From contig JBBSUB010000001.1 of assembly GCA_038235345.1 (NCBI GenBank), positions 1 to 57,289 on the forward strand: a stretch of DNA of 57,289 nt, written 5' to 3'. Position 1 is the stretch's first letter, and each line of letters opens with the position of its first letter. Positions 1 through 57,289 of this stretch are shown piece after piece. This DNA is from Chitinophagales bacterium. GTDB taxonomy: Bacteria; Bacteroidota; Bacteroidia; Chitinophagales; Chitinophagaceae. The translations under genes were made by a program, and so were the position numbers. A model generated the notes under the pieces. It saw nothing but the letters and a program-made list of their open reading frames with translations. It was not told the DNA's origin and ran no database searches.

Positions 1-34
1 CATGTGACAAATTAAAACAATAAAAAATAGACAC

Positions 35-706
35 ATGAAATTTGGTGTAGTAGTTTTCCCTGGTTCAAATTGTGATAGGGATATGATTCATGCATTGCGA
101 AATGAAATGAATCAGGAAGTGATTTCTTTGTGGCATAAAGATAAAGATTTGTCTATGTTCACGAAAGAGGATTGTATCGTACTTCCCGGCGGATTCAGTT
201 ACGGAGATTATTTGCGTTGTGGTGCTATTGCCCGTTTTAGTCCAATGATGCAAAGTGTCATTGATTTTGCAAACGAAGGAGGAAGGGTTTTAGGCGTCTG
301 CAATGGTTTTCAGATCCTTTGTGAGAGTGGACTTTTACCAGGAGTATTACTTCAAAATGCAAATACAAAATTTATTTGTAAAAATGTATTCATAACAGGC
401 GAAGAAAATAACGACCACCAGGTGCATCAAATTCCAATAGCTCATGGGGAAGGAAGATATTATATAGGAGAAGAAGGTCTCGAAGAACTTGAAAAAAATA
501 ATCAAATTATTTATCGCTATTGCAATGAAGATGGAAATGTACATGATGACCATGCTCCAAATGGCTCTCTGAACGGGATAGCCGGAATCTGTAATAAAGA
601 AAGGAATATATTTGGAATGATGCCTCATCCTGAAAGAGCCAGTTCTTACCATCTTGGAAATATAGCCGGAAGGAAAATTTTTGATGAGTTACTGAATGTA
701 AATTGA
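35..706 (+). CDS. purQ: Phosphoribosylformylglycinamidine synthase glutaminase subunit PurQ
   Basis: N-terminal [20 protein letters not shown], catalytic GVCNGFQ and MMPHPER motifs. Confidence 0.97.
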
Positions 707-803
707 ACACATCCTTTTCATTCTTACACTAATGTAATGACGGTTATAAAAGCTTTATAGAAATCAATTTCAATAAGTTTTCCGGCATTTAGAAATCATT
801 CGC

Positions 804-2318
804 ATGCATTCCGAAACGACCGTGCCCGATAATAATATGCGCCGGGGGTGGATCCTCGCAGCGCTTATGTTTACTATGATGCTGGCAGCCATGGATGCAA
901 CGATTGTATCCACGGCTATCCCCCAGATTGTTGGTGATCTAGGCGGTTTTTCTTTATTCAGTTGGGTATTTTCAATTTATTTACTCATTCAAACCATTAC
1001 AATCCCTGTTTACGGTAAACTGGCGGATATTTATGGCCGGAAACCAATTCTGATTACCGGTACAATCATCTTTTTAATTGGATCCGCAAGTTGTGCCGCA
1101 GCCTGGAATATGCATTCGCTTATTTTTTTCAGAGGCTTGCAAGCATTAGGCGCAGGAGGTATTATGGCCACTGTAAACACCCTTGCTGGTGATATCTATT
1201 CTATAAAAGAGCGTGCAAAAATTCAGGGATGGCTTTCCAGTGTTTGGGGAATGGCCGCTATTCTTGGTCCTTCATTAGGTGGAGCTTTTGCGGAGTATGC
1301 TTCCTGGAGATGGATTTTTTTGATAAATCTTCCAATTGGTGCTGTTTCAATTGCGTTGATCGTTATTTTCTTACATGAAAAAAAGCCCCATATCCGCCAT
1401 AAAATAGATTTCAAAGGTGCAGCGCTTATGTTGATCTCCGGCACAGTTATCATGTTTGGATTGCTGCAAGGCGGTCAATCATGGCCATGGCTTTCCTGGA
1501 ATACATTGTTTATTATTCTCCTTGCTATCATCATGATTATATTAACGATCAGGACGGAGAAAAAATCTCCTGAACCAATTATGCCTGGTTGGGTTTGGAA
1601 AAACAGGGTGCTCCTGGGATCAAACCTGGCTATGGTCGGCATGGGTATCGTCATGATGGGAACCAATATGTTTCTTCCTGTTTTTGCTCAATCGGTTACA
1701 GGATTGGGAGCCATTGCCGCTGGGTTTGTTTTAGCCAGCATGAGTCTTACCTGGCCTCTCTCTTCATCCTTATCCGGAAGACTTTATCTTCGTATCGGAT
1801 TTAGAAACACCGCCCTGTTTGGTATCTCAATCGCTATAATCGCTATTGCTTCATTTTTATTTCTTCCGTTTCCGGGCCCTGTATGGATATTGGTTTCTTT
1901 GCAAATGCTCTTAGGTGCCGGGTTTGGATTAATGTCCACGCCTGTTTTAGTGGGTGTGCAATCTATTGTTCCATGGAACAAGCGCGGAGTTGTCACCGGT
2001 GCGAATATGTTTTCAAGATATTTAGGCCAAAGCATTGGGGCCGCAATATTTGCAACTGTTTTTAATACTGCACTAACGACAAAATTATCCGAAGCTCCAT
2101 CCTCCCTTCAGGGAAAACTTCCCGGCGTAAATAAAGTGATCGAAACACTTCAGTCTCATGAAGCATCCGGAGCTGTCCAATTGTATTTACGCGAATCTTT
2201 TTTTTATGCAACAAAGTCTGTTTATTTCGGGATGACAATTGTTGCTTTCCTGACACTTGCTTTTTTGTTATTGACGCCTGCGCGTTTTCCTGTGGTGGAT
2301 GAAGGGGACAAACAATAA
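804..2318 (+). CDS. MFS drug:H+ antiporter (DHA2, EmrB/QacA-like, ~14 TM)
   Basis: LAAMDATIVSTAIP, GKLADIYGRK (MFS motif A), WRWIFLINLPIG. Confidence 0.92.
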   Translation: MHSETTVPDNNMRRGWILAALMFTMMLAAMDATIVSTAIPQIVGDLGGFSLFSWVFSIYLLIQTITIPVYGKLADIYGRKPILITGTIIFLIGSASCAAAWNMHSLIFFRGLQALGAGGIMATVNTLAGDIYSIKERAKIQGWLSSVWGMAAILGPSLGGAFAEYASWRWIFLINLPIGAVSIALIVIFLHEKKPHIRHKIDFKGAALMLISGTVIMFGLLQGGQSWPWLSWNTLFIILLAIIMIILTIRTEKKSPEPIMPGWVWKNRVLLGSNLAMVGMGIVMMGTNMFLPVFAQSVTGLGAIAAGFVLASMSLTWPLSSSLSGRLYLRIGFRNTALFGISIAIIAIASFLFLPFPGPVWILVSLQMLLGAGFGLMSTPVLVGVQSIVPWNKRGVVTGANMFSRYLGQSIGAAIFATVFNTALTTKLSEAPSSLQGKLPGVNKVIETLQSHEASGAVQLYLRESFFYATKSVYFGMTIVAFLTLAFLLLTPARFPVVDEGDKQ

Positions 2319-2444
2319 TTGGAAAAGGCTTCAAAAAGTTTAATGATTTTTTGTTGAGATGGTTATTGTTGATTTCGGTCCTGAGCCATATAGATACGTA
2401 ACAATTTAACCATCCGGACTTCCCGGGCATCCCGATAGCAAATA

Positions 2445-2478
2445 AAAAAACCCTTTCAATGATTCCATTAAAAGGGTT
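2445..2478. terminator. Hairpin between convergent genes, probable intrinsic terminator
   Basis: aaaaaaCCCTTT...AAAGGGtt inverted repeat with an A-run on the left (U-tail on the minus strand). Confidence 0.55.
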
Positions 2479-2506
2479 AGTATATAGTTCAAAAAATAAG
2501 TCTTTT

Positions 2507-3088
2507 TTAAAGTGCGATCTGCTTTTCGATCATCATCTTTCTTAAATTGATCAGGCCGTAACGCATCCGTCCAAGAGCTGTGTTGATGCTGCAATCTGTC
2601 AATTTAGCAATCTCTTTAAAGCTCAGTTCTGCATAATGCCTCATCACAATGACTTCTTTCTGATCTTCAGGAAGCATGTCGAGCATTTTACTAACTCTTT
2701 GGTGGCTTTGCCCCTGCATCAATTTTTCATCTACACCTGGTTCAGAAAAATTAAGCACTTCAAAAATGTCATGATCGTCACTGGTTTTAATTGCCGGTGT
2801 ACGCTTAACCTTGCGGAAATGATCTACGCATAAGTTATGGCCAATGCGCATTACCCAGGGTAAGAATTTTCCTTCGTCTGTATAGCGTCCGCTGTTTAAG
2901 GTGTCAATTACCTTAATAAAAGTGTCCTGGAAAATATCTTCAGCAAGATATTTGTCTTTAACTAATAAGAAAATGGATGTGAAAATTTTGTCTTTGTAAC
3001 GGTCAATAAGGCTGGATAAAGCTTCAGAATTGCCGTCGATAAACATTTGGATCAATTGATGATCCTGCAAAGGGTTCATGGTTTTCAT
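2507..3088 (-). CDS. ECF-type sigma-70 factor
   Basis: Region 2 AEDIFQDTFIK...FLPWVMRIGHNLCVDHFRK; region 4 LSFKEIAKLTDCSINTALGRMRY. Confidence 0.93.
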   Translation of the reverse strand: MKTMNPLQDHQLIQMFIDGNSEALSSLIDRYKDKIFTSIFLLVKDKYLAEDIFQDTFIKVIDTLNSGRYTDEGKFLPWVMRIGHNLCVDHFRKVKRTPAIKTSDDHDIFEVLNFSEPGVDEKLMQGQSHQRVSKMLDMLPEDQKEVIVMRHYAELSFKEIAKLTDCSINTALGRMRYGLINLRKMMIEKQIAL

Positions 3089-3335
3089 AAACGTTACTGT
3101 TTTTGATTTAGGATATTGTGTAAGTCCAATTAAATAGAAAGTAGCAGTTTAAAATTTTGGCCCGGTTTTGGTTATTATGTTCTCCACTCTTTCAGAAAAA
3201 TTAGAATGCTAAGATGGTCAATGTTTTTAATGTAGCAAAGAGATTTGCTAATTATTTTGTAAAACATTAGAAAATAGGGCAATACCACGTTCTTAATGTT
3301 TCCGTAAATTTACTATTTGTTATTTTTGCTTCTTC

Positions 3336-6203
3336 ATGACCAATAGCACTACAACCACCAAAAAAAAATCCGCCTCCAAGAAAGAAGTTTCAAATAATAT
3401 CTTCATCAAAGGTGCGCGTGTACACAATCTTAAGAATATTGACGTTGAAATTCCCCGCAATAAATTTATTGTGGTTACAGGCGTTTCAGGCTCAGGAAAA
3501 TCATCGCTAACAATAGATACCTTATTTGCCGAAGGCCAAAGAAGATATGCTGAAAGTATGAGTGCATATGCCCGACAATTTATGGCACGTATGAATAAAC
3601 CTGATGTAGATTATATCAAAGGTCTTTGTCCGGCTATAGCCATCGAACAAAAAGTAACCACAAAAACTCCCCGTTCTACTGTAGGTAGTATGACGGAGAT
3701 CTATGATTATTTAAGATTGCTCTTTGCCAGGATCGGTAAAACGATTTCACCTGTATCCGGAAGAGAGGTAAAAAAAGATGACGTAGAAGATGTTGTGAAA
3801 GCCATTAATCAGTTAGAGAAGGGAGATAAAGTGTTGATGCTGGTAGATTTTAAAAAATCAGCAAACCGTGATGTAAAAGAGGAATTAAATATTCTGATGC
3901 AAAAAGGGTTCTCCCGGTTAGCGGCAACGTCCGGGTCCGTTAAAGGCGTGGAAATAGAGGTTCTCCGTATTGAAGATTTGCAGGAGATGGAAAATCTGGA
4001 TTCCTACCTGGAACATCGCACATCCTATGTGCTTGTGGACAGGCTTGTGGTTAAAGATTTTGATGAAGATGATATTCATCGGATATCCGACTCCGTTAGT
4101 ACTTCTTTTTACGAAGGCGAAGGAGAATTACTACTGGTCATTAACGATAGCAAAAAACTTCATTTTTCAAATAAATTTGAACTGGATGGACTGCGGTTTG
4201 AAGAACCGGTTCCCAATTTATTTTCATTTAATAATCCTTATGGCGCATGCCCGGTTTGCGGTGGCTTTTCACTGGTATTAGGAATAGATGCGGATCTTGT
4301 TATCCCGGATAAATCACTGAGTGTTTATGAAAACGCCATTGCTCCCTGGCGGGGAGAAAAACTGGGCCAATGGAAAGAAAGACTTATTAAAGCGGCCGGC
4401 CGTTTCGATTTTCCTATTCATAAACCAATTATTGATCTTACATCAGCTCAATATAATTTACTATGGACCGGGAATGAATATTTTGGCGGTTTAGATGAGT
4501 TTTTTAAAGAGGTGGAACAGAATCTGTACAAAATCCAATACCGCGTTTTACTTAGCCGTTTCCGTGGAAGAACTACATGCCCGGAATGCCATGGATCCAG
4601 GCTTAGAAAGGAGGCATTGTATGTAAAAGTGGCCGGTCACAATATTGGTCAGTTGGGAGATTTGCCGGTGAAAGATCTTCAAAAATGGTTTAAAGAAATA
4701 GAACTATCAGAATTTGATCAGGAGGTTGCTAAAAGAATTCTCATAGAAATACATACAAGACTGGCTGTGCTCGTGGAGGTAGGGTTGGGGTATCTGACTT
4801 TAAACAGGTTGGCAAACAGTCTTAGTGGAGGGGAAAGCCAAAGAATTCAGTTAACGCGCAGCCTGGGTAGTAACCTGACGGATTCTCTTTATATCCTGGA
4901 TGAGCCTTCTATTGGTTTACACTCCAGGGATACAGAAAACCTGATCGGAGTTTTAAGAAATCTTCAATCTCTGGGCAATACAGTTATAGTAGTGGAACAT
5001 GATGAAATGATGATGCGTAAAGCAGATCATATTATTGATATGGGACCTTTAGCCAGTCATCTCGGCGGAGAAGTGATTGCTGAAGGCGATTATGATTCCA
5101 TTATCAAAAACCCGGACAGTCTTACAGGGAAATACCTGAAAGGGGAGTTTAAAATTGAACCGCCTAAACATATACGTAAATGGAACCGATCCATAAAAGT
5201 GGAAGGAGCGAGGCAGAATAATTTAAAGAATATTGATGTCGTTTTTCCCCTGAATGTTTTGTGTGTTGTTTCCGGTGTGAGCGGAAGTGGAAAAACGACC
5301 CTTGTGAAACAAATTCTTTCTCCTGCATTAAAAAAGATGAAGGGTGAGGTGGCAGAAAAAATCGGTCTTCATAAAAGTATATCAGGCGATACGGATGTAA
5401 TCTCCCAAATTGAAATGGTGGACCAGAATCCCATTGGAAAATCTTCGAGAAGTAACCCGGTAACCTATATAAAAGCCTATGATGAGATCAGGGATTTCTA
5501 TAGTAAACAACCTCTCAGCAAAATTCGTGGATACCAACCAAAACATTTCTCCTTTAACGTGGATGGTGGTCGTTGTGATGCATGTAAAGGAGAAGGGGAG
5601 CAGGTAGTGGAAATGCAGTTTCTGGCAGATGTACACCTGCTGTGTGATGTATGCGGAGGGAAGCGGTTTAAGGATGAAGTCCTTGAGGTTAAATTTAATG
5701 GGAAAAGTATTTATGATGTGTTGGAAATGAGTGTGGATGAAGCAATTGTTTTCTTTGAAAACGGGCAATCTGCCGGAAAAAAGAAAGATGATTCAGGAGA
5801 GGTGATTGCAAAGAAATTGCAACCTCTGAGTGATGTGGGTTTAGGCTATATCAAACTTGGACAATCGTCCGGTACATTATCCGGCGGTGAAGCGCAAAGG
5901 GTAAAACTAGCATCATTTCTTGGCAAAGGAAAAGGGCAGGGGAACCTATTGTTTATTTTTGATGAACCAACCACCGGTCTTCACTTCCATGATATAAAAA
6001 AATTATTGACCTCTTTTAATGCGCTTATCGAACAAGGGCATTCCATTATCGTGATAGAGCACAATACCGATGTAATTAAATCTGCTGACTGGGTCATTGA
6101 TCTTGGTCCTGAAGCAGGGGATTTAGGAGGGAATCTTGTTTATGCAGGCGTGCCTGAAGGATTGAAAAAAGTAAAGGAAAGTTATACAGGGAAGTATTTA
6201 TAA
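3336..6203 (+). CDS. uvrA: Excinuclease ABC subunit A
   Basis: [12 protein letters not shown], two Walker A motifs ([16 protein letters not shown]), LSGGESQR and LSGGEAQR signatures, CxxC zinc sites. Confidence 0.97.
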
Positions 6204-6206
6204 GGA

Positions 6207-6617
6207 TTATAAGTTTAAATCTTTTTGCCAATGAATCATTTTTAAATTTGGCACATCCTTAAAATGTTTATCGTTGGTGATCAAAGTAAAATTATTTTCT
6301 AATGCAATCGATGCAATCCAAACGTCATTAGTAGGAATAGACTTTCCTTTTTTATGTAAAGCAGCCATTGTATCACCATAATAATTTGCTATTGTACTAT
6401 CGATATTATCAACTGTACAAAGCTGTAAAAAATCGGTAAGTATTTTTAGGTGTTTGGTTTTATTCAGAACTCTGTTTACGCCGGTATATAATTCTCCTAA
6501 TACAATGCAGGGCATGTATAAAATTTCTTCTTTGCTAAGTTTTTCTGCAAAAAGATTATTGCCCTTAAAGATTTCGATAATAATATTGCTATCTAATAAA
6601 TATTTATGTCCAATCAT
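6207..6617 (-). CDS. vapC: VapC-type PIN-domain toxin (start taken as MIGHK at 6617)
   Basis: YLLDSNIII, VLGELYTG, IPTNDVWIASIAL, LITNDKHF: the PIN acidic tetrad pattern. Confidence 0.88.
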   Translation of the reverse strand: MIGHKYLLDSNIIIEIFKGNNLFAEKLSKEEILYMPCIVLGELYTGVNRVLNKTKHLKILTDFLQLCTVDNIDSTIANYYGDTMAALHKKGKSIPTNDVWIASIALENNFTLITNDKHFKDVPNLKMIHWQKDLNL

Positions 6618-6831
6618 TTTCATGAATAGTTTCTGCCGTTTCCTTAATTATTTTTTTTAATTGTTCAGCTTCTCCTTTTGAGATCACTCCAACAAAATCT
6701 TTGATGTTCAATTTATTATCCTTTTTCTTTTTTGTGTTAATTAGTGCATTTTCTAATGCATCTAATACGTTATCATTTTCTGCTTTTAGCACTTCTTCGA
6801 TCAGATGAATTTTTCTTTCAATTGTATGCAT
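6604..6831 (-). CDS. Putative cognate antitoxin (VapB-like)
   Basis: 75-aa ORF directly upstream of and overlapping the PIN gene by 14 nt; RBS-like GGAGG upstream. Confidence 0.7.
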   Translation of the reverse strand: MHTIERKIHLIEEVLKAENDNVLDALENALINTKKKKDNKLNIKDFVGVISKGEAEQLKKIIKETAETIHENDWT

Positions 6832-6900
6832 ATGAAACCTCCTTTTATAATCAAATTTAATCTTTTATTGGTCATTAATCAATAGTCGCTGTATAATCGA

Positions 6901-6942
6901 AAAAGGGTTGCCAACTTTATAAAGTGGACAACCCTTTTTTTT
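6901..6942. terminator. Intrinsic terminator after the DUF4293-like gene, possibly bidirectional
   Basis: aaaaGGGTTG...CAACCCtttttt inverted repeat flanked by A and T runs. Confidence 0.7.
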
Positions 6943-6958
6943 ATTATTTATGAAGTGA

Positions 6959-7369
6959 TTATCTAAGTCGATTACTTTCTTTAATTAATCTGGAATCATT
7001 ATAAACACCTTTTGCCGCGAAGATCAAAAATAGAATGATCAACAAATGCAGTGCTGCCCAAAGGTTGAAATTTCCTGCGGAAAACTTACTTATCTGCCGG
7101 AAATACAAATAAATAATCAGGCATTCCCATAAAATAGCTACCATCAGTAATCTGAATTGAATACTCCGTTGCTTAAATAAAAATATATTGATCACAATTC
7201 CGGTACCCAATGCGCTGGTTAAAATCAGCAATAAAAAATTATCGGTTGCTGTGATGGTATGATAAGTATTATCTACGGCAAGTGTGCCGCTATAAAATGA
7301 AAATTGAATGGTAAGGAAAACAGCTAAGGCTGCCAGAATCATCCAAAGTGTTTGTATGCGTTGTATCAT
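6959..7369 (-). CDS. DUF4293-like membrane protein
   Basis: MIQRIQTLW N-terminus, IFLFKQRSIQ, C-terminal D..LIKESNRLR, four hydrophobic segments. Confidence 0.85.
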   Translation of the reverse strand: MIQRIQTLWMILAALAVFLTIQFSFYSGTLAVDNTYHTITATDNFLLLILTSALGTGIVINIFLFKQRSIQFRLLMVAILWECLIIYLYFRQISKFSAGNFNLWAALHLLIILFLIFAAKGVYNDSRLIKESNRLR

Positions 7370-7444
7370 GGTGGTTATTTATCTATGAAAATAAACTTTC
7401 CTGAATTAAAATGTCGTTTTAAAAAAAATAAGATGATATGTTTC

Positions 7445-8725
7445 TTAACCAAGTTCAGGATATAAAGGATATTGTTTCATAAATTCTATAACTTCTCCTT
7501 TTACTCCCTGGATAATTTGTTTGTCATCGATATTCATCAAAATTTTATCGATGAATTCCACCACTTGCTTCATGTCATTTTCTTTTAAACCGCGCGTCGT
7601 TATTGCCGGTACACCCACACGAATTCCGGACGTTACAAACGGGCTTTTATCGTCATAAGGAACCGCGTTTTTATTCAAAGTAATGCTGGCGCTGTCCAGG
7701 GTTTCCTGTGCTTTTTTACCGGTCAGGTTTTTATTTCTAAGATCAATCAGCATCAGGTGATTGTCTGTGCCGCCGCTAATAAGATCATATCCTTTTTCTA
7801 CAAAAGATTTCGCCATTGCCTGGGCGTTAACCTGCATTTGTTTGGCATATGCGGTAAAATCATCTGTAAGAATTTCTCCGAAAGCAACTGCTTTACCGGC
7901 AATGACATGTTCTAACGGGCCGCCTTGCGTTCCGGGAAAAACGCCCATATCAATTACGTGACTCATCATACGGATTTCTCCTTTTGGAGTTTTTAAACCA
8001 AATGGATTTTCAAAATCCTTTTTCATTAAAATAATTCCTCCACGGGGGCCACGAAGTGTTTTGTGCGTAGTGGATGTTACGAAATGACAATGCTCAAAAG
8101 GGGAGTTCAATAATCCTTTCGCAATGAAACCTGCCGGATGCGCCATGTCGCAAAATACAAATGCGCCAATTTCATCGGCTACTTTTCTCACCCTTGCATA
8201 ATCCCAATCACGGCTATAAGCACTGGCACCTACAATGATCATTTTAGGTTTTACTTCCCGTGCTTTTTGTTCCAGCATTTCATAATCTACTAAACCGGTA
8301 TCTTTTTTTACAGTGTAAAAATGAGCATCATACAATTTTCCCGAAAAATTCACCGGTGAACCGTGTGTAAGATGTCCGCCCATACTTAGATCAAGACCTA
8401 ATATTTTATCACCGGTATTTAAAACTGCCAGCATGAGTGCCGCGTTTGCCTGAGCTCCGCTGTGAGGTTGTACATTCGCGTATTCGCAATTAAAAATTTC
8501 CTTTAACCTATCTATAGCTAATTGTTCCACCTGGTCTACAATTTCGCACCCACCATAATACCTTTTTCCCGGATATCCTTCTGCATATTTATTAGTCAAC
8601 ACGCTCCCCATTGCCTGCATAACTCCTGAAGAAGTAAAGTTTTCCGAAGCGATCAATTCAATTCCCTCACGCTGACGGTGTAATTCTTTATTAATAAGGT
8701 CAAAAACCAACGTATCTTTTTGCAT
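7445..8725 (-). CDS. glyA: Serine hydroxymethyltransferase (true start MQKDTL at 8725)
   Basis: [35 protein letters not shown]-lysine motif [14 protein letters not shown]; TAnnTTTG box just upstream. Confidence 0.97.
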
Positions 8726-8742
8726 AATTTTTTGTGTTTGCG

Positions 8743-8750
8743 CAAACGTA
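8743..8750 (-). promoter_or_regulatory. Bacteroidota housekeeping -7 promoter box of glyA
   Basis: Minus strand reads TACGTTTG (TAnnTTTG), 18 nt upstream of the ATG. Confidence 0.7.
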
Positions 8751-8970
8751 CAAAAACTTAATAAGACTATAAATTCATTCTTGAATATTGGGACATTGTT
8801 CCGGGGCCGCACTTCGGAGTTTGGTGTCATTATTGTCCGACTAAAAATTAGTATAAAAATTCTTCTGAGGGATCTTTTTGAAAAAACCTGCAAGCTAAAA
8901 TGATGTTAGTAGAAATGACAGGTATTTGGCAGGGTGCTTTTTGTTGGTCAATAGCAAGTATTTTTCAGCC

Positions 8971-9442
8971 AGCTCCATAGGAGATTTATGTAAGTAGAAG
9001 TAAAATCTTATAGGAATTGCTTACAGAAAGCTCCATAAGAGCGAAATATTAAACTATTTAACCTGATTATTTAATCCAAACCGGGCTGGTATAATGCTGA
9101 TAACAAATGTTTAGTTCAAATAGATTAATATATTGCGGATCTGTAATCCGCCTTAATAATGGGCAGCAACAAATTCAATTTTATCTGGAATAGCGTATTA
9201 GCCAAATAACCAAAAATTATTGTCGCCATAATTGATTTCAAAGATTTTCAGCATTCAAGCAGTTATAATAGAGTTGTAGCGAATCTCATTTTCGATGTAA
9301 ATTTTACAATAGATGAAACTCTGGTTGGCTATCAAAGATTTGTAACGGCTCTTCATAAATATCCAATTCAATATTTCCCTATGGAGCTTGCGCCTTAGGA
9401 CTTTAATATTTGTTGCTACTAACATGGCGCTCCTACGGAGCT
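8971..9442. mobile_element. REPIN/MITE-like non-coding element with ~75-bp inverted terminal arms, each made of two GCTCC-nnn-GGAGC palindromes
   Basis: Left arm agctccataggag..atgtaagtag..agctccataagagcgaaatatt mirrors the reverse complement of the right arm agctccgtaggagcg..atgttagtag..agctccatagggaaatatt. Confidence 0.65.
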
Positions 9443-9792
9443 ATAAGTTAGAATATTATAAACCAATCCTAACCATATTTTAAATCAGATTATTTTTATT
9501 TAAAAAATATCTGGAATTAAAAAATTACAAGCTTTCTTTCATGTATATATTTTATCCGGACAATACTGGTTTCTAGCCCTCAGTTAGAAGTTTTGTAATC
9601 AGCGCTTTATTTTTAGTTCTGAGTGTGCTTTATGCGCCATTAAATCCTATTGCGATCATCCGGTAATTTATCCGTACAATTTTCCACTTATAGTTCAAAG
9701 ACCCTTTTCCACCCATACCTTTGCAAAAAAAAGAAAAACATTCACTATATTCACTTCCCTTTTTTAAAGGATTTGATATAAACAAACATTCC

Positions 9793-10785
9793 ATGAAGGC
9801 CATTATTCCTGTAGCCGGCGCCGGTACTAAATTGCGTCCACATACATACACACAACCAAAAGCGTTGATTCCTTTGGCCGGACAAACCATTTTAAGTATC
9901 AATGTAGATCAACTACACGAAGCAGGTATTAATGAATTTGTTTTTATAGTAGGATATCTTGGAGAAAAGATACAGGATTACATCAAAGCAAAATATCCAC
10001 AATTGACCTGTCACTTTATTTTTCAAAACGAACGGAAAGGAACTGCGCACGCAGTGAAACTTGCGAAAGATATTGTAGGTGATGATGAAGTTTTTATAGT
10101 ATTGGGCGATACAATCTGTGAATACAAGATTGATCAGATGCTTGCATCTGAGTATTCAATGCTTGGCGTCAAGAAAGTAGATGATCCTCGCAGTTTCGGA
10201 ATTGCAGAAATAGATACGAAAGGATTTATTACCAAAGTGGTGGAAAAGCCTTCTATTCCTAAATCAAATATGGCGCTGGTTGGTTTGTACAGAATAAAAG
10301 AAACAGCGTTACTATTTGAATGTCTTTCAAAGATTATTGATAATGATATTAAAAGTCATGATGAATATAACCTCACAGACGCCCTCGAGTGCATGATTGA
10401 GAATGGAACTATTTTCAAAGAACTGAAAGTGGAAAACTGGTTTGATTGCGGTAGGAAGAAAACTCTTTTGGAGTCAAATGCTATTTTGCTGGAAAAGTTT
10501 GGCGGAGTCATTTCCGAATCGAATAAATTTGAGAATACTATTTTTATTCCCCCCGTGAGTATTGCTGAAGGGTGTGATATTAAAAATTCAATTATCGGTC
10601 CACATGTAGCGGTAGGCGAAAATACCATCGTACATTCATCCATAATTAAGGCTTCTATTATTGGTTCATTTTCTAAATTATATGATGTAGTGCTGGATGA
10701 TTCTCTCATCGGGAACGATACTGAAATTATTGGCGAAACCCGGTCATTAAATATTGGCGACAATACAGAGATTGACCTGGGATAG
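9793..10785 (+). CDS. Sugar-phosphate nucleotidyltransferase (glucose-1-phosphate thymidylyltransferase-like, long form with C-terminal hexapeptide repeats)
   Basis: MKAIIPVAGAGTKLRPHT..PK signature, EKP motif, WFDCG, C-terminal SIIG repeats. Confidence 0.9.
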   Translation: MKAIIPVAGAGTKLRPHTYTQPKALIPLAGQTILSINVDQLHEAGINEFVFIVGYLGEKIQDYIKAKYPQLTCHFIFQNERKGTAHAVKLAKDIVGDDEVFIVLGDTICEYKIDQMLASEYSMLGVKKVDDPRSFGIAEIDTKGFITKVVEKPSIPKSNMALVGLYRIKETALLFECLSKIIDNDIKSHDEYNLTDALECMIENGTIFKELKVENWFDCGRKKTLLESNAILLEKFGGVISESNKFENTIFIPPVSIAEGCDIKNSIIGPHVAVGENTIVHSSIIKASIIGSFSKLYDVVLDDSLIGNDTEIIGETRSLNIGDNTEIDLG

Positions 10786-10882
10786 AATAAATGAATAGAA
10801 TTATTGAATTACTTGAATGCTGAGTGATTTAAGCAGGAGGTAAAATGATGAAATAGTTTAATAGTTAAACAATTTAACCCCA

Positions 10883-11824
10883 TTGAAAAACAATAAACTA
10901 ACTCAGCTTCTAAATGTAGAACTGCCGATTATTCAGGCCGGTATGATTTGGACTAGTGGCTGGCGTCTTGCCTCTGCCGTATCTAATGCAGGTGCCCTCG
11001 GAGTTATTGGTGCAGGAAGCATGTATCCCGATGTATTGGACCATCACATAAAAAAATGTAAAGATGCCACCTCCAAACCCTTTGCTGTAAATCTTCCTCT
11101 TTTATACATAGATATAGATCAACATGTAGAAACATTACTCAAACATAAAGTAGAGGTTGTAATCACTTCCGCAGGCAATCCGGCAAAATTTACATCAGCA
11201 TTCAAGAAAGAAGGTATTAAAGTGATCCATGTGGTCAGCAGCAGTCGCTTTGCACTAAAAGCAGAAAGTGCCGGTTGCGATGCAGTTATTGCAGAAGGTT
11301 TTGAAGCGGGTGGACATAATGGAAGAGAAGAAACAACAACAATGGTTTTGATACCATTAGTAAGTGAGGCGGTTTCTATTCCGGTAATTGCGGCGGGCGG
11401 AATTGCCACTGGAAGACAAATGCTTTCAGCAATGGTTTTAGGAGCTGATGGAGTACAGATTGGATCGAGGTTCGTAACTTCAGAAGAGGCTTCTTCCCAT
11501 CCTGATTTTAAAAACGCGGTTATAAATTCTAACGAAGGAGATACTGTTTTAACGCTAAAGGAAATTACCCCGGTCAGATTACTGAAGAATTCGTTTTATG
11601 ATCAGATTGTTGAATCGTATAAAAAGGGTGCTTCTGTTCAGGAACTTCAAAATATTCTGGGCAGAGGCCGAGCAAAAAAAGGTATGTTTGAAGGAGATTT
11701 GACGGAGGGGGAATTAGAAATAGGCCAGGTCAGTGCATTGATTCGGCAAATAAAACCAGCGGCAGAAATTGTGGAGGAAATATGGTCGCAATTCAATGCA
11801 GCACTAATAAAGCCACTAAAATAA
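10883..11824 (+). CDS. Nitronate monooxygenase / FabK-like FMN-dependent enoyl-ACP reductase family protein
   Basis: PIIQAGM, EGFEAGGHNG, PVIAAGGIATG, GADGVQIGSRF. Confidence 0.9.
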   Translation: MKNNKLTQLLNVELPIIQAGMIWTSGWRLASAVSNAGALGVIGAGSMYPDVLDHHIKKCKDATSKPFAVNLPLLYIDIDQHVETLLKHKVEVVITSAGNPAKFTSAFKKEGIKVIHVVSSSRFALKAESAGCDAVIAEGFEAGGHNGREETTTMVLIPLVSEAVSIPVIAAGGIATGRQMLSAMVLGADGVQIGSRFVTSEEASSHPDFKNAVINSNEGDTVLTLKEITPVRLLKNSFYDQIVESYKKGASVQELQNILGRGRAKKGMFEGDLTEGELEIGQVSALIRQIKPAAEIVEEIWSQFNAALIKPLK

Positions 11825-11874
11825 ATTGGTATATTTGAACGTTTTAATAAATTATATGTAATAATCTTATTCTA

Positions 11875-14286
11875 ATGAATTTTATCAGAACTGTTTTTGC
11901 AATTAAAAGATTTTTTATTCTTCTGGCATTCCTGGGAATAAGTTTATTGTTTTCTTCAAAAAATTTACAGGCACAGGTTGTTACAGAGTTACCCGATATA
12001 CCTATAGATCCGAATGCTTTAAAAAATGCTTCCCCTGCTGAATTGCAATCTTATTTAAAAGATTTTAATCAAAGGCAACAAAACAGGAAACCCGGCGAGG
12101 ATATACATAAGGGTTTAACTGAATTAACAAGAGATCAAATTTCAAAAGACAGTACACAAAAGGATGATTTCAAGAAAAAGGTTTTTGATCCAAGAGAGAC
12201 ATATGGAGCTGATTTATTTCATGCCCGGCAAATTGTAGAACTAACAGCCCTTTCCACCCCACCGGAAGATTATCCGATTGGAGTAGGTGACCATATTGTT
12301 GTTTCACTTTGGGGAGGGGCAGATTTTGAACAGGATTATATTGTAGCGAGGGATGGCTCTATTTTCCCTCAGGGTTTGGGCAAAATAACCGTTCAGGGTT
12401 TAACTTTCGCAAATGCAAGATCCATCATTTTTGACCGCTTCAGAAGGGTCATTCCTTCATCCACAAATATCTCCATTACTCTTGGACAACCCCGTTCCAT
12501 CGTTGTACAGGCTTCAGGAAATGTAGAAAGCCCTGGCCCGATAGTCGTTTCCGCATTTACCAATGCACTCAACGTGATCGCTCTTGCGGGGGGCGTTACA
12601 GAATTTGGAAATTTACGTTCAATATTAATTTCCCGGAATGGAAAAGTGATCGATACTGTAGATGTATATAAATATTTGAACACGGGTGATTACGGGAAGC
12701 ATCTTTACCTGGAAAATAATGATTTTATAATTGTTCCATTTTATGACAAAAAAGTTTTGGCGAGCGGACAGTTTAAAAGACCCATGTATTACCAATTAAA
12801 AAAGAATGAAGGAGTATTGGATCTGATGAAATTTGCCGGAGGCTTCACGTCCGATGCGTATTCTTCCGGTGGTTCCATTATCCGGAATTTTGAGGAAAAA
12901 CAAATCATAAAAACAGTCAATTTTAATGCATTAGGTTTAAAAGCACAAGGCCATGTTACTGATGAACCATTATATGATGGAGATATGGTTATTGTGAACT
13001 TTATAAATCCGGGATTGAAAAATAAAGTGATCATACGGGGAGAGGTAGCATACCCAAATGTGTATGAAGTAAGACCGGGGGACAGATTGTTTGATTTGAT
13101 CAACAGGGCAGGAGGTATTACTCCTAACTCATTTCTTGACCGGGCTTATGTCTATAAAGGAGCTGGTGATTCAACAAATTTAAAATCTGATAAAATAGAT
13201 GTAACCTTAAGCGATTTTAATAAAGATCTAAATAGTAAACAAAACATTTTAATAGAACCAAATGATGTTATTGAGGTATTTAATAAAAATCAATTCAGTG
13301 ACAAGCAAACGATCCGAATAGAAGGAGAGGTGCGCAATCCCGGTAGCTTTAACCGGTATGGAGGCATGACTCTGAAAGACCTTCTTTTCTTTGCTAATGG
13401 GTTAAAGCCATCGGCTGAATTCGGAAGTATCATCGTGTCCAGTATAGTAGATATTGATTCCTCACAAAGAGGTTTAAAGCCTACGAAGAATATTACGCGA
13501 ACCTATGCCGTAAGTCAGAATTTAGCGCTGGATTCAGTCACAGAAAACGTTAAGATCAGACCTTACGACCAGGTCTTTGTACGTAAAAATCCGAATTTTA
13601 AATTGCAGCAAAATGTCACGCTGAAAGGAGAGATTCTTTATCCGGGTAAGTATCCAAAATTAATTGAACAGGAAACAGTGTCCTCTTTTCTTCAGAGAGC
13701 AGGAGGTCTTAAAGAAAATGCGAATCCCGATGGTGCAAAGCTTTACAGGCTAAAGGATTCTGTTTTTGCTGGAAATATGGACACTAAAATCAATAAAGCC
13801 AATTATATTAAGGATTCGACAGGTAGGATTATCGATAGTGTTATAATTGATTCTGCAGAACCTATTATAATCGATTTAAAGGAAGCACTTAAATTCCCCG
13901 GCTCTAAATACGATATCGTATTGAAGGAAGGGGATATCATAGTAGTACCTGAAATAAATCCCGTTGTTACCATTAGAGGAGCTGTGCAAAGTCAGCTAAA
14001 AATGTATGTGGATAAAGATCATTCCGACATGCTTTATTACATTGACCGGGCCGGAGGGTTTGGAGTCCGCCCCTGGAAAAGGCGTATATATGTAACTTAT
14101 GCAAGTGGAAAAAGCAGGAAAACTAAAAACTTCGGATTTTTTCATTTTTACCCCAAAGTAGAAGCGGGAAGTATTGTGGTGGTACCTACAAGGCCCGAAG
14201 GTAAAGGTGTTGGGAATTTTGCTGTACAGGTCCTTGTAACTTCACTGCCTATATTCGTTGCTTTTCTATTAACCAAAGCAAAATAA
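11875..14286 (+). CDS. Polysaccharide export protein with multiple SLBB repeats (Wza/KpsD-like)
   Basis: Signal peptide, DYPIGVGD poly_export motif, repeated GEV..PG / AGG SLBB units. Confidence 0.9.
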   Translation: MNFIRTVFAIKRFFILLAFLGISLLFSSKNLQAQVVTELPDIPIDPNALKNASPAELQSYLKDFNQRQQNRKPGEDIHKGLTELTRDQISKDSTQKDDFKKKVFDPRETYGADLFHARQIVELTALSTPPEDYPIGVGDHIVVSLWGGADFEQDYIVARDGSIFPQGLGKITVQGLTFANARSIIFDRFRRVIPSSTNISITLGQPRSIVVQASGNVESPGPIVVSAFTNALNVIALAGGVTEFGNLRSILISRNGKVIDTVDVYKYLNTGDYGKHLYLENNDFIIVPFYDKKVLASGQFKRPMYYQLKKNEGVLDLMKFAGGFTSDAYSSGGSIIRNFEEKQIIKTVNFNALGLKAQGHVTDEPLYDGDMVIVNFINPGLKNKVIIRGEVAYPNVYEVRPGDRLFDLINRAGGITPNSFLDRAYVYKGAGDSTNLKSDKIDVTLSDFNKDLNSKQNILIEPNDVIEVFNKNQFSDKQTIRIEGEVRNPGSFNRYGGMTLKDLLFFANGLKPSAEFGSIIVSSIVDIDSSQRGLKPTKNITRTYAVSQNLALDSVTENVKIRPYDQVFVRKNPNFKLQQNVTLKGEILYPGKYPKLIEQETVSSFLQRAGGLKENANPDGAKLYRLKDSVFAGNMDTKINKANYIKDSTGRIIDSVIIDSAEPIIIDLKEALKFPGSKYDIVLKEGDIIVVPEINPVVTIRGAVQSQLKMYVDKDHSDMLYYIDRAGGFGVRPWKRRIYVTYASGKSRKTKNFGFFHFYPKVEAGSIVVVPTRPEGKGVGNFAVQVLVTSLPIFVAFLLTKAK

Positions 14287-14290
14287 TAAA

Positions 14291-15337
14291 ATGACCTCAC
14301 AAGAATTAACAGCTGCGCTTTTTCTTCGATTAAAGAAAACATGGTTTTTTATACTTGCCGCAGGCATTATTGGTGCAGGCATACTTATTTATTATGCTTT
14401 GCAAAAACCTGTTACGTTTACATCTACTGCAACTATTTTTCCCCTTACCAGTGGAGCTGATAACAGTACATCCTCCGTATTAAGTGCCCTCATGGGTACA
14501 AATGAGAGTTCCAAGAGCTTTAGTGACGATGCATCTATTAATATTATTGAACTTGCCCAAAGTCGTACTACACGGGAAGAGGTGGCTGCGATAAAAGTTC
14601 CTGAAAAAGGAAATAAAACAATTGCGGAACTGCTCGTAGAAGAAATAAACGAACACCGGGGAATATTGGAACCCGAAACAGAAATGCCTACCAACGAATA
14701 TAACCGGATAACCTGGGCAGGACGTATACTGAAAGACCGGTTAACAGCAACCATAAATAAGAATAACAGTTTTGTTTTGTCCTATACCGGACGTACAGAG
14801 GATTTGGTCCGGATCATCAGTTATGGTTTTATCGATAAAATATCCTTGTTTTATATTGATCTGAAAAGAGAAAAGGCCAAAAGAGATTTTGAATTTGCAA
14901 CAGGCAAAGTGGATTCCCTCAGGAGTGTAATGAATTCAAAGGATAAGCAACTTATAGAAATGGATAAAAGAACCATGTTTACCAATACAAGTAAACTGGA
15001 ATTCAGAGTGCCTACAGAGAATTTAATTGCAGACAAGCAAATGATCAGAAGCCAATATGCAACTGCGGTTGCAAATCAACAAAATGCAGCGTATAAATTG
15101 CAGAAATCTACACCAGTAATAAAAGTGCTGGACAGGCCGGAGCCTCCCTATTATATCCAGCATAAATCTCCCGTTATATTCGGCACTATTGGATTTTTTG
15201 CCGGCTTTTTAATAATCGGATTATTGGCTGTTAGTGGTATTTTACTGAGTTATGTAAAAGCTGAAACGACTAAGGTTATTTTTGGGCCGGGGAAGTCTCC
15301 CGGTGGGAAAGTGAACCAGGTTCTAGGAAACAGGTAA
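14291..15337 (+). CDS. Wzz/polysaccharide co-polymerase-like protein without kinase domain
   Basis: N- and C-terminal TM helices flanking a coiled-coil region, PVIKVLDRPEPP motif, directly after the SLBB gene. Confidence 0.75.
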   Translation: MTSQELTAALFLRLKKTWFFILAAGIIGAGILIYYALQKPVTFTSTATIFPLTSGADNSTSSVLSALMGTNESSKSFSDDASINIIELAQSRTTREEVAAIKVPEKGNKTIAELLVEEINEHRGILEPETEMPTNEYNRITWAGRILKDRLTATINKNNSFVLSYTGRTEDLVRIISYGFIDKISLFYIDLKREKAKRDFEFATGKVDSLRSVMNSKDKQLIEMDKRTMFTNTSKLEFRVPTENLIADKQMIRSQYATAVANQQNAAYKLQKSTPVIKVLDRPEPPYYIQHKSPVIFGTIGFFAGFLIIGLLAVSGILLSYVKAETTKVIFGPGKSPGGKVNQVLGNR

Positions 15338-15427
15338 TTTTTGTCAAAGAATTACAATTCAGGATCAAATAGGATTCCCCGCTGATTTGGTGAATTACGT
15401 ACTTTCAAGGCGTAGAATTGGGAGTAA

Positions 15428-16018
15428 TTATTTTTTTAGATCCAGAATTCGTTGTACATATTTACCCAGAATATCAAATTCTATATTTACAATATCATTC
15501 TTTTTGAGTGTTTTAAAATTTGTATGCTCCATCGTATACGGAATGATGGTTACTTTAAATGTATTTTCTTTGAGGTTAAAAACGGTGAGGCTGACCCCGT
15601 TTATACAGGTTGATCCTTTTTCTATAATCAATGGAGCAAAAGATTCCCGGTACCGGAAAGTGAATTCTTTACTTCCTTTCTCATCTTTTACCTCAATACA
15701 TTGAGCAGTATCATCCACATGACCCTGTACCATGTGCCCATCCAGGCGCCCATTCATTTTCATAGCCCTTTCAAGATTAATGAAATCATCCGGTTTCCAA
15801 AGCAATGAGTTGGTTTTGGATAAAGTTTCTTTCACGGCGGTTACCCGGTAAATATCTCCTGTGATCTCCTCTATTGTAAGACAAATTCCATTATGACTAA
15901 CACTTTCATCTACCTTTAATTGATGGGTAAGCGTACTTTTTATATAGAAACTTCGGTTGCCTTCATTCACCGATATTTTCTCTATTTTACCTAATTCCTC
16001 AATAATTCCTGTGAACAT
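15428..16018 (-). CDS. ribE: Riboflavin synthase (alpha chain)
   Basis: MFTGIIEE start, NGICLT, INLERAM, GHMVQGHVD, NGVSLT, VNIEFD. Confidence 0.96.
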   Translation of the reverse strand: MFTGIIEELGKIEKISVNEGNRSFYIKSTLTHQLKVDESVSHNGICLTIEEITGDIYRVTAVKETLSKTNSLLWKPDDFINLERAMKMNGRLDGHMVQGHVDDTAQCIEVKDEKGSKEFTFRYRESFAPLIIEKGSTCINGVSLTVFNLKENTFKVTIIPYTMEHTNFKTLKKNDIVNIEFDILGKYVQRILDLKK

Positions 16019-16134
16019 TTTTCTGGTTTTTGTGAAAGTTTGCAAATATTTTTATTTGTATTTGCAAAAAGTGGCTAAATGTAATAAAAACTCTTATCTT
16101 CGCACTCCTAAAAAAAAATTAAAGGAATATTTAT

Positions 16135-16332
16135 ATGCTGATAATTGATTCAAAAGATTGCGAAAATATTGATAAAGCACTTAAGAAGTACAAAAAGAAA
16201 TTTGAAAAAAGTCGTACTCTATTGCAATTGCGCGAGCGCCAGGCATTTACAAAGCCCTCTATTAAAAAGAGAGTGCAGAAATTGAAAGCCGTGTACAAGC
16301 AGCAGATCGATAGCGGTAAAATAGAAATTTAG
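16135..16332 (+). CDS. rpsU: 30S ribosomal protein S21
   Basis: ENIDKALKKYKKKF...LRERQAFTKPS. Confidence 0.95.
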   Translation: MLIIDSKDCENIDKALKKYKKKFEKSRTLLQLRERQAFTKPSIKKRVQKLKAVYKQQIDSGKIEI

Positions 16333-16394
16333 ATTCATTTTATATAAGGATTTTCATAACCGGATAGCCTATCTTTACAGCTACCGGTTTTTTT

Positions 16395-17297
16395 ATGGCA
16401 CCAATTGAAGCTTATCCTCTTAAAGAATTTCTTAACTATCTTTCCAATCAAAAAAGGTATTCAGCTCATACTGTTATTGCTTACAAAACAGATCTGGAAT
16501 TCTTTCTTATGTTTATTTTATTGGAATATCCGGATACTCCTCTTTCAGAAATTTCTTCCTCCATGGTGCGTACCTGGCTTGCTTCATTAAAAGAAAAAAA
16601 TGAATCTTCCCGTACAATCAACCGGAAAATATCCTCCTTAAAAGCTTTTTTTAAATACCAGCTCCGATCCGAAACAATTACTTGTAGTCCTGTTTCAACA
16701 GTGCATTCCCTGAAAGTGAGCAGAAAACTTCCATCATATATTGAAGAGAAGGAAGCAGATAATTTATTTGAGAAAGTTGATTTCCCATTGAGTTGGGAAG
16801 GGCACCTGGATTATTTAATCCTGGAAATATTATATCAGACCGGTGTCCGTTTAAGTGAATTAATCTTTTTAAAGGAAAATAATGTTGATCCTGTCTCCGG
16901 TACTCTAAAAGTGGAAGGTAAAGGGAATAAGGAAAGAATTATTCCCGTTAGTAATCGGCTGCTCAGGCATATTTCTGAATACATCATAGAAAAGCGAAAG
17001 TTTTTTGGAACCGAAAACCGGGAGTATTTGCTCGTGAATTCAAAAGGCAAAATTCTCTACCCAAAGTATGTTTATAATATGTCTAAAAAGTATTTAAAGG
17101 AAGTTTCTACCATCGAAAAAAGGAGCCCTCATACTTTACGGCACACTTTCGCTACACATTTAACAAATAATGGAGCCCAAATAAATGCTATAAAAGAATT
17201 ATTAGGACACTCCAGTCTGGCTGCTACACAGATATATACACATAATAGTATTGAGAAATTAAAAGAAGTCCATAAGCAGGCGCATCCCCGCTCGTAA
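16395..17297 (+). CDS. xerC: Tyrosine recombinase XerC
   Basis: GVRLSE, GKGNKER, HTLRHTFATH, LLGH, TQIY catalytic motifs; rpsU-xerC-hpf context. Confidence 0.9.
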   Translation: MAPIEAYPLKEFLNYLSNQKRYSAHTVIAYKTDLEFFLMFILLEYPDTPLSEISSSMVRTWLASLKEKNESSRTINRKISSLKAFFKYQLRSETITCSPVSTVHSLKVSRKLPSYIEEKEADNLFEKVDFPLSWEGHLDYLILEILYQTGVRLSELIFLKENNVDPVSGTLKVEGKGNKERIIPVSNRLLRHISEYIIEKRKFFGTENREYLLVNSKGKILYPKYVYNMSKKYLKEVSTIEKRSPHTLRHTFATHLTNNGAQINAIKELLGHSSLAATQIYTHNSIEKLKEVHKQAHPRS

Positions 17298-17444
17298 AAA
17301 ATATTGAATTTTTGTACGAATCCCTTGGAAAAATGCGTTCATGAATGTACCTTCCATTTTGTAATAATTGTATATTTTAGAAAATTAGTATGAAATGATA
17401 TTTACTTTTTAAACTTTTTAATCATTTTTAAATTAACCTGGATT

Positions 17445-17744
17445 ATGAACGTAAACATTCAAACACAACGGTTCGACGCAGATTCAAAACTGGTAACATT
17501 TATAGAAAAAAAGCTTTCTAAATTAGTCCAGTATAATGATCGCATAACCAAAATAGATGTGTATCTAAAATTAGAAAATGTAACTCATAAGGTGAAAGAT
17601 AAAGTTGCGGAGATTAAAGTGCATATCCCGAAAAATAATTTTTTTGTAAAACATTCATCGAAATCTTTTGAAGAAAGTATAGATGTGGCGCTGGATTCAG
17701 TCATTACACAGATAAAAAGAAAGAAGGAAAAAATAGCCGCCTAA
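17445..17744 (+). CDS. raiA: Ribosome hibernation promoting factor / RaiA
   Basis: 99 aa, FDADSKLV.FIEKKL.KL, SKSFEESID; follows xerC. Confidence 0.9.
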   Translation: MNVNIQTQRFDADSKLVTFIEKKLSKLVQYNDRITKIDVYLKLENVTHKVKDKVAEIKVHIPKNNFFVKHSSKSFEESIDVALDSVITQIKRKKEKIAA

Positions 17745-17766
17745 GGCAATATTCTGTTATTTTTCT

Positions 17767-17794
17767 AAACCCCTATAAATTGTAGGGGTTTTTT
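17767..17794 (+). terminator. Intrinsic terminator after raiA
   Basis: aaaCCCCTAtaaattgTAGGGGtttttt. Confidence 0.8.
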
Positions 17795-17988
17795 AATAGA
17801 TATTCATTTACTTTGCGCCTTCAAACTGGTTCTTAAACAAAGCAAATAGGTCGATTTTGAAAATTCCTTGAAATATTTCTTTTCAAAGTTTTTCCATTAA
17901 AGTTTTTCCATTACCTTTGCCTTCCGAAAAAAAACCCTGTGGTTATTTTTTGGTAAAAGTTCCTGGAAAGATGTTGGAGTAATTAAGT

Positions 17989-18062
17989 GCCAGTGTAGCT
18001 CAGTTGGCCAGAGCAGCTGATTTGTAATCAGCTGGTCGGGGGTTCGAATCCCTCCACTGGCT
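17989..18062 (+). tRNA. tRNA-Thr (TGT)
   Basis: Acceptor GCCAGTG/CACTGGC, anticodon arm CTGAT-TTGTAA-TCAG, GGTTCGAATCC T-arm. Confidence 0.97.
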
Positions 18063-18154
18063 CTTTGATTTTTAGAATTAAATTGATTTTTGACATATGG
18101 ATTCTTTCAAATCACCAGATCTGAGAAGAAATATTTTAAGTTAGAAATTAACAT

Positions 18155-18237
18155 GGGCAGATGGCCGAGTGGTTAAAGGCGGCAGACTGTAAATCTGCTC
18201 TCTCACGAGTACGTAGGTTCGAAACCTACTCTGCCCA
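18155..18237 (+). tRNA. tRNA-Tyr (GTA)
   Basis: Acceptor GGGCAGA/TCTGCCC, GCAGA-CTGTAAA-TCTGC anticodon arm, long variable arm, GGTTCGAAACC. Confidence 0.97.
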
Positions 18238-18252
18238 CTTAGTTTTTTGAAA

Positions 18253-18305
18253 TGATTGAGTCAAATTGTTCTTTTGAAAGTTGGAAGAACAATTTGACTC
18301 AATCA
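18253..18305. repeat. Perfect 21-bp inverted repeat (hairpin) in tRNA spacer
   Basis: tgattgagtcaaattgttctt-11 nt-aagaacaatttgactcaatca. Confidence 0.9.
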
Positions 18306-18340
18306 GGAAAAAGAGTTCACCCACAGGTTGGGAAACTTAA

Positions 18341-18538
18341 AAGTTTTTTGAAATAATTTAATTAAGAGAGTTTATAGATTGAATTTTCTGACTTCTTTTG
18401 CCCGAATGTTCGGGATAGCACAAGGGTAGAACACGCCGATAGTAACCAGGAAGGTTTTGAGTTCAATTCTTAAAAGAAAAAAGTTTTTTGAAATAGTTTA
18501 ATTAAGAAAGTTTATAGATTGAATTTTCTGACTTCTTT
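18341..18538 (+). repeat. 58-bp direct repeat with 140-bp period (18341-18398 and 18481-18538)
   Basis: aagttttttgaaata(a/g)tttaattaaga(g/a)agtttatagattgaattttctgacttcttt, 2 mismatches. Confidence 0.92.
18400..18480 (+). pseudogene. Decayed copy of tRNA-Thr(GGT)
   Basis: tagcacaagggtagaacac...tgagttcaattct aligns with tagctcaggggtagagcac...tgagttcaattct of the downstream tRNA; acceptor and anticodon stems no longer pair. Confidence 0.75.
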
Positions 18539-18542
18539 ACAA

Positions 18543-18614
<72 letters not shown>

Positions 18615-18678
18615 CTTTGTGATTTTGGTAAGAACAGAATTATAGAAACAATTATTAATTAAAATAAAAAGTATTTAA

Positions 18679-18751
18679 GCGGAAGTAGCTCAATTGGTAG
18701 AGCGATAGCCTTCCAAGCTATAGGTCGCGAGTTCGAGGCTCGTCTTCCGCT
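18679..18751 (+). tRNA. tRNA-Gly (TCC)
   Basis: Acceptor GCGGAAG/CTTCCGC, ATAGC-CTTCCAA-GCTAT anticodon arm, GAGTTCGAGGCTC. Confidence 0.96.
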
Positions 18752-18814
18752 CAAAATTTAAACATCGAAAGGTGGATAATAAAATTTTTAACACACAAAT
18801 TAAAAACAGTAAAA

Positions 18815-20002
18815 ATGGCAAAAGAGAATTTTAAAAGGGATAAACCCCACGTTAACATAGGTACTATCGGCCACGTGGATCATGGTAAAACAACCCTAAC
18901 AGCCGCTATATCCGATTTTTTGTCTAAGAAGGGTTTGGCGGAGAAAAAAAATTATGCAGATATTGACGTTGCTCCAGAGGAAAAAGAAAGAGGTATCACA
19001 ATTAATACTTCACACGTAGAATACGCAACGGTTGCTCGTCACTATGCACACGTTGATTGTCCAGGTCACGCGGATTATGTAAAAAACATGATCACTGGTG
19101 CTGCGCAAATGGATGGTGCAATATTGGTAGTTGCTGCAACTGATGGCCCTATGCCTCAAACAAAAGAACACATCTTGTTGGCCCGTCAGGTTGGCGTTCC
19201 TCAGATCGTTGTTTTTATGAATAAAGTAGATTTGGTGGATGATCCTGAACTACTTGAACTAGTAGAAATGGAAATCCGCGAATTGTTATCTTCTTACGGT
19301 TTCGATGGCGATAACACTCCAATCATCCAGGGTTCTGCTACAGGAGCATTGGCTGGTGATGAAAAATGGTCAGAAAAAATCGGCGAATTAATGGATGCAG
19401 TTGATAGCTATATTCCATTACCTCCACGTCCGGTTGATCAACCATTCCTTATGTCGATAGAGGACGTTTTCTCTATCACAGGTCGTGGTACAGTAGCTAC
19501 AGGTCGTATCGAAAGAGGTCGTATCAAAGTTGGTGAAGGAATTGAAATCGTTGGTCTAATGGAAAAACCATTAACATCAACTGTTACAGGTGTTGAAATG
19601 TTTAAGAAATTATTGGATCAAGGTGAAGCTGGTGATAACGCAGGTCTTCTATTACGTGGTATTGAGAAAACTCAAATCCGTCGTGGTATGGTTCTTTGCA
19701 AGCCAGGTTCAATTACTCCGCATACAGAATTTAAAGGGGAAGTATACGTATTGAGCAAAGAAGAAGGCGGACGTCATACTCCATTCTTTAAAAACTATCG
19801 TCCTCAGTTCTACTTCAGAACCACAGACGTTACAGGAGAAGTTACATTACCGGAAGGAACTGAAATGGTTATGCCTGGTGATAATACATCTCTTACAGTA
19901 AAATTGATTCAACCGATCGCAATGGAAAAAGGATTGAAATTCGCGATTCGTGAAGGTGGCCGTACAGTTGGTGCCGGACAGGTTACAGAAATATTGAAAT
20001 AA
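18815..20002 (+). CDS. tuf: Elongation factor Tu
   Basis: [31 protein letters not shown]. Confidence 0.99.
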
Positions 20003-20017
20003 GATACTATTTCTTTG

Positions 20018-20065
20018 AAACCAAAATTAGCTAATTAGCAATTGCTGATTAGCTAATTTGGTTTT
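20018..20065. terminator. Long hairpin between tuf and tRNA-Trp
   Basis: aaaccaaaattagctaattagc-aatt-gctgattagctaatttggtttt near-perfect inverted repeat. Confidence 0.65.
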
Positions 20066-20081
20066 AGGGAAATGATGATCT

Positions 20082-20152
20082 ACGGGCGTAGTTCAACGGT
20101 AGAATAGAGGTCTCCAAAACCTTTGATCAGGGTTCGAATCCTTGCGCCCGTG
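20082..20152 (+). tRNA. tRNA-Trp (CCA)
   Basis: Acceptor ACGGGCG/CGCCCGT, anticodon loop CTCCAAA, GGTTCGAATCC; canonical tuf-trnW-secE position. Confidence 0.96.
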
Positions 20153-20324
20153 CAAACGAATTTTCAAGTAGAGAATTTTATAAAAGTTTAAGCAAAAGTT
20201 ATCTTACAATTTAATATATTGCAAGGATACTTTTAGGAAGGAGTGGAATAGGATAATTCAAAATAAACGTAGATTTTTTTTATCAATTCCCGGCGACAAC
20301 TAACAAACAGTAAAAAATTTAGAA

Positions 20325-20519
20325 ATGAATAAAATTGGATTGTATATAAGAGATTCATATAATGAATTGTTGCACAAAGTAACCTGGCCTACTTGGGAAG
20401 AGCTGCAGCAATCTACTATGATTGTATTAGTGGCAACCATTATTATCACAGCAATTGTCGCTTTAATGGATTTCGTTTCAAATGGAGTTCTACAATTTGT
20501 TTATTCTTTATTTAAGTAA
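20325..20519 (+). CDS. secE: Preprotein translocase subunit SecE
   Basis: ELLHKVTWPTWEEL motif plus a single TM helix; precedes nusG. Confidence 0.95.
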   Translation: MNKIGLYIRDSYNELLHKVTWPTWEELQQSTMIVLVATIIITAIVALMDFVSNGVLQFVYSLFK

Positions 20520-20521
20520 AT

Positions 20522-21178
20522 ATGACAGATACAGATAACATGGATGAAAATTTACAAGAGGAATCAGCTCCTGAGACCGATGTAAGTATTGAATCTACTC
20601 CGGCTGCTGCTCCTGCACCGGAAACTAAATGGTACGTGCTAAGGGTAGTAAGTGGCAAAGAGCGGAAGATTAAAGAATATCTTGATAAAGACATCATCAG
20701 AAACGGATGGGATAAATCAATTCTTCAGATATTTTTACCGGTTGAGAAAGTGTACAAAGTAGTTTCGGGTAAAAAGGTGATGAGAGAAAGAAATTTCTAT
20801 CCCGGTTATATTATGATGGAGGTGTTAGATGGAGAACTTACAGAAGCAATGATTCAGCATCTAAGTAACGTAACGAATGTTATGCACTTTCTTACAGATG
20901 GGAAAGGCTCGAGGGGAAATATTATCAGCTTGCGTAAAGCGGAAGTAAATAAAATGCTTGGTAAGGTTGATGAAATGTCTGACGCAGGTGGTATGACGAT
21001 GAGTGAACCATTTATTGTTGGTGAAACCATTAAGATTATCGACGGACCATTTAACGACTTTAATGGTGTAATTGAAGAAGTAACAGATGAAAAGAAAAAA
21101 TTGAAAGTTCAGGTAAAGATATTTGGTCGCGCTACTCCTGTTGAGTTAAGTTATATGCAGGTAGAAAAATTAGTCTAA
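20522..21178 (+). CDS. nusG: Transcription termination/antitermination factor NusG with acidic N-terminal extension
   Basis: KWYVLRVVSGKE, FYPGYI, KOW domain IIDGPFNDFNG...KIFGRATPVEL. Confidence 0.97.
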   Translation: MTDTDNMDENLQEESAPETDVSIESTPAAAPAPETKWYVLRVVSGKERKIKEYLDKDIIRNGWDKSILQIFLPVEKVYKVVSGKKVMRERNFYPGYIMMEVLDGELTEAMIQHLSNVTNVMHFLTDGKGSRGNIISLRKAEVNKMLGKVDEMSDAGGMTMSEPFIVGETIKIIDGPFNDFNGVIEEVTDEKKKLKVQVKIFGRATPVELSYMQVEKLV

Positions 21179-21199
21179 AATATTTTTTAAAGTAGTTAC

Positions 21200-21229
21200 A
21201 AACCGGTTCAGAAATGAGCCGGTTTTTTT
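21200..21229. terminator. Intrinsic terminator after nusG
   Basis: aaaCCGGTTCAgaaaTGAGCCGGtttttt. Confidence 0.8.
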
Positions 21230-21277
21230 GTGTACTAATTTCTGTAGTTATTGAAGATGATTATCTGTTTGCTTAAT

Positions 21278-21652
21278 CTAAGTTTCCTTCCTCTTCACCA
21301 ATAAATACCAATCATTTTCCAAAGGAAGATATCCCAGGTCATACACGAAATAATAGATATTACCTTTTTTATTCGTGTAGGTATGTGTTATATATTTAAA
21401 TAAAAATCCTTTTTCCAATAGTCTTTCCTGGTTCGTTTTTGCTATTTCCTCTTCCCCGTTAAAAAAACTTTCCAGGATGCGCCTGTTCCTTCCAAGAGTA
21501 TTATTGATATTTCTTACCAGGTTGTTCGTGTCGGATTTTAAAAGATTATTGTAATTATTCCGGCAAAAATCATTGCAGAATTTCTTGTCAGTCCGGCCTT
21601 TTACCGGTTTTTTGCAGTCGATACAAAGTCTTGGTGATGTTTTGGCTATCAT
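21278..21652 (-). CDS. Uncharacterised basic Zn-ribbon protein (CxxC-x12-CxxxC), candidate DNA-binding regulator
   Basis: CIDCKKPVKGRTDKKFCNDFCRNNYNN followed by a helical Asn/Arg-rich segment. Confidence 0.8.
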   Translation of the reverse strand: MIAKTSPRLCIDCKKPVKGRTDKKFCNDFCRNNYNNLLKSDTNNLVRNINNTLGRNRRILESFFNGEEEIAKTNQERLLEKGFLFKYITHTYTNKKGNIYYFVYDLGYLPLENDWYLLVKRKET

Positions 21653-21696
21653 ATTGAATGATTTAAAAGATATTGGAAGATACGTTTTTATATTTA

Positions 21697-21741
21697 TGTG
21701 TACAACCGTTTACAAACGGTTATACACAACTATAAACGGTT
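21697..21741. promoter_or_regulatory. 32-bp near-perfect palindrome plus extra half-site (putative operator)
   Basis: TGTGTAcAACCGTTT-ac-AAACGGTTaTACACA, then ATAAACGGTT at 21732-21741. Confidence 0.75.
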
Positions 21742-21867
21742 AAATGTGGAATAGGAATAAATCTATAGACATCTTTGAGTTGTTGAAAAATTGACGTATT
21801 CTAAACTCAACACAAAAAATATTTTATACCAGCTCATTCAAAAGTCTTGGGCACAAAACAAAAAATT

Positions 21868-22224
21868 ATGAACGCATTAAAAAACAAAGTACAATTGATC
21901 GGAAATTTAGGAAATGATCCTGAAATTAAAACAATGGAAAATGGCCGGAAAATGGCACGTTTCTCCATCGCAACAAATGAAGGCTATAAGAATTCAAAAG
22001 ACGAATGGGTAGATAATACCCAATGGCACAATCTGACTGCCTGGGGGCCTGTGGCTGAAAATATTGAAAAAAACCTGTTCAAAGGAACCGAAGTATTCAT
22101 TGATGGTAAACTGGTAAATGGACATTACCTGGACAAAGAAGGCAATAAAAAATATTTTACGGAGGTTCAGGTAAATGATTTTTTATTGGTTGGGAAAAGA
22201 AGCCCGGTAATGGCTTCAGAATAG
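21868..22224 (+). CDS. ssb: Single-stranded DNA-binding protein, short form lacking the acidic C-terminal tail
   Basis: NKVQLIGNLGNDPE, FSIATNE, TQWHNL, KGTEVFIDGKL OB-fold motifs; ends without DDLPF. Confidence 0.92.
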   Translation: MNALKNKVQLIGNLGNDPEIKTMENGRKMARFSIATNEGYKNSKDEWVDNTQWHNLTAWGPVAENIEKNLFKGTEVFIDGKLVNGHYLDKEGNKKYFTEVQVNDFLLVGKRSPVMASE

Positions 22225-22279
22225 ATCATGCAGGCATTTTGGTCTCAATTCATCATTCCCTGTTAACAAAAGTCTTTCT

Positions 22280-22307
22280 AATAAAGGCGGGCAGGTCCGC
22301 CTTTATT
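22280..22307. terminator. Intrinsic terminator after ssb
   Basis: aataaaGGCGG-gcaggt-CCGCCtttatt. Confidence 0.75.
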
Positions 22308-22569
22308 TCCACCATCTTATCCGTTACTTTAAAATATTGGAGTAATTTTAGAAAAACTTATTCGCGGCCACTTTGTATACGGATAATTTCTGGTCAACCT
22401 ATAAATTAAATCCCTTGCTCCAAAGTGGTATAGAGAGTAACTTTGGAGCAAACTAAAAAGCATCATCTAATTATTTTCCAGGTATTCTTTAAGCTGGAAA
22501 ATATCCTGATTTTGTAAAGAAATTGAAATCTTAGCAGAAATATTTTAGCCATCAGTAGAATTGATAAAA

Positions 22570-25056
22570 ATGGAAATCATGGAGAATTTTTTTACCATAG
22601 AGCGCAATGAGGTGTTTGATCTCGCTTACAGGTTTGTAACAGAAACGAGTGAGAATATCTTTTTGACCGGGAAGGCCGGGACAGGAAAAACAACTTTCTT
22701 AAAATTTCTGAAAGATCATTGTGCAAAAAATATCATCGTTGCTGCGCCTACTGGCGTAGCGGCTATTAATGCTGGCGGCGTTACATTACACAGTTTATTC
22801 CAGTTGCCCTTTCATCCATTTATTCCTACGGCAAGAAGCAAAGAAGATTTGTTGAGTAAATTGAAATACAACGGGCAACGACAACAACTCCTACGGAAAA
22901 TGGAATTATTGGTTATTGATGAGATAAGTATGGTGCGCTGCGATGTTATAGATGCAATTGATACTATTTTGCGGTCGGTACGCCGGAAACACGATCTTCC
23001 ATTTGGAGGAGTACAGTTGCTTTGCATTGGAGATTTATACCAGTTACCCCCTGTTGCTCCGAGGAATGATTGGGGCATCTTGCAAGAATATTATCCATCG
23101 CCTTTCTTCTTTGATAGTTATGTTATCAAGGAACAAATGCCCTTACTGATTGAGCTTACAACTATTTATCGGCAAAAGGAACATTCTTTTGTGAATCTGC
23201 TGAACAAAGTGCGTAATAACTTTATGGATGCAGATGATTTTGAAGATTTGCATATGCGGTATTTCCCGGATTTCAGACCGGATGAAGAAGAGAAGTTTAT
23301 AACTCTTACCTCCCATAATAACCAGGCGGATCAAATCAACGCCCGTGAATTACATAAGTTAATTGCACCTTCCACAATTTATAAAGCAGTTATAGATGGA
23401 GAATTTGCAGAAAATAATTATCCGGCAGAAGGAGAATTAGTTTTGAAGGTGGGTGCCCAGGTTATGTTCCTTAAAAATGATGTTGTTAGTAAAAGGTATT
23501 TTAACGGAAAAATAGGCGTGGTAAAGCAATTATTAAAGGATGAAATTATCGTTGATTGTGATGGCGAAGATATCTACGTAATGCCGGAAACCTGGGAAAA
23601 CAATCGTTATGTCCTAAACAGGGAAGACGGAAAACTGGAACAGGAAAACCTGGGATCATTTACTCAGTTCCCTTTACGGCTTGCCTGGGCTATCACGATT
23701 CACAAAAGCCAGGGATTAACTTTTGAGCGTGTAATGATCGATGCCGGTGCGGCCTTTAGCAGCGGACAGGTATATGTTGCCTTAAGTCGTTGTACAAGCC
23801 TGGAAGGAATTGTGTTGCTTTCAAAAATCCCGGCAGCAGCCATATATAGTAATGAAAATGTGGTAAAAGGTCAGCAATCGCTGACACATAAAGGATCACT
23901 GGCCGAACGATTTGCCGGGGCAAGGCAAATATTTACGCAGCAACTTTTAGAAGAAATATTTTCTTTTAAAGAGGTTAGCCACCTTGCCCAATTATTACAA
24001 TCTCAGGTAAAGGCGCATCAATATAAATTAAATACGGAAGCCGTAGAATGGGCAACGAACTTAAATAATAGCCTTATAACAGATGAACGGGTCGGATTAA
24101 AGTTCTCCTTTCAGATTGCAGAATTAATGCGTGATGAACCTGAAATTGAAAAGAATGAAGCATTACAATTGCGCATTAATGCTGCTGCCAGCCATTTTGA
24201 ACCAAAATTCACAAACTATTTCAAAGCAATTAAAAATCATCCATTGGTTACGGAACATCGGGAAGTAGCCACAGAGATCAATAATACCTTAGCTCAATTA
24301 ATTCTTTCTGTTTATACCGTCAATTATTTTCTGGATTATTGTAAAGAACTGTTTTCGGTTACAGAATTTTTGAAACATAAATTAAAATTTGCTACTCCAA
24401 GAATAAATATAACCTGCTATGCCAGTGGAAAAAGCCAGGTGTATTCTGATGTGGCCAATGGGGAATTATACGAAACCCTCAAACGTTGGCGCGATATGAT
24501 TGTGGAGGAGAATTCAATTCCGATTTTTATGGTTGCTTCCCATGCATCTCTGAAAGAAATTGCGGAATACCTTCCTCTGACTAAAAAAGATCTGATGAAG
24601 ATCGGTGGGTTTGGAAAAGCAAAAGCGGATAAATACGGAGATGATATTTTAGAGACAGTACAGGATTATTGTGCCAGGCATGAATTGGGAAGTAATATAT
24701 CTGCGAAAGAATCTTCTCCAAAAAAAGAACGGAAAGAAAAATCTTTGGAAGAAAAAACACCGACCAATATTTTTTCTTTCAATTTATTTAAAGAAGGAAA
24801 ATCTGTCGCAGAAATTGCTAAAGAAAGGAATCTTGCGATTACAACTGTCGAAGGACATTTATCATGGTTTGTTGGAAATGGTGATGTTGATATAAACGAA
24901 TTAGTTTCTTCGGAAAAACAATTATTGATAAAAGAGGCGATTTCAATTAATGGCCGATCAAGTACAAAAACTTTAAAAGATCATCTTCCGGAAGATGTTA
25001 GTTATGGAGAAATAAGAATGGTGATGGCTCTTGAACAGGACGGGGCGAAACCATAA
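22570..25056 (+). CDS. PIF1/RecD-like SF1 helicase with HRDC and C-terminal HTH domains
   Basis: GKAGTGKT, APTGVAA, IDEISMV, GDLYQLPP, HKSQGLT, YVALSR; HRDC LKRWR...KIGGFGKAK..KYG; HTH SVAEIAKERNLAITTVEGHL. Confidence 0.92.
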   Translation: MEIMENFFTIERNEVFDLAYRFVTETSENIFLTGKAGTGKTTFLKFLKDHCAKNIIVAAPTGVAAINAGGVTLHSLFQLPFHPFIPTARSKEDLLSKLKYNGQRQQLLRKMELLVIDEISMVRCDVIDAIDTILRSVRRKHDLPFGGVQLLCIGDLYQLPPVAPRNDWGILQEYYPSPFFFDSYVIKEQMPLLIELTTIYRQKEHSFVNLLNKVRNNFMDADDFEDLHMRYFPDFRPDEEEKFITLTSHNNQADQINARELHKLIAPSTIYKAVIDGEFAENNYPAEGELVLKVGAQVMFLKNDVVSKRYFNGKIGVVKQLLKDEIIVDCDGEDIYVMPETWENNRYVLNREDGKLEQENLGSFTQFPLRLAWAITIHKSQGLTFERVMIDAGAAFSSGQVYVALSRCTSLEGIVLLSKIPAAAIYSNENVVKGQQSLTHKGSLAERFAGARQIFTQQLLEEIFSFKEVSHLAQLLQSQVKAHQYKLNTEAVEWATNLNNSLITDERVGLKFSFQIAELMRDEPEIEKNEALQLRINAAASHFEPKFTNYFKAIKNHPLVTEHREVATEINNTLAQLILSVYTVNYFLDYCKELFSVTEFLKHKLKFATPRINITCYASGKSQVYSDVANGELYETLKRWRDMIVEENSIPIFMVASHASLKEIAEYLPLTKKDLMKIGGFGKAKADKYGDDILETVQDYCARHELGSNISAKESSPKKERKEKSLEEKTPTNIFSFNLFKEGKSVAEIAKERNLAITTVEGHLSWFVGNGDVDINELVSSEKQLLIKEAISINGRSSTKTLKDHLPEDVSYGEIRMVMALEQDGAKP

Positions 25057-25233
25057 ACTTCAAACCATAATAACGGGGTTTTTAAAGTTAAACCGGAACT
25101 TCCAGACCAACATTCAGATCTTTTCTTCAATTTCTTCAATGAATAAAGTTATCAGCACGGAAGTTTTTATGAAGGAACAAAGATTTATAATGCTCTTTTA
25201 TAACAAAGCCCTTTTTGAATAAATCATTTAAAC

Positions 25234-25676
25234 ATGAAAAAAGGGATCGTTTATATTTTTGTCTTATCCCTGCTAATAAGCAGTTTTTCTACTTCTGCTC
25301 AGGAAAGTGTTGTTTCAGAAAGTGAATAACCTTTTAGCATCCGGGAATACATTGCCACTCACTTTAAAGGAAATAAAATTATCAAATGCGAAGAGGAAAA
25401 AGAAGAAAGTGCCAAATCATACGAAATAAAATTGGATCATGGTATTAAACTTGAATTCAATACAAAAAACCAAATAAAAGAGATCAATACAAAAAACCAA
25501 ATTGCCGGTTAGTGTTATTCCTCCGTCTATTCTTTTCTTTCTTATGTAAATGCACCCATTCTGGCAAAGTGATTTTGGAATGGGTGCTGGAAAGTAAAAA
25601 CCAACAAGTGAAACTCCACAACGGACTGGAATTGGAATTCAAAATAAGTGAAAGGTTTTTAAAAATAGGCGAATAA
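25234..25676 (+). pseudogene. Disrupted PepSY-like/DUF2874 (BLIP-like) secreted protein
   Basis: Reads MKKGIVYIFVLSLLISSFSTSAQESVVSESE*PFSIREYIATHF...YEIKLDHGIKLEFN, then frameshifted LPVSVIPPSIL and QQVKLHNGLELEFK; premature TAA plus frameshifts. Confidence 0.8.
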
Positions 25677-25697
25677 TAAATCCCAAAATCTATTGGG

Positions 25698-26042
25698 TTA
25701 CCTTCTGCCTTTTACTTTCATTAATACAGCCATCATATCACCGTTTTTTAGAACGTCTTTTTTATTGTTCCAGGCCACCATCGCCTCTTCAAGGCCTTTA
25801 TTAAGATCTAATACATTTTTTTTCCTGTTTATATTCAGGCGACAGTTATTCACTGTTTCTTCATAAATTAAAACAGACTTATCTGTGTAGAATCGAATAA
25901 TAGTACTTTTCTTGTTGTGAACATTACTTTCCAATACCCAGAAACCTTCTGCCGGAATAACGTTTTTCTTTTGAGCATTTATGGAGCTGCTTATCAATAA
26001 GAATGTGCAGACTGCAATAATGAATTTGAGAGAATTTTTCAT
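25698..26042 (-). CDS. Small secreted hypothetical protein
   Basis: Signal peptide ending INA-Q; GFWVLESN and IRFY motifs; divergent from the lytS/lytTR pair. Confidence 0.75.
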   Translation of the reverse strand: MKNSLKFIIAVCTFLLISSSINAQKKNVIPAEGFWVLESNVHNKKSTIIRFYTDKSVLIYEETVNNCRLNINRKKNVLDLNKGLEEAMVAWNNKKDVLKNGDMMAVLMKVKGRR

Positions 26043-26276
26043 CGTTTATAGTTTAAAAGAGTTTACATTTAATATAGAAATCTAAAATTAGTATCAAATA
26101 AAATCCGACGGTAAAACAATAGTCCAAAAGAGCTTTGCGATCTACAGAAACTCAATATTTTGCGTATTATAGATATTGAGCGGTTTTCAGGCTATTCATC
26201 TTCTAAATCATTGTTTTCGTCGACCGAATATTGAAAACAATAGAAGGCTTTTTAATTTTGTAATACAAAAGTCAAA

Positions 26277-27392
26277 ATGCAGCCACTTTCAACGCAAAAT
26301 TTCCTGGATTGGTTTTTAAAACAAAGAATTCTGCTTCACGTATTATTCTGGACGGTGGTGTTAATTTATTTTGTTCTGGCTTACGAGCAAAACGGTCAGT
26401 TTAAATTAGAATTATACAGATCAATGGCATTTCTTCCAAATCACATGTGGCTTGCATATAGTTTTATGTATTTTCTTATTCCAAGATTTCTTTTAAAGAA
26501 TAAAATTTTAATATTCTTCGGGTGTGCACTTCTGCTCATTGGTGTCAATATGTATTTTTCTTACCTCATCAATTTTAAATTTCTTGCATCAGTATTTATA
26601 CAGAAAAAAACCTGGTGGACGCTGGGTGGAGCATTGTTGGGCTGCCTGACTATTCTTGGCATAGCGGTTTCAATAAAATTATTAAGATATTGGGCAAAGG
26701 AGAAAAGGCAAAATATATTGGTACAACAGGAAAAGACAAATGCTGAATTGCAGATGCTTAAATCACAGGTGCATCCACATTTTCTTTTTAATACGCTGAA
26801 TAATATATATTCACTTTCCCTTGAGAAATCCAATCTGGCACCCGTCATCATTCTAAAATTATCAGACCTGCTGAGATATATGTTATACGAATGTAACGCC
26901 CCAATGGTCTCTCTAAGTAAGGAATTAGAAATGATGAACCATTATGTAGATCTGGAAAAATTAAGATATGGAGACAGGCTGGATGTGAGTAAAAGTTATT
27001 CCGGTGAAATAGAAGGTAAATTGATACCACCTCTATTATTCCTGCCATTATTAGAAAATTGTTTTAAGCATGGAACCAGTAAACAGATTGATCAAAGCTG
27101 GATAAGTATATATCTTCATGTGGAAGACGATATTTTAAACTTAAAATTGATTAATAGTAAGGTGAAAGATGAAAACCTTCCTATTGTGCCCGGAGGTATT
27201 GGATTGCATAACGTGGAAAAAAGGCTGCAACTTTTGTACGGCGAAAAATACAATTTGAAATTATCGCCTGCTGAAGAAACGTTCACTCTTTCTCTTACGA
27301 TGCCTATAAATGACCAGTATGGAGCGACAAACATGGAATGGACAAATGTAAAATCTGGAAAATATGAACATCAAATGCCTGTTAGTGGATGA
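26277..27392 (+). CDS. LytS/YehU-family sensor histidine kinase
   Basis: 4 TM helices, LKSQVHPHFLFNTLNNIY, ENCFKHG, GGIGLHNV. Confidence 0.94.
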   Translation: MQPLSTQNFLDWFLKQRILLHVLFWTVVLIYFVLAYEQNGQFKLELYRSMAFLPNHMWLAYSFMYFLIPRFLLKNKILIFFGCALLLIGVNMYFSYLINFKFLASVFIQKKTWWTLGGALLGCLTILGIAVSIKLLRYWAKEKRQNILVQQEKTNAELQMLKSQVHPHFLFNTLNNIYSLSLEKSNLAPVIILKLSDLLRYMLYECNAPMVSLSKELEMMNHYVDLEKLRYGDRLDVSKSYSGEIEGKLIPPLLFLPLLENCFKHGTSKQIDQSWISIYLHVEDDILNLKLINSKVKDENLPIVPGGIGLHNVEKRLQLLYGEKYNLKLSPAEETFTLSLTMPINDQYGATNMEWTNVKSGKYEHQMPVSG

Positions 27393-28068
27393 TGAACCTC
27401 CCGCCTTAAAGATTTTGGAACATTATATTGAAAGTATTCCCAATCTTGAGTTAGCTGGAAAATGCTCAAATGCTTTTGAGGCTATGAAAGTACTCAGTGA
27501 GCAAAATGTGGATGTAATGCTATTAGATATTAGAATGCCTTTACTTCTCGGTACGGAATTTCTAAGGACGCTTAAAAATCCTCCAAAAGTGATTTTTACG
27601 ACTGCGCACAAAGATTATGCATTACAAGGATTTGAGCTGGAAGCAGTTGATTATTTATTAAAACCCATTTCATTAGAAAGATTTTTGAAGGCCATTGGAA
27701 AATTGTTTATAATGCCGGTGCCTTTCCCTGTTAAGGAGGAGGAAGGCCGTACAGGGAATGATTTTCTTTTTTTCAGGGTGGACCGGAAAATGGTGAAAGT
27801 AGTTTTGGAAGAAATATTGTTTGTAGAAAGTTTAAAAGACTACATTAAAATAGTACAAAGAAGTCAAAAGACTCTTTTGGTAAAGCAATCCATAAGTTCT
27901 TTAGAAGTTATGCTTCCCGAAAACCGTTTTGTTCGGATTCACAGGTCTTTTATTGTTTCAATAAATAAATTGACAGCTTTTACAAATCATGAAGTGGAAA
28001 TTGGTGAGTTAACCATTCCTATAGGAAAAAACTATTTGGATAGGATAAGCAGATTATCCGGTATCTGA
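27364..28068 (+). CDS. LytTR-family response regulator
   Basis: LVDDEP, LLDIRMP, FTTAH, DYLLKP receiver motifs; FVRIHRSFIV LytTR motif. Confidence 0.95.
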   Translation: MNIKCLLVDDEPPALKILEHYIESIPNLELAGKCSNAFEAMKVLSEQNVDVMLLDIRMPLLLGTEFLRTLKNPPKVIFTTAHKDYALQGFELEAVDYLLKPISLERFLKAIGKLFIMPVPFPVKEEEGRTGNDFLFFRVDRKMVKVVLEEILFVESLKDYIKIVQRSQKTLLVKQSISSLEVMLPENRFVRIHRSFIVSINKLTAFTNHEVEIGELTIPIGKNYLDRISRLSGI

Positions 28069-28236
28069 TTATGATTTTAGGTAAAGCATTTAAAATCAAG
28101 AAAATAATGTCAGGTCATAAGGAATTTTGATGAGGGAAAGAAGATCGAATTATTTAAGCTTAAACCTTCGAAATTGGGCCCTGAATATTTGGCTATTTTT
28201 TTTTAAAAAATAATTGTTATAACAAATTCTTTCACT

Positions 28237-28327
28237 ACTTTTGCACTCCCAAAAAAGTTCTTAAAGGAATTCATTTGATTGGGAGTCCCGAGCATGTCGA
28301 CGGACGTTAACACCAAAAATTTAAATT
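28237..28327 (+). promoter_or_regulatory. rplK promoter (-7 TACTTTTG) and 5' leader, possible L1 autoregulatory site
   Basis: TAnnTTTG match; leader contains ctcccaa...ttgggag pairing and a gtcc..ggac stem. Confidence 0.5.
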
Positions 28328-28771
28328 ATGGCAAAAGAAGCAACAGGCTTTGTCAAGCTCCAGGTTAAAGGAGGACAAGCCAATCCAGCACCTCCGGTAG
28401 GTCCTGCACTCGGTTCAAAAGGAATCAACATCATGGAGTTCTGTAAGCAGTTTAATGCAAGAACCCAGGATAAACAAGGGAAAATTCTTCCCGTTCTCAT
28501 TACAGTTTATGGCGATAAATCATTTGATTTTGTCATCAAGACACCTCCTGCTGCAGTTCAGTTAAAAGAAGCTGCTAAAATTAAGGCGGGTAGTAAAGAG
28601 CCTAACAGAGATAAAGTGGGGAAGGTATCATGGGCTCAGGTTGAGGAAATCGCCCAGGATAAAATGGAAGACCTGAATGCGTTCAGCAAAGAAAGCGCTA
28701 TGAAAATGGTTGCAGGTACAGCACGCAGTATGGGTATTTCTGTAACCGGAAAAGCTCCTTGGGATAACTAA
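28328..28771 (+). CDS. rplK: 50S ribosomal protein L11
   Basis: [33 protein letters not shown]. Confidence 0.99.
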
Positions 28772-28830
28772 ATTGTAAATGATTCCCCTTTCCGGTTACA
28801 ATCGGAATCAGGGATTAAACTTTTGAACAA

Positions 28831-29520
28831 ATGATTACTAAAAAAAGAAAAGAAGCCAACGCTAAGGTGGACGCTAAAAAAGCATATTCATTACAAGAAG
28901 CTTCTGCGCTGGTAAAAGAAATAAATACTACAAAATTTGATAGTTCTGTAGATATTCACATCCGTTTGGGTGTTGATCCAAAAAAAGCAGATCAGGCAGT
29001 TCGTGGAACTGTTTCTCTTCCTCATGGTACGGGTAAAACAAAAAAAGTGTTAGTGCTTTGTACTCCTGATAAAGAACAGGCTGCAAAAGATGCAGGTGCT
29101 GATTTTGTAGGTTTGGACGAATATATTTCCAAAATTGAAAGTGGCTGGACAGATATTGATGTGATTATTGCAACTCCATCTGTTATGCCTAAAATAGGAC
29201 GTTTAGGTAAAGTTCTTGGACCAAGAAACCTGATGCCGAATCCTAAAACAGGAACAGTAACAAATGATGTGGCTGCTGCTGTAAATGATGTTAAAGGTGG
29301 TAAAATCGCTTTTAAAGTAGATAAAGTGGGTATTGTTCACGCATCAATTGGCCGCGTAAGTTTTTCTCCGGAAAAAATTGAGCAAAACGCCCAGGAATTA
29401 ATTACCGCTCTGGTAAAATTAAAGCCTGCAACCTCTAAAGGTGTTTACCTGAAAGGTCTTACTATGGCAAGTACAATGAGCCCGGGTTTGATGATAGACA
29501 CCAAATCTGTAAAGTCCTAA
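28831..29520 (+). CDS. rplA: 50S ribosomal protein L1
   Basis: [35 protein letters not shown]. Confidence 0.99.
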
Positions 29521-29572
29521 TTAAATTTATTTGCTTCGGTTTATTTAACCCATGAGCAGCAAAATCAATAGT

Positions 29573-30232
29573 ATGAACAAAGAACAAAAACAAGAAGTTA
29601 TAGAAGCACTGAAAGAGAAATTTTCTCAGTATTCTAATTTTTATATCACCAATACAGAAAGCCTGAGCGTAGCGCAGATAAATAAATTGCGTAAGCATTG
29701 TTTCGACAAGCAGGTAGAAATGAAGGTGGCCAAGAATACCCTTATTAAAAAAGCATTAGAAAGCCTGGACAGCGAAAAATACTCAGGTGTTTACGATTCA
29801 TTACATAGCGTAACTGCGCTGATGTTCAGTGAAAGTCCAAAAGACCCTGCTGTTATCATTAGCAGCTTCAGAAAAGAAGCAAGAGGTGAAAAGCCTGTTT
29901 TAAAAGCAGCCTTTTTAAACGGGGATATTTTTGTAGGCGATAACCAATTAGTTAACCTTACCAAAATCAAGACTAAGAATGAATTGATCGGTGAAGTAAT
30001 CGGATTGTTGATGTCTCCTATCCAAAGAGTTATCGGTGCATTGCAAAACAGGCAAGAAAGTGAAGCAGCTTCCGAAGTAAAAGAAGAAACGGCAGCTCCT
30101 GTTGCTGAAGAAACTCCACAAGTAGAAGAAGCTCCAGCTGCTGAATCAAAAACTGAAGAAGCTCCTCAATCCGAAGTGAAAACTGAAGAAATCCCGGAAG
30201 CGGACAAACCAGCTGAACCTACAGCAGAATAA
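29573..30232 (+). CDS. rplJ: 50S ribosomal protein L10 with acidic C-terminal extension
   Basis: LSVAQINKLRK, KVAKNTL, KNELIGEVIGLL; between rplA and rplL (alternative start 29552). Confidence 0.96.
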   Translation: MNKEQKQEVIEALKEKFSQYSNFYITNTESLSVAQINKLRKHCFDKQVEMKVAKNTLIKKALESLDSEKYSGVYDSLHSVTALMFSESPKDPAVIISSFRKEARGEKPVLKAAFLNGDIFVGDNQLVNLTKIKTKNELIGEVIGLLMSPIQRVIGALQNRQESEAASEVKEETAAPVAEETPQVEEAPAAESKTEEAPQSEVKTEEIPEADKPAEPTAE

Positions 30233-30346
30233 TGTATTTATTTGGCAATAGCCAATAAAAATAGACACAAATTTTTTTAAAACTACTCCGCCGGATCCCG
30301 ATAATCATCTGGAAAAGAAGGGGGAAAAAATTAAAACACAAAAATC

Positions 30347-30718
30347 ATGGCAGACGTAAAATCATTAGCTGAAAGCTTAGTAGGCTTAACAGTAAAAGAA
30401 GTTCAGGAATTAGCTGATTTCTTAAAAACAGAATATGGTATCGAACCAGCAGCAGCAACTGTCGTTGCAAGTGCAGATGGCGGTGGTGCTGAAGCAGCAG
30501 AAGAAAAAACATCTTTTGATGTTATCTTGAAAGCAGCAGGTCCAAGCAAATTAGCAGTTGTTAAATTGGTAAAAGAATTGACCGGTTTAGGATTGAAAGA
30601 GTCTAAAGACTTAGTAGATACAGCTCCAAAGCCAGTTAAAGAAGGTGTAGATAAAGCTACAGCGGAAGATATAAAAGCAAGATTGACTGAAGCTGGTGCT
30701 GATGTTGAAATCGCTTAA
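30347..30718 (+). CDS. rplL: 50S ribosomal protein L7/L12
   Basis: [34 protein letters not shown]. Confidence 0.99.
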
Positions 30719-30739
30719 TTTTCTCTTAGAATATTTAGG

Positions 30740-30770
30740 AGCCGTGAGATTTAATCTCACGGCTTTTTTT
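30740..30770 (+). terminator. Intrinsic terminator after rplL
   Basis: AGCCGTGAGAT-tta-ATCTCACGGCT-tttttt. Confidence 0.9.
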
Positions 30771-30922
30771 GTGCCTTAAAGTTTCAGTTAATTCAAGTGT
30801 TTTATAATGGAATATTATGCATCTAATTTCATTAAACTAAACGACTGTTAAATCGACAGTATATCGGAAAGTCTGGAATATTAAATATGTTATTGAAATG
30901 CAGGGGAATCTTTAAATATCAG

Positions 30923-30936
30923 CGCAATCGTTTGCA
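30923..30936. promoter_or_regulatory. LacI-family-like operator upstream of susC
   Basis: cGCAAtCGtTTGCa: central CG palindrome typical of LacI/GalR operators, shortly upstream of a TAcaTTTa -7-like box at 30961. Confidence 0.55.
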
Positions 30937-31062
30937 TAAAAATTTATTAAAAAACTCCGCTACATTTAATTAAGATTATGTTAAACCATTCTTTAAATTT
31001 TTTGAATAAATAAAGTACTGGAAAGGACATTAATAATTCTCCAAAAAAAATAAAAACAGATT

Positions 31063-34000
31063 ATGGAATTTATAACTTCTCATTCCAATCCTCCATTGCT
31101 TAATAAATCTGCTTTACGGAAATTTTTTTCAGCAGCGCTAATCTTGTTATCCTGTTATGATGTAGCAGCAGGTAGTTATAAAGATTACGGTTTAAAAGAA
31201 AAAAACATTCTTACTGCCCATTTTGACGGTGATATTTATCAAACAATAAAAGGTACAGTATTAGATGAGAAGGGTTTGCCTTTAGGAGGAGTGTCTGTAA
31301 TCATAAAGGGTACAAATAAAGGGACGAGCACTTCTATGGAAGGACATTTCACACTTGATGCCAATAAGGGAGATGTTTTGGAATTTACTATCGTAGGTTA
31401 TAAGAAAAAATCCTTTACGATTGGGCAAATTGAAGAAGTGAATATCGTGATGGAACTGGATGTGCAAATAGGCGATGAGGTTGTAGTAGTAGGGTATGGA
31501 ACAAAGAAAAAAATAAATCTTACAGGCTCATTATCTGTGGTAAAGGCAGAGGATCTGGAAAATCGTCCTGTATTAAATGCTACACAAAGCCTGCAAGGAT
31601 TGGTGCCCGGTTTAAATGTATCCGTCGGTGGAAATACAAAACCCGGTCAAAGTTTTAATCTGAATATACGCGGAGCCGGAAACCTGGCAGGAGGTGATGG
31701 TCCGTTTGTTTTAGTAGATGGATTGCCGATGAATCTGTCCGACGTAAATCCAAACGATATCGAATCCATTTCTGTCTTAAAAGATGCGGCAGCCTCAGCA
31801 ATATATGGCGCCAGAGCACCCTTCGGAGTTATTTTGGTGACTACGAAAAAAGGAAAAGAAGGTAAAACAAGAATTTCCTATTCAAATAATTTTGGAATCA
31901 CCCGGCCAATAAATTTGCCAAACATGGCGAATTCATATGACTTCGCCCGTTTTTTTAATGATGCTACATTCAATGCACAAGGAAGCAAACAGTATAGTGA
32001 TGCAAAATTGGATCTGTTAAAACAATATATAAATAATCCTTCCGGAATGAATATTTTTCCGGAAGCCACGGATAATTATCTAACTAATTGGGAAAATACT
32101 GCCAATGGTGTAGCAAATACAAATTGGTTTGATTTCTTTTACAAACCAAGTTCCCTTCGCCAGCAACATAATTTAAGCATTAGTGGTGGAAATAAAACCA
32201 CTCAATATTTTATGTCAGGTGGCTATTATGATGAAGATGGCTTATTTAGGTATGGTGATATCAATTACAGGCGCTTTAATTTCAATACCACCCTGACGTC
32301 ACAAATAACCAGTTGGGCAAAAATAAAGCTGAATTCCAAACTGACTCAGGATAAATATAAATCTCCCTTTAGCAGTGGAGGCACATTTGAAGGATTATTT
32401 CTTCATAACCTTGCCCGTATGCGCCCGAATATTTCACCTTACGATCTTAATGGAAATTTTAATGAAATATCCAGTGTACCTTATTTTCGTTCAGGATCAG
32501 AATCAATTGTAAAGGGATTTACATTGGCTCTTTTACCTGGAATCGAATTGGAACCTATCAAAAACTTTAAAATAATTGCAGATTTAAATATTAGAAGAGA
32601 TGAAGGGGAAAGTTCTAATCTTTTGCTGCCTGGGGTTATTTACGGCATTGACGGTACACCCAAGTATGTTAACCGTTCAGAATTTGGTATTCCATTGCTG
32701 GGAAGTTTTTCCCGAAATGAAAACAAAACTGTATATGTGTCGCCAAATGTATATACGTCTTATCAATATAATTTAAATGATGCACATAATTTTAGTGTGA
32801 TGGTTGGTTTTCAACAGGAGTTGAACGAATATAGTTCACTTACTTCCTCCGCCCAGGATCTCATCAGTGCCACCCGACCGGGAATTTCTCTAAGTACCCG
32901 TCCTCCTGTTACCAGCGAAGCACGCAATCATTGGGCTACTCAAGGATATTTCGGAAGGTTAAATTATAATTACAAAGAGAAATATCTTTTTGAAGTAAAT
33001 GGTCGTTATGATGGTTCATCCCGTTTTGCACCAGATAGCAGGTGGGGCTTTTTTCCTTCTATGTCTGTTGGGTATAATATTGCTAAAGAAGGCTTCATGG
33101 ATAATCTAAGGCACGTGATTAATACGCTTAAATTGAGGGCCTCTTATGGTTTGCTGGGTAATCAATCCGGTGCTGGTTTATATTCTTACATCCAATCTAT
33201 GGGTGTTTCTATTCCTGGTATTAATGGCAGTGGGCCTTCCTGGTTTTTTCAAAATGGAAGAGAAGGAGTCATTTTTGCTCCTGCCCCTTTTAATACAGGC
33301 ACTACCTGGGAAAAGGTTTATACTAAAAACCTTGGACTTGATTTTGACCTCTTTCAGAATCGTCTTTCCGGCAGTCTTGATGTGTATGAACGCGAAACCA
33401 AAGATATGCTTGGTCCCACATTCGACATTGCAGATTTGTTTGGAGGAACTGTTCCTGCCAGTAACAATGCAAACCTACGTACTCGTGGTTGGGAACTTTC
33501 TCTTACCTACCGGGGCAATTTAGGAAACAACATTAAATTTAGTACGGGTATCGTTTTATCGGATAATATTACGGAAGTAACTAAATATGAAAATCCTACA
33601 TTCACTAATCCTTCCGGGGCATGGTACGTGGGCAAACAAGCGGGAGAAATATGGGGGTATCGCGCATCTGGTATTATTCAAAATGATAAAGAAGCTGCAG
33701 ATTTCAATGCAATCGATCACTCTTTTCTAAGTCCTGTGGCCTGGAAACCAGGAGATGTAAATTACATTGATATCAATGGGGATAAAAAAATAAACCGGGG
33801 AAACAATCGTTTGGGCGATATGGGTGATCAATCGATCATTGGAAATACATCTCCCCGGTATGCATATTCTTTTAATGGCTCATTAGAATGGAAAGGGATT
33901 TCTTTGTATATGCTATTACAAGGTGTTGGTAAAAGAGATTTTGCTGCTGGTGTTGGCGATGTTTATTTCTGGGGTTCTGGTGCACTTGCCCAGGTTTCCG

Positions 34001-34368
34001 TTTTTAAAGAGCACATGGATTATTGGACCCCTCAAAATCCAAATGCTTATTATCCGAATCCTTATGCAGCTCCTGCCGGTGCTATTAATTCTTTTGTGAA
34101 TAAAACACAGCAGGTAAGCGATCGATATATACAAAATGCAGCCTATTTAAGATTAAAAAATCTTACGCTGGCTTATTCCATACCAGCGAACATCATCAAT
34201 AAAATAAATTTGAATAAAGTAAGTGTTTTTGCAAGCGGTGAAAATTTATTCACTGTTACGAAACTTGCCGGGATGTTCGACCCTGAAACCTTAACAGGCA
34301 GTACATCTACGGGTAAAATTTATCCTCTTACACAGGTTTATTCTTTTGGTATAAATGTAGGATTCTAA
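31063..34368 (+). CDS. susC: SusC/RagA TonB-dependent outer-membrane transporter without N-terminal STN domain
   Basis: EVVVVGYG, DIESISVLKDAAASAIYGARA..GVILVTTK plug, RYDGSSRF, GFFPS, C-terminal aromatic (VGF). Confidence 0.96.
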   Translation: MEFITSHSNPPLLNKSALRKFFSAALILLSCYDVAAGSYKDYGLKEKNILTAHFDGDIYQTIKGTVLDEKGLPLGGVSVIIKGTNKGTSTSMEGHFTLDANKGDVLEFTIVGYKKKSFTIGQIEEVNIVMELDVQIGDEVVVVGYGTKKKINLTGSLSVVKAEDLENRPVLNATQSLQGLVPGLNVSVGGNTKPGQSFNLNIRGAGNLAGGDGPFVLVDGLPMNLSDVNPNDIESISVLKDAAASAIYGARAPFGVILVTTKKGKEGKTRISYSNNFGITRPINLPNMANSYDFARFFNDATFNAQGSKQYSDAKLDLLKQYINNPSGMNIFPEATDNYLTNWENTANGVANTNWFDFFYKPSSLRQQHNLSISGGNKTTQYFMSGGYYDEDGLFRYGDINYRRFNFNTTLTSQITSWAKIKLNSKLTQDKYKSPFSSGGTFEGLFLHNLARMRPNISPYDLNGNFNEISSVPYFRSGSESIVKGFTLALLPGIELEPIKNFKIIADLNIRRDEGESSNLLLPGVIYGIDGTPKYVNRSEFGIPLLGSFSRNENKTVYVSPNVYTSYQYNLNDAHNFSVMVGFQQELNEYSSLTSSAQDLISATRPGISLSTRPPVTSEARNHWATQGYFGRLNYNYKEKYLFEVNGRYDGSSRFAPDSRWGFFPSMSVGYNIAKEGFMDNLRHVINTLKLRASYGLLGNQSGAGLYSYIQSMGVSIPGINGSGPSWFFQNGREGVIFAPAPFNTGTTWEKVYTKNLGLDFDLFQNRLSGSLDVYERETKDMLGPTFDIADLFGGTVPASNNANLRTRGWELSLTYRGNLGNNIKFSTGIVLSDNITEVTKYENPTFTNPSGAWYVGKQAGEIWGYRASGIIQNDKEAADFNAIDHSFLSPVAWKPGDVNYIDINGDKKINRGNNRLGDMGDQSIIGNTSPRYAYSFNGSLEWKGISLYMLLQGVGKRDFAAGVGDVYFWGSGALAQVSVFKEHMDYWTPQNPNAYYPNPYAAPAGAINSFVNKTQQVSDRYIQNAAYLRLKNLTLAYSIPANIINKINLNKVSVFASGENLFTVTKLAGMFDPETLTGSTSTGKIYPLTQVYSFGINVGF

Positions 34369-34444
34369 TAAAGAGGGAAACCCGTTACTTACTTTAGAAG
34401 GCATAATTAAAATTAAATTATATAATTTTTATAAAAAAGACAGG

Positions 34445-36223
34445 ATGCATAACAATATTAAATCTTCCCTAATGATCCTTTGCAGTTTGCTTTTTGTGCT
34501 GGCAGCCTGCAACAAGGATTTTCTTAACAAACAGCCATTGGACACTCTAAGCACAGATAATTCCCTTGCTACCACCAACGAACTACGTCTTTATTTAAAT
34601 CAATTTTATGCCGGCGCTTTTCCTGGTCAGCCTGGTGGAATTGGCGGTAGTGGAATTGCCTTCAATGATGCAGGAACCGACAACATGACTTTTTCTGCGG
34701 TAAATATCAGGTTGAATGGCACATTGGCTTTAAGCAATGCAGGCGCTTTGAGTGGTTATACCACAATTCGAAGTATGAATTATTTCCTGGAAAATTACCA
34801 GCATGCTTCCGGGGATGCAAATCTGATTAATAATTATTTGGGCGAAGCAAAGTTTTTCAGGGCTATTACCTACTTTAATATGGTAAGAAGTTATGGAGAC
34901 CTTACCTGGGTCAATAAAGTTTTACCTGCTGATACACTTTTAATGCAGGTGCCAAGAGATTCGAGGATAGTAGTTACTGATTCTATTCTAAACGATCTTG
35001 ACCAAGCTATTAATTTGTTACCTATCAGAAGTAATAGCGCATCTATGCGTCTGCATCGAGATGTAGCTCTGGCATTTAAATCACGCGTAGCCTTGTACGA
35101 AGCCACCTGGCAAAAATATCATAAGGCAGCAAATGATCCATTTTTCACAAACGGAATTACTGATGCTAAAATACAGAACTATTTTGAACAGGCAAGAGAT
35201 GCTGCCTTAGCTGTAATAAACGGTAACCGATGGAAAATATATTCAACGGGTAAACCACTGGAAGACTATTTTAACCTTTTTGTTACCCTCGATCTCTCTT
35301 CAAATTCTGAAGTTTTGCTCTGGAGGAAATATAGCGTGGCAGATAATATCGCCCATAGCATTAGTAAATACACATCTACGGCAGGAGCTGATATGGGCAT
35401 TAATTTATCGCTGGTGGATGATTATCTTACCATTGATGGAAAGCCTTTTTTAGGGGTTGATAGAGATCAGGCTCAAAAAATCTATGGTAATGAGTTGAAA
35501 CCAACTATTCGGGATCCCCGCTTATCTCAAACTGTTGCAGTGCCTGGCAAACCAATTAAGCCGGGACAAGTAGTTCCTGCTTATCCTCCCATTAACCAAA
35601 CAGGTTTTAACCGGAGTACTACAGGCTTTCCTCTCTACAAATTTTTAGAATATAATGATTCACGCGCGGTTTCTGATGACAACAATAGCCAGGCTCCGGC
35701 GATTGCTTTCCGTTATGCAGAAGTATTATTGAATTATGCGGAAGCCATGGCAGAATTGGGTGGTGATGCTGTTCTTATCGCTAATGCGCTTAATTCTTTA
35801 CGTACGAGAGTAAATATGCCTCCTGTTAATTTTGCTAAAGAATACAATACGGATCCTGCTTATCCATTCAGGAATTTAAGTCAGGTGTTGCAGGCGGTGC
35901 GAAGAGAAAGAAGAGTTGAATTGGCTGCTGAAGGTTTTCGATTGGATGATATTATGCGTTGGGCCGCAGCCGGTATTTTAATAAAGGCGAACAGGCCTTT
36001 GGGTGCATTATATATTGGTAGTGACATGCCGGCCAATTACCCTTCCTCTTTTCAGCCTCAGTTAAGTGGAAATACAGGAGACGCAAGGCGTTACCTGGAT
36101 CCGCTAAAGAGTGTTGTACCTAATGGCTATGGTTTTAATTTAAACCGGGATTATCTGTTGCCTATCCAGCAACGGATGCTCCAATTAACAGCTAACAAAT
36201 GGATTCAAAACCCAGGTTGGTAA
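34445..36223 (+). CDS. susD: SusD/RagB lipoprotein
   Basis: Lipobox LAAC, GEAKFFRA..YF, FRYAEVLLNYAEA, ERRVELAAEG.R..D..RW, QNPGW. Confidence 0.96.
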   Translation: MHNNIKSSLMILCSLLFVLAACNKDFLNKQPLDTLSTDNSLATTNELRLYLNQFYAGAFPGQPGGIGGSGIAFNDAGTDNMTFSAVNIRLNGTLALSNAGALSGYTTIRSMNYFLENYQHASGDANLINNYLGEAKFFRAITYFNMVRSYGDLTWVNKVLPADTLLMQVPRDSRIVVTDSILNDLDQAINLLPIRSNSASMRLHRDVALAFKSRVALYEATWQKYHKAANDPFFTNGITDAKIQNYFEQARDAALAVINGNRWKIYSTGKPLEDYFNLFVTLDLSSNSEVLLWRKYSVADNIAHSISKYTSTAGADMGINLSLVDDYLTIDGKPFLGVDRDQAQKIYGNELKPTIRDPRLSQTVAVPGKPIKPGQVVPAYPPINQTGFNRSTTGFPLYKFLEYNDSRAVSDDNNSQAPAIAFRYAEVLLNYAEAMAELGGDAVLIANALNSLRTRVNMPPVNFAKEYNTDPAYPFRNLSQVLQAVRRERRVELAAEGFRLDDIMRWAAAGILIKANRPLGALYIGSDMPANYPSSFQPQLSGNTGDARRYLDPLKSVVPNGYGFNLNRDYLLPIQQRMLQLTANKWIQNPGW

Positions 36224-36251
36224 TAAATATTAAAGATAAAAATCGAAAAAA

Positions 36252-36629
36252 ATGCGAAGAAAAAGTCAATATATAAATGCGGCAATGGTTATTGTTTCCT
36301 TAATCATTTTTTATTCCTGCAAAAAACAAAATTTGCCTGTAAAACCGTCGTCTTCAGATTTTTCAGCTATGCTAAAAATGAATTCTGCTTTTCCGCCAAT
36401 CGGTGGGAAAGACACGATTGTAGTGAAAGGTGGTACAAATGGGTGGTGGGTGACTATTCCTGATAATAACGATTGGGTGATTATTACAAAACGATTTGGC
36501 TCAGGAGACTTTAATTTGCCTGTGACTGTAAAGCCAAATACCACCAATATGACAAGAGAAACAACGGTCATTATAAATCCTACTTTTAACCTTCCACCGG
36601 TTTCAATAAAGGTGACTCAAACCAAATAA
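36252..36629 (+). CDS. Small lipoprotein with BACON-like domain
   Basis: Lipobox FYSC; DWVII...GSGD...VTVKPNT...R...IKVTQ pattern. Confidence 0.75.
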   Translation: MRRKSQYINAAMVIVSLIIFYSCKKQNLPVKPSSSDFSAMLKMNSAFPPIGGKDTIVVKGGTNGWWVTIPDNNDWVIITKRFGSGDFNLPVTVKPNTTNMTRETTVIINPTFNLPPVSIKVTQTK

Positions 36630-36911
36630 GTATTTCGGATGTTATTTTTTTCTTACGGACAACAAACCATAAGTGAGGATGACTGAATTTTCAATTACCT
36701 TTTAAAAGGAAGGATCCATTTATTTGTGAATTTTTAATTTTTTAGAAAGATTACAGATCAATAATTTTATTCTAAGCACTCACGTGTTTTAGATTCGGAA
36801 TGTACACTTTCACTCCATTCATGTTTCTATGATTTTTAAAAAATGGATCATTCGGGTTTAAGTTTATTTCCTCCCCAGCTTCTTTGTTTGTATACTTTAG
36901 ATATTAAATTT

Positions 36912-38543
36912 ATGATCAAACTACTTTCCTTTTTTCTTTTGACATTTCTGTCTATGACATCTATGGCGCAATCCACCATGAATATTGTGCCTCTTCCCCA
37001 AACGATAGAAATGAAAGCCGGCACTTTTATGCTTGATAAAAACTTCTCAATACAATATGCACTGGAAAATCCGGAATTAAAAAGACTGGATATTTTTCTC
37101 AGGGGACAATTGAAAAATCGTTTTGGGATAAAAGTTTCAAATAAAAAGAATCATACACCTGCTCTTATTTTTACCATAGATGAAAAGCTAACCAGGTTGG
37201 GAAATGAAGGATATACTTTAATTATTGCGCCGGATCAAATAAAAATTACCGCTCCGAACTCGAAAGGGATTTTCTACGGAATTCAATCCTTTTTGCAATG
37301 CATCCCTTTTCAGAGTAATCAAAAATCTCTTGCTATACCCTGCACTTTTATAGAAGATCAACCGCGTTTCGGCTGGCGTGGAATGATGCTCGATGTCGTG
37401 CGACATTTCTTTACGGTGGAAGATGTAAAAAACTTCCTGGATATTATGTCCACCTATAAAATGAATGTATTTCACTGGCATCTTGTGGATGACCAGGGAT
37501 GGCGTTTACAGATAAATAAATACCCAAAATTGACTTCCGTCGGTGCCTGGCGTATGGAAACTCCGGGAGCTGTGTATTATGCTAAAAATGATTCTTTAAC
37601 GGGTACCCCTAAACGTTATGGTGGTTTTTATACCCAGCAACAGGCCAGGGATATTGTACAATATGCGGCAGATCGAAATATAATGGTGATCCCGGAAATA
37701 GAAATGCCCGGTCATTCACAGGCAGCCCTCGCTGCTTATCCGCAATTTTCGTGTGAGAATATTCCCCAGGAAGTCGCCAGCTCCGCCAGTGATTTTGCAA
37801 AATTATACAGTAACTATTGTCCATCAAATGATAGCACGTTTATTTTTTTACAGGATGTTTTAAATGAAGTGATGAATATCTTCCCATCACCATACATTCA
37901 TATTGGTGGCGATGAAGTGGATAAGCGTGACTGGAAAAAACATGCGAAGGACCAGGCGTTGATAAAGGAAAAGAATCTAAAAGATGAGAATGGCTTGCAG
38001 AGTTATTTTATTCATCGCATAGCGGATTACCTGAAAGCACATGGCAAAAATATTATCGGATGGGATGAAACGCTGGATGGAGGATTATCTCCTGATGCGC
38101 TGGTGCAAAGCTGGCGTGGAACCAGTGGCGGAATAGCGGCTGCCAAACAAAAGCACGGTGCTATCATGTCACCTGCAAATCCTCTATATTTTAACCGTTA
38201 CCAGGGCGATCCTAAAACAGAACCATTTGCCGCAAAATTTACAATCAATACCCTGAAAAAAGTGTACCAGTACGAACCTGTTCCTGTGGAATTGGATAGT
38301 GCCCAAACAAAATATATCATCGGGGTGGAAGGCGCTGTTTGGGTAGAGTTTATAAAAACCTATCCGCAGGTTCAGTATATGTTATTACCCCGGATACTGG
38401 CTTTGGCAGAGGTAACCTGGTCTGCAAAAAAAGACAGGCAATGGGATGGTTTTTTGAAACGGCTTCCATATCAGTTTAAACTCTTTGCAAAAGAAAAATG
38501 GAATTTTGACGAAAAAAATACGACGTTTGAAGATGTAAAGTAA
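36912..38543 (+). CDS. GH20 beta-N-acetylhexosaminidase
   Basis: DQPRFGWRGMMLDVVRHF, HWHLVDDQGWR, PEIEMPGH, catalytic HIGGDE, LPRILALAE. Confidence 0.95.
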   Translation: MIKLLSFFLLTFLSMTSMAQSTMNIVPLPQTIEMKAGTFMLDKNFSIQYALENPELKRLDIFLRGQLKNRFGIKVSNKKNHTPALIFTIDEKLTRLGNEGYTLIIAPDQIKITAPNSKGIFYGIQSFLQCIPFQSNQKSLAIPCTFIEDQPRFGWRGMMLDVVRHFFTVEDVKNFLDIMSTYKMNVFHWHLVDDQGWRLQINKYPKLTSVGAWRMETPGAVYYAKNDSLTGTPKRYGGFYTQQQARDIVQYAADRNIMVIPEIEMPGHSQAALAAYPQFSCENIPQEVASSASDFAKLYSNYCPSNDSTFIFLQDVLNEVMNIFPSPYIHIGGDEVDKRDWKKHAKDQALIKEKNLKDENGLQSYFIHRIADYLKAHGKNIIGWDETLDGGLSPDALVQSWRGTSGGIAAAKQKHGAIMSPANPLYFNRYQGDPKTEPFAAKFTINTLKKVYQYEPVPVELDSAQTKYIIGVEGAVWVEFIKTYPQVQYMLLPRILALAEVTWSAKKDRQWDGFLKRLPYQFKLFAKEKWNFDEKNTTFEDVK

Positions 38544-38694
38544 AAGGTGAAGGGTTATTTTCCTTTCCTATTGAAAATATCTATTTCTAAAATAAAGTTG
38601 AATTTTAGGGTAACTTCGGCCAAAATTTACCTGGGTTAAATCTTCGATTTTAAATTTATTTTAACCGGAACAATCAATTTAGAAAACCAATTAA

Positions 38695-39264
38695 TTGCAA
38701 ATAGATACAGAAATATGGATACAAATACAGGCAGGAGATGAAAAAGCCTATGAAAAAATGTATACTTATTATTACCGGCATTTTTATATTTACGGGCAGA
38801 AGATCACCCAAAAGCTTCACCTGGTGGAAGATTCCATCCAGGAAATCATGATTTTTATCTGGAATAACCGGTCTACATTATCTACCATAAAATTTCCTGC
38901 TGCTTATTTTTACACTTCCTTTCGGAATCTTCTCGTTAATAAGTTGAAAACGCAAGGTGTCATTGTTTCAGATGAATATATAACTGAAGAAATTTCGGCT
39001 TTTTCAGAACTTAGAATGATAGGAAAAGAAGAAGAGCTTGCATTAAATACCCGATTAAAAAAAGCTTCAGGCTATCTGACTGCCCGCCAAAACGAAGCAA
39101 TCTTTCTTCGTTTTTATGAAGAACTTTCCTATGAGGAAGTAGCTGAAATTATGGGTATTACCGTTAAGGCGACATATAAAATTATGGCACGTGCACTTAG
39201 TGAACTAAAGAATAAATATGTGCATTTATTTATTTTATTTTTGAATCTGATTAATCTCTTCTAA
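38695..39264 (+). CDS. ECF sigma-70 factor (FecI-like, Bacteroidota PUL type)
   Basis: GDEKAY, EDSIQEIM..IW, LTARQNEAIFLRFYEELSYEEVAEIMGI; TTG start uncertain. Confidence 0.9.
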   Translation: MQIDTEIWIQIQAGDEKAYEKMYTYYYRHFYIYGQKITQKLHLVEDSIQEIMIFIWNNRSTLSTIKFPAAYFYTSFRNLLVNKLKTQGVIVSDEYITEEISAFSELRMIGKEEELALNTRLKKASGYLTARQNEAIFLRFYEELSYEEVAEIMGITVKATYKIMARALSELKNKYVHLFILFLNLINLF

Positions 39265-39451
39265 TCTTTTTCGATAAGCAATTGCTTCTGCTTAAATATA
39301 GACATGATACCTCCAGTTTCTGCATAGGTTTAAATGCTGAAACCAATAATAACAGGTATCATTATGTCTTGGCTGAATTCTAATTTTAGAGATCTGGTAT
39401 GATCTATTTTCTTGACGGAATTGAAATTTAAGTAAATTTTTATTTTCTTAT

Positions 39452-39478
39452 GGGGTAAAAACATGTTTACTTAACTCT
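39452..39478 (+). promoter_or_regulatory. Putative ECF promoter GGGGTAA-N15-ACTCT (copy 1)
   Basis: Identical boxes and spacing recur at 41154 and 42626, all intergenic and on the coding strand. Confidence 0.7.
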
Positions 39479-39771
39479 ATAATATATTGCCTGGATTGAT
39501 ATTTAAAATAGGTTCCTTCAATTTTAAAGAATCATCCCCATTGCAAAATGTAACTTCCGGTTAGAAAACTGTTAGAAAAAAAATGTGGAAATTTTTTATA
39601 GTTACACTTACAATAAAAAAAGCCAGGGAGTAATTTTCTGGCTTTATGTTTTTAATAGATAGAGTAATCGAAACCGTTTTGGGAAACGAAAGATTTTTCT
39701 TACCCTAAATGAGATAAATACTTTTAATAACAACTCCGGTGAATAAATTGCCGGTTGTTTAAATCCTGATT

Positions 39772-41115
39772 ATGAGCCTTATAAAATTACTTCGATTCTT
39801 ATTATTTGTTCCGTTCGTATGCGCAGTAAATCATGTCCAGGCTGCTGAACTAAGCAACCAATCAGATAGTACAATCATTACCTATTTTAAAAACAGAATA
39901 AACGATTACCGTAAAGCCGATCATGAATCCTTGCCGGATAGCAAAAAGATGGCATTAAAAGATATAGAACAAAGCCGGAAAAATGTATGGGCTTTATGGA
40001 TAAAAGCAAATACGGATGTAGCAGAATTACCCCAGCCAATAAAGGCTTTGGCAGATAATAAACATATCTATCCGATGAATACCTGGCAACTTCATGGTGA
40101 AGACCCGATGCCGTTTTATTATATTTCTAAAGGGGAACAACCGAAAATAGGTTATCCTATGTTTATTAATTTACACGGATCCGGTCCTAAAAAGAGTGAG
40201 TTTGAGGCTGCTCTAAGATGGGGATTGATGTATAAAGATGTTCCTTCGGTTTATTTTATTCCTCAAATTCCAAATGAAAAAAGATACCGTTGGTGGTTTA
40301 AGCCGGAGCAGTTTGCCTGGGAAAAACTTTTTAGGCTTGCCATGCTGGACGGAAATGTAGATGCTAATAAAATTTATGTAATGGGCATTTCAGAAGGAGG
40401 TTACGGTAGCCAGCGTTTGGGCGCTTTCTATGCAGATTATCTTGCCGGTGCCGGACCGATGGCCGGTGGAGAGCCGTTAAAAAATGCGCCGCCATTAAAT
40501 TTCCGGAATATTGCCTTCTCTTTTCAAACGGGAGAAAATGACGGAGGATTCGGTCGCAATTCAAATACTGCAAGGGCAAAAAAAGTATTTGATAGCCTGC
40601 AGGTTTTACACCCGGCTGATTTCAAACACAATATTGTGCTTCAGCCAAAGAAAGGGCACGGTATTGACTATACGCCAACAACTCCCTGGTTAATTCAATA
40701 TAAAAGAAATCCGCAACCCGCTAATATTAGTTGGGTTTACTTCCCAATGGATGGCCGGTATCGTAACGGGTTTTACAATGTGTCAATCAATAAACAATTA
40801 AATATTTCCGACACTGCAAATATCGATCGTGCTATTTTTAATCTGAATATTGATAAAAAGAAGAACACGATTGATTTAGAGGTGTGGCTGGCAGACGGAG
40901 ATCTTACTCAAAAGGAAGAAGTAAAGCAAGGAGAAATTTCCATATTCCTTAGTCCTGAATTGGTTGATCTTTCAAAAAAAGTGAAATTATTTTATAAGGG
41001 AAAATTAATTTTTAATAAAAAAGTTCAGTCCGATGAAAATGTCCTGGTGGAAAGCTGTGCCCTATTTGGTGATCCGGAACGCCTTTTCCCGGCTAAAATA
41101 AAGGTGGTTTTATAA
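39772..41115 (+). CDS. Secreted alpha/beta-hydrolase (esterase/peptidase-like)
   Basis: Signal peptide, INLHGSG oxyanion motif, nucleophile GISEGG, candidate Asp (GEND) and His (KGHG). Confidence 0.8.
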   Translation: MSLIKLLRFLLFVPFVCAVNHVQAAELSNQSDSTIITYFKNRINDYRKADHESLPDSKKMALKDIEQSRKNVWALWIKANTDVAELPQPIKALADNKHIYPMNTWQLHGEDPMPFYYISKGEQPKIGYPMFINLHGSGPKKSEFEAALRWGLMYKDVPSVYFIPQIPNEKRYRWWFKPEQFAWEKLFRLAMLDGNVDANKIYVMGISEGGYGSQRLGAFYADYLAGAGPMAGGEPLKNAPPLNFRNIAFSFQTGENDGGFGRNSNTARAKKVFDSLQVLHPADFKHNIVLQPKKGHGIDYTPTTPWLIQYKRNPQPANISWVYFPMDGRYRNGFYNVSINKQLNISDTANIDRAIFNLNIDKKKNTIDLEVWLADGDLTQKEEVKQGEISIFLSPELVDLSKKVKLFYKGKLIFNKKVQSDENVLVESCALFGDPERLFPAKIKVVL

Positions 41116-41153
41116 TGAACGTTACTATAATTTGAAAATAAATATTTAAGGTT

Positions 41154-41180
41154 GGGGTAAAATATAAAAAAGCCGACTCT
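41154..41180 (+). promoter_or_regulatory. Putative ECF promoter GGGGTAA-N15-ACTCT (copy 2)
   Basis: ggggtaa aatataaaaaagccg actct upstream of the TlpA-like gene. Confidence 0.7.
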
Positions 41181-41298
41181 TTATGTGTAGAAAATGTGGC
41201 TATTACATTTTGAATAAACACCAGCTTTCTATTATAAAGCTTTATTTTTAAGGCTCATTTTTTAAAAAAAAATAACTTCCCACACATAAACACTTCTA

Positions 41299-42426
41299 AT
41301 GAAAAAAATTCTCTTTTTATTTTCCCTGACATCTTTTGCTGTAGGTTCCACCTCCGCCCAAAAAGCCAAGGTCAACGGAAATTTTCAATTTTCTGAACCG
41401 GTTGATATGGTTTTTCTTTCTTTCCGTTCCGGCGATGAGAACATAACCGATAGTTCCAAACTGGTGAATAATAAAGTATCTTTTTCCCAAAATATTTCTG
41501 AGCCAACTTTGGGAAATTTGATGGTTCGTTTTAAAGCAAAAGAAGAAGGGAAGAGACCGCGCATGGATAGAATGCCTTTGTATCTGGAAAGCGGAACTAT
41601 AAATATTATTGCGAAGGATTCCTTGAAATTTGCCAAAGTAACTGGGTCTAAATCGCACGTAGAATTTGATAAATTAGTTAAAAGTGAGCAGCCATTCAAT
41701 AAAAAGGCGGCGGAATTAGGCGAGCAATATAGAGAGTTTAGCAAAGCGAAGGATAAAGAAGGAATGGCTAAGACAGAGGAAGAATTTGACAAGTTATCAG
41801 ATGAAAAGAGTGAAGCTGTTTACCATCGTTATTTAAAAACAAATCCGAATTCACCCATTGCATTATATGTGTTGAATCAATATGTAGGATACGATTTAAA
41901 TGTTCCTAAAGTAGAACCTTTATTCAAAGGGCTTTCTGATAAAAATAAAAAATCGGTTGCAGGAGTTGCCTTTAGTGAGCGCCTTGAAACAGCCCGCAAA
42001 ACAGCTGTAGGGGCTATGGCTATGGCGTTTACTCAAAATGATACGCTTGGAAATTCTGTTACTCTGGCTTCATTTAAAGGGAAGTATGTATTGGTTGATT
42101 TTTGGGCAAGCTGGTGCGGTCCATGCCGTGCAGAAAACCCAAATGTGGTGAAAGCATTTAATGAATATAAAGACAAAGGATTTACTGTCTTGGGTATTTC
42201 TCTTGACCAGCCGGGCAAACACCAGGCTTGGATGGACGCCATTCATAAAGACAATCTTACCTGGACTCAGTTAAGTGATTTGAAGGGATGGAAAAATGAA
42301 GTGTCAACGATGTATGGTATCAGTGCCATTCCACAAAACTTATTAATAGACCCCTCAGGAAAGATTATTGCTAAAAATATCCGTGGCGAAGAATTAAATA
42401 AAACACTTGCAGAGGTGATAAAATAA
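41299..42426 (+). CDS. TlpA/AhpC-TSA family thiol-disulfide oxidoreductase with N-terminal DUF4369-like domain
   Basis: Signal peptide, LVDFWASWCGPCRAENP, WTQLSDLKGW, IPQNLLIDP. Confidence 0.93.
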   Translation: MKKILFLFSLTSFAVGSTSAQKAKVNGNFQFSEPVDMVFLSFRSGDENITDSSKLVNNKVSFSQNISEPTLGNLMVRFKAKEEGKRPRMDRMPLYLESGTINIIAKDSLKFAKVTGSKSHVEFDKLVKSEQPFNKKAAELGEQYREFSKAKDKEGMAKTEEEFDKLSDEKSEAVYHRYLKTNPNSPIALYVLNQYVGYDLNVPKVEPLFKGLSDKNKKSVAGVAFSERLETARKTAVGAMAMAFTQNDTLGNSVTLASFKGKYVLVDFWASWCGPCRAENPNVVKAFNEYKDKGFTVLGISLDQPGKHQAWMDAIHKDNLTWTQLSDLKGWKNEVSTMYGISAIPQNLLIDPSGKIIAKNIRGEELNKTLAEVIK

Positions 42427-42447
42427 GATATTGAAGATTGTAAATTT

Positions 42448-42511
42448 ATTGCTTCTCATGTAGCAATTTTTTAGTTTAAATTCAAAGGGGATGTTTCTGC
42501 ATCCCCTTTTT
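42448..42511 (+). ncRNA. Two-hairpin 3' element / terminator (copy 1)
   Basis: ATTGCT-tctcatgt-AGCAAT then GGGGATG-tttctg-CATCCCC-ttttt; repeated at 55865. Confidence 0.6.
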
Positions 42512-42625
42512 GTATTTACCACCAAAATGGAGGATTGTAGCAAGAATTTTATATTCGTTTTTATATCTCATATAATTATACTTTTTAAATATTTCAAAAA
42601 AATTATTTAAAAAGTATTTTTTTTT

Positions 42626-42652
42626 GGGGTAATAAATTAAAAAATGAACTCT
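42626..42652 (+). promoter_or_regulatory. Putative ECF promoter GGGGTAA-N15-ACTCT (copy 3), 12 nt before fecR ATG
   Basis: ggggtaa taaattaaaaaatga actct. Confidence 0.7.
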
Positions 42653-42664
42653 ACCTGAAGTACT

Positions 42665-43906
42665 ATGACAAAAAACGAATTTTATAAAGACTTTAAGGAG
42701 GAAGATTTCATCAATGATGAATTTTTTCAAAACTGGATTTTAGGATCTGGCGATCTAGGCAGTGACTCGTTTTGGAAAGGGTTTTTATTGGATTTTCCTG
42801 AAAAGACGGAAACCATTGAAAAGGCAAAAAACGCTCTTCAAACAATTCCATTTTATGAAGTGATTAGTGAGGTAGCGCCTTCTGATGGAAAAATTAAAAC
42901 ATCTTTTTTACAAGTAAGTAAAGTTCTGGGATTAAAAGGGAAGAAGACCAGTGCGCGCGTTGTTCCTGTTTCTTTCAGATGGTGGGCTGTAGCTGCTTCT
43001 GTGATGCTTCTCTTATCCGTTGGTCTCTTTTTCTTTAAAAATAATGAAACTCATCAACAACTGGCAAAGGTGGAACAGACTCCCGGATTGATTAATGATT
43101 TGACTCCTGGTGGAAATAAAGCTATCCTGACTTTAGGAAATGGGCAAACCATTATCCTGGATAGTGCCGGCAATGGAATTCTCTCAACGGAGGATGGTTC
43201 TGCTGTAATGAAATTGGCCGATGGTCAGATTGCTTATGAAGGAACAGGAAAAAACGGAACCAACGAAATCGTATATAATACCATTTCAACACCTCCTGGT
43301 GGCCAATATAATCTCACCCTTTCTGATGGATCAAAAGTGTGGTTAAATGCAGAATCTTCCCTAACGTTCCCGGCATCTTTTACCGGAAACGATAGAAATG
43401 TGGAACTAAAAGGGGAAGGATATTTTGAAATTGCGCATAATAAAGAAAAGCCTTTTCATGTGTCTGTAAACAATACAATAGTAGAAGTATTGGGAACACA
43501 TTTTAATATCAATGCCTATACGGATGAAAATTCGCTGAAAACTACTCTCCTGGAGGGTTCCGTAAAAGTCGTAAAAGGGTCTGAAAATGTGATCATTGAA
43601 CCTGGACAACAGGCCGTTGTTAATAATACCTCGAATTCAATGACCATCAATAAATCCGTAAACCTCGAAGAAGCAGTTGCCTGGAAAGATGGCCTGTTTC
43701 AGTTTGACAATACGGACTTGCAGGATGTCATGAAGCAGTTAGGCCGCTGGTATGATGTCAAAATAGAATTTGAAAATGATGTCCCGGCCAAAAGATTTAC
43801 CGGTAAAATTTACCGCAATGTGAATGCTTCTGAAGTCTTTAAAATTTTAGAAATATTGGATATACATTTTAAGCTGGAAGGAAAAACAGTCATTGTAACA
43901 AAATAG
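42665..43906 (+). CDS. fecR: FecR-family anti-sigma factor
   Basis: EDFINDEFFQNW N-terminus, single TM (WWAVAAS), LSDGSKVWLNAES, GEGYFEI, VLGTHFNI, AWKDG, LGRWYDV. Confidence 0.95.
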   Translation: MTKNEFYKDFKEEDFINDEFFQNWILGSGDLGSDSFWKGFLLDFPEKTETIEKAKNALQTIPFYEVISEVAPSDGKIKTSFLQVSKVLGLKGKKTSARVVPVSFRWWAVAASVMLLLSVGLFFFKNNETHQQLAKVEQTPGLINDLTPGGNKAILTLGNGQTIILDSAGNGILSTEDGSAVMKLADGQIAYEGTGKNGTNEIVYNTISTPPGGQYNLTLSDGSKVWLNAESSLTFPASFTGNDRNVELKGEGYFEIAHNKEKPFHVSVNNTIVEVLGTHFNINAYTDENSLKTTLLEGSVKVVKGSENVIIEPGQQAVVNNTSNSMTINKSVNLEEAVAWKDGLFQFDNTDLQDVMKQLGRWYDVKIEFENDVPAKRFTGKIYRNVNASEVFKILEILDIHFKLEGKTVIVTK

Positions 43907-44018
43907 AACATTTCTAAATAGCTGTGAATTTTTATCCTTTCACATAATTAATGTGGGGATATTGAAAAGGATCAAACGAAGAATTGCTCTCAGAAAACCA
44001 AAACAGACAAATGGAAAA

Positions 44019-44043
44019 CCGGAAGTGTTTGCGGCACCTCCGG
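44019..44043 (+). promoter_or_regulatory. GC-rich hairpin in the fecR-susC spacer
   Basis: CCGGAaGTG-tttgcgg-CACcTCCGG with no U-tail. Confidence 0.5.
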
Positions 44044-44112
44044 ATAAATGTAAGTTGTCAAAAATAGAATCGGAAAGATTACTAATTATTTAAACTTAGA
44101 CAAGACAAATTT

Positions 44113-47100
44113 ATGAAATTAATTGTAAGTGTTTTCTCCTTTAAAACACCTTTGCTCAAATCTATTTTGATGATGAAAATGGTTATTTTCCTGATGATCG
44201 CCTCCTGTATTCAGGTACGGGCAGCCGGACAAAATGTTACGCTTTCCAAAACAAATGCACCCTTGAAAGAAATATTTAAAAGTATTGAAAATCAGAGTGG
44301 GTATTTGTTTATGTATGAGACGGGACTCATAAAAACCACGAAGGCTTCGGTACAAGTTCAAAATGCTGAAATAGACCGCGTCATGAATGAATGCCTGAAA
44401 GGTACTTTGCTTGGTTATACCATCGTGGGCAAAAGTATTTTAATAAAGAGGATCCCGAATAAAAAATTGGCTCCTAAATTATCTGAACAGCTGGCAGATG
44501 GAGTGCTTAACAGAATAATAACCGGCCAGTTAAAGGATGAAAATGGAAATCCACTTGAAGGTGCTTCTGTTTTTGTACAGTCAAATGAAAAAACCGGTAC
44601 AACCACAAATAAAGACGGAAGGTATTCGATTAATATTTCTTCGAATACGAGAGTCTTGGTCTTTTCTATGGTTGGGTTTAGCGTTGTTGAGAGGGAAATC
44701 GGAAGAGATACTGTTATAAATATTATCTTGAAGGTTAAGGCCGGTGGTATGGACGAAGTAGTAGTTGCCGCTGGATATTTTGACAGAACTAAATCAAGTG
44801 TCACTGGTTCTCAAATAAGAGTAACGGGTGATGAATTAAGAAAAGTGGGCTCCCTCAATTTTATGCAGGCTGTCAATGCATTTGACCCGTCTATTAGAAT
44901 GAGCCCCAATGTAGAATCCGGATCAGATCCAAATAAAGTTCCGGAAATAACAATTCGTGGAGAGAATGGGTTCGACCTTCGGTCAAGTGCTGATGATTCC
45001 CGCAGCAATCCTAACGCACCTCTATATTTACTCGATGGGATTGAAGTTTCTCCTACAAGAATTTATGATCTTGACATGAACAGAATAGAGTCTTTTACTA
45101 TTCTTAAAGACGCATCTGCAACCTCACTTTACGGCTCAAGAGGAGCAAATGGTGTTATTTTAATAACAACAATACCTCCTAAACAAGGTGCAATAAAAGT
45201 CTCTGTTAATACAAATACTACGGTATCTATTCCTGATTTGAGGGATTATAATCTGATGAACGCTAAAGAGAAGTTTGAATATGAAACTCTTGCAGGATTA
45301 TATACAAGCCGCACAAGTAACAGGGAAGAGCAAATACTGCTGGATATAAAATATAATGAAAGATTGTCTGAGGTTACCCGTGGAGTAAATACATATTGGC
45401 TTTCCAAACCCTTACAGACAAGTGTAAACCAAAGGTATAATACATTTTTTGAGGGAGGTGATAAAAGTTTTAGATATGGCGTAAATCTAAATTATGATAG
45501 TGATAAGGGAGTATTAAAGGGCTCCGGACGTGAGAGATATGGCATAAACGTAAGCTTTAATTATAATGCCGGAAGAAATTTTCTTATAAGAAACGATGTA
45601 ACCGTGAATAATGTTGAGGGATCAAACTCTCCATACGGATCCTTCTCAACTTACGCGCTTCAAAATCCAATAGAAAGGATATACGATAAAACCTCAGGGG
45701 AAATGGTACGTACATTCGTATTTAATAATGGAGTTAATCCATTAGTTAATGCAAATCTTCCAAATACTGATATTAATAAATACACTGAATTTCAGGATAA
45801 CTTTAATATGGATTGGAGAATTAATAGCAATTTCAGGGTTACAGGAAGAGCTTCATTAATTAAAAAGATTTCAAAGACAGAAAAATACCTTTCTCCTCTA
45901 TCATCCGTATTCGATAAGGAAACAGATGCAAGTAAAAAAGGTAGTTATACAAATTCAGATATAGACCAACTAAATTTTGACGGGAATATTACTGCATCTT
46001 ATAATAATACATTCGCAAATAAAATAACGACAAATATAGGAATCGGGTCGAATGTTACTACAACTTCCGCTATGGGTGAAGGATATACTGCAACCGGATT
46101 TCTAAGTGATAATATGCGATTTGTACAATATGCCCAACAGTTCAAGGAGAATTCTAAACCATCGTGATATTTTGATAAATCAAGAATGATGGGATTTTTT
46201 GCAAATACAAACATCGGTTATGAAAACAGGTATTATTTAGATCTTTCCTTTAGAACTGATGGTTCAAGTCGTTTTGGAAAAGAGTCTCGCTTCGCCCCTT
46301 TCTGGTCAGTCGGTGCTGCATGGAATGTTAACAGAGAAAAATGGTGGAACAATGATGCCTCTCTTAAAATAAGAGCGTCAACTGGTAGTACAGGATCTGT
46401 AAATTTTTCTGCAGATCAGGCCATTACGAAGTACCAATATAATTCAGAGTACGAGTATAATGAAGTTTATGGAGCTCAGTTGTTGGGATATGGAAATCCC
46501 GCTCTGAAATGGCAGAACACTATTCAAAATAATCTGGGTCTTGATCTGACTTTGTGGAAAAATAAGGTTGTTTTGAATGTTGATGGCTACATTAAAAATA
46601 CTCAAAATCTTTTGCTTCCCATTGATGTAGCTCCATCTACAGGATTTCTTAGCTATACAGAAAACCTTGGCTCAATGGAAAATAAAGGTATCGATATGAG
46701 ATTGCGGTTTAATATAATACAAAGTAGAAAAGATGGTTTTAGCTGGAATGTTACCTTTGGTGCCGCAACAAATAAAAATAAAATTAAGAATCTTTCTAAC
46801 GCTCTTGAAGCATTAAATCAGGAAGCGAATACCAAAGAAAGTGTTACAGGGCCGAAACCATTAAGAACTTACCAGGCAGGAAGGTCCCAAAGCTCTTTAA
46901 TGGTTGTTGAATCTTTAGGTATCGATCCAAGAACAGGTAACGAGATATTCAGAAAACTTAATGGTGATCTCACCTTTGAATATGACCCGCGGGATAAAAT
47001 CATAGTTGGAGATCTTAATCCTACGTGGATGGGAACGTTCCAGACAAACCTCTATTATAAAGGATTTAACCTATATGCTATCTTGGCTTATGAATATGGT

Positions 47101-47469
47101 TCGAAAATTTATAATTCTACATTAGCACAAAAAGTAGAGGGTTCTTCTCCTTATTATAATGCCGATAGAAGAGTGCTTTATGATAGATGGAAGACTCCGG
47201 GAGATATAACACTATACAAAAGGATAGATGATACCGCTCCACCCTATCAAACTACCAGGTTAGTACAGGATAATAACTTTTTAAGACTGCAAACTTTATC
47301 TCTCTCTTATGATGTACCAGGAAATATCTTGGAAAAAGTAAAGGTTGAAAGAGCTAAATTAATTCTATCAACCAGTGATTTGTTTCGGTTATCGACTGTG
47401 AAAATTGAAAGAGGAACTTCTTATCCCTTTGCAAGAACATTTTCGCTCGCACTTAATTTAACTTTTTAA
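44113..47469 (+). pseudogene. susC: SusC TonB-dependent transducer (N-terminal STN domain) interrupted by one in-frame TGA at 46165-46167
   Basis: ORFs 44113-46167 and 46186-47469 share a frame; reads ...ENSKPS*YFDKSRMMGFF...; plug ILKDASATSLYGSRGANGVILITT, RTDGSSRFG, C-terminal F. Confidence 0.9.
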
Positions 47470-47480
47470 AATTTTCCTAA

Positions 47481-48890
47481 ATGAAAATAAAGATAATAGT
47501 ATTATGTTGGTTAGCCATTTCAGTCACATCATGCAAGAAGTGGTTAGACGTAGATCTTGTTGACAAAGTTACCGAAGAGAAACTGTTCAGTACGCCACAA
47601 GGTTATCAGGAAGCTCTTGCGGGGGTATATAGCTCAATGGCCTCCTCAAGTTTATACGGGAAGTCACTTACAATGGAGAATTTGGATGTGTTAGCTCAGT
47701 ATTATAGTTATGAAGGAATATCTACAACGTATGAAAAGTTTAAAAACTATGATTACGAAGATGCCGGATCTCAAAATAAAATTCTTGCAATTTGGAAAGG
47801 GATGTATTCAGCTATAAGTGAATCTAACAATATTATCAAATGGGCTGGTAAATCAAATGATATTCTTTCGCCGGAGATGAAAAGCCAGGTATTAGGAGAA
47901 GCTTATGCGTTAAGAGCTTATTTACATTTTGATATTATCAGGATGTTTTGTCCGGACGTGAAAAGATCTCCCTCCAAACCTGGAATACCATACAATTTGG
48001 AGTTTGGAGTTTCGCTACCACCTATATATACTATTGCAGAGAGTGTTCAACTAGTTGTAGATGATCTTAAAAAAGCTGAAGCTTTATTAATTAATGATCC
48101 CATTACGTCAGTCAAACCATTTGAAATGGTGAACAAAAATGAAGCAGATAAATATGTAGCTAGAATCAATCTTTACGGAGTAAAAGCACTTCTTGCCAGG
48201 GTTAGTTTAATGAGAGGTGATAAAATGAATGCGATTAAATATGCAAAAGAGGTTGTTGAGTCTGGTAAATTCAGACTTCTTGACTTTGCCAGTACCGACA
48301 AGTCGGACAAAGAAATAGATATTCTTTTTTCTGATGAACATATTTTTTCTTTGCGAAATAAGAATTTGTCCGAGTACACAATTAATCTTCATAATCCGGA
48401 AATTACAGCAACGTCAAATCGTTCAGCCTACCTTCCCTTTGTAAACCTGTCTTCTTTATACGAAAGTAATAATGATGATGTCAGGTATATTAAGTGGTTC
48501 TCCGGAGCTAATGGAAATTTTGCAAAATTTAATGTAAATAACAAAGAAAAATTCTTTCCCAAAATTCCAATGATAAAACTATCTGAGATGTATTTAATAC
48601 TGGCAGAGTGTTATTTAGGAAAGGATGATTTGCTTGCGCAATCGTATATAAATACATTAAGGAATCATAGAATAAGAAACAATTCTCCATGGGGATTTCT
48701 TACAATAGAGTACATAATTCAAGAGATAAAGCGAGAGTTCATCGGGGAAGGGCAATTGTGGTATGCATACAAAAGATTGAATATAGGGGTTCCAACAAGT
48801 AGTGGGATAATAGGAGTAGTTCCTCCAAGTGATAAAATATTTGTATTCCCTATACCACTAAAAGAAATTGAAATTGGTAATAGAATTTAA
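47481..48890 (+). CDS. susD: SusD/RagB lipoprotein
   Basis: Lipobox VTSC, GEAYALRAYLHFD, LSEMYLILAE, REFIGEGQ..Y..KR, PIP..E. Confidence 0.93.
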   Translation: MKIKIIVLCWLAISVTSCKKWLDVDLVDKVTEEKLFSTPQGYQEALAGVYSSMASSSLYGKSLTMENLDVLAQYYSYEGISTTYEKFKNYDYEDAGSQNKILAIWKGMYSAISESNNIIKWAGKSNDILSPEMKSQVLGEAYALRAYLHFDIIRMFCPDVKRSPSKPGIPYNLEFGVSLPPIYTIAESVQLVVDDLKKAEALLINDPITSVKPFEMVNKNEADKYVARINLYGVKALLARVSLMRGDKMNAIKYAKEVVESGKFRLLDFASTDKSDKEIDILFSDEHIFSLRNKNLSEYTINLHNPEITATSNRSAYLPFVNLSSLYESNNDDVRYIKWFSGANGNFAKFNVNNKEKFFPKIPMIKLSEMYLILAECYLGKDDLLAQSYINTLRNHRIRNNSPWGFLTIEYIIQEIKREFIGEGQLWYAYKRLNIGVPTSSGIIGVVPPSDKIFVFPIPLKEIEIGNRI

Positions 48891-48906
48891 AAAATCTGAG
48901 ATCATA

Positions 48907-49662
48907 ATGAAAATGAAAACAATACTAAAATATTCTTCAGTGCTGGTAATCATTGTATTTTTTGCGTCTTGCAAAAAGAATATTGATAAATTGTATGAGG
49001 GAAAAGCCAGAATTCAGTTTAAATATTATTCACTGGATTTCAATAAGAAAATGATTTTGAATAATAAAACTACGTATTCTTTTGGTATGAAGGATGAATC
49101 GGTAGTCATTGATACTGCAAAAATAGTTGTCGAATTTCTTGGCGCGGCTTCAAATGTTGATCGCACTTATAAAGTCAAGGTTGCTCCTGATTCTACTACT
49201 GCCAAAGAAGGCGTGCATTATGAGCTAATATCAAAGACTCAAACCTTCAAGGCTGGAGCCTATTCAGATACCTTAAAAGTTGTCGTGCTTAAAGGAAGTT
49301 TAAGTAAAAGTTTTAAGAATCCCGAAGATATGCGCCTGGCTTTAGAATTAGAACCTAGTGATGATTTTGATTTGGGAATGAAAGAAGGATTGAAAACATA
49401 CTTACATATCAATAATTATTTATCTGAGCCGGTTTGGTGGAATACTTCTCTGAGATACAATTATATAGGTTTTTACCATCCAAAAAAATGGAAGATATTG
49501 ATTTCATTTAATGCTCAATTCGCAAATGCCGAAACGTGTCCATTTGATGTTAATAATTCCGGAAGGCAGTATTTCCAGGGCCTTGCAAATTATCTGAATT
49601 CGATTCCCACTTTTGATGATGAAACCGGCAGTAGAATTTATATAGATAAATTGGTACCATAA
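48907..49662 (+). CDS. DUF4843-like lipoprotein
   Basis: Lipobox FASC, TYSF, STTAKEGVHY, EPVWW, G.Y...K; position right after susD. Confidence 0.75.
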   Translation: MKMKTILKYSSVLVIIVFFASCKKNIDKLYEGKARIQFKYYSLDFNKKMILNNKTTYSFGMKDESVVIDTAKIVVEFLGAASNVDRTYKVKVAPDSTTAKEGVHYELISKTQTFKAGAYSDTLKVVVLKGSLSKSFKNPEDMRLALELEPSDDFDLGMKEGLKTYLHINNYLSEPVWWNTSLRYNYIGFYHPKKWKILISFNAQFANAETCPFDVNNSGRQYFQGLANYLNSIPTFDDETGSRIYIDKLVP

Positions 49663-49697
49663 TTAAAATATAATTAAAAACACTAAATGTGTATATT

Positions 49698-51350
49698 ATG
49701 AAGTCATATAATATAATTTTATTGATCTTTTCAATTCTTTTACTTGGATCCTGTTATAAAGACCTCGGAACAAGTGAGAAAGATTACCGTGAAATAAACG
49801 AAATAGATATTAAAGGCATTGATGATTTGTACGCGAAAGATGTGGACGACAGCCTTAGTATATTCCCTGAAGTTAAAGGTACGTTGTACAGCGATACAAG
49901 TAAATTTAATTATTCCTGGGAGATTGATAATAAAATAGTGTCAACAGAGCTGAAGCTGAATATAATTGTGGATTTCATGCCTGGAAATAAGATATCAAGA
50001 TTTATTGTTGAGGACAAAGGAACAACGATTAAAAAATATTTCAGATTTAATCTGAATGTCTCATCCTCCACGGCGGGAAATCTCATAATGGTACTTAGCA
50101 AATCAAAAGGTAAAGCAGAACTCTCCTATTTACGATTGGATAAACCTGCAAATTGGGCGATAAATTTCTATGAAGAAAGATATGGAGTTCCGCTTGGAAA
50201 TAACCCGCAAAAGCTTGGATTTATAATGGCAGAAGCTTCCAGAGTTCAATGCTATCCATTTGTGAATGGATTTGGAAGAATACTTGTATTAGTAGATAAT
50301 AAGTTGGCATTGCTTGATAAGAGAACTTTAGCTCCGGACCCTACACCGTATCTTACCGGTGAAGCTTATACAGGAATTGCTTCTTATCCCCCTCCGAATA
50401 CTTCAGGATACAAGCCAGAGTTTTTTAAAGAAGGTATAAGCGTATGGAGAAGCAACGCCTATGGTACTGGTTTTCAACAACTCACTGAATTTAACTTGAT
50501 TTCCGGAGGTGCACTTTATTTTGCAACACTTGCACCGTCAGTCTGGACTCCTAGCTTTTATTATAATAAGAAAAGTGTTTATGGAGCAAATGGATATTTC
50601 TCCCCCTTTGGTTTTTATGACGATATGATCCCTACAGCGAATAGTAATTTGTTTCAGCATGGATATTCCCTTGGTTACTTTATAGTATTTGATAAAATTT
50701 TTGGAAGGTTTGCATACTCTAGTTATGGAAGTAGTTATTCAATACCCACAACAGATGTAAAGGAATTTCCAGGTCATGATTTAATTTACGGATCGGCTAC
50801 AAGCCAGTCTGGTACATCATTTTCCGTACTGAAAGCACCGGATAATTCCTTGCGATTTTTGCTGTTGGGGAAATCAGGTTCAAAGTATTCTCTTGCAGGA
50901 GAAGTAAGCGGTGGTGTTGCAAATTCAGAATCTAGCTTCTACAACATGAAGACCTCACCCTATTTATTTTTCACTAAAGGAAATAAGCTGTATAAGTACA
51001 ATATACTTGATGTAAAATCTAACTCAGTTCCAAATGAGGGTCACTCTGTATTTTCTTTAACAACTCTTGGTTATTCAAATGATGCAGTTATAACCAGTAT
51101 GACTATCTCTCGTTCGGAAAATTCTCTCATCCTGGGCGTGTCCCGTTATGGGCAGGATAAAAATGGGGATGGCGATGAAAATAAGGGAGATATACTTGTA
51201 TTTGATCTTGATAAAGTTAGCTTCAACCTTACACTTAAGAAAAAATATGGTGGTGTATCAGGTATTCCTATAGATGTACAGATAAAATATCAAACAAACT
51301 GGAGAGATGGTAAATCTAATGGAGGCGTTACTTTACTTGACAATATTTAG
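49698..51350 (+). CDS. PKD-like family lipoprotein with probable C-terminal beta-propeller
   Basis: Lipobox LGSC followed by YKDLG, NEIDIKGI, YSWEI; NKLYKYN and C-terminal G.PIDV. Confidence 0.75.
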   Translation: MKSYNIILLIFSILLLGSCYKDLGTSEKDYREINEIDIKGIDDLYAKDVDDSLSIFPEVKGTLYSDTSKFNYSWEIDNKIVSTELKLNIIVDFMPGNKISRFIVEDKGTTIKKYFRFNLNVSSSTAGNLIMVLSKSKGKAELSYLRLDKPANWAINFYEERYGVPLGNNPQKLGFIMAEASRVQCYPFVNGFGRILVLVDNKLALLDKRTLAPDPTPYLTGEAYTGIASYPPPNTSGYKPEFFKEGISVWRSNAYGTGFQQLTEFNLISGGALYFATLAPSVWTPSFYYNKKSVYGANGYFSPFGFYDDMIPTANSNLFQHGYSLGYFIVFDKIFGRFAYSSYGSSYSIPTTDVKEFPGHDLIYGSATSQSGTSFSVLKAPDNSLRFLLLGKSGSKYSLAGEVSGGVANSESSFYNMKTSPYLFFTKGNKLYKYNILDVKSNSVPNEGHSVFSLTTLGYSNDAVITSMTISRSENSLILGVSRYGQDKNGDGDENKGDILVFDLDKVSFNLTLKKKYGGVSGIPIDVQIKYQTNWRDGKSNGGVTLLDNI

Positions 51351-51380
51351 AGAAGCCAATAACAGATAATATAAAAAATT

Positions 51381-53174
51381 ATGAATAAGATTATTGTACT
51401 ATTAATTATAACACTTTTTACTCTAACATCATGTATGAAAGATACTAGTGCTTATTTAGCTCAAACCAAAAAAGAGGTAACAATAGATCATTTTGATTCC
51501 GATAGTACGACTTCTGTAAGTAAAGAAGGGGAGTTATCCCCCGGAATACATCAGGTGAAAATAATGGTAACCTATAAAGGGATCGAGTCAGAAAGGAAGT
51601 TTAAATATTTTATGCCTGTGTCAATTGACAGGACCAAACAAATATCTCTTGTTTTTAACTTTCACGGAAGTTTAGGGCCTGGTGTGAATCCTTTGGAAAA
51701 TGTGTCTATGAACCACCCTCTTTCGCAATTGGCTATAAAAGAAAACTGTATAATTGTATTTCCTGCAGGTGAAGATAATGGTTCAGCGGTGAACTGGCAA
51801 AGTACAGATTATCACCTCCCTTTTGTTGACTCAATGTTGACTTATTTTAAGAATCATACACCCTCTCCTGATATAAACAGAATTTACACCTGCGGCCATT
51901 CAAGCGGAGCAATTTTCTCATTTGCACTTGCTTATGAGCGTTCGGAGATATTTGCTGCAGCAGTTCCTGTTTCCGGACAGATGAAGCTTACATCTTCTCA
52001 GATACCTTCAAGAGAGGTTCCGATAAGGGCATTTAATGGTAAAAATGATAAAACTGTTGTTTACAGTGCTGCCCTGGATAATATAAAAGCATGGGCGCGT
52101 ACCATCGGGGGATACTTTATATCAGATGCTGTTATGAGCGACACGCTAAAGATCGATAACTATAAACAATATCTAACAACTGCTTGGCATGGAGGTAAGG
52201 CAGATATAGAGTTTTTTACAATAGCTGATGAAGGTCATGATATCTCATGGAATTATATAATGCCCCTGATGTGGGAGTTTATGGATACTCATCCGAAGGA
52301 TAAGATATCTTCCGGTGTATATTTATCTTCTGAAATTAAGAAAATTGATGCGATGGTGGGCGAAACGTTTACTTCTTTAATTAAGTATTCTCCCGGAGCA
52401 AATGTTAGTCTGCAATCTTACCCCACTGACTGGACAGTGTCTTTTATAAACGATGTATTAACTGTAACAGCTCCCACTGACTTCTTTTCTTCCACCACTA
52501 TAAACAGGAAAGGGGAGATCGTTTTGAAAGCTGAGTATAACGGAGTCTCCTCAACTTTATCTATTCCATACATTTTAAATGCCCCAAAATTATTTTACGA
52601 GGTAGGAGATATTGAATATGATAGTGATTTTAACCCCATCGGAGTTGTATTTTGGGTTAATCCTCAAAATATTAAAGAGGCAAAGATTATTGCTCTTGAT
52701 AACGTTACAAAAAAGTTTGGCGATGTTGGAAGTAATTTCTTTACGCCAAGTTTCACAGACGGATATAGTAATACACTTGCCTTGATTGAAAGGGTAAAAT
52801 CGGCAAACTTAAATCTTGATGCATCCACAAGTGCTTTTATTTATGCCTATGAGTATAAGGCGTCTCGGGGAATGACTAATGGTTGGTATCTTCCGGCAGT
52901 AGATGAGCTTAAATCAGTTGATCAAAATCTTACACTTGTAAATAGCGCTTTGACAGCGAACGGAACTCCGCTACAGATTACATCTTCTGCATCTTCTTAT
53001 CATCTTTCTTCTACAATGGTAAATGAGGGAACGGTAGCAGTCCCCAAAAAAATGTTTTATACGTTTGACTTTCACTCGAATCCAAATTTTCATGGATATT
53101 ATAAACTCGCCCAAAAAGGAGATAATACCTCATTTGTTTCTACACGTCCTATTAAAAAAGTAATTAAACTCTAA
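51381..53174 (+). CDS. Lipoprotein: PHB-depolymerase/LpqC-like esterase fused to a C-terminal DUF1566/C-type-lectin-fold-like domain
   Basis: Lipobox LTSC; VFNFHG, RIYTCGHSSGA nucleophile, FAAAVPVSG, GKND, EGH; C-terminal EVGD..IGVVF, DGYSNT, GWYLPAVDEL, LSST, TRPI. Confidence 0.8.
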   Translation: MNKIIVLLIITLFTLTSCMKDTSAYLAQTKKEVTIDHFDSDSTTSVSKEGELSPGIHQVKIMVTYKGIESERKFKYFMPVSIDRTKQISLVFNFHGSLGPGVNPLENVSMNHPLSQLAIKENCIIVFPAGEDNGSAVNWQSTDYHLPFVDSMLTYFKNHTPSPDINRIYTCGHSSGAIFSFALAYERSEIFAAAVPVSGQMKLTSSQIPSREVPIRAFNGKNDKTVVYSAALDNIKAWARTIGGYFISDAVMSDTLKIDNYKQYLTTAWHGGKADIEFFTIADEGHDISWNYIMPLMWEFMDTHPKDKISSGVYLSSEIKKIDAMVGETFTSLIKYSPGANVSLQSYPTDWTVSFINDVLTVTAPTDFFSSTTINRKGEIVLKAEYNGVSSTLSIPYILNAPKLFYEVGDIEYDSDFNPIGVVFWVNPQNIKEAKIIALDNVTKKFGDVGSNFFTPSFTDGYSNTLALIERVKSANLNLDASTSAFIYAYEYKASRGMTNGWYLPAVDELKSVDQNLTLVNSALTANGTPLQITSSASSYHLSSTMVNEGTVAVPKKMFYTFDFHSNPNFHGYYKLAQKGDNTSFVSTRPIKKVIKL

Positions 53175-53469
53175 GCGGAGGATAGAATCTTGTTATTATT
53201 TTATTCTTTATGGCTGAATCTATTGATGTGAAAAGTAAGGGTAATATCTTGTTTGAAGATTTAAATTTTATAGATTCAAAAGGATGTTTAGGATAGCAAA
53301 CTTATTTTTCTGAATGGTTTAATTAAAGGTGGGGTAAAATAATATAGAGCAAAAATGCAATCTATATGCTTAAACAATTTTATTTCCCATTTTAGTTGTG
53401 TTTAGGCCAAAAATGTTATTTAAATAGGCTTATACACTATAATTATTATTTATAAAAAAAAACAGTACA

Positions 53470-54666
53470 ATGAACAAAAATATTTTTATAGGTATCATTA
53501 CCTTATTGTTAAGTAGCAACATAGCCCGGTCACAAGCACCGAAAAGTATTGACTTCAAAAACATCTCTTTTTCCGAAGCACTTACACTTGCAAAAGAAAG
53601 CAATAAGCCTATTTTTATTGACTGTTATACTTCCTGGTGCGCCCCCTGTAAAAAAATGGATCAAACGGTTTTTGTAAATGATACCATTTACGAGTTTTAT
53701 AACGCTCATTTTGTCAACCTTAAAATTGATATGGAGAAAGGCGAAGGAGTAGACCTGGCTAAGAAATATAAAGTAGGTTCTTTTCCTACTTATTTATTTG
53801 TTGATTCCAAGGGGGAAATTGTTCACCGTTCTGCATCACTGATGCCGGTAAAGGACTTTTTAGAAGAAGGTAAAAAGGCGCTGGAACCTTCCACATCTTA
53901 CTCTGCTTTGGCAAAAAAGTACGCGGAAGGGGATAGGTCTAAAGAGCTTTTATTAAGATATGCAGTGGATCTTAAAAGGATCAATCGTTCCGAATCCGAT
54001 AAAGTTGCTTTAGAACTAATGGATAAAATTACCGGAGAAGACCTGCATAGCGAATTTGGCTGGAAAGTCATTGAAGAGTTTTCTATGTCTGAACGTGACA
54101 AACCAGGAAAATATTTGATGTCAAATAAAAAATATTTTGTTGACTTGAAAGGAGAAACGCAAGTGCAAACTGTTTTAAACAGACTCAAAATGTCTGATAT
54201 GTATCGCTTGATTAGGGCAAAGGATAGTGTTCAGTTCTTTAAAAATCTGCGGGAAATGAGTCAGGATAATAATGAACTAACTCAAAGAAACGTGGCAATG
54301 CTGGAAATGCAATATTATCTGGAAGTCAATAATGCGGACTTATTTGTCTCCGCAGCGCAAAAGGCCAGAGAAGGAGTGTTGAAAATGAATGATGTTGATT
54401 TAAGCTTTATTGCAAGAAGGGCACTATACATGGCTGCCGGTAATGATAAAATAAAAAAGGAAGCTTTGGAGTTGGCAAGGCAGGCGGTGGTTTTAAACCC
54501 GGAAGAGTATAGTAACCAGGGAACCTTGGGCAGCATTTGTTTAGAAATGAAACTGAAGAAGGAAGGCCTTAAGGCTGCTAAAAAAGCAAGAGCACTGGCA
54601 GATGAATCTACCTCTAAAATTCAAAAAATTGCGCAGGACCTGGTAGATAAAATTGAAGCCATATAA
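53470..54666 (+). CDS. Secreted thioredoxin-family protein with helical/TPR-like C-terminus
   Basis: Signal peptide, IFIDCYTSWCAPCKKM, KIDMEKGEG, FPTYLF. Confidence 0.9.
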   Translation: MNKNIFIGIITLLLSSNIARSQAPKSIDFKNISFSEALTLAKESNKPIFIDCYTSWCAPCKKMDQTVFVNDTIYEFYNAHFVNLKIDMEKGEGVDLAKKYKVGSFPTYLFVDSKGEIVHRSASLMPVKDFLEEGKKALEPSTSYSALAKKYAEGDRSKELLLRYAVDLKRINRSESDKVALELMDKITGEDLHSEFGWKVIEEFSMSERDKPGKYLMSNKKYFVDLKGETQVQTVLNRLKMSDMYRLIRAKDSVQFFKNLREMSQDNNELTQRNVAMLEMQYYLEVNNADLFVSAAQKAREGVLKMNDVDLSFIARRALYMAAGNDKIKKEALELARQAVVLNPEEYSNQGTLGSICLEMKLKKEGLKAAKKARALADESTSKIQKIAQDLVDKIEAI

Positions 54667-54710
54667 TTTATTTATTCTAACGATCATCCTAAAATTTAAA
54701 ATTAACATTC

Positions 54711-55844
54711 ATGGACAAAATTCTGTATTCTCTGTGTCTTCTTATTTTTTGTTCTTCAGCAACGCATGCCCAGAAAAAAGGCGATATTCAGGGAGAAGTA
54801 AAGTCTGCTTCTAAGATTAAAAAGATATCCTTGAACTATCGTATCGGCGAAGAATCCATAACCGATAGTGCAGAAGTTAAAAGTGGGCGCTTCCACTTTA
54901 CTTATACTGTAAGCGAACCAACCTTTGCGATGATACGCTTGATATATGCGCCTAAAGAAGGTAGTGAGAGACAGGGGTATGAGGCAAGGCAAATCTTTCT
55001 GGAAACAGGGATTTCAAACAAAATTGTGATCAATGATTCCTTAAAGAATGCAATGGTAAATGGTGGTGCGGCTATGAGCGATTTTAAACAATTGCAAAGT
55101 ATGCTGGATCCTATTGAAAAACAAAGAAGAGAATTCAATGAAAAGTATAGAGAATATTCTAAGAACAAAGATACTGCAGGCATGCAAAAAATACGCGGAT
55201 TGATGGAAGTGGCGGATGGTAATTCAATCGAAGATGTATATCACCGTTTTTTGAAAAACAACCCAAAATCTCCCATAGGAATATATGTGCTGGATCGGTT
55301 TTCCGGATACGCAATTGATCCCGCCATAGCAGAGCCTTTATTCAATAAATTATCTGTGGCTAATCAGAAATCGGAGTCGGGCCGCGCCTTTAAAGAAAGA
55401 ATAGAAACAGCAAAGAAAACTACTGTAGGGGTTATTGCTATGAATTTTACCCAAAATGATACTTTAGGTAAGCCCGTATCCTTGACTGATTTCAAAGGCA
55501 AATATGTATTGATTGATTTTTGGGCAAGTTGGTGTGGTCCTTGTCGGCAAGAAAATCCCAATTTGGTTAGTGCTTTTAACCAATATAAAGATAAAAACTT
55601 TACCGTTTTAGGTATTTCGCTTGATCAGCCCGGGAAGGAACAGTTATGGTTAGACGCAATTCATAAAGATGAGCTACATTGGACTCAGTTGAGTGATTTG
55701 AAGTTTTGGGATAATGCTGTAGCGAAACTATACGGTATCAGGTCCATTCCACAGAATTTACTATTAGATCCCTCCGGAAAAATAATCGCCAAAAATATAC
55801 GCGGGGAAGAACTTCATACAACACTGAAGAAGCACATTAAATAA
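54711..55844 (+). CDS. TlpA/AhpC-TSA family thiol-disulfide oxidoreductase (paralog of 41299-42426)
   Basis: LIDFWASWCGPCRQENP, WTQLSDLKFW, IPQNLLLDP, KIIAKNIRGEEL. Confidence 0.93.
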   Translation: MDKILYSLCLLIFCSSATHAQKKGDIQGEVKSASKIKKISLNYRIGEESITDSAEVKSGRFHFTYTVSEPTFAMIRLIYAPKEGSERQGYEARQIFLETGISNKIVINDSLKNAMVNGGAAMSDFKQLQSMLDPIEKQRREFNEKYREYSKNKDTAGMQKIRGLMEVADGNSIEDVYHRFLKNNPKSPIGIYVLDRFSGYAIDPAIAEPLFNKLSVANQKSESGRAFKERIETAKKTTVGVIAMNFTQNDTLGKPVSLTDFKGKYVLIDFWASWCGPCRQENPNLVSAFNQYKDKNFTVLGISLDQPGKEQLWLDAIHKDELHWTQLSDLKFWDNAVAKLYGIRSIPQNLLLDPSGKIIAKNIRGEELHTTLKKHIK

Positions 55845-55864
55845 TTATATACGCTTGTAAGTTG

Positions 55865-55924
55865 ATTGCTTCTCATGTAGCAATTTTTAGTTTGAATTTG
55901 AGGGAGTGTTTCTACACTCCCTTT
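55865..55924 (+). ncRNA. Two-hairpin 3' element / terminator (copy 2)
   Basis: ATTGCT-tctcatgt-AGCAAT then GGGAGTG-tttcta-CACTCCC-ttt. Confidence 0.6.
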
Positions 55925-55977
55925 CGTTAATTCCCTTAAATCTCCCTGCAGTAATGTGTTTTCATCAAATCCTTCAC

Positions 55978-56003
55978 AAAAAAAGCCGCTCTACAAAGCG
56001 GCT
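55978..56003 (-). terminator. Intrinsic terminator of the DUF6266-like gene
   Basis: aaaaaaAGCCGCT-ctacaa-AGCGGCT with U-tail on the minus strand. Confidence 0.75.
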
Positions 56004-56030
56004 CAAAAAATTCAAACTTCCAGCGGTTTT

Positions 56031-56672
56031 TTATAAAATTGTTATTGCCCCGGTAAAGATACTTGTAGCCACCTCCCTTCCATCCTCGGAAATGAAGGCT
56101 ACCCAGGTTTGAACCTCCTTACCTGTAAATGCGAATAGATCTAACTGGGCTTCTTCATCCTCGCGGGAAGGCCCCTCATCCGTGTAGATAAATTGTTGCA
56201 TTTCCGGGCAATAGGCTACCAGAATAGAACGATCGTCGTTCTTCGTTTTGCCTGCACCTGTATTATTTACCCAGGTAAAAACAACCAGGCCATCAGGTAC
56301 TGCCTCTACTGCAGGGTTAACCGCATTGGGCATATCCCCACGGCTTACCAGGATCCGGCTATAGTCAATAGCAAAATCGGGGTAGAAGCCGGTGATGGCA
56401 TTTCGAAGATTATAACTCATGGCGCTGTTGGCACCTGTCATTCGTATTGCAAAACTTTTGAACGTCCTGGAGAGTAGGTTCGTCAGGGGTTGTTGAAATC
56501 TTGCAATGAGAGCAAACTTCATTTGTTGCTCTTTTTGTTTTTGGGTTGTAGTCGCGTTTTTTTTGCGGGAGCTTACACTGCGCATATAATCTATGCCTTT
56601 CCAGCTTCCGCCGATGACGTTTCCTACTTTACCGGAGAATCCGCCAAGGATTCCTTTTTGAATTGTTCCCAT
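56031..56672 (-). CDS. DUF6266-like protein
   Basis: GILGGFSGKVGNVIG.SWKGIDYMRS N-terminus, IDYSRILVSRG, C-terminal F.S.DG.EV.TS.F.G. Confidence 0.85.
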   Translation of the reverse strand: MGTIQKGILGGFSGKVGNVIGGSWKGIDYMRSVSSRKKNATTTQKQKEQQMKFALIARFQQPLTNLLSRTFKSFAIRMTGANSAMSYNLRNAITGFYPDFAIDYSRILVSRGDMPNAVNPAVEAVPDGLVVFTWVNNTGAGKTKNDDRSILVAYCPEMQQFIYTDEGPSREDEEAQLDLFAFTGKEVQTWVAFISEDGREVATSIFTGAITIL

Positions 56673-56925
56673 AGTTTTTGTTTTTTAAGGGTTTTAGAAT
56701 TGATTCATTGAAATTGTTGCTGTTAGTTTAAATTTTTTGCGGGGCAACCTGAACCATTAACGGGTACAAATTCACTTTGTTATGTATTATAAAATAATTG
56801 CTTTCGTATTCTTCCAACTGCTTTCACATGCTTATTAATTCTGCCACTTGCCCGAGGGTTATACGGTTTGCCACTCCTTGCCGCCATTTGCTGGTATAAT
56901 TTCTTCTGTTTCATACAGAAGATTT

Positions 56926-56978
56926 CTTCGGGTCTCCTTCGGGTCATGTTCGGGACATGTCTTGAGGGTGCATCGGGG
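56926..56978. repeat. ~11-bp-period tandem TTCGGG repeats
   Basis: cTTCGGGtctc cTTCGGGtcat gTTCGGGacat, then degenerate units (gaGGG, aTCGGG). Confidence 0.7.
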
Positions 56979-57078
56979 AACCGCTGTTTTCCTGGAATGC
57001 ATGTTTTTAAATTTCAAAAAATGGGCAAAAGAGGAGCGGGTTGGGACCCGGGGAAGGGGGCAATTAATGAACTTTACC

Positions 57079-57125
57079 CCATGGTTCGTGTCCTTTCACG
57101 GACAACTCCATGGTTCGTGTCCTTT
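57079..57125. repeat. 18-bp perfect direct repeat, 29-bp period
   Basis: ccatggttcgtgtccttt at 57079-57096 and 57108-57125. Confidence 0.85.
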
Positions 57126-57289
57126 AGGTTTGTATTCATTAATTATTAAATCACATTACTATTATTACTACTTTTCTTTTTTTGGTTCTTTTTTTCTTTT
57201 AGAATTCACTATTTTATGTGGATAAACACTAACCAGCAGCAGCGGCTCATTAAGTTCCGTGTCAAGGTTAAATACCTATGTGGGGATAG

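Follow-up and report, generated by a model that had tools for sequence, protein, structure and literature searches.

Activators of the PhoB/OmpR type bind tandem 10–11 bp repeats that replace the -35 element. Integrons consist of the integrase IntI with attC cassettes and are under LexA control. The -33 element, TTTG, lies 19–21 nt before the -7 box. The -7 consensus of Bacteroidetes is TAnnTTTG (PMC9723704, PMC7641319). A non-canonical LexA regulon of Bacteroidetes has the motifs GGA-N5-TCC as well as CTAA-N5-TTAG, with ssb and radC as predicted members in some species (PMC8565304). PafBC and DriD are LexA-independent activators (PMC7617703), and SsbB is the competence SSB of Bacillus subtilis (PMC3384303). 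No description of the module presented below was found in a literature search that lay mostly outside subscription journals.

The locus is in a 57,289 nt stretch of DNA from a Chitinophagales bacterium (here termed the window), whose host belongs to the Chitinophagaceae; among named records, the nearest loci are from Ginsengibacter and Ferruginibacter. A basic protein (pI 9.5) with cysteines C10/C13/C26/C30 in the arrangement CxxC-x12-CxxxC is encoded divergently from a short ssb gene across a 215 bp spacer, as an earlier sequence-only reading had described it. The features are listed in Table 1. The module of Zn gene, ssb and the array of 10 bp units in the spacer is real and conserved, and its comparative properties are those of an undescribed transcription factor with a tandem 10 bp operator, which is the likely interpretation. 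The probable role of the Zn protein is that of a transcription factor acting on ssb. That it binds the array is proposed here with good confidence, and that it is a sequence-specific factor which also activates the ssb promoter with moderate confidence. Comparative evidence thus upholds the earlier suggestion that the Zn protein controls ssb, but not the palindrome as its operator, the CGNR label of its finger or the wide regulon that went with it.

Table 1. Features of the Zn-ssb locus and its surroundings, in window coordinates
Feature	Position	Strand	Remarks
Terminator-like hairpin in the gap from nusG to the 3' end of the Zn gene	21200..21225		scanner call on + strand
Gene for Zn-knuckle / long helix / small alpha-beta protein, candidate transcription factor	21278..21652	-	124 aa
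Predicted -7 box, Zn gene promoter (TATCTTCC)	21675..21682	-	26 nt from last array CG
Degenerate flanking array units	about 21693-21702 and 21743-21752		TG at 21747
32 bp palindrome of the sequence-only reading (two adjacent array units plus flanks)	21697..21728
Array core, four units	21703..21742		CG cores 21707, 21717, 21737; degenerate unit 21727
Predicted -7 box, ssb promoter (CATCTTTG)	21770..21777	+	33 nt from CG 21737; 23 nt from degenerate unit 21747
Short secondary SSB gene, member of a distinct ssb clade	21868..22224	+	118 aa from ATG; PF00436, E 1.6e-30
GC-rich hairpin after ssb, possible ssb/helicase terminator	22282..22305	+	by eye; scanner made no call
PIF1-like helicase with HRDC and HTH_40 domains	22561..25056	+	syntenic within family

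Homologs of the Zn protein number 2382 in the 90% set and 1825 in the 50% set. The family is present in 24 of 41 relatives, in 57 of 301 genomes of the phylum (every one from Bacteroidia, the class of the window) and, by profile search, in 137 of 201 Bacteroidia genomes; these tallies take in three unpublished genomes (G023, G410 and G468), on which nothing else presented here depends. A search of viral contigs gives no locus. The CGNR-type label is not borne out, as zf-CGNR (PF11706) has no match in the window protein at E up to 1 and none in 125 homologs at E up to 0.01. The only Pfam match of the window protein is to the treble clef DUF2116 (PF09889), at 14 bits against a gathering cut-off of 26.8. 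At E up to 0.01, 67 of the 125 homologs match DUF2116 (3.5e-06 for the best), in the knuckle region only. The two share an N-terminal CxxC...CxxxC knuckle, but the window score is sub-threshold and the C-terminal 85 residues have no family match in Pfam or NCBIfam. A sequence search of solved structures gives nothing under E 3.5, and a Foldseek search of the PDB and viral structures with the Zn-protein model gives no match at E up to 0.001. The family has neither a passing family model nor a solved relative.

In the AlphaFold model of the Zn protein (pLDDT 92), the knuckle is followed by a helix of 35 residues and by a small alpha/beta domain, which reaches 95 when modelled alone. The modelled knuckle and helix are basic. 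The top VIA-align rows are mostly winged-helix domains, at weak scores (Z at most 5.0, rmsd 2.6, 61 aligned residues). The model has only two helices where these rows align, and the likeness may represent a common arrangement. A homodimer model scores 0.46, and the best control 0.04; of solved pairs, 20 of 30 attain the homodimer mark, and of single chains 1 of 23, but these counts apply only roughly to the alignment and the zinc used here. Contacts agree to at least 95% between runs, with pLDDT at least 84. The predicted interface is formed by residues 42–53, 84–92 and 104–105 and includes the near-invariant L53, T89 and Y104. Formation of a homodimer is supported as a prediction, and the basic knuckle-helix ends would stay free in it.

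The 32 bp near-perfect palindrome that the sequence-only reading placed in the spacer is present. Its arms (21697–21711 and 21714–21728) are complementary at 14 of 15 positions, and none of 300 dinucleotide shuffles of the spacer equals it. Its core, AACCGTTTnnAAACGGTT, has a single occurrence in the 4.8 Mb genome. The third AAACGGTT half-site is also present, at an offset of 20 bp from the second (21714 vs 21734) and not of 21 bp as had been given. Comparison with 80 close relatives shows that the palindrome is not a conserved operator. A divergent ssb gene lies within 600 bp in 65 of the 80 close loci (several others end early), and the exact core is kept in 5. The right arm in 75 anchored spacers reads CGCT in 30, CGGT in 19, CGAT in 14 and otherwise in 12. 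A single palindromic operator is ruled out, in that perfect symmetry varies and a tandem 10 bp array persists instead. This conserved element consists of 4–6 tandem units with the consensus TAnnCGnnT(A/G) and a 10 bp period, each unit being roughly its own reverse complement. Any two neighbouring units form a near-palindrome, which explains the palindrome first noticed.

A matrix of the array was trained on 75 units from 25 Zn-adjacent spacers. The window array scores 42.8, the next site in the genome 21.3 and shuffled genomes about 20–22; the maximum in 1000 shuffles of the spacer is 14.2. With flexible spacing the window scores 24.5 and the next site 11.6, with nulls up to 13.8. By exact core, fixed-period matrix and flexible-period chain alike, the window array is the sole site in its genome. 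Since the remaining sites are at null level, the genome-wide regulon envisaged earlier is not visible. In a pattern scan of 80 genomes, one-mismatch matches are mostly background. Among the examined matches listed, strong intergenic arrays accompany ssb or Zn/integrase loci, apart from four in unexplained places. These four arrays (loci L224, L228, L229 and L235) have no adjoining ssb or Zn gene; that of L224 is 800 bp before an integrase, and those of L229 and L235 are in cassette-like regions.

Both -7-like boxes which the sequence-only reading had set on either side of the palindrome are present. Automatic assignment of a -7 box at 15–32 nt was obtained for 40 of 60 array-bearing ssb promoters, with the window among the other 20. 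In 33 of the 40 the last CG is exactly 23 nt before an nAnnTTTG box. The ssb-proximal unit of the window is degenerate, with TG in place of CG. This 23 nt spacing puts the last array unit on the predicted -33 position, as activator sites do, and in the ssb promoters listed that position is occupied by an array unit and not by TTTG. Both the candidate operator and the predicted geometry of the promoter are thereby specified at single-base level. Between array and Zn-side -7 box the distance is anything from 8 to 61 nt, as would fit autorepression or an incidental overlap. The published start-site table of Flavobacterium psychrophilum has no row for the probable ssb ortholog or the probable Zn gene.

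In the mechanism proposed here, the dimeric Zn protein would bind the 10 bp units between its own gene and ssb and activate ssb from -33. One dimer may occupy each unit or each two neighbouring units, the latter corresponding to the palindrome, and successive dimers would be aligned one helical turn apart. The ssb-proximal unit would stand in for the -33 element and aid RNA polymerase binding, and loading over the far end of the array may damp the Zn gene's own promoter. The resemblance to PhoB/OmpR sites is in the row of sites at helical-turn period (10 bp) at a fixed distance from the predicted core promoter. Unlike these activators, the Zn protein has no receiver domain by Pfam or NCBIfam, no kinase and no sequence match to them, and its N-terminus is the Zn knuckle; palindromic array units and a symmetric predicted dimer are further differences. 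The OmpR C-terminal domain is among the structures with a weak, winged-helix-like similarity to the Zn protein (Z 3.8, rmsd 3.4, 62 aligned).

LexA-independence of the module, as suggested earlier, is consistent with its lack of the known Bacteroidetes LexA boxes, there being no CTAA-N5-TTAG in the window and, by inspection, no GGA-N5-TCC in the 215 bp spacer. The window genome has CTAA-N5-TTAG boxes before ORFs that resemble recA, dnaE2 and a LexA-like repressor, as named from their N-termini. Such boxes are at C155:7555, C27:1602 and 1626, C180:2871 and 2894, C162:6339 and C24:10028. Judged from these motifs, the genome's LexA-like SOS regulon is separate from the Zn-ssb module. Both would control genes for DNA handling, but the Zn module has another motif, another protein and one array per genome.

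Expression of a probable ortholog is documented in Flavobacterium. F. psychrophilum THC0290_0087 is a 111 aa ssb divergent from a 115 aa unknown gene, followed by yeeZ and pepO (PMC9723704). The order is that of our locus L130, and from order and length only this pair is probably the module described here. In the conditions of PMC9723704, which include no genotoxin, the ssb gene changes by +2.61 in stationary phase, +3.41 in water, +1.85 on blood, +1.12 with peroxide, -1.04 with dipyridyl and -1.24 in plasma. For the probable Zn gene, THC0290_0088, the changes are +0.7, -0.05, +0.81, +0.12 and -0.12 in the first five of these and +1.58 in fish plasma (PMC9723704). The probable ssb ortholog ranges from 6.4 to 12.3 log2 and the housekeeping ssb is nearly flat, dinB is up in plasma (7.4 to 10.1), where ssb drops, and recA and radC are outside the ssb expression cluster (PMC9723704). 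The 18 members of this cluster consulted, out of 52, comprise IS4 transposases, uptake genes and unknown genes; dprA and comEC are not named in the searched supplement of PMC9723704. A DNA-damage trigger, one of the switches considered in the sequence-only reading, is unsupported: expression of the probable ssb ortholog goes with stationary phase and starvation and not with dinB. This one expression set points to an input from stationary phase or starvation that acts after translation, rather than to a plain SOS-like switch. The set does not fit simple activation through the amount of protein, as the probable Zn gene is up and ssb down in plasma, and ssb is up with the Zn gene flat in water; it would best fit a post-translational control linked to stationary phase or starvation. 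Activation without a change in regulator level, as with PafBC and DriD, would suit the flat expression of the probable Zn gene. The Zn protein differs from these in having no WYL/WCX domain match (Pfam and NCBIfam, and 125 homologs in Pfam) and a tiny, local target set.

The same data bear on the sign of control. A Zn protein that binds the array as a repressor, covering the -33 region of each of the two divergent promoters until a signal frees it, is unlikely. The array overlaps the -33 position of both promoters, the opposite changes in plasma would suit repression and co-occurrence of the genes suits either sign, but the ssb spacing is fixed to the base with an array unit in place of TTTG, and both genes are up in stationary phase. 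Activation of ssb is the preferred reading.

The window SSB ends in SPVMASE, without an acidic DDLPF tail. In a tree of 132 ssb rows it belongs to a short secondary clade (69 rows, support 0.987; clade counts made by hand) apart from the housekeeping clade, in agreement with the earlier view of a tail-less secondary paralog. The short secondary SSB coexists with a tailed housekeeping SSB. It is in this respect like SsbB, a short secondary SSB besides the housekeeping one, but some array-bearing members are acidic-tailed. The window genome has no second array. Array-bearing ssb genes with acidic LPF tails are found in L122, L212, L213 and L236, and since that of L122 is in the housekeeping clade, absence of the tail does not define the module. 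Short ssb genes occur in tandem pairs in L297, L299 and L368; in L297 and L368 the first gene of the pair has the array and the second has none.

The array follows the presence of the Zn gene. Among short-clade ssb genes of Zn-positive genomes, 55 of 63 have an array score of at least 17 (39 of 47 when rows used in training are set aside), genomes with a distant Zn gene included, and among those of Zn-negative genomes none of nine has an array. Zn-negative means here no match to the Zn-protein profile, and a short-clade ssb was seen in at least 9 of 82 such genomes among the best loci. Six of the Zn-negative genes are in the tree, at four places, with scores of 3 or less; the three further copies, absent from the tree (two are partial), score -2.9 to 0.1. 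The eight Zn-positive rows under 17 are two in G137, those of G025 and G328, the second gene of a tandem pair and three extra copies. Four extra ssb copies in G129 and G181 score 1.0–13.0. Of the 63 rows outside the short clade, 61 have scores no higher than 7, and the two exceptions face a Zn gene. Related genomes in these counts are not independent. Arrays also accompany Zn paralogs that face an integrase without a divergent ssb, so that the Zn gene is the common factor and, in the loci compared, is the sole element common to all array contexts. A third factor lost together with the Zn gene and the array could produce the same distribution.

These counts also bear on a reading in which another factor reads the array and the Zn protein, under common regulation with SSB or the integrase, is their partner in single-stranded-DNA work. 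It is improbable. Where the Zn gene is far off in the genome the array remains with ssb, and the separated Zn gene usually has none of its own; the Zn protein has no clear match to a DNA-binding fold, and phage HNH proteins have related knuckles. Another reader would not account for the loss of the array in all nine Zn-negative cases, for a spacing that shifts with the Zn subclade or for a Zn gene that is divergent to two unrelated types of partner.

The second type of partner is a tyrosine recombinase. These integrase-linked Zn paralogs were overlooked in the sequence-only reading. Most second Zn copies, which are more distant, face a tyrosine recombinase (11 of 15 loci in one set and 11 of 20 in another). 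In three Zn subclades, taken from a quick tree, all 23 loci face an integrase and the spacers hold CG-centred units. The unit period is 10 bp in 55 of 77 intervals from 21 ssb-linked loci, 11–13 bp in 17 of 17 intervals from an integrase clade of 13 loci, and 10 bp in 9 of 10 from another integrase clade. The period could follow the Zn subclade or the integrase instead, three clades being few. In the 24 integrase loci listed, the promoter spacing is 23 nt in 7 and 33–34 nt in 4, with a loose box in AT-rich DNA. Zn paralogs would use a like device for these recombinases. Elsewhere, in L026 and L162, the divergent partner of a Zn paralog is a distant ssb with a gene for a TnsA-like endonuclease after it, and the array is degenerate, and in L170 a Zn paralog faces a gene for a RadC-N protein. 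Distant Zn homologs in L029 and L030 directly follow excisionase-like HTH genes and an integrase, without an array.

The Zn-linked recombinases keep their catalytic residues and have no long IntI-type insertion relative to the Xer-like protein of the window. Their best models are integron integrase and XerA, and TIGR02249 reaches at best 224 bits, in two stretches, against a cut-off of 265. Behind some of these recombinases lie single genes in the same orientation, set apart by 70–140 bp hairpin repeats with AAC...GTT ends. The repeats are found in L166 (four copies), L169, L165 (2086–2222 and 3092–3222), L161 (2303–2424 and 4028–4148) and L357. Under a strict scan, attC-like repeats turn up in 5 of 18 integrase loci and in 1 of 18 ssb loci, and L161 and L165 have further ones. 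The folding z of the repeats is from -0.26 to -3.23. Rfam on 13 integrase-side loci yields only tRNA and a piece of a group II intron. The intact tyrosine recombinase and, in some loci, single genes between attC-like hairpins resemble an integron; the differences are the sub-threshold integrase without the IntI insertion, cassettes that lie downstream of the integrase in the same orientation, and the presence of a divergent Zn gene of its own where an integron has a LexA box. These loci look integron-like and are not classed as integrons. The literature search described above, mostly outside subscription journals, found no description of Bacteroidia cassette arrays behind integrases without the IntI insertion. 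Two more tyrosine recombinases in the window genome (C244:274–1140 and C16:2–763) are 31–38% identical to the Zn-linked integrases; one is split and one is cut by the contig end, and neither has a Zn gene or array.

It is very unlikely that the array is a structural or recombination site (hairpin DNA, an att-like site or an insertion target) and not an operator, since its self-complementary units, the folding of the window copy (z -2.85), adjoining integrases and insertions of IS1595-type elements at the same 8 bp are set against the fixed spacing to the -7 box, cassettes on the integrase side away from the array, variable perfect symmetry and the lack of a nearby integrase at most arrays. Control of ssb by the Zn protein through the array would, if true, provide a regulator, an operator and two types of target for a family in about two thirds of the sampled Bacteroidia genomes. 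A secondary SSB and integron-like recombinases would then be controlled outside the known SOS response, with a bearing on the timing of cassette shuffling. It is a tentative and rather doubtful extension that the Zn protein is the founding member of a Bacteroidia factor family of new architecture, a LexA-independent stationary-phase or starvation switch for ssDNA recombination that drives a dedicated SSB and, via paralogs with retuned spacing, overlooked integron-like integrases.

The insertions in the array are by IS1595-type elements with differing ends and cargo, at one position, with duplication of GTTTATAG. They split the GTTTATAG copies between ssb and the Zn gene in L038 (609–617), L048 (2105–2113) and L108 (562–570), each with Zn-side ends. 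Similar right element ends are found in L033 and L049, and the same 8 bp of the array are thus an insertion hotspot. L049 also has a second, inverted copy of the Zn gene (4286–4690) in an inserted element upstream of the resident copy.

The PIF1-like helicase gene is within 1.5 kb after ssb in 55 of 57 loci of the close family, and in just 5 of 30 wider loci, all five of the family of the window. It has no array of its own and is separated from ssb by a hairpin in the window, but read-through from ssb is possible, and the helicase may at most be a candidate member of the module, as suggested earlier. In the window (21178–28328), the Zn-ssb-helicase block and a two-component pair break the usually contiguous nusG-rplK cluster.

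Follow-up and report, generated by a model that had tools for sequence, protein, structure and literature searches.

RagAB of Porphyromonas gingivalis is an importer of peptides or proteins, and so is ButCD of Bacteroides fragilis (PMC11467351). Like the locus described here, both are SusCD systems without glycan enzymes, and they provide a precedent for non-glycan, even disulfide-bonded, cargo; unlike the present cassette, that of ButCD includes a gene for a metallopeptidase, and the main text of PMC11467351 mentions no thioredoxin, DUF or PKD protein. Sequence similarity to these systems is distant and not orthologous (SusD against ButD, E 9e-7; C-terminal half of SusC against RagA, 5e-30, and against ButC, 1.5e-12).

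About half of the susC/D loci of Bacteroidota (~52%; Lapebie et al. 2019, PMC6499787) are without a CAZyme, so the CAZyme-free state alone is ordinary, and the cargo of such loci is an open question. PULs and CAZyme-free loci, as outlined in PMC6499787, likewise have adjacent susC and susD, surface lipoproteins, a surface enzyme and ECF/anti-sigma control. The present locus differs in that its sole conserved enzyme is Esterase_PHB/LpqC-like, in its DUF4843 and PKD_2 lipoproteins, and in its attached thioredoxins, a set not described in that paper's account of such loci; compared with a canonical PUL, adjacent susC and susD are present (susC being interrupted) and no GH or PL family is matched in Pfam. 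FecI/FecR/FecA signaling and the ECF240-like sigmas of Bacteroidetes, as summarized in PMC7826278, also comprise an ECF sigma, FecR and an STN-bearing transporter, whereas here sigma and fecR are set apart by two further genes, both of them preceded by a copy of a promoter-like motif.

The window (the whole stretch of 57,289 nucleotides from a Chitinophagales bacterium) was annotated by ORF calling and Pfam/NCBIfam profile search, and eleven co-oriented genes, all on the + strand, were placed within 38695-55844:

38695..39264, + strand, ECF sigma factor, FecI-like (Pfam Sigma70_r2/r4_2; TIGR02937 over cut-off)
39772..41115, + strand, EstP, alpha/beta hydrolase, accessory gene (predicted cleaved signal peptide, periplasmic)
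41299..42426, + strand, TlpA1, DUF4369 and TlpA thioredoxin fold, WCGPC, signal peptide, accessory gene
42665..43906, + strand, FecR anti-sigma factor (profile match)
44113..47469, + strand, SusC (STN, CarboxypepD_reg, plug, barrel), interrupted in this strain
46165..46167, + strand, early in-frame TGA within susC, a nonsense allele at strain level
47481..48890, + strand, SusD lipoprotein (PF14322, PF07980)
48907..49662, + strand, DUF4843 lipoprotein (PF16132, 93 bits, over cut-off; start codon picked from an alignment)
49698..51350, + strand, PKD_2 lipoprotein (PF16407, 74 bits, over cut-off)
51381..53174, + strand, EstS, lipoprotein esterase
53470..54666, + strand, exported thioredoxin, WCAPC, extended by a long C-terminal region (Trx-helical gene)
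54711..55844, + strand, TlpA2, DUF4369 and TlpA, WCGPC

The profiles confirmed the co-oriented gene list of an earlier sequence-only reading (ECF sigma, hydrolase, TlpA, FecR, SusC, SusD, DUF4843-like, PKD-like, surface esterase, thioredoxin, second TlpA), except that for its thioredoxin-TPR protein Pfam matched the thioredoxin and no TPR; the interruption of susC had been overlooked. Its description of the system as CAZyme-free holds for GH and PL families only, none of which was matched in Pfam by any locus protein across 38695-55844, as the EstS fold is common to CE1-type acetyl xylan and feruloyl esterases. A GH20 hexosaminidase (36843-38543, same strand, ending 151 bp before the ECF gene) is the end of a separate SusC/SusD/BACON locus just beyond 38695-55924, and was rejected as part of the esterase locus because among labelled genes GH20 was seen in 0/43 orthologous loci. 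The C-terminal 400 aa of the PKD_2 lipoprotein match no named family, PDB sequence searches with PKD_2 and DUF4843 gave zero matches, and the Atlas gave nothing but PKD-like clusters for PKD_2. Rfam gave 0 matches across 38000-57289.

Orthologous loci were collected by means of the esterase alignment; a scan with a single PKD sequence yielded no confirmed relative. SusC, SusD, DUF4843, PKD_2 and the surface esterase were found to be co-inherited in 43 loci of Bacteroidota (from Pedobacter, Sphingobacterium, Chitinophaga, Odoribacter and Butyricimonas). PKD_2 adjoins the esterase in 41/43 loci, and the same gene order recurs in 41/43, so that the order is not due to chance; the Trx-helical gene adjoins the esterase in 37/43, with 4 of the 6 misses at contig ends, a downstream TlpA is present in 11/43, and an EstP gene in 0/43. 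Pairwise identities tracked those of SusD for SusC (rho 0.80), DUF4843 (0.89), PKD (0.88) and EstS (0.86), and did not for Trx-helical (0.24) or FecR (0.18). In a quick tree of 80 DUF4843/PKD_2-type SusDs, those of esterase loci formed one side of a branch (20 rows, SH-aLRT 92). By these comparisons the conserved unit is smaller than the eleven genes and consists of SusC, SusD, DUF4843, PKD_2 and EstS; EstP and TlpA1 are local add-ons of this lineage, and the Trx-helical gene keeps its position while being swapped between loci, as is FecR. Thus, of the 'two esterases and three oxidoreductases' proposed earlier, the surface esterase is a fixed part and the full set is not. The cassette is conserved from soil to gut Bacteroidota, and its distribution is patchy: EstS was not found in 120 other genomes of the same genus, EstP was found distantly in 3, and PKD_2 in 5/301 genomes of the phylum.

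The locus conforms to a wider SusCD class, defined in this analysis and not a published family, with the order FecR-SusC-SusD-DUF4843-PKD_2, usually followed by TlpA/Trx. One Odoribacter genome has 60 PKD_2 matches. The esterase clade offers an entry point to this much larger, thioredoxin-associated class, which predominates among the SusCD loci of one or more Odoribacter genomes. Among 42 other downstream proteins scanned, 10 were peptidases, some of which may be unrelated neighbors, and 6 were GHs. In open-access main texts, no description of the cassette was found; DUF4843 appeared only in off-topic papers, and 'PKD-like family' together with SusD nowhere. It is conceivable, if doubtful, that these loci make up a large and so far undescribed group of Sus-like importers for non-glycan cargo, built from swappable signaling, redox and enzyme modules, and that the esterase clade, as the first among Sus-like systems, scavenges lipidated cargo, removing acyl groups from lipoproteins or lipopeptides of bacteria at the cell surface before it imports them, in soil and gut.

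TlpA1, TlpA2 and Trx have TlpA/ResA-type features (thioredoxin fold, intact CxxC, export signal, the signal peptides being judged by eye), and CxxC is kept in 35/35 Trx-helical proteins. A TlpA/Trx gene lies directly downstream in 39/61 sampled DUF4843/PKD_2 loci (40 of the 61 being from one Odoribacter genome), whatever their enzymes, and the thioredoxins are, as far as gene neighborhoods indicate, general redox companions of these loci and not dedicated esterase partners. Together with the Trx-helical correlation given above, this removes support from the earlier proposal of a specific coupling between ester hydrolysis and disulfide reduction. A role as folding helpers for the cassette proteins was disfavored, since orthologue alignments of SusC, SusD, DUF4843, PKD and EstS contained no conserved Cys pair beyond the lipobox Cys. 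The DsbD membrane domain was present in 5/5 esterase-locus genomes and was not found in the own genome, probably because of an assembly gap, given that DsbD_N sits where a contig ends; the two regions checked gave no support for a genomic linkage between dsbD and these loci.

An ECF sigma, a FecR with C-terminal domain and an STN domain on the transporter (E 1.7e-5, 24.9 bits, below the 28.4 cut-off) are all present, bearing out the expected ECF/FecR/STN signaling over a non-GH SusCD locus. The motif GGGGTA-N16-ACTCT, defined after being seen, occurs in three exact copies against 0.01 expected:

39452..39478, + strand, putative ECF promoter copy 1, 293 bp upstream of EstP
39619-39645, terminator-like hairpin between motif copy 1 and EstP
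41154..41180, + strand, putative ECF promoter copy 2, 118 bp upstream of TlpA1
42626..42652, + strand, putative ECF promoter copy 3, 12 bp upstream of fecR

Since this ECF-like motif is common to their upstream regions, co-regulation of EstP, TlpA1 and fecR is suggested, and GGGGTA/AGGGTA-related elements are found at the fecR-upstream place in several relatives. No complete copy of the motif lies upstream of the Trx gene or TlpA2. A sigma-70 promoter scan was at background level (75 vs 64.6).

Because the importer is paired with a predicted surface esterase and not with sugar-cutting enzymes, an ester-bearing non-sugar cargo is likely. The preferred, still tentative, reading is that a peptide or protein cargo carrying ester-linked acyl groups (e.g. 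lipoproteins, lipopeptides) is de-acylated at the surface and imported, and that exported thioredoxins reduce the product in the periplasm. The DUF1566 tail of EstS would hold the substrate while EstS cuts ester bonds at the surface; the product would be picked up by SusD, DUF4843 and PKD_2 and taken in by SusC, with TonB driving the uptake; and the binding of cargo would be relayed by the STN domain of SusC to FecR, releasing the ECF sigma to activate fecR-susC and, via the motif, EstP and TlpA1 as well in this lineage. The exported thioredoxins, probably fed by DsbD, would then reduce the imported cargo in the periplasm. Against this reading, the cassette is without a peptidase, the peptide cargo is borrowed from the Odoribacter-dominated sample of sister loci, whose downstream proteins also include the GHs, the motif is post hoc and incomplete downstream, the hairpin separates copy 1 from EstP, and the nearest solved relatives of both EstS (see below) and SusC point elsewhere. 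The closest solved SusC is 8AA4, from Bacteroides, ahead of RagA, and is presumably a glycan transporter.

EstS is a predicted surface esterase with a PHB-depolymerase/CE1-like fold, comprising a catalytic domain (about 50-305), a beta-sandwich linker and a DUF1566/Lcl_C-like tail of C-type-lectin-like fold. The triad S174/D223/H286 is invariant in 65/65 sequences, as is H95, the oxyanion motif is HGS and not HGC, and the lipase-box x1 residue is Q in 38, H in 25, L in 1 and unmatched in 1. Among solved structures, the closest to it by sequence is 9J07, an acetyl xylan esterase from a fungus (E 1.9e-10), followed by feruloyl esterases, and by fold the predicted model gives a near-tie between PHB depolymerase (Z 25.7), feruloyl esterase (24.9) and acetyl xylan esterase (23.9).

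These matches leave room for an unlikely alternative, in which EstS acts as a carbohydrate esterase of CE1-like type and oligosaccharides bearing acetyl or feruloyl groups, or the released acids, enter through the locus, with GHs encoded elsewhere. The fungal CE1-type enzymes (AoAXEB 9J07/9J08, 8JH8, 5X6S) are closest to EstS by profile and share its fold and polar lipase-box residue, and the DUF1566 tail also fits; yet identity is about 20%, and the cassette has no GH or CBM partner. In related loci, the labelled genes from FecR up to Trx include no GH, and of 46 chosen distant EstS relatives only 1 carries a GH domain. The cassette is moreover common in Odoribacter and Butyricimonas, which are poor users of plant glycans. 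CAZyme-free susCD loci may act with remote CAZymes (Lapebie et al. 2019, PMC6499787).

Scavenging of a polyester (PHB or similar), with depolymerization by EstS at the surface, import of oligomers by SusCD and completion by EstP in the periplasm, is quite improbable. The top structural match of EstS is the PHB depolymerase of Lihuaxuella thermophila (8DAJ/9BYU; rmsd 2.5 over 240 residues), and EstS resembles type-1 dPHA-scl depolymerases in fold, in the oxyanion His before the lipase box and in the catalytic-linker-binding layout; the distant relatives often carry tandem esterase repeats, with a T9SS tail in 11/46. EstP, whose predicted model (pLDDT 91) matches the esterase folds 3doh/3wyd, has an invariant triad (S207/D257/H296 in 54 sequences) and a hydrophobic lipase-box residue (GISEG in 54/54). 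However, EstS differs from those depolymerases in being lipid-anchored, with a DUF1566 tail and a SusCD cassette, it scores under the family cut-off (NF050058, E 4.7e-20, 72.2 bits against 150), its oxyanion motif lacks the Cys, and EstP is missing from all orthologous loci. Its x1 residue is H or Q in 63/65, whereas x1 is hydrophobic in 81% of type-1 dPHA-scl depolymerases according to PMC2666664, and this polar residue weakens the polyester part of the substrate range first proposed (polyester, lipid or acylated substrate).

The cargo could instead be a small molecule with an ester bond, such as a lipid, a lactone or a siderophore with an ester backbone, with thioredoxins serving general periplasmic redox maintenance, though the chances of this are also slim. 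An ECF/FecR/STN system with an esterase is the classic siderophore-uptake layout, Fes and BES are among the fold matches of EstS (Z 18.2), and the highly conserved SusC plug (75-89% identity in the five closest among seven orthologues compared) suggests a defined ligand. Fes and BES rank far under the PHB/CE1 group, however, and siderophore esterases are periplasmic or cytoplasmic, whereas EstS carries a lipid anchor and a binding tail; three surface lipoproteins fit a larger cargo.

It is very improbable, and largely refuted for the core cassette, that the genes for esterase and thioredoxins simply ride along beside SusCD in a locus decaying as a pseudogene: the nonsense codon, 16 TlpA-like matches in the own genome and the poor conservation of EstP and TlpA1 speak for it, but the frame is open in conspecific runs, the esterase is co-inherited, and a co-oriented TlpA/Trx gene lies within 9 kb downstream of only 3/17 full-length own-genome SusC genes with room downstream.

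For the cargo of CAZyme-free susC/D loci, the clade is an unusually clean test case, since one enzyme of predictable chemistry is co-inherited with a transporter under strong conservation, in strains of Pedobacter, Sphingobacterium, Chitinophaga and Odoribacter that can be cultured. SusC itself is a mosaic, in which the STN resembles an own-genome paralogue and the plug and barrel resemble orthologues, and FecR is 60% identical to that of an own-genome paralogous locus (G000:C21); the signaling module appears to have been swapped in from a paralogous locus. The shared motif and mosaic SusC illustrate movement of signaling modules between loci.

In this assembly, the in-frame TGA at 46165-46167 divides SusC into pieces of 684 aa and 427 aa. 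Contigs of run X1, a possible source of the DNA, have TGA as in the window, while three other soil runs, X2, X3 and X4, have a Gly codon and 35/35 SusC orthologues have Gly at this position, so the break is strain-level; the same evidence led to rejection of TGA recoding (selenocysteine or other code). Agreement of the possible source run at depth 16 (contigs only) makes a real allele more probable than an error of assembly, and because of the stop codon uptake through SusCD is probably inactive in this strain. Separately, at the other end of the locus, run X3 contains one weak joint skipping 38664-42573 (single contig, 27 letters on the short side).

Eleven co-oriented genes were found by ORF listing and by Pfam and NCBIfam scans, in the following order:

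38695-55844, + strand: ECF sigma factor; EstP (GxSxG hydrolase, predicted periplasmic esterase); TlpA1; FecR; SusC; SusD; DUF4843; PKD_2; EstS (lipoprotein esterase); TrxTPR; TlpA2

All eleven genes of the sequence-only reading were present on this strand, and its claim of a locus free of glycoside hydrolases and lyases held, none of the eleven matching a GH or PL family in these scans; of its thioredoxin-TPR protein, the thioredoxin part stands, as an exported thioredoxin with a long C-terminal region, and the TPR part, whose label is that reading's own, had no Pfam match. A GH20 gene ends 151 bp upstream of the ECF sigma gene, as the last gene of a separate locus (31063-38543; SusC without FecR, SusD, small BACON lipoprotein, GH20) lying directly 3' of the rplL ribosomal protein gene. 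GC content is flat, and a DUF6266 gene (56031-56672, − strand) lies convergent to the locus; a terminator-like hairpin spans 55983-56004. RagAB is one known non-glycan SusCD. ButCD is another (available text of PMC11467351), but both are distant in sequence from the SusCD described here; CAZyme-free susC/D loci are common (52%, available text of PMC6499787). Literature searches over freely accessible main texts turned up no description of DUF4843/PKD_2 loci or the EstS clade, and the locus is a real, conserved and apparently undescribed variant of the Sus-like importer.

Homologue searches returned 167 relatives for PKD and 186 for EstS, with parallel sources, and an EstS alignment (A1, 65 sequences) led to 47 genome loci, of which four (Clostridium, Campylobacterota) were set aside. 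ORFs of the remaining 43, including two same-genome pairs, were labelled by BLAST against the window proteins, and the counts cover labelled ORFs only. PKD_2 adjoins EstS in 41/43 loci (misses: one contig end, one true exception) and TrxTPR in 37/43 (four contig ends, two true exceptions), in hosts including Pedobacter, Sphingobacterium, Chitinophaga, Carboxylicivirga, Odoribacter, Butyricimonas and Bacteroidales MAGs; EstP and GH20 were each labelled in 0/43. Co-occurrence of DUF4843, PKD-like, esterase and TlpA genes, proposed earlier as a check, was borne out for the first three, which are co-inherited, but a downstream TlpA occurs in only 11/43. Of 80 SusDs placed in a quick tree, the 20 that belong to esterase loci (the window's and 19 of 36 orthologues) share one side of a branch with SH-aLRT 92, rising to 100 when one esterase-less neighbour joins them; esterase-locus TrxTPRs form two supported clades at odds with this tree. 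Identities, over pairs that are not independent, correlate with those of SusD for SusC (rho 0.80), DUF4843 (0.89), PKD (0.88) and EstS (0.86), and do not track SusD for TrxTPR (0.24) or FecR (0.18). SusC itself is a mosaic: its STN region matches the own-genome paralogue at 68% identity and seven orthologues at 23-34%, its plug at 53% and 60-89%, respectively. Adjacency, the SusD tree, identity tracking and this mosaic therefore define a core of SusC-SusD-DUF4843-PKD_2-EstS, whose products may form a complex; the predicted signalling genes and the redox genes stay in position while being exchanged. EstS had no match in 120 other genomes of its own genus, and distribution of the cassette is patchy. 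The own-genome paralogue, a second DUF4843/PKD_2 locus (contig C21; L001, 3660-15231), has two TlpAs, no GxSxG esterase, and a FecR 60% identical to that of the window; its STN region is close, its plug and barrel are not.

Five esterase-locus genomes held 60, 14, 9, 4 and 2 PKD_2 matches, and 60 of these 89 regions plus the own-genome paralogue made a class sample of 61 loci, 40 of them from one genome and one of these being its esterase locus. In 39/61 loci a TlpA/Trx gene was one of the four co-oriented genes directly following PKD_2, and in 36/61 it was the very first; in the control, such a gene lay within 9 kb of 3/17 full-length own-genome SusC genes with room downstream, one of the three counted via this locus's TlpA1. 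Thioredoxins are companions of the whole DUF4843/PKD_2 class, not of esterase loci alone. There were 55 other downstream proteins, and the 42 scanned comprised 10 peptidase-family members (S46, S9 twice, M13, M28, M20, S41, met-zincin, BSP, aspartyl), 6 GHs (GH92 twice, GH29 twice, GH2, GH63-like), and otherwise thioredoxins, ABC-type or housekeeping genes. The five core proteins share no conserved Cys pair, which makes a role in cargo reactions or general periplasmic redox likelier for the oxidoreductases than the folding of these proteins. DsbD was found in 5/5 related genomes, and as an N-terminal domain only, at a contig end, in the own assembly.

The 5.2-Mb genome of Odoribacter sp. AF15-53 (G339, via related locus L026) alone has 60 PKD_2 matches, an undescribed SusCD class being massively expanded there; nearly all of 40 regions show the order ECF-FecR-SusC-SusD-DUF4843-PKD_2, and TlpA/Trx, peptidases or ABC-type genes often come next.

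EstS, a predicted surface protein, has a lipobox, an invariant triad (S174/D223/H286) and an HGS oxyanion motif; in its model (pLDDT 89) the catalytic domain is followed by a beta-sandwich linker and by a tail that matches DUF1566/Lcl_C (19/65 members; Atlas 0.96). Short forms (L036-L041, L043; ~400 or 315 aa), without the tail or without tail and linker, sit in otherwise intact cassettes, so the tail seems dispensable. A CE1-like carbohydrate esterase is unlikely, although the top profile match is an acetyl xylan esterase (9J07) and feruloyl (Z 24.9) and acetyl xylan esterases (23.9) are among the best folds; a GH domain occurs in 1/46 EstS relatives (mostly long, chosen among 150 matches listed), many of which have tandem esterases and 11/46 a T9SS tail. 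A polyester substrate, the best fold being PHB depolymerase 9BYU (Z 25.7), is still harder to credit, since lipase-box x1 is polar in 63/65 EstS members, unlike 81% of type-1 PHA depolymerases (available text of PMC2666664); the NCBIfam score is half of the cut-off. A small ester or siderophore is given equally little weight. That the esterase and thioredoxin genes are passengers is, beside the adjacency counts, highly improbable. Because sister loci lean to peptidases and reductases, and EstS has neither PHA-depolymerase marks nor a glycan partner, we tentatively favour an ester-acylated peptide or protein cargo, which would be de-acylated at the cell surface and then imported by SusCD, its disulfides being reduced in the periplasm. 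The cassette chemistry is testable, and this cargo is a prediction. EstS-like catalytic domains (30-43% identity) also occur on Clostridium/Campylobacterota contigs (L048, L050, L051, L052), none of which carries SusCD genes.

EstP has GISEG in 54/54 members, an invariant triad and a fold resembling generic esterases 3DOH/3WYD. Its contexts are varied, and 8/80 metagenome loci have the family in or beside other DUF4843/PKD_2 loci, a hint that esterases have been drawn into the DUF4843/PKD_2-thioredoxin class more than once; these eight (L115, L156, L124-L127, L130, L132) amount to about three independent contexts, six being near copies.

Intergenic DNA upstream of EstP, TlpA1 and fecR contains GGGGTA-N16-ACTCT, with 3 exact window matches against 0.01 expected for a pattern defined post hoc; with one mismatch allowed there are still 3, a count reached in 5/100 shuffles. 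A looser form has 8 copies in the 4.8-Mb genome, every one intergenic, the five further matches lying on contigs C22, C26, C89, C134 and C360, three near contig ends. Several relatives carry related bipartite elements ahead of fecR, as expected of ECF promoters. Since both share the motif with fecR, EstP and TlpA1, local add-ons, are likely wired into the sigma's regulon. The proposed thioredoxin co-regulation would hold for TlpA1, but TrxTPR is preceded by the GGGGTA half alone; TlpA2 starts 44 bp after TrxTPR, and a terminator-like hairpin lies between motif copy 1 and EstP. The motif is absent from the available text of two papers on ECF context (PMC7826278, PMC13472631). A hairpin between fecR and susC (44019-44043), with no Rfam match, is similar in the C21 paralogue and 8/32 related loci (<=4 differences) and may act in RNA processing or attenuation.

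The susC frame contains an in-frame TGA (46165-46167), at a column that is Gly in 35/35 orthologues. Among contigs of four soil runs, X1, a possible source of the window DNA, matches the TGA, and X2, X3 and X4 (two other studies) have a Gly codon. The TGA is a strain-level nonsense allele, and close relatives keep the frame open at this position; in this strain the SusC barrel is cut and uptake is probably lost. Run X2 differs from the window at 83/2477 and 107/1365 letters within 50021-53866 and at only 19/4634 in the susC/susD stretch, an unevenness that suggests that the PKD-esterase-Trx end has recombined between strains.
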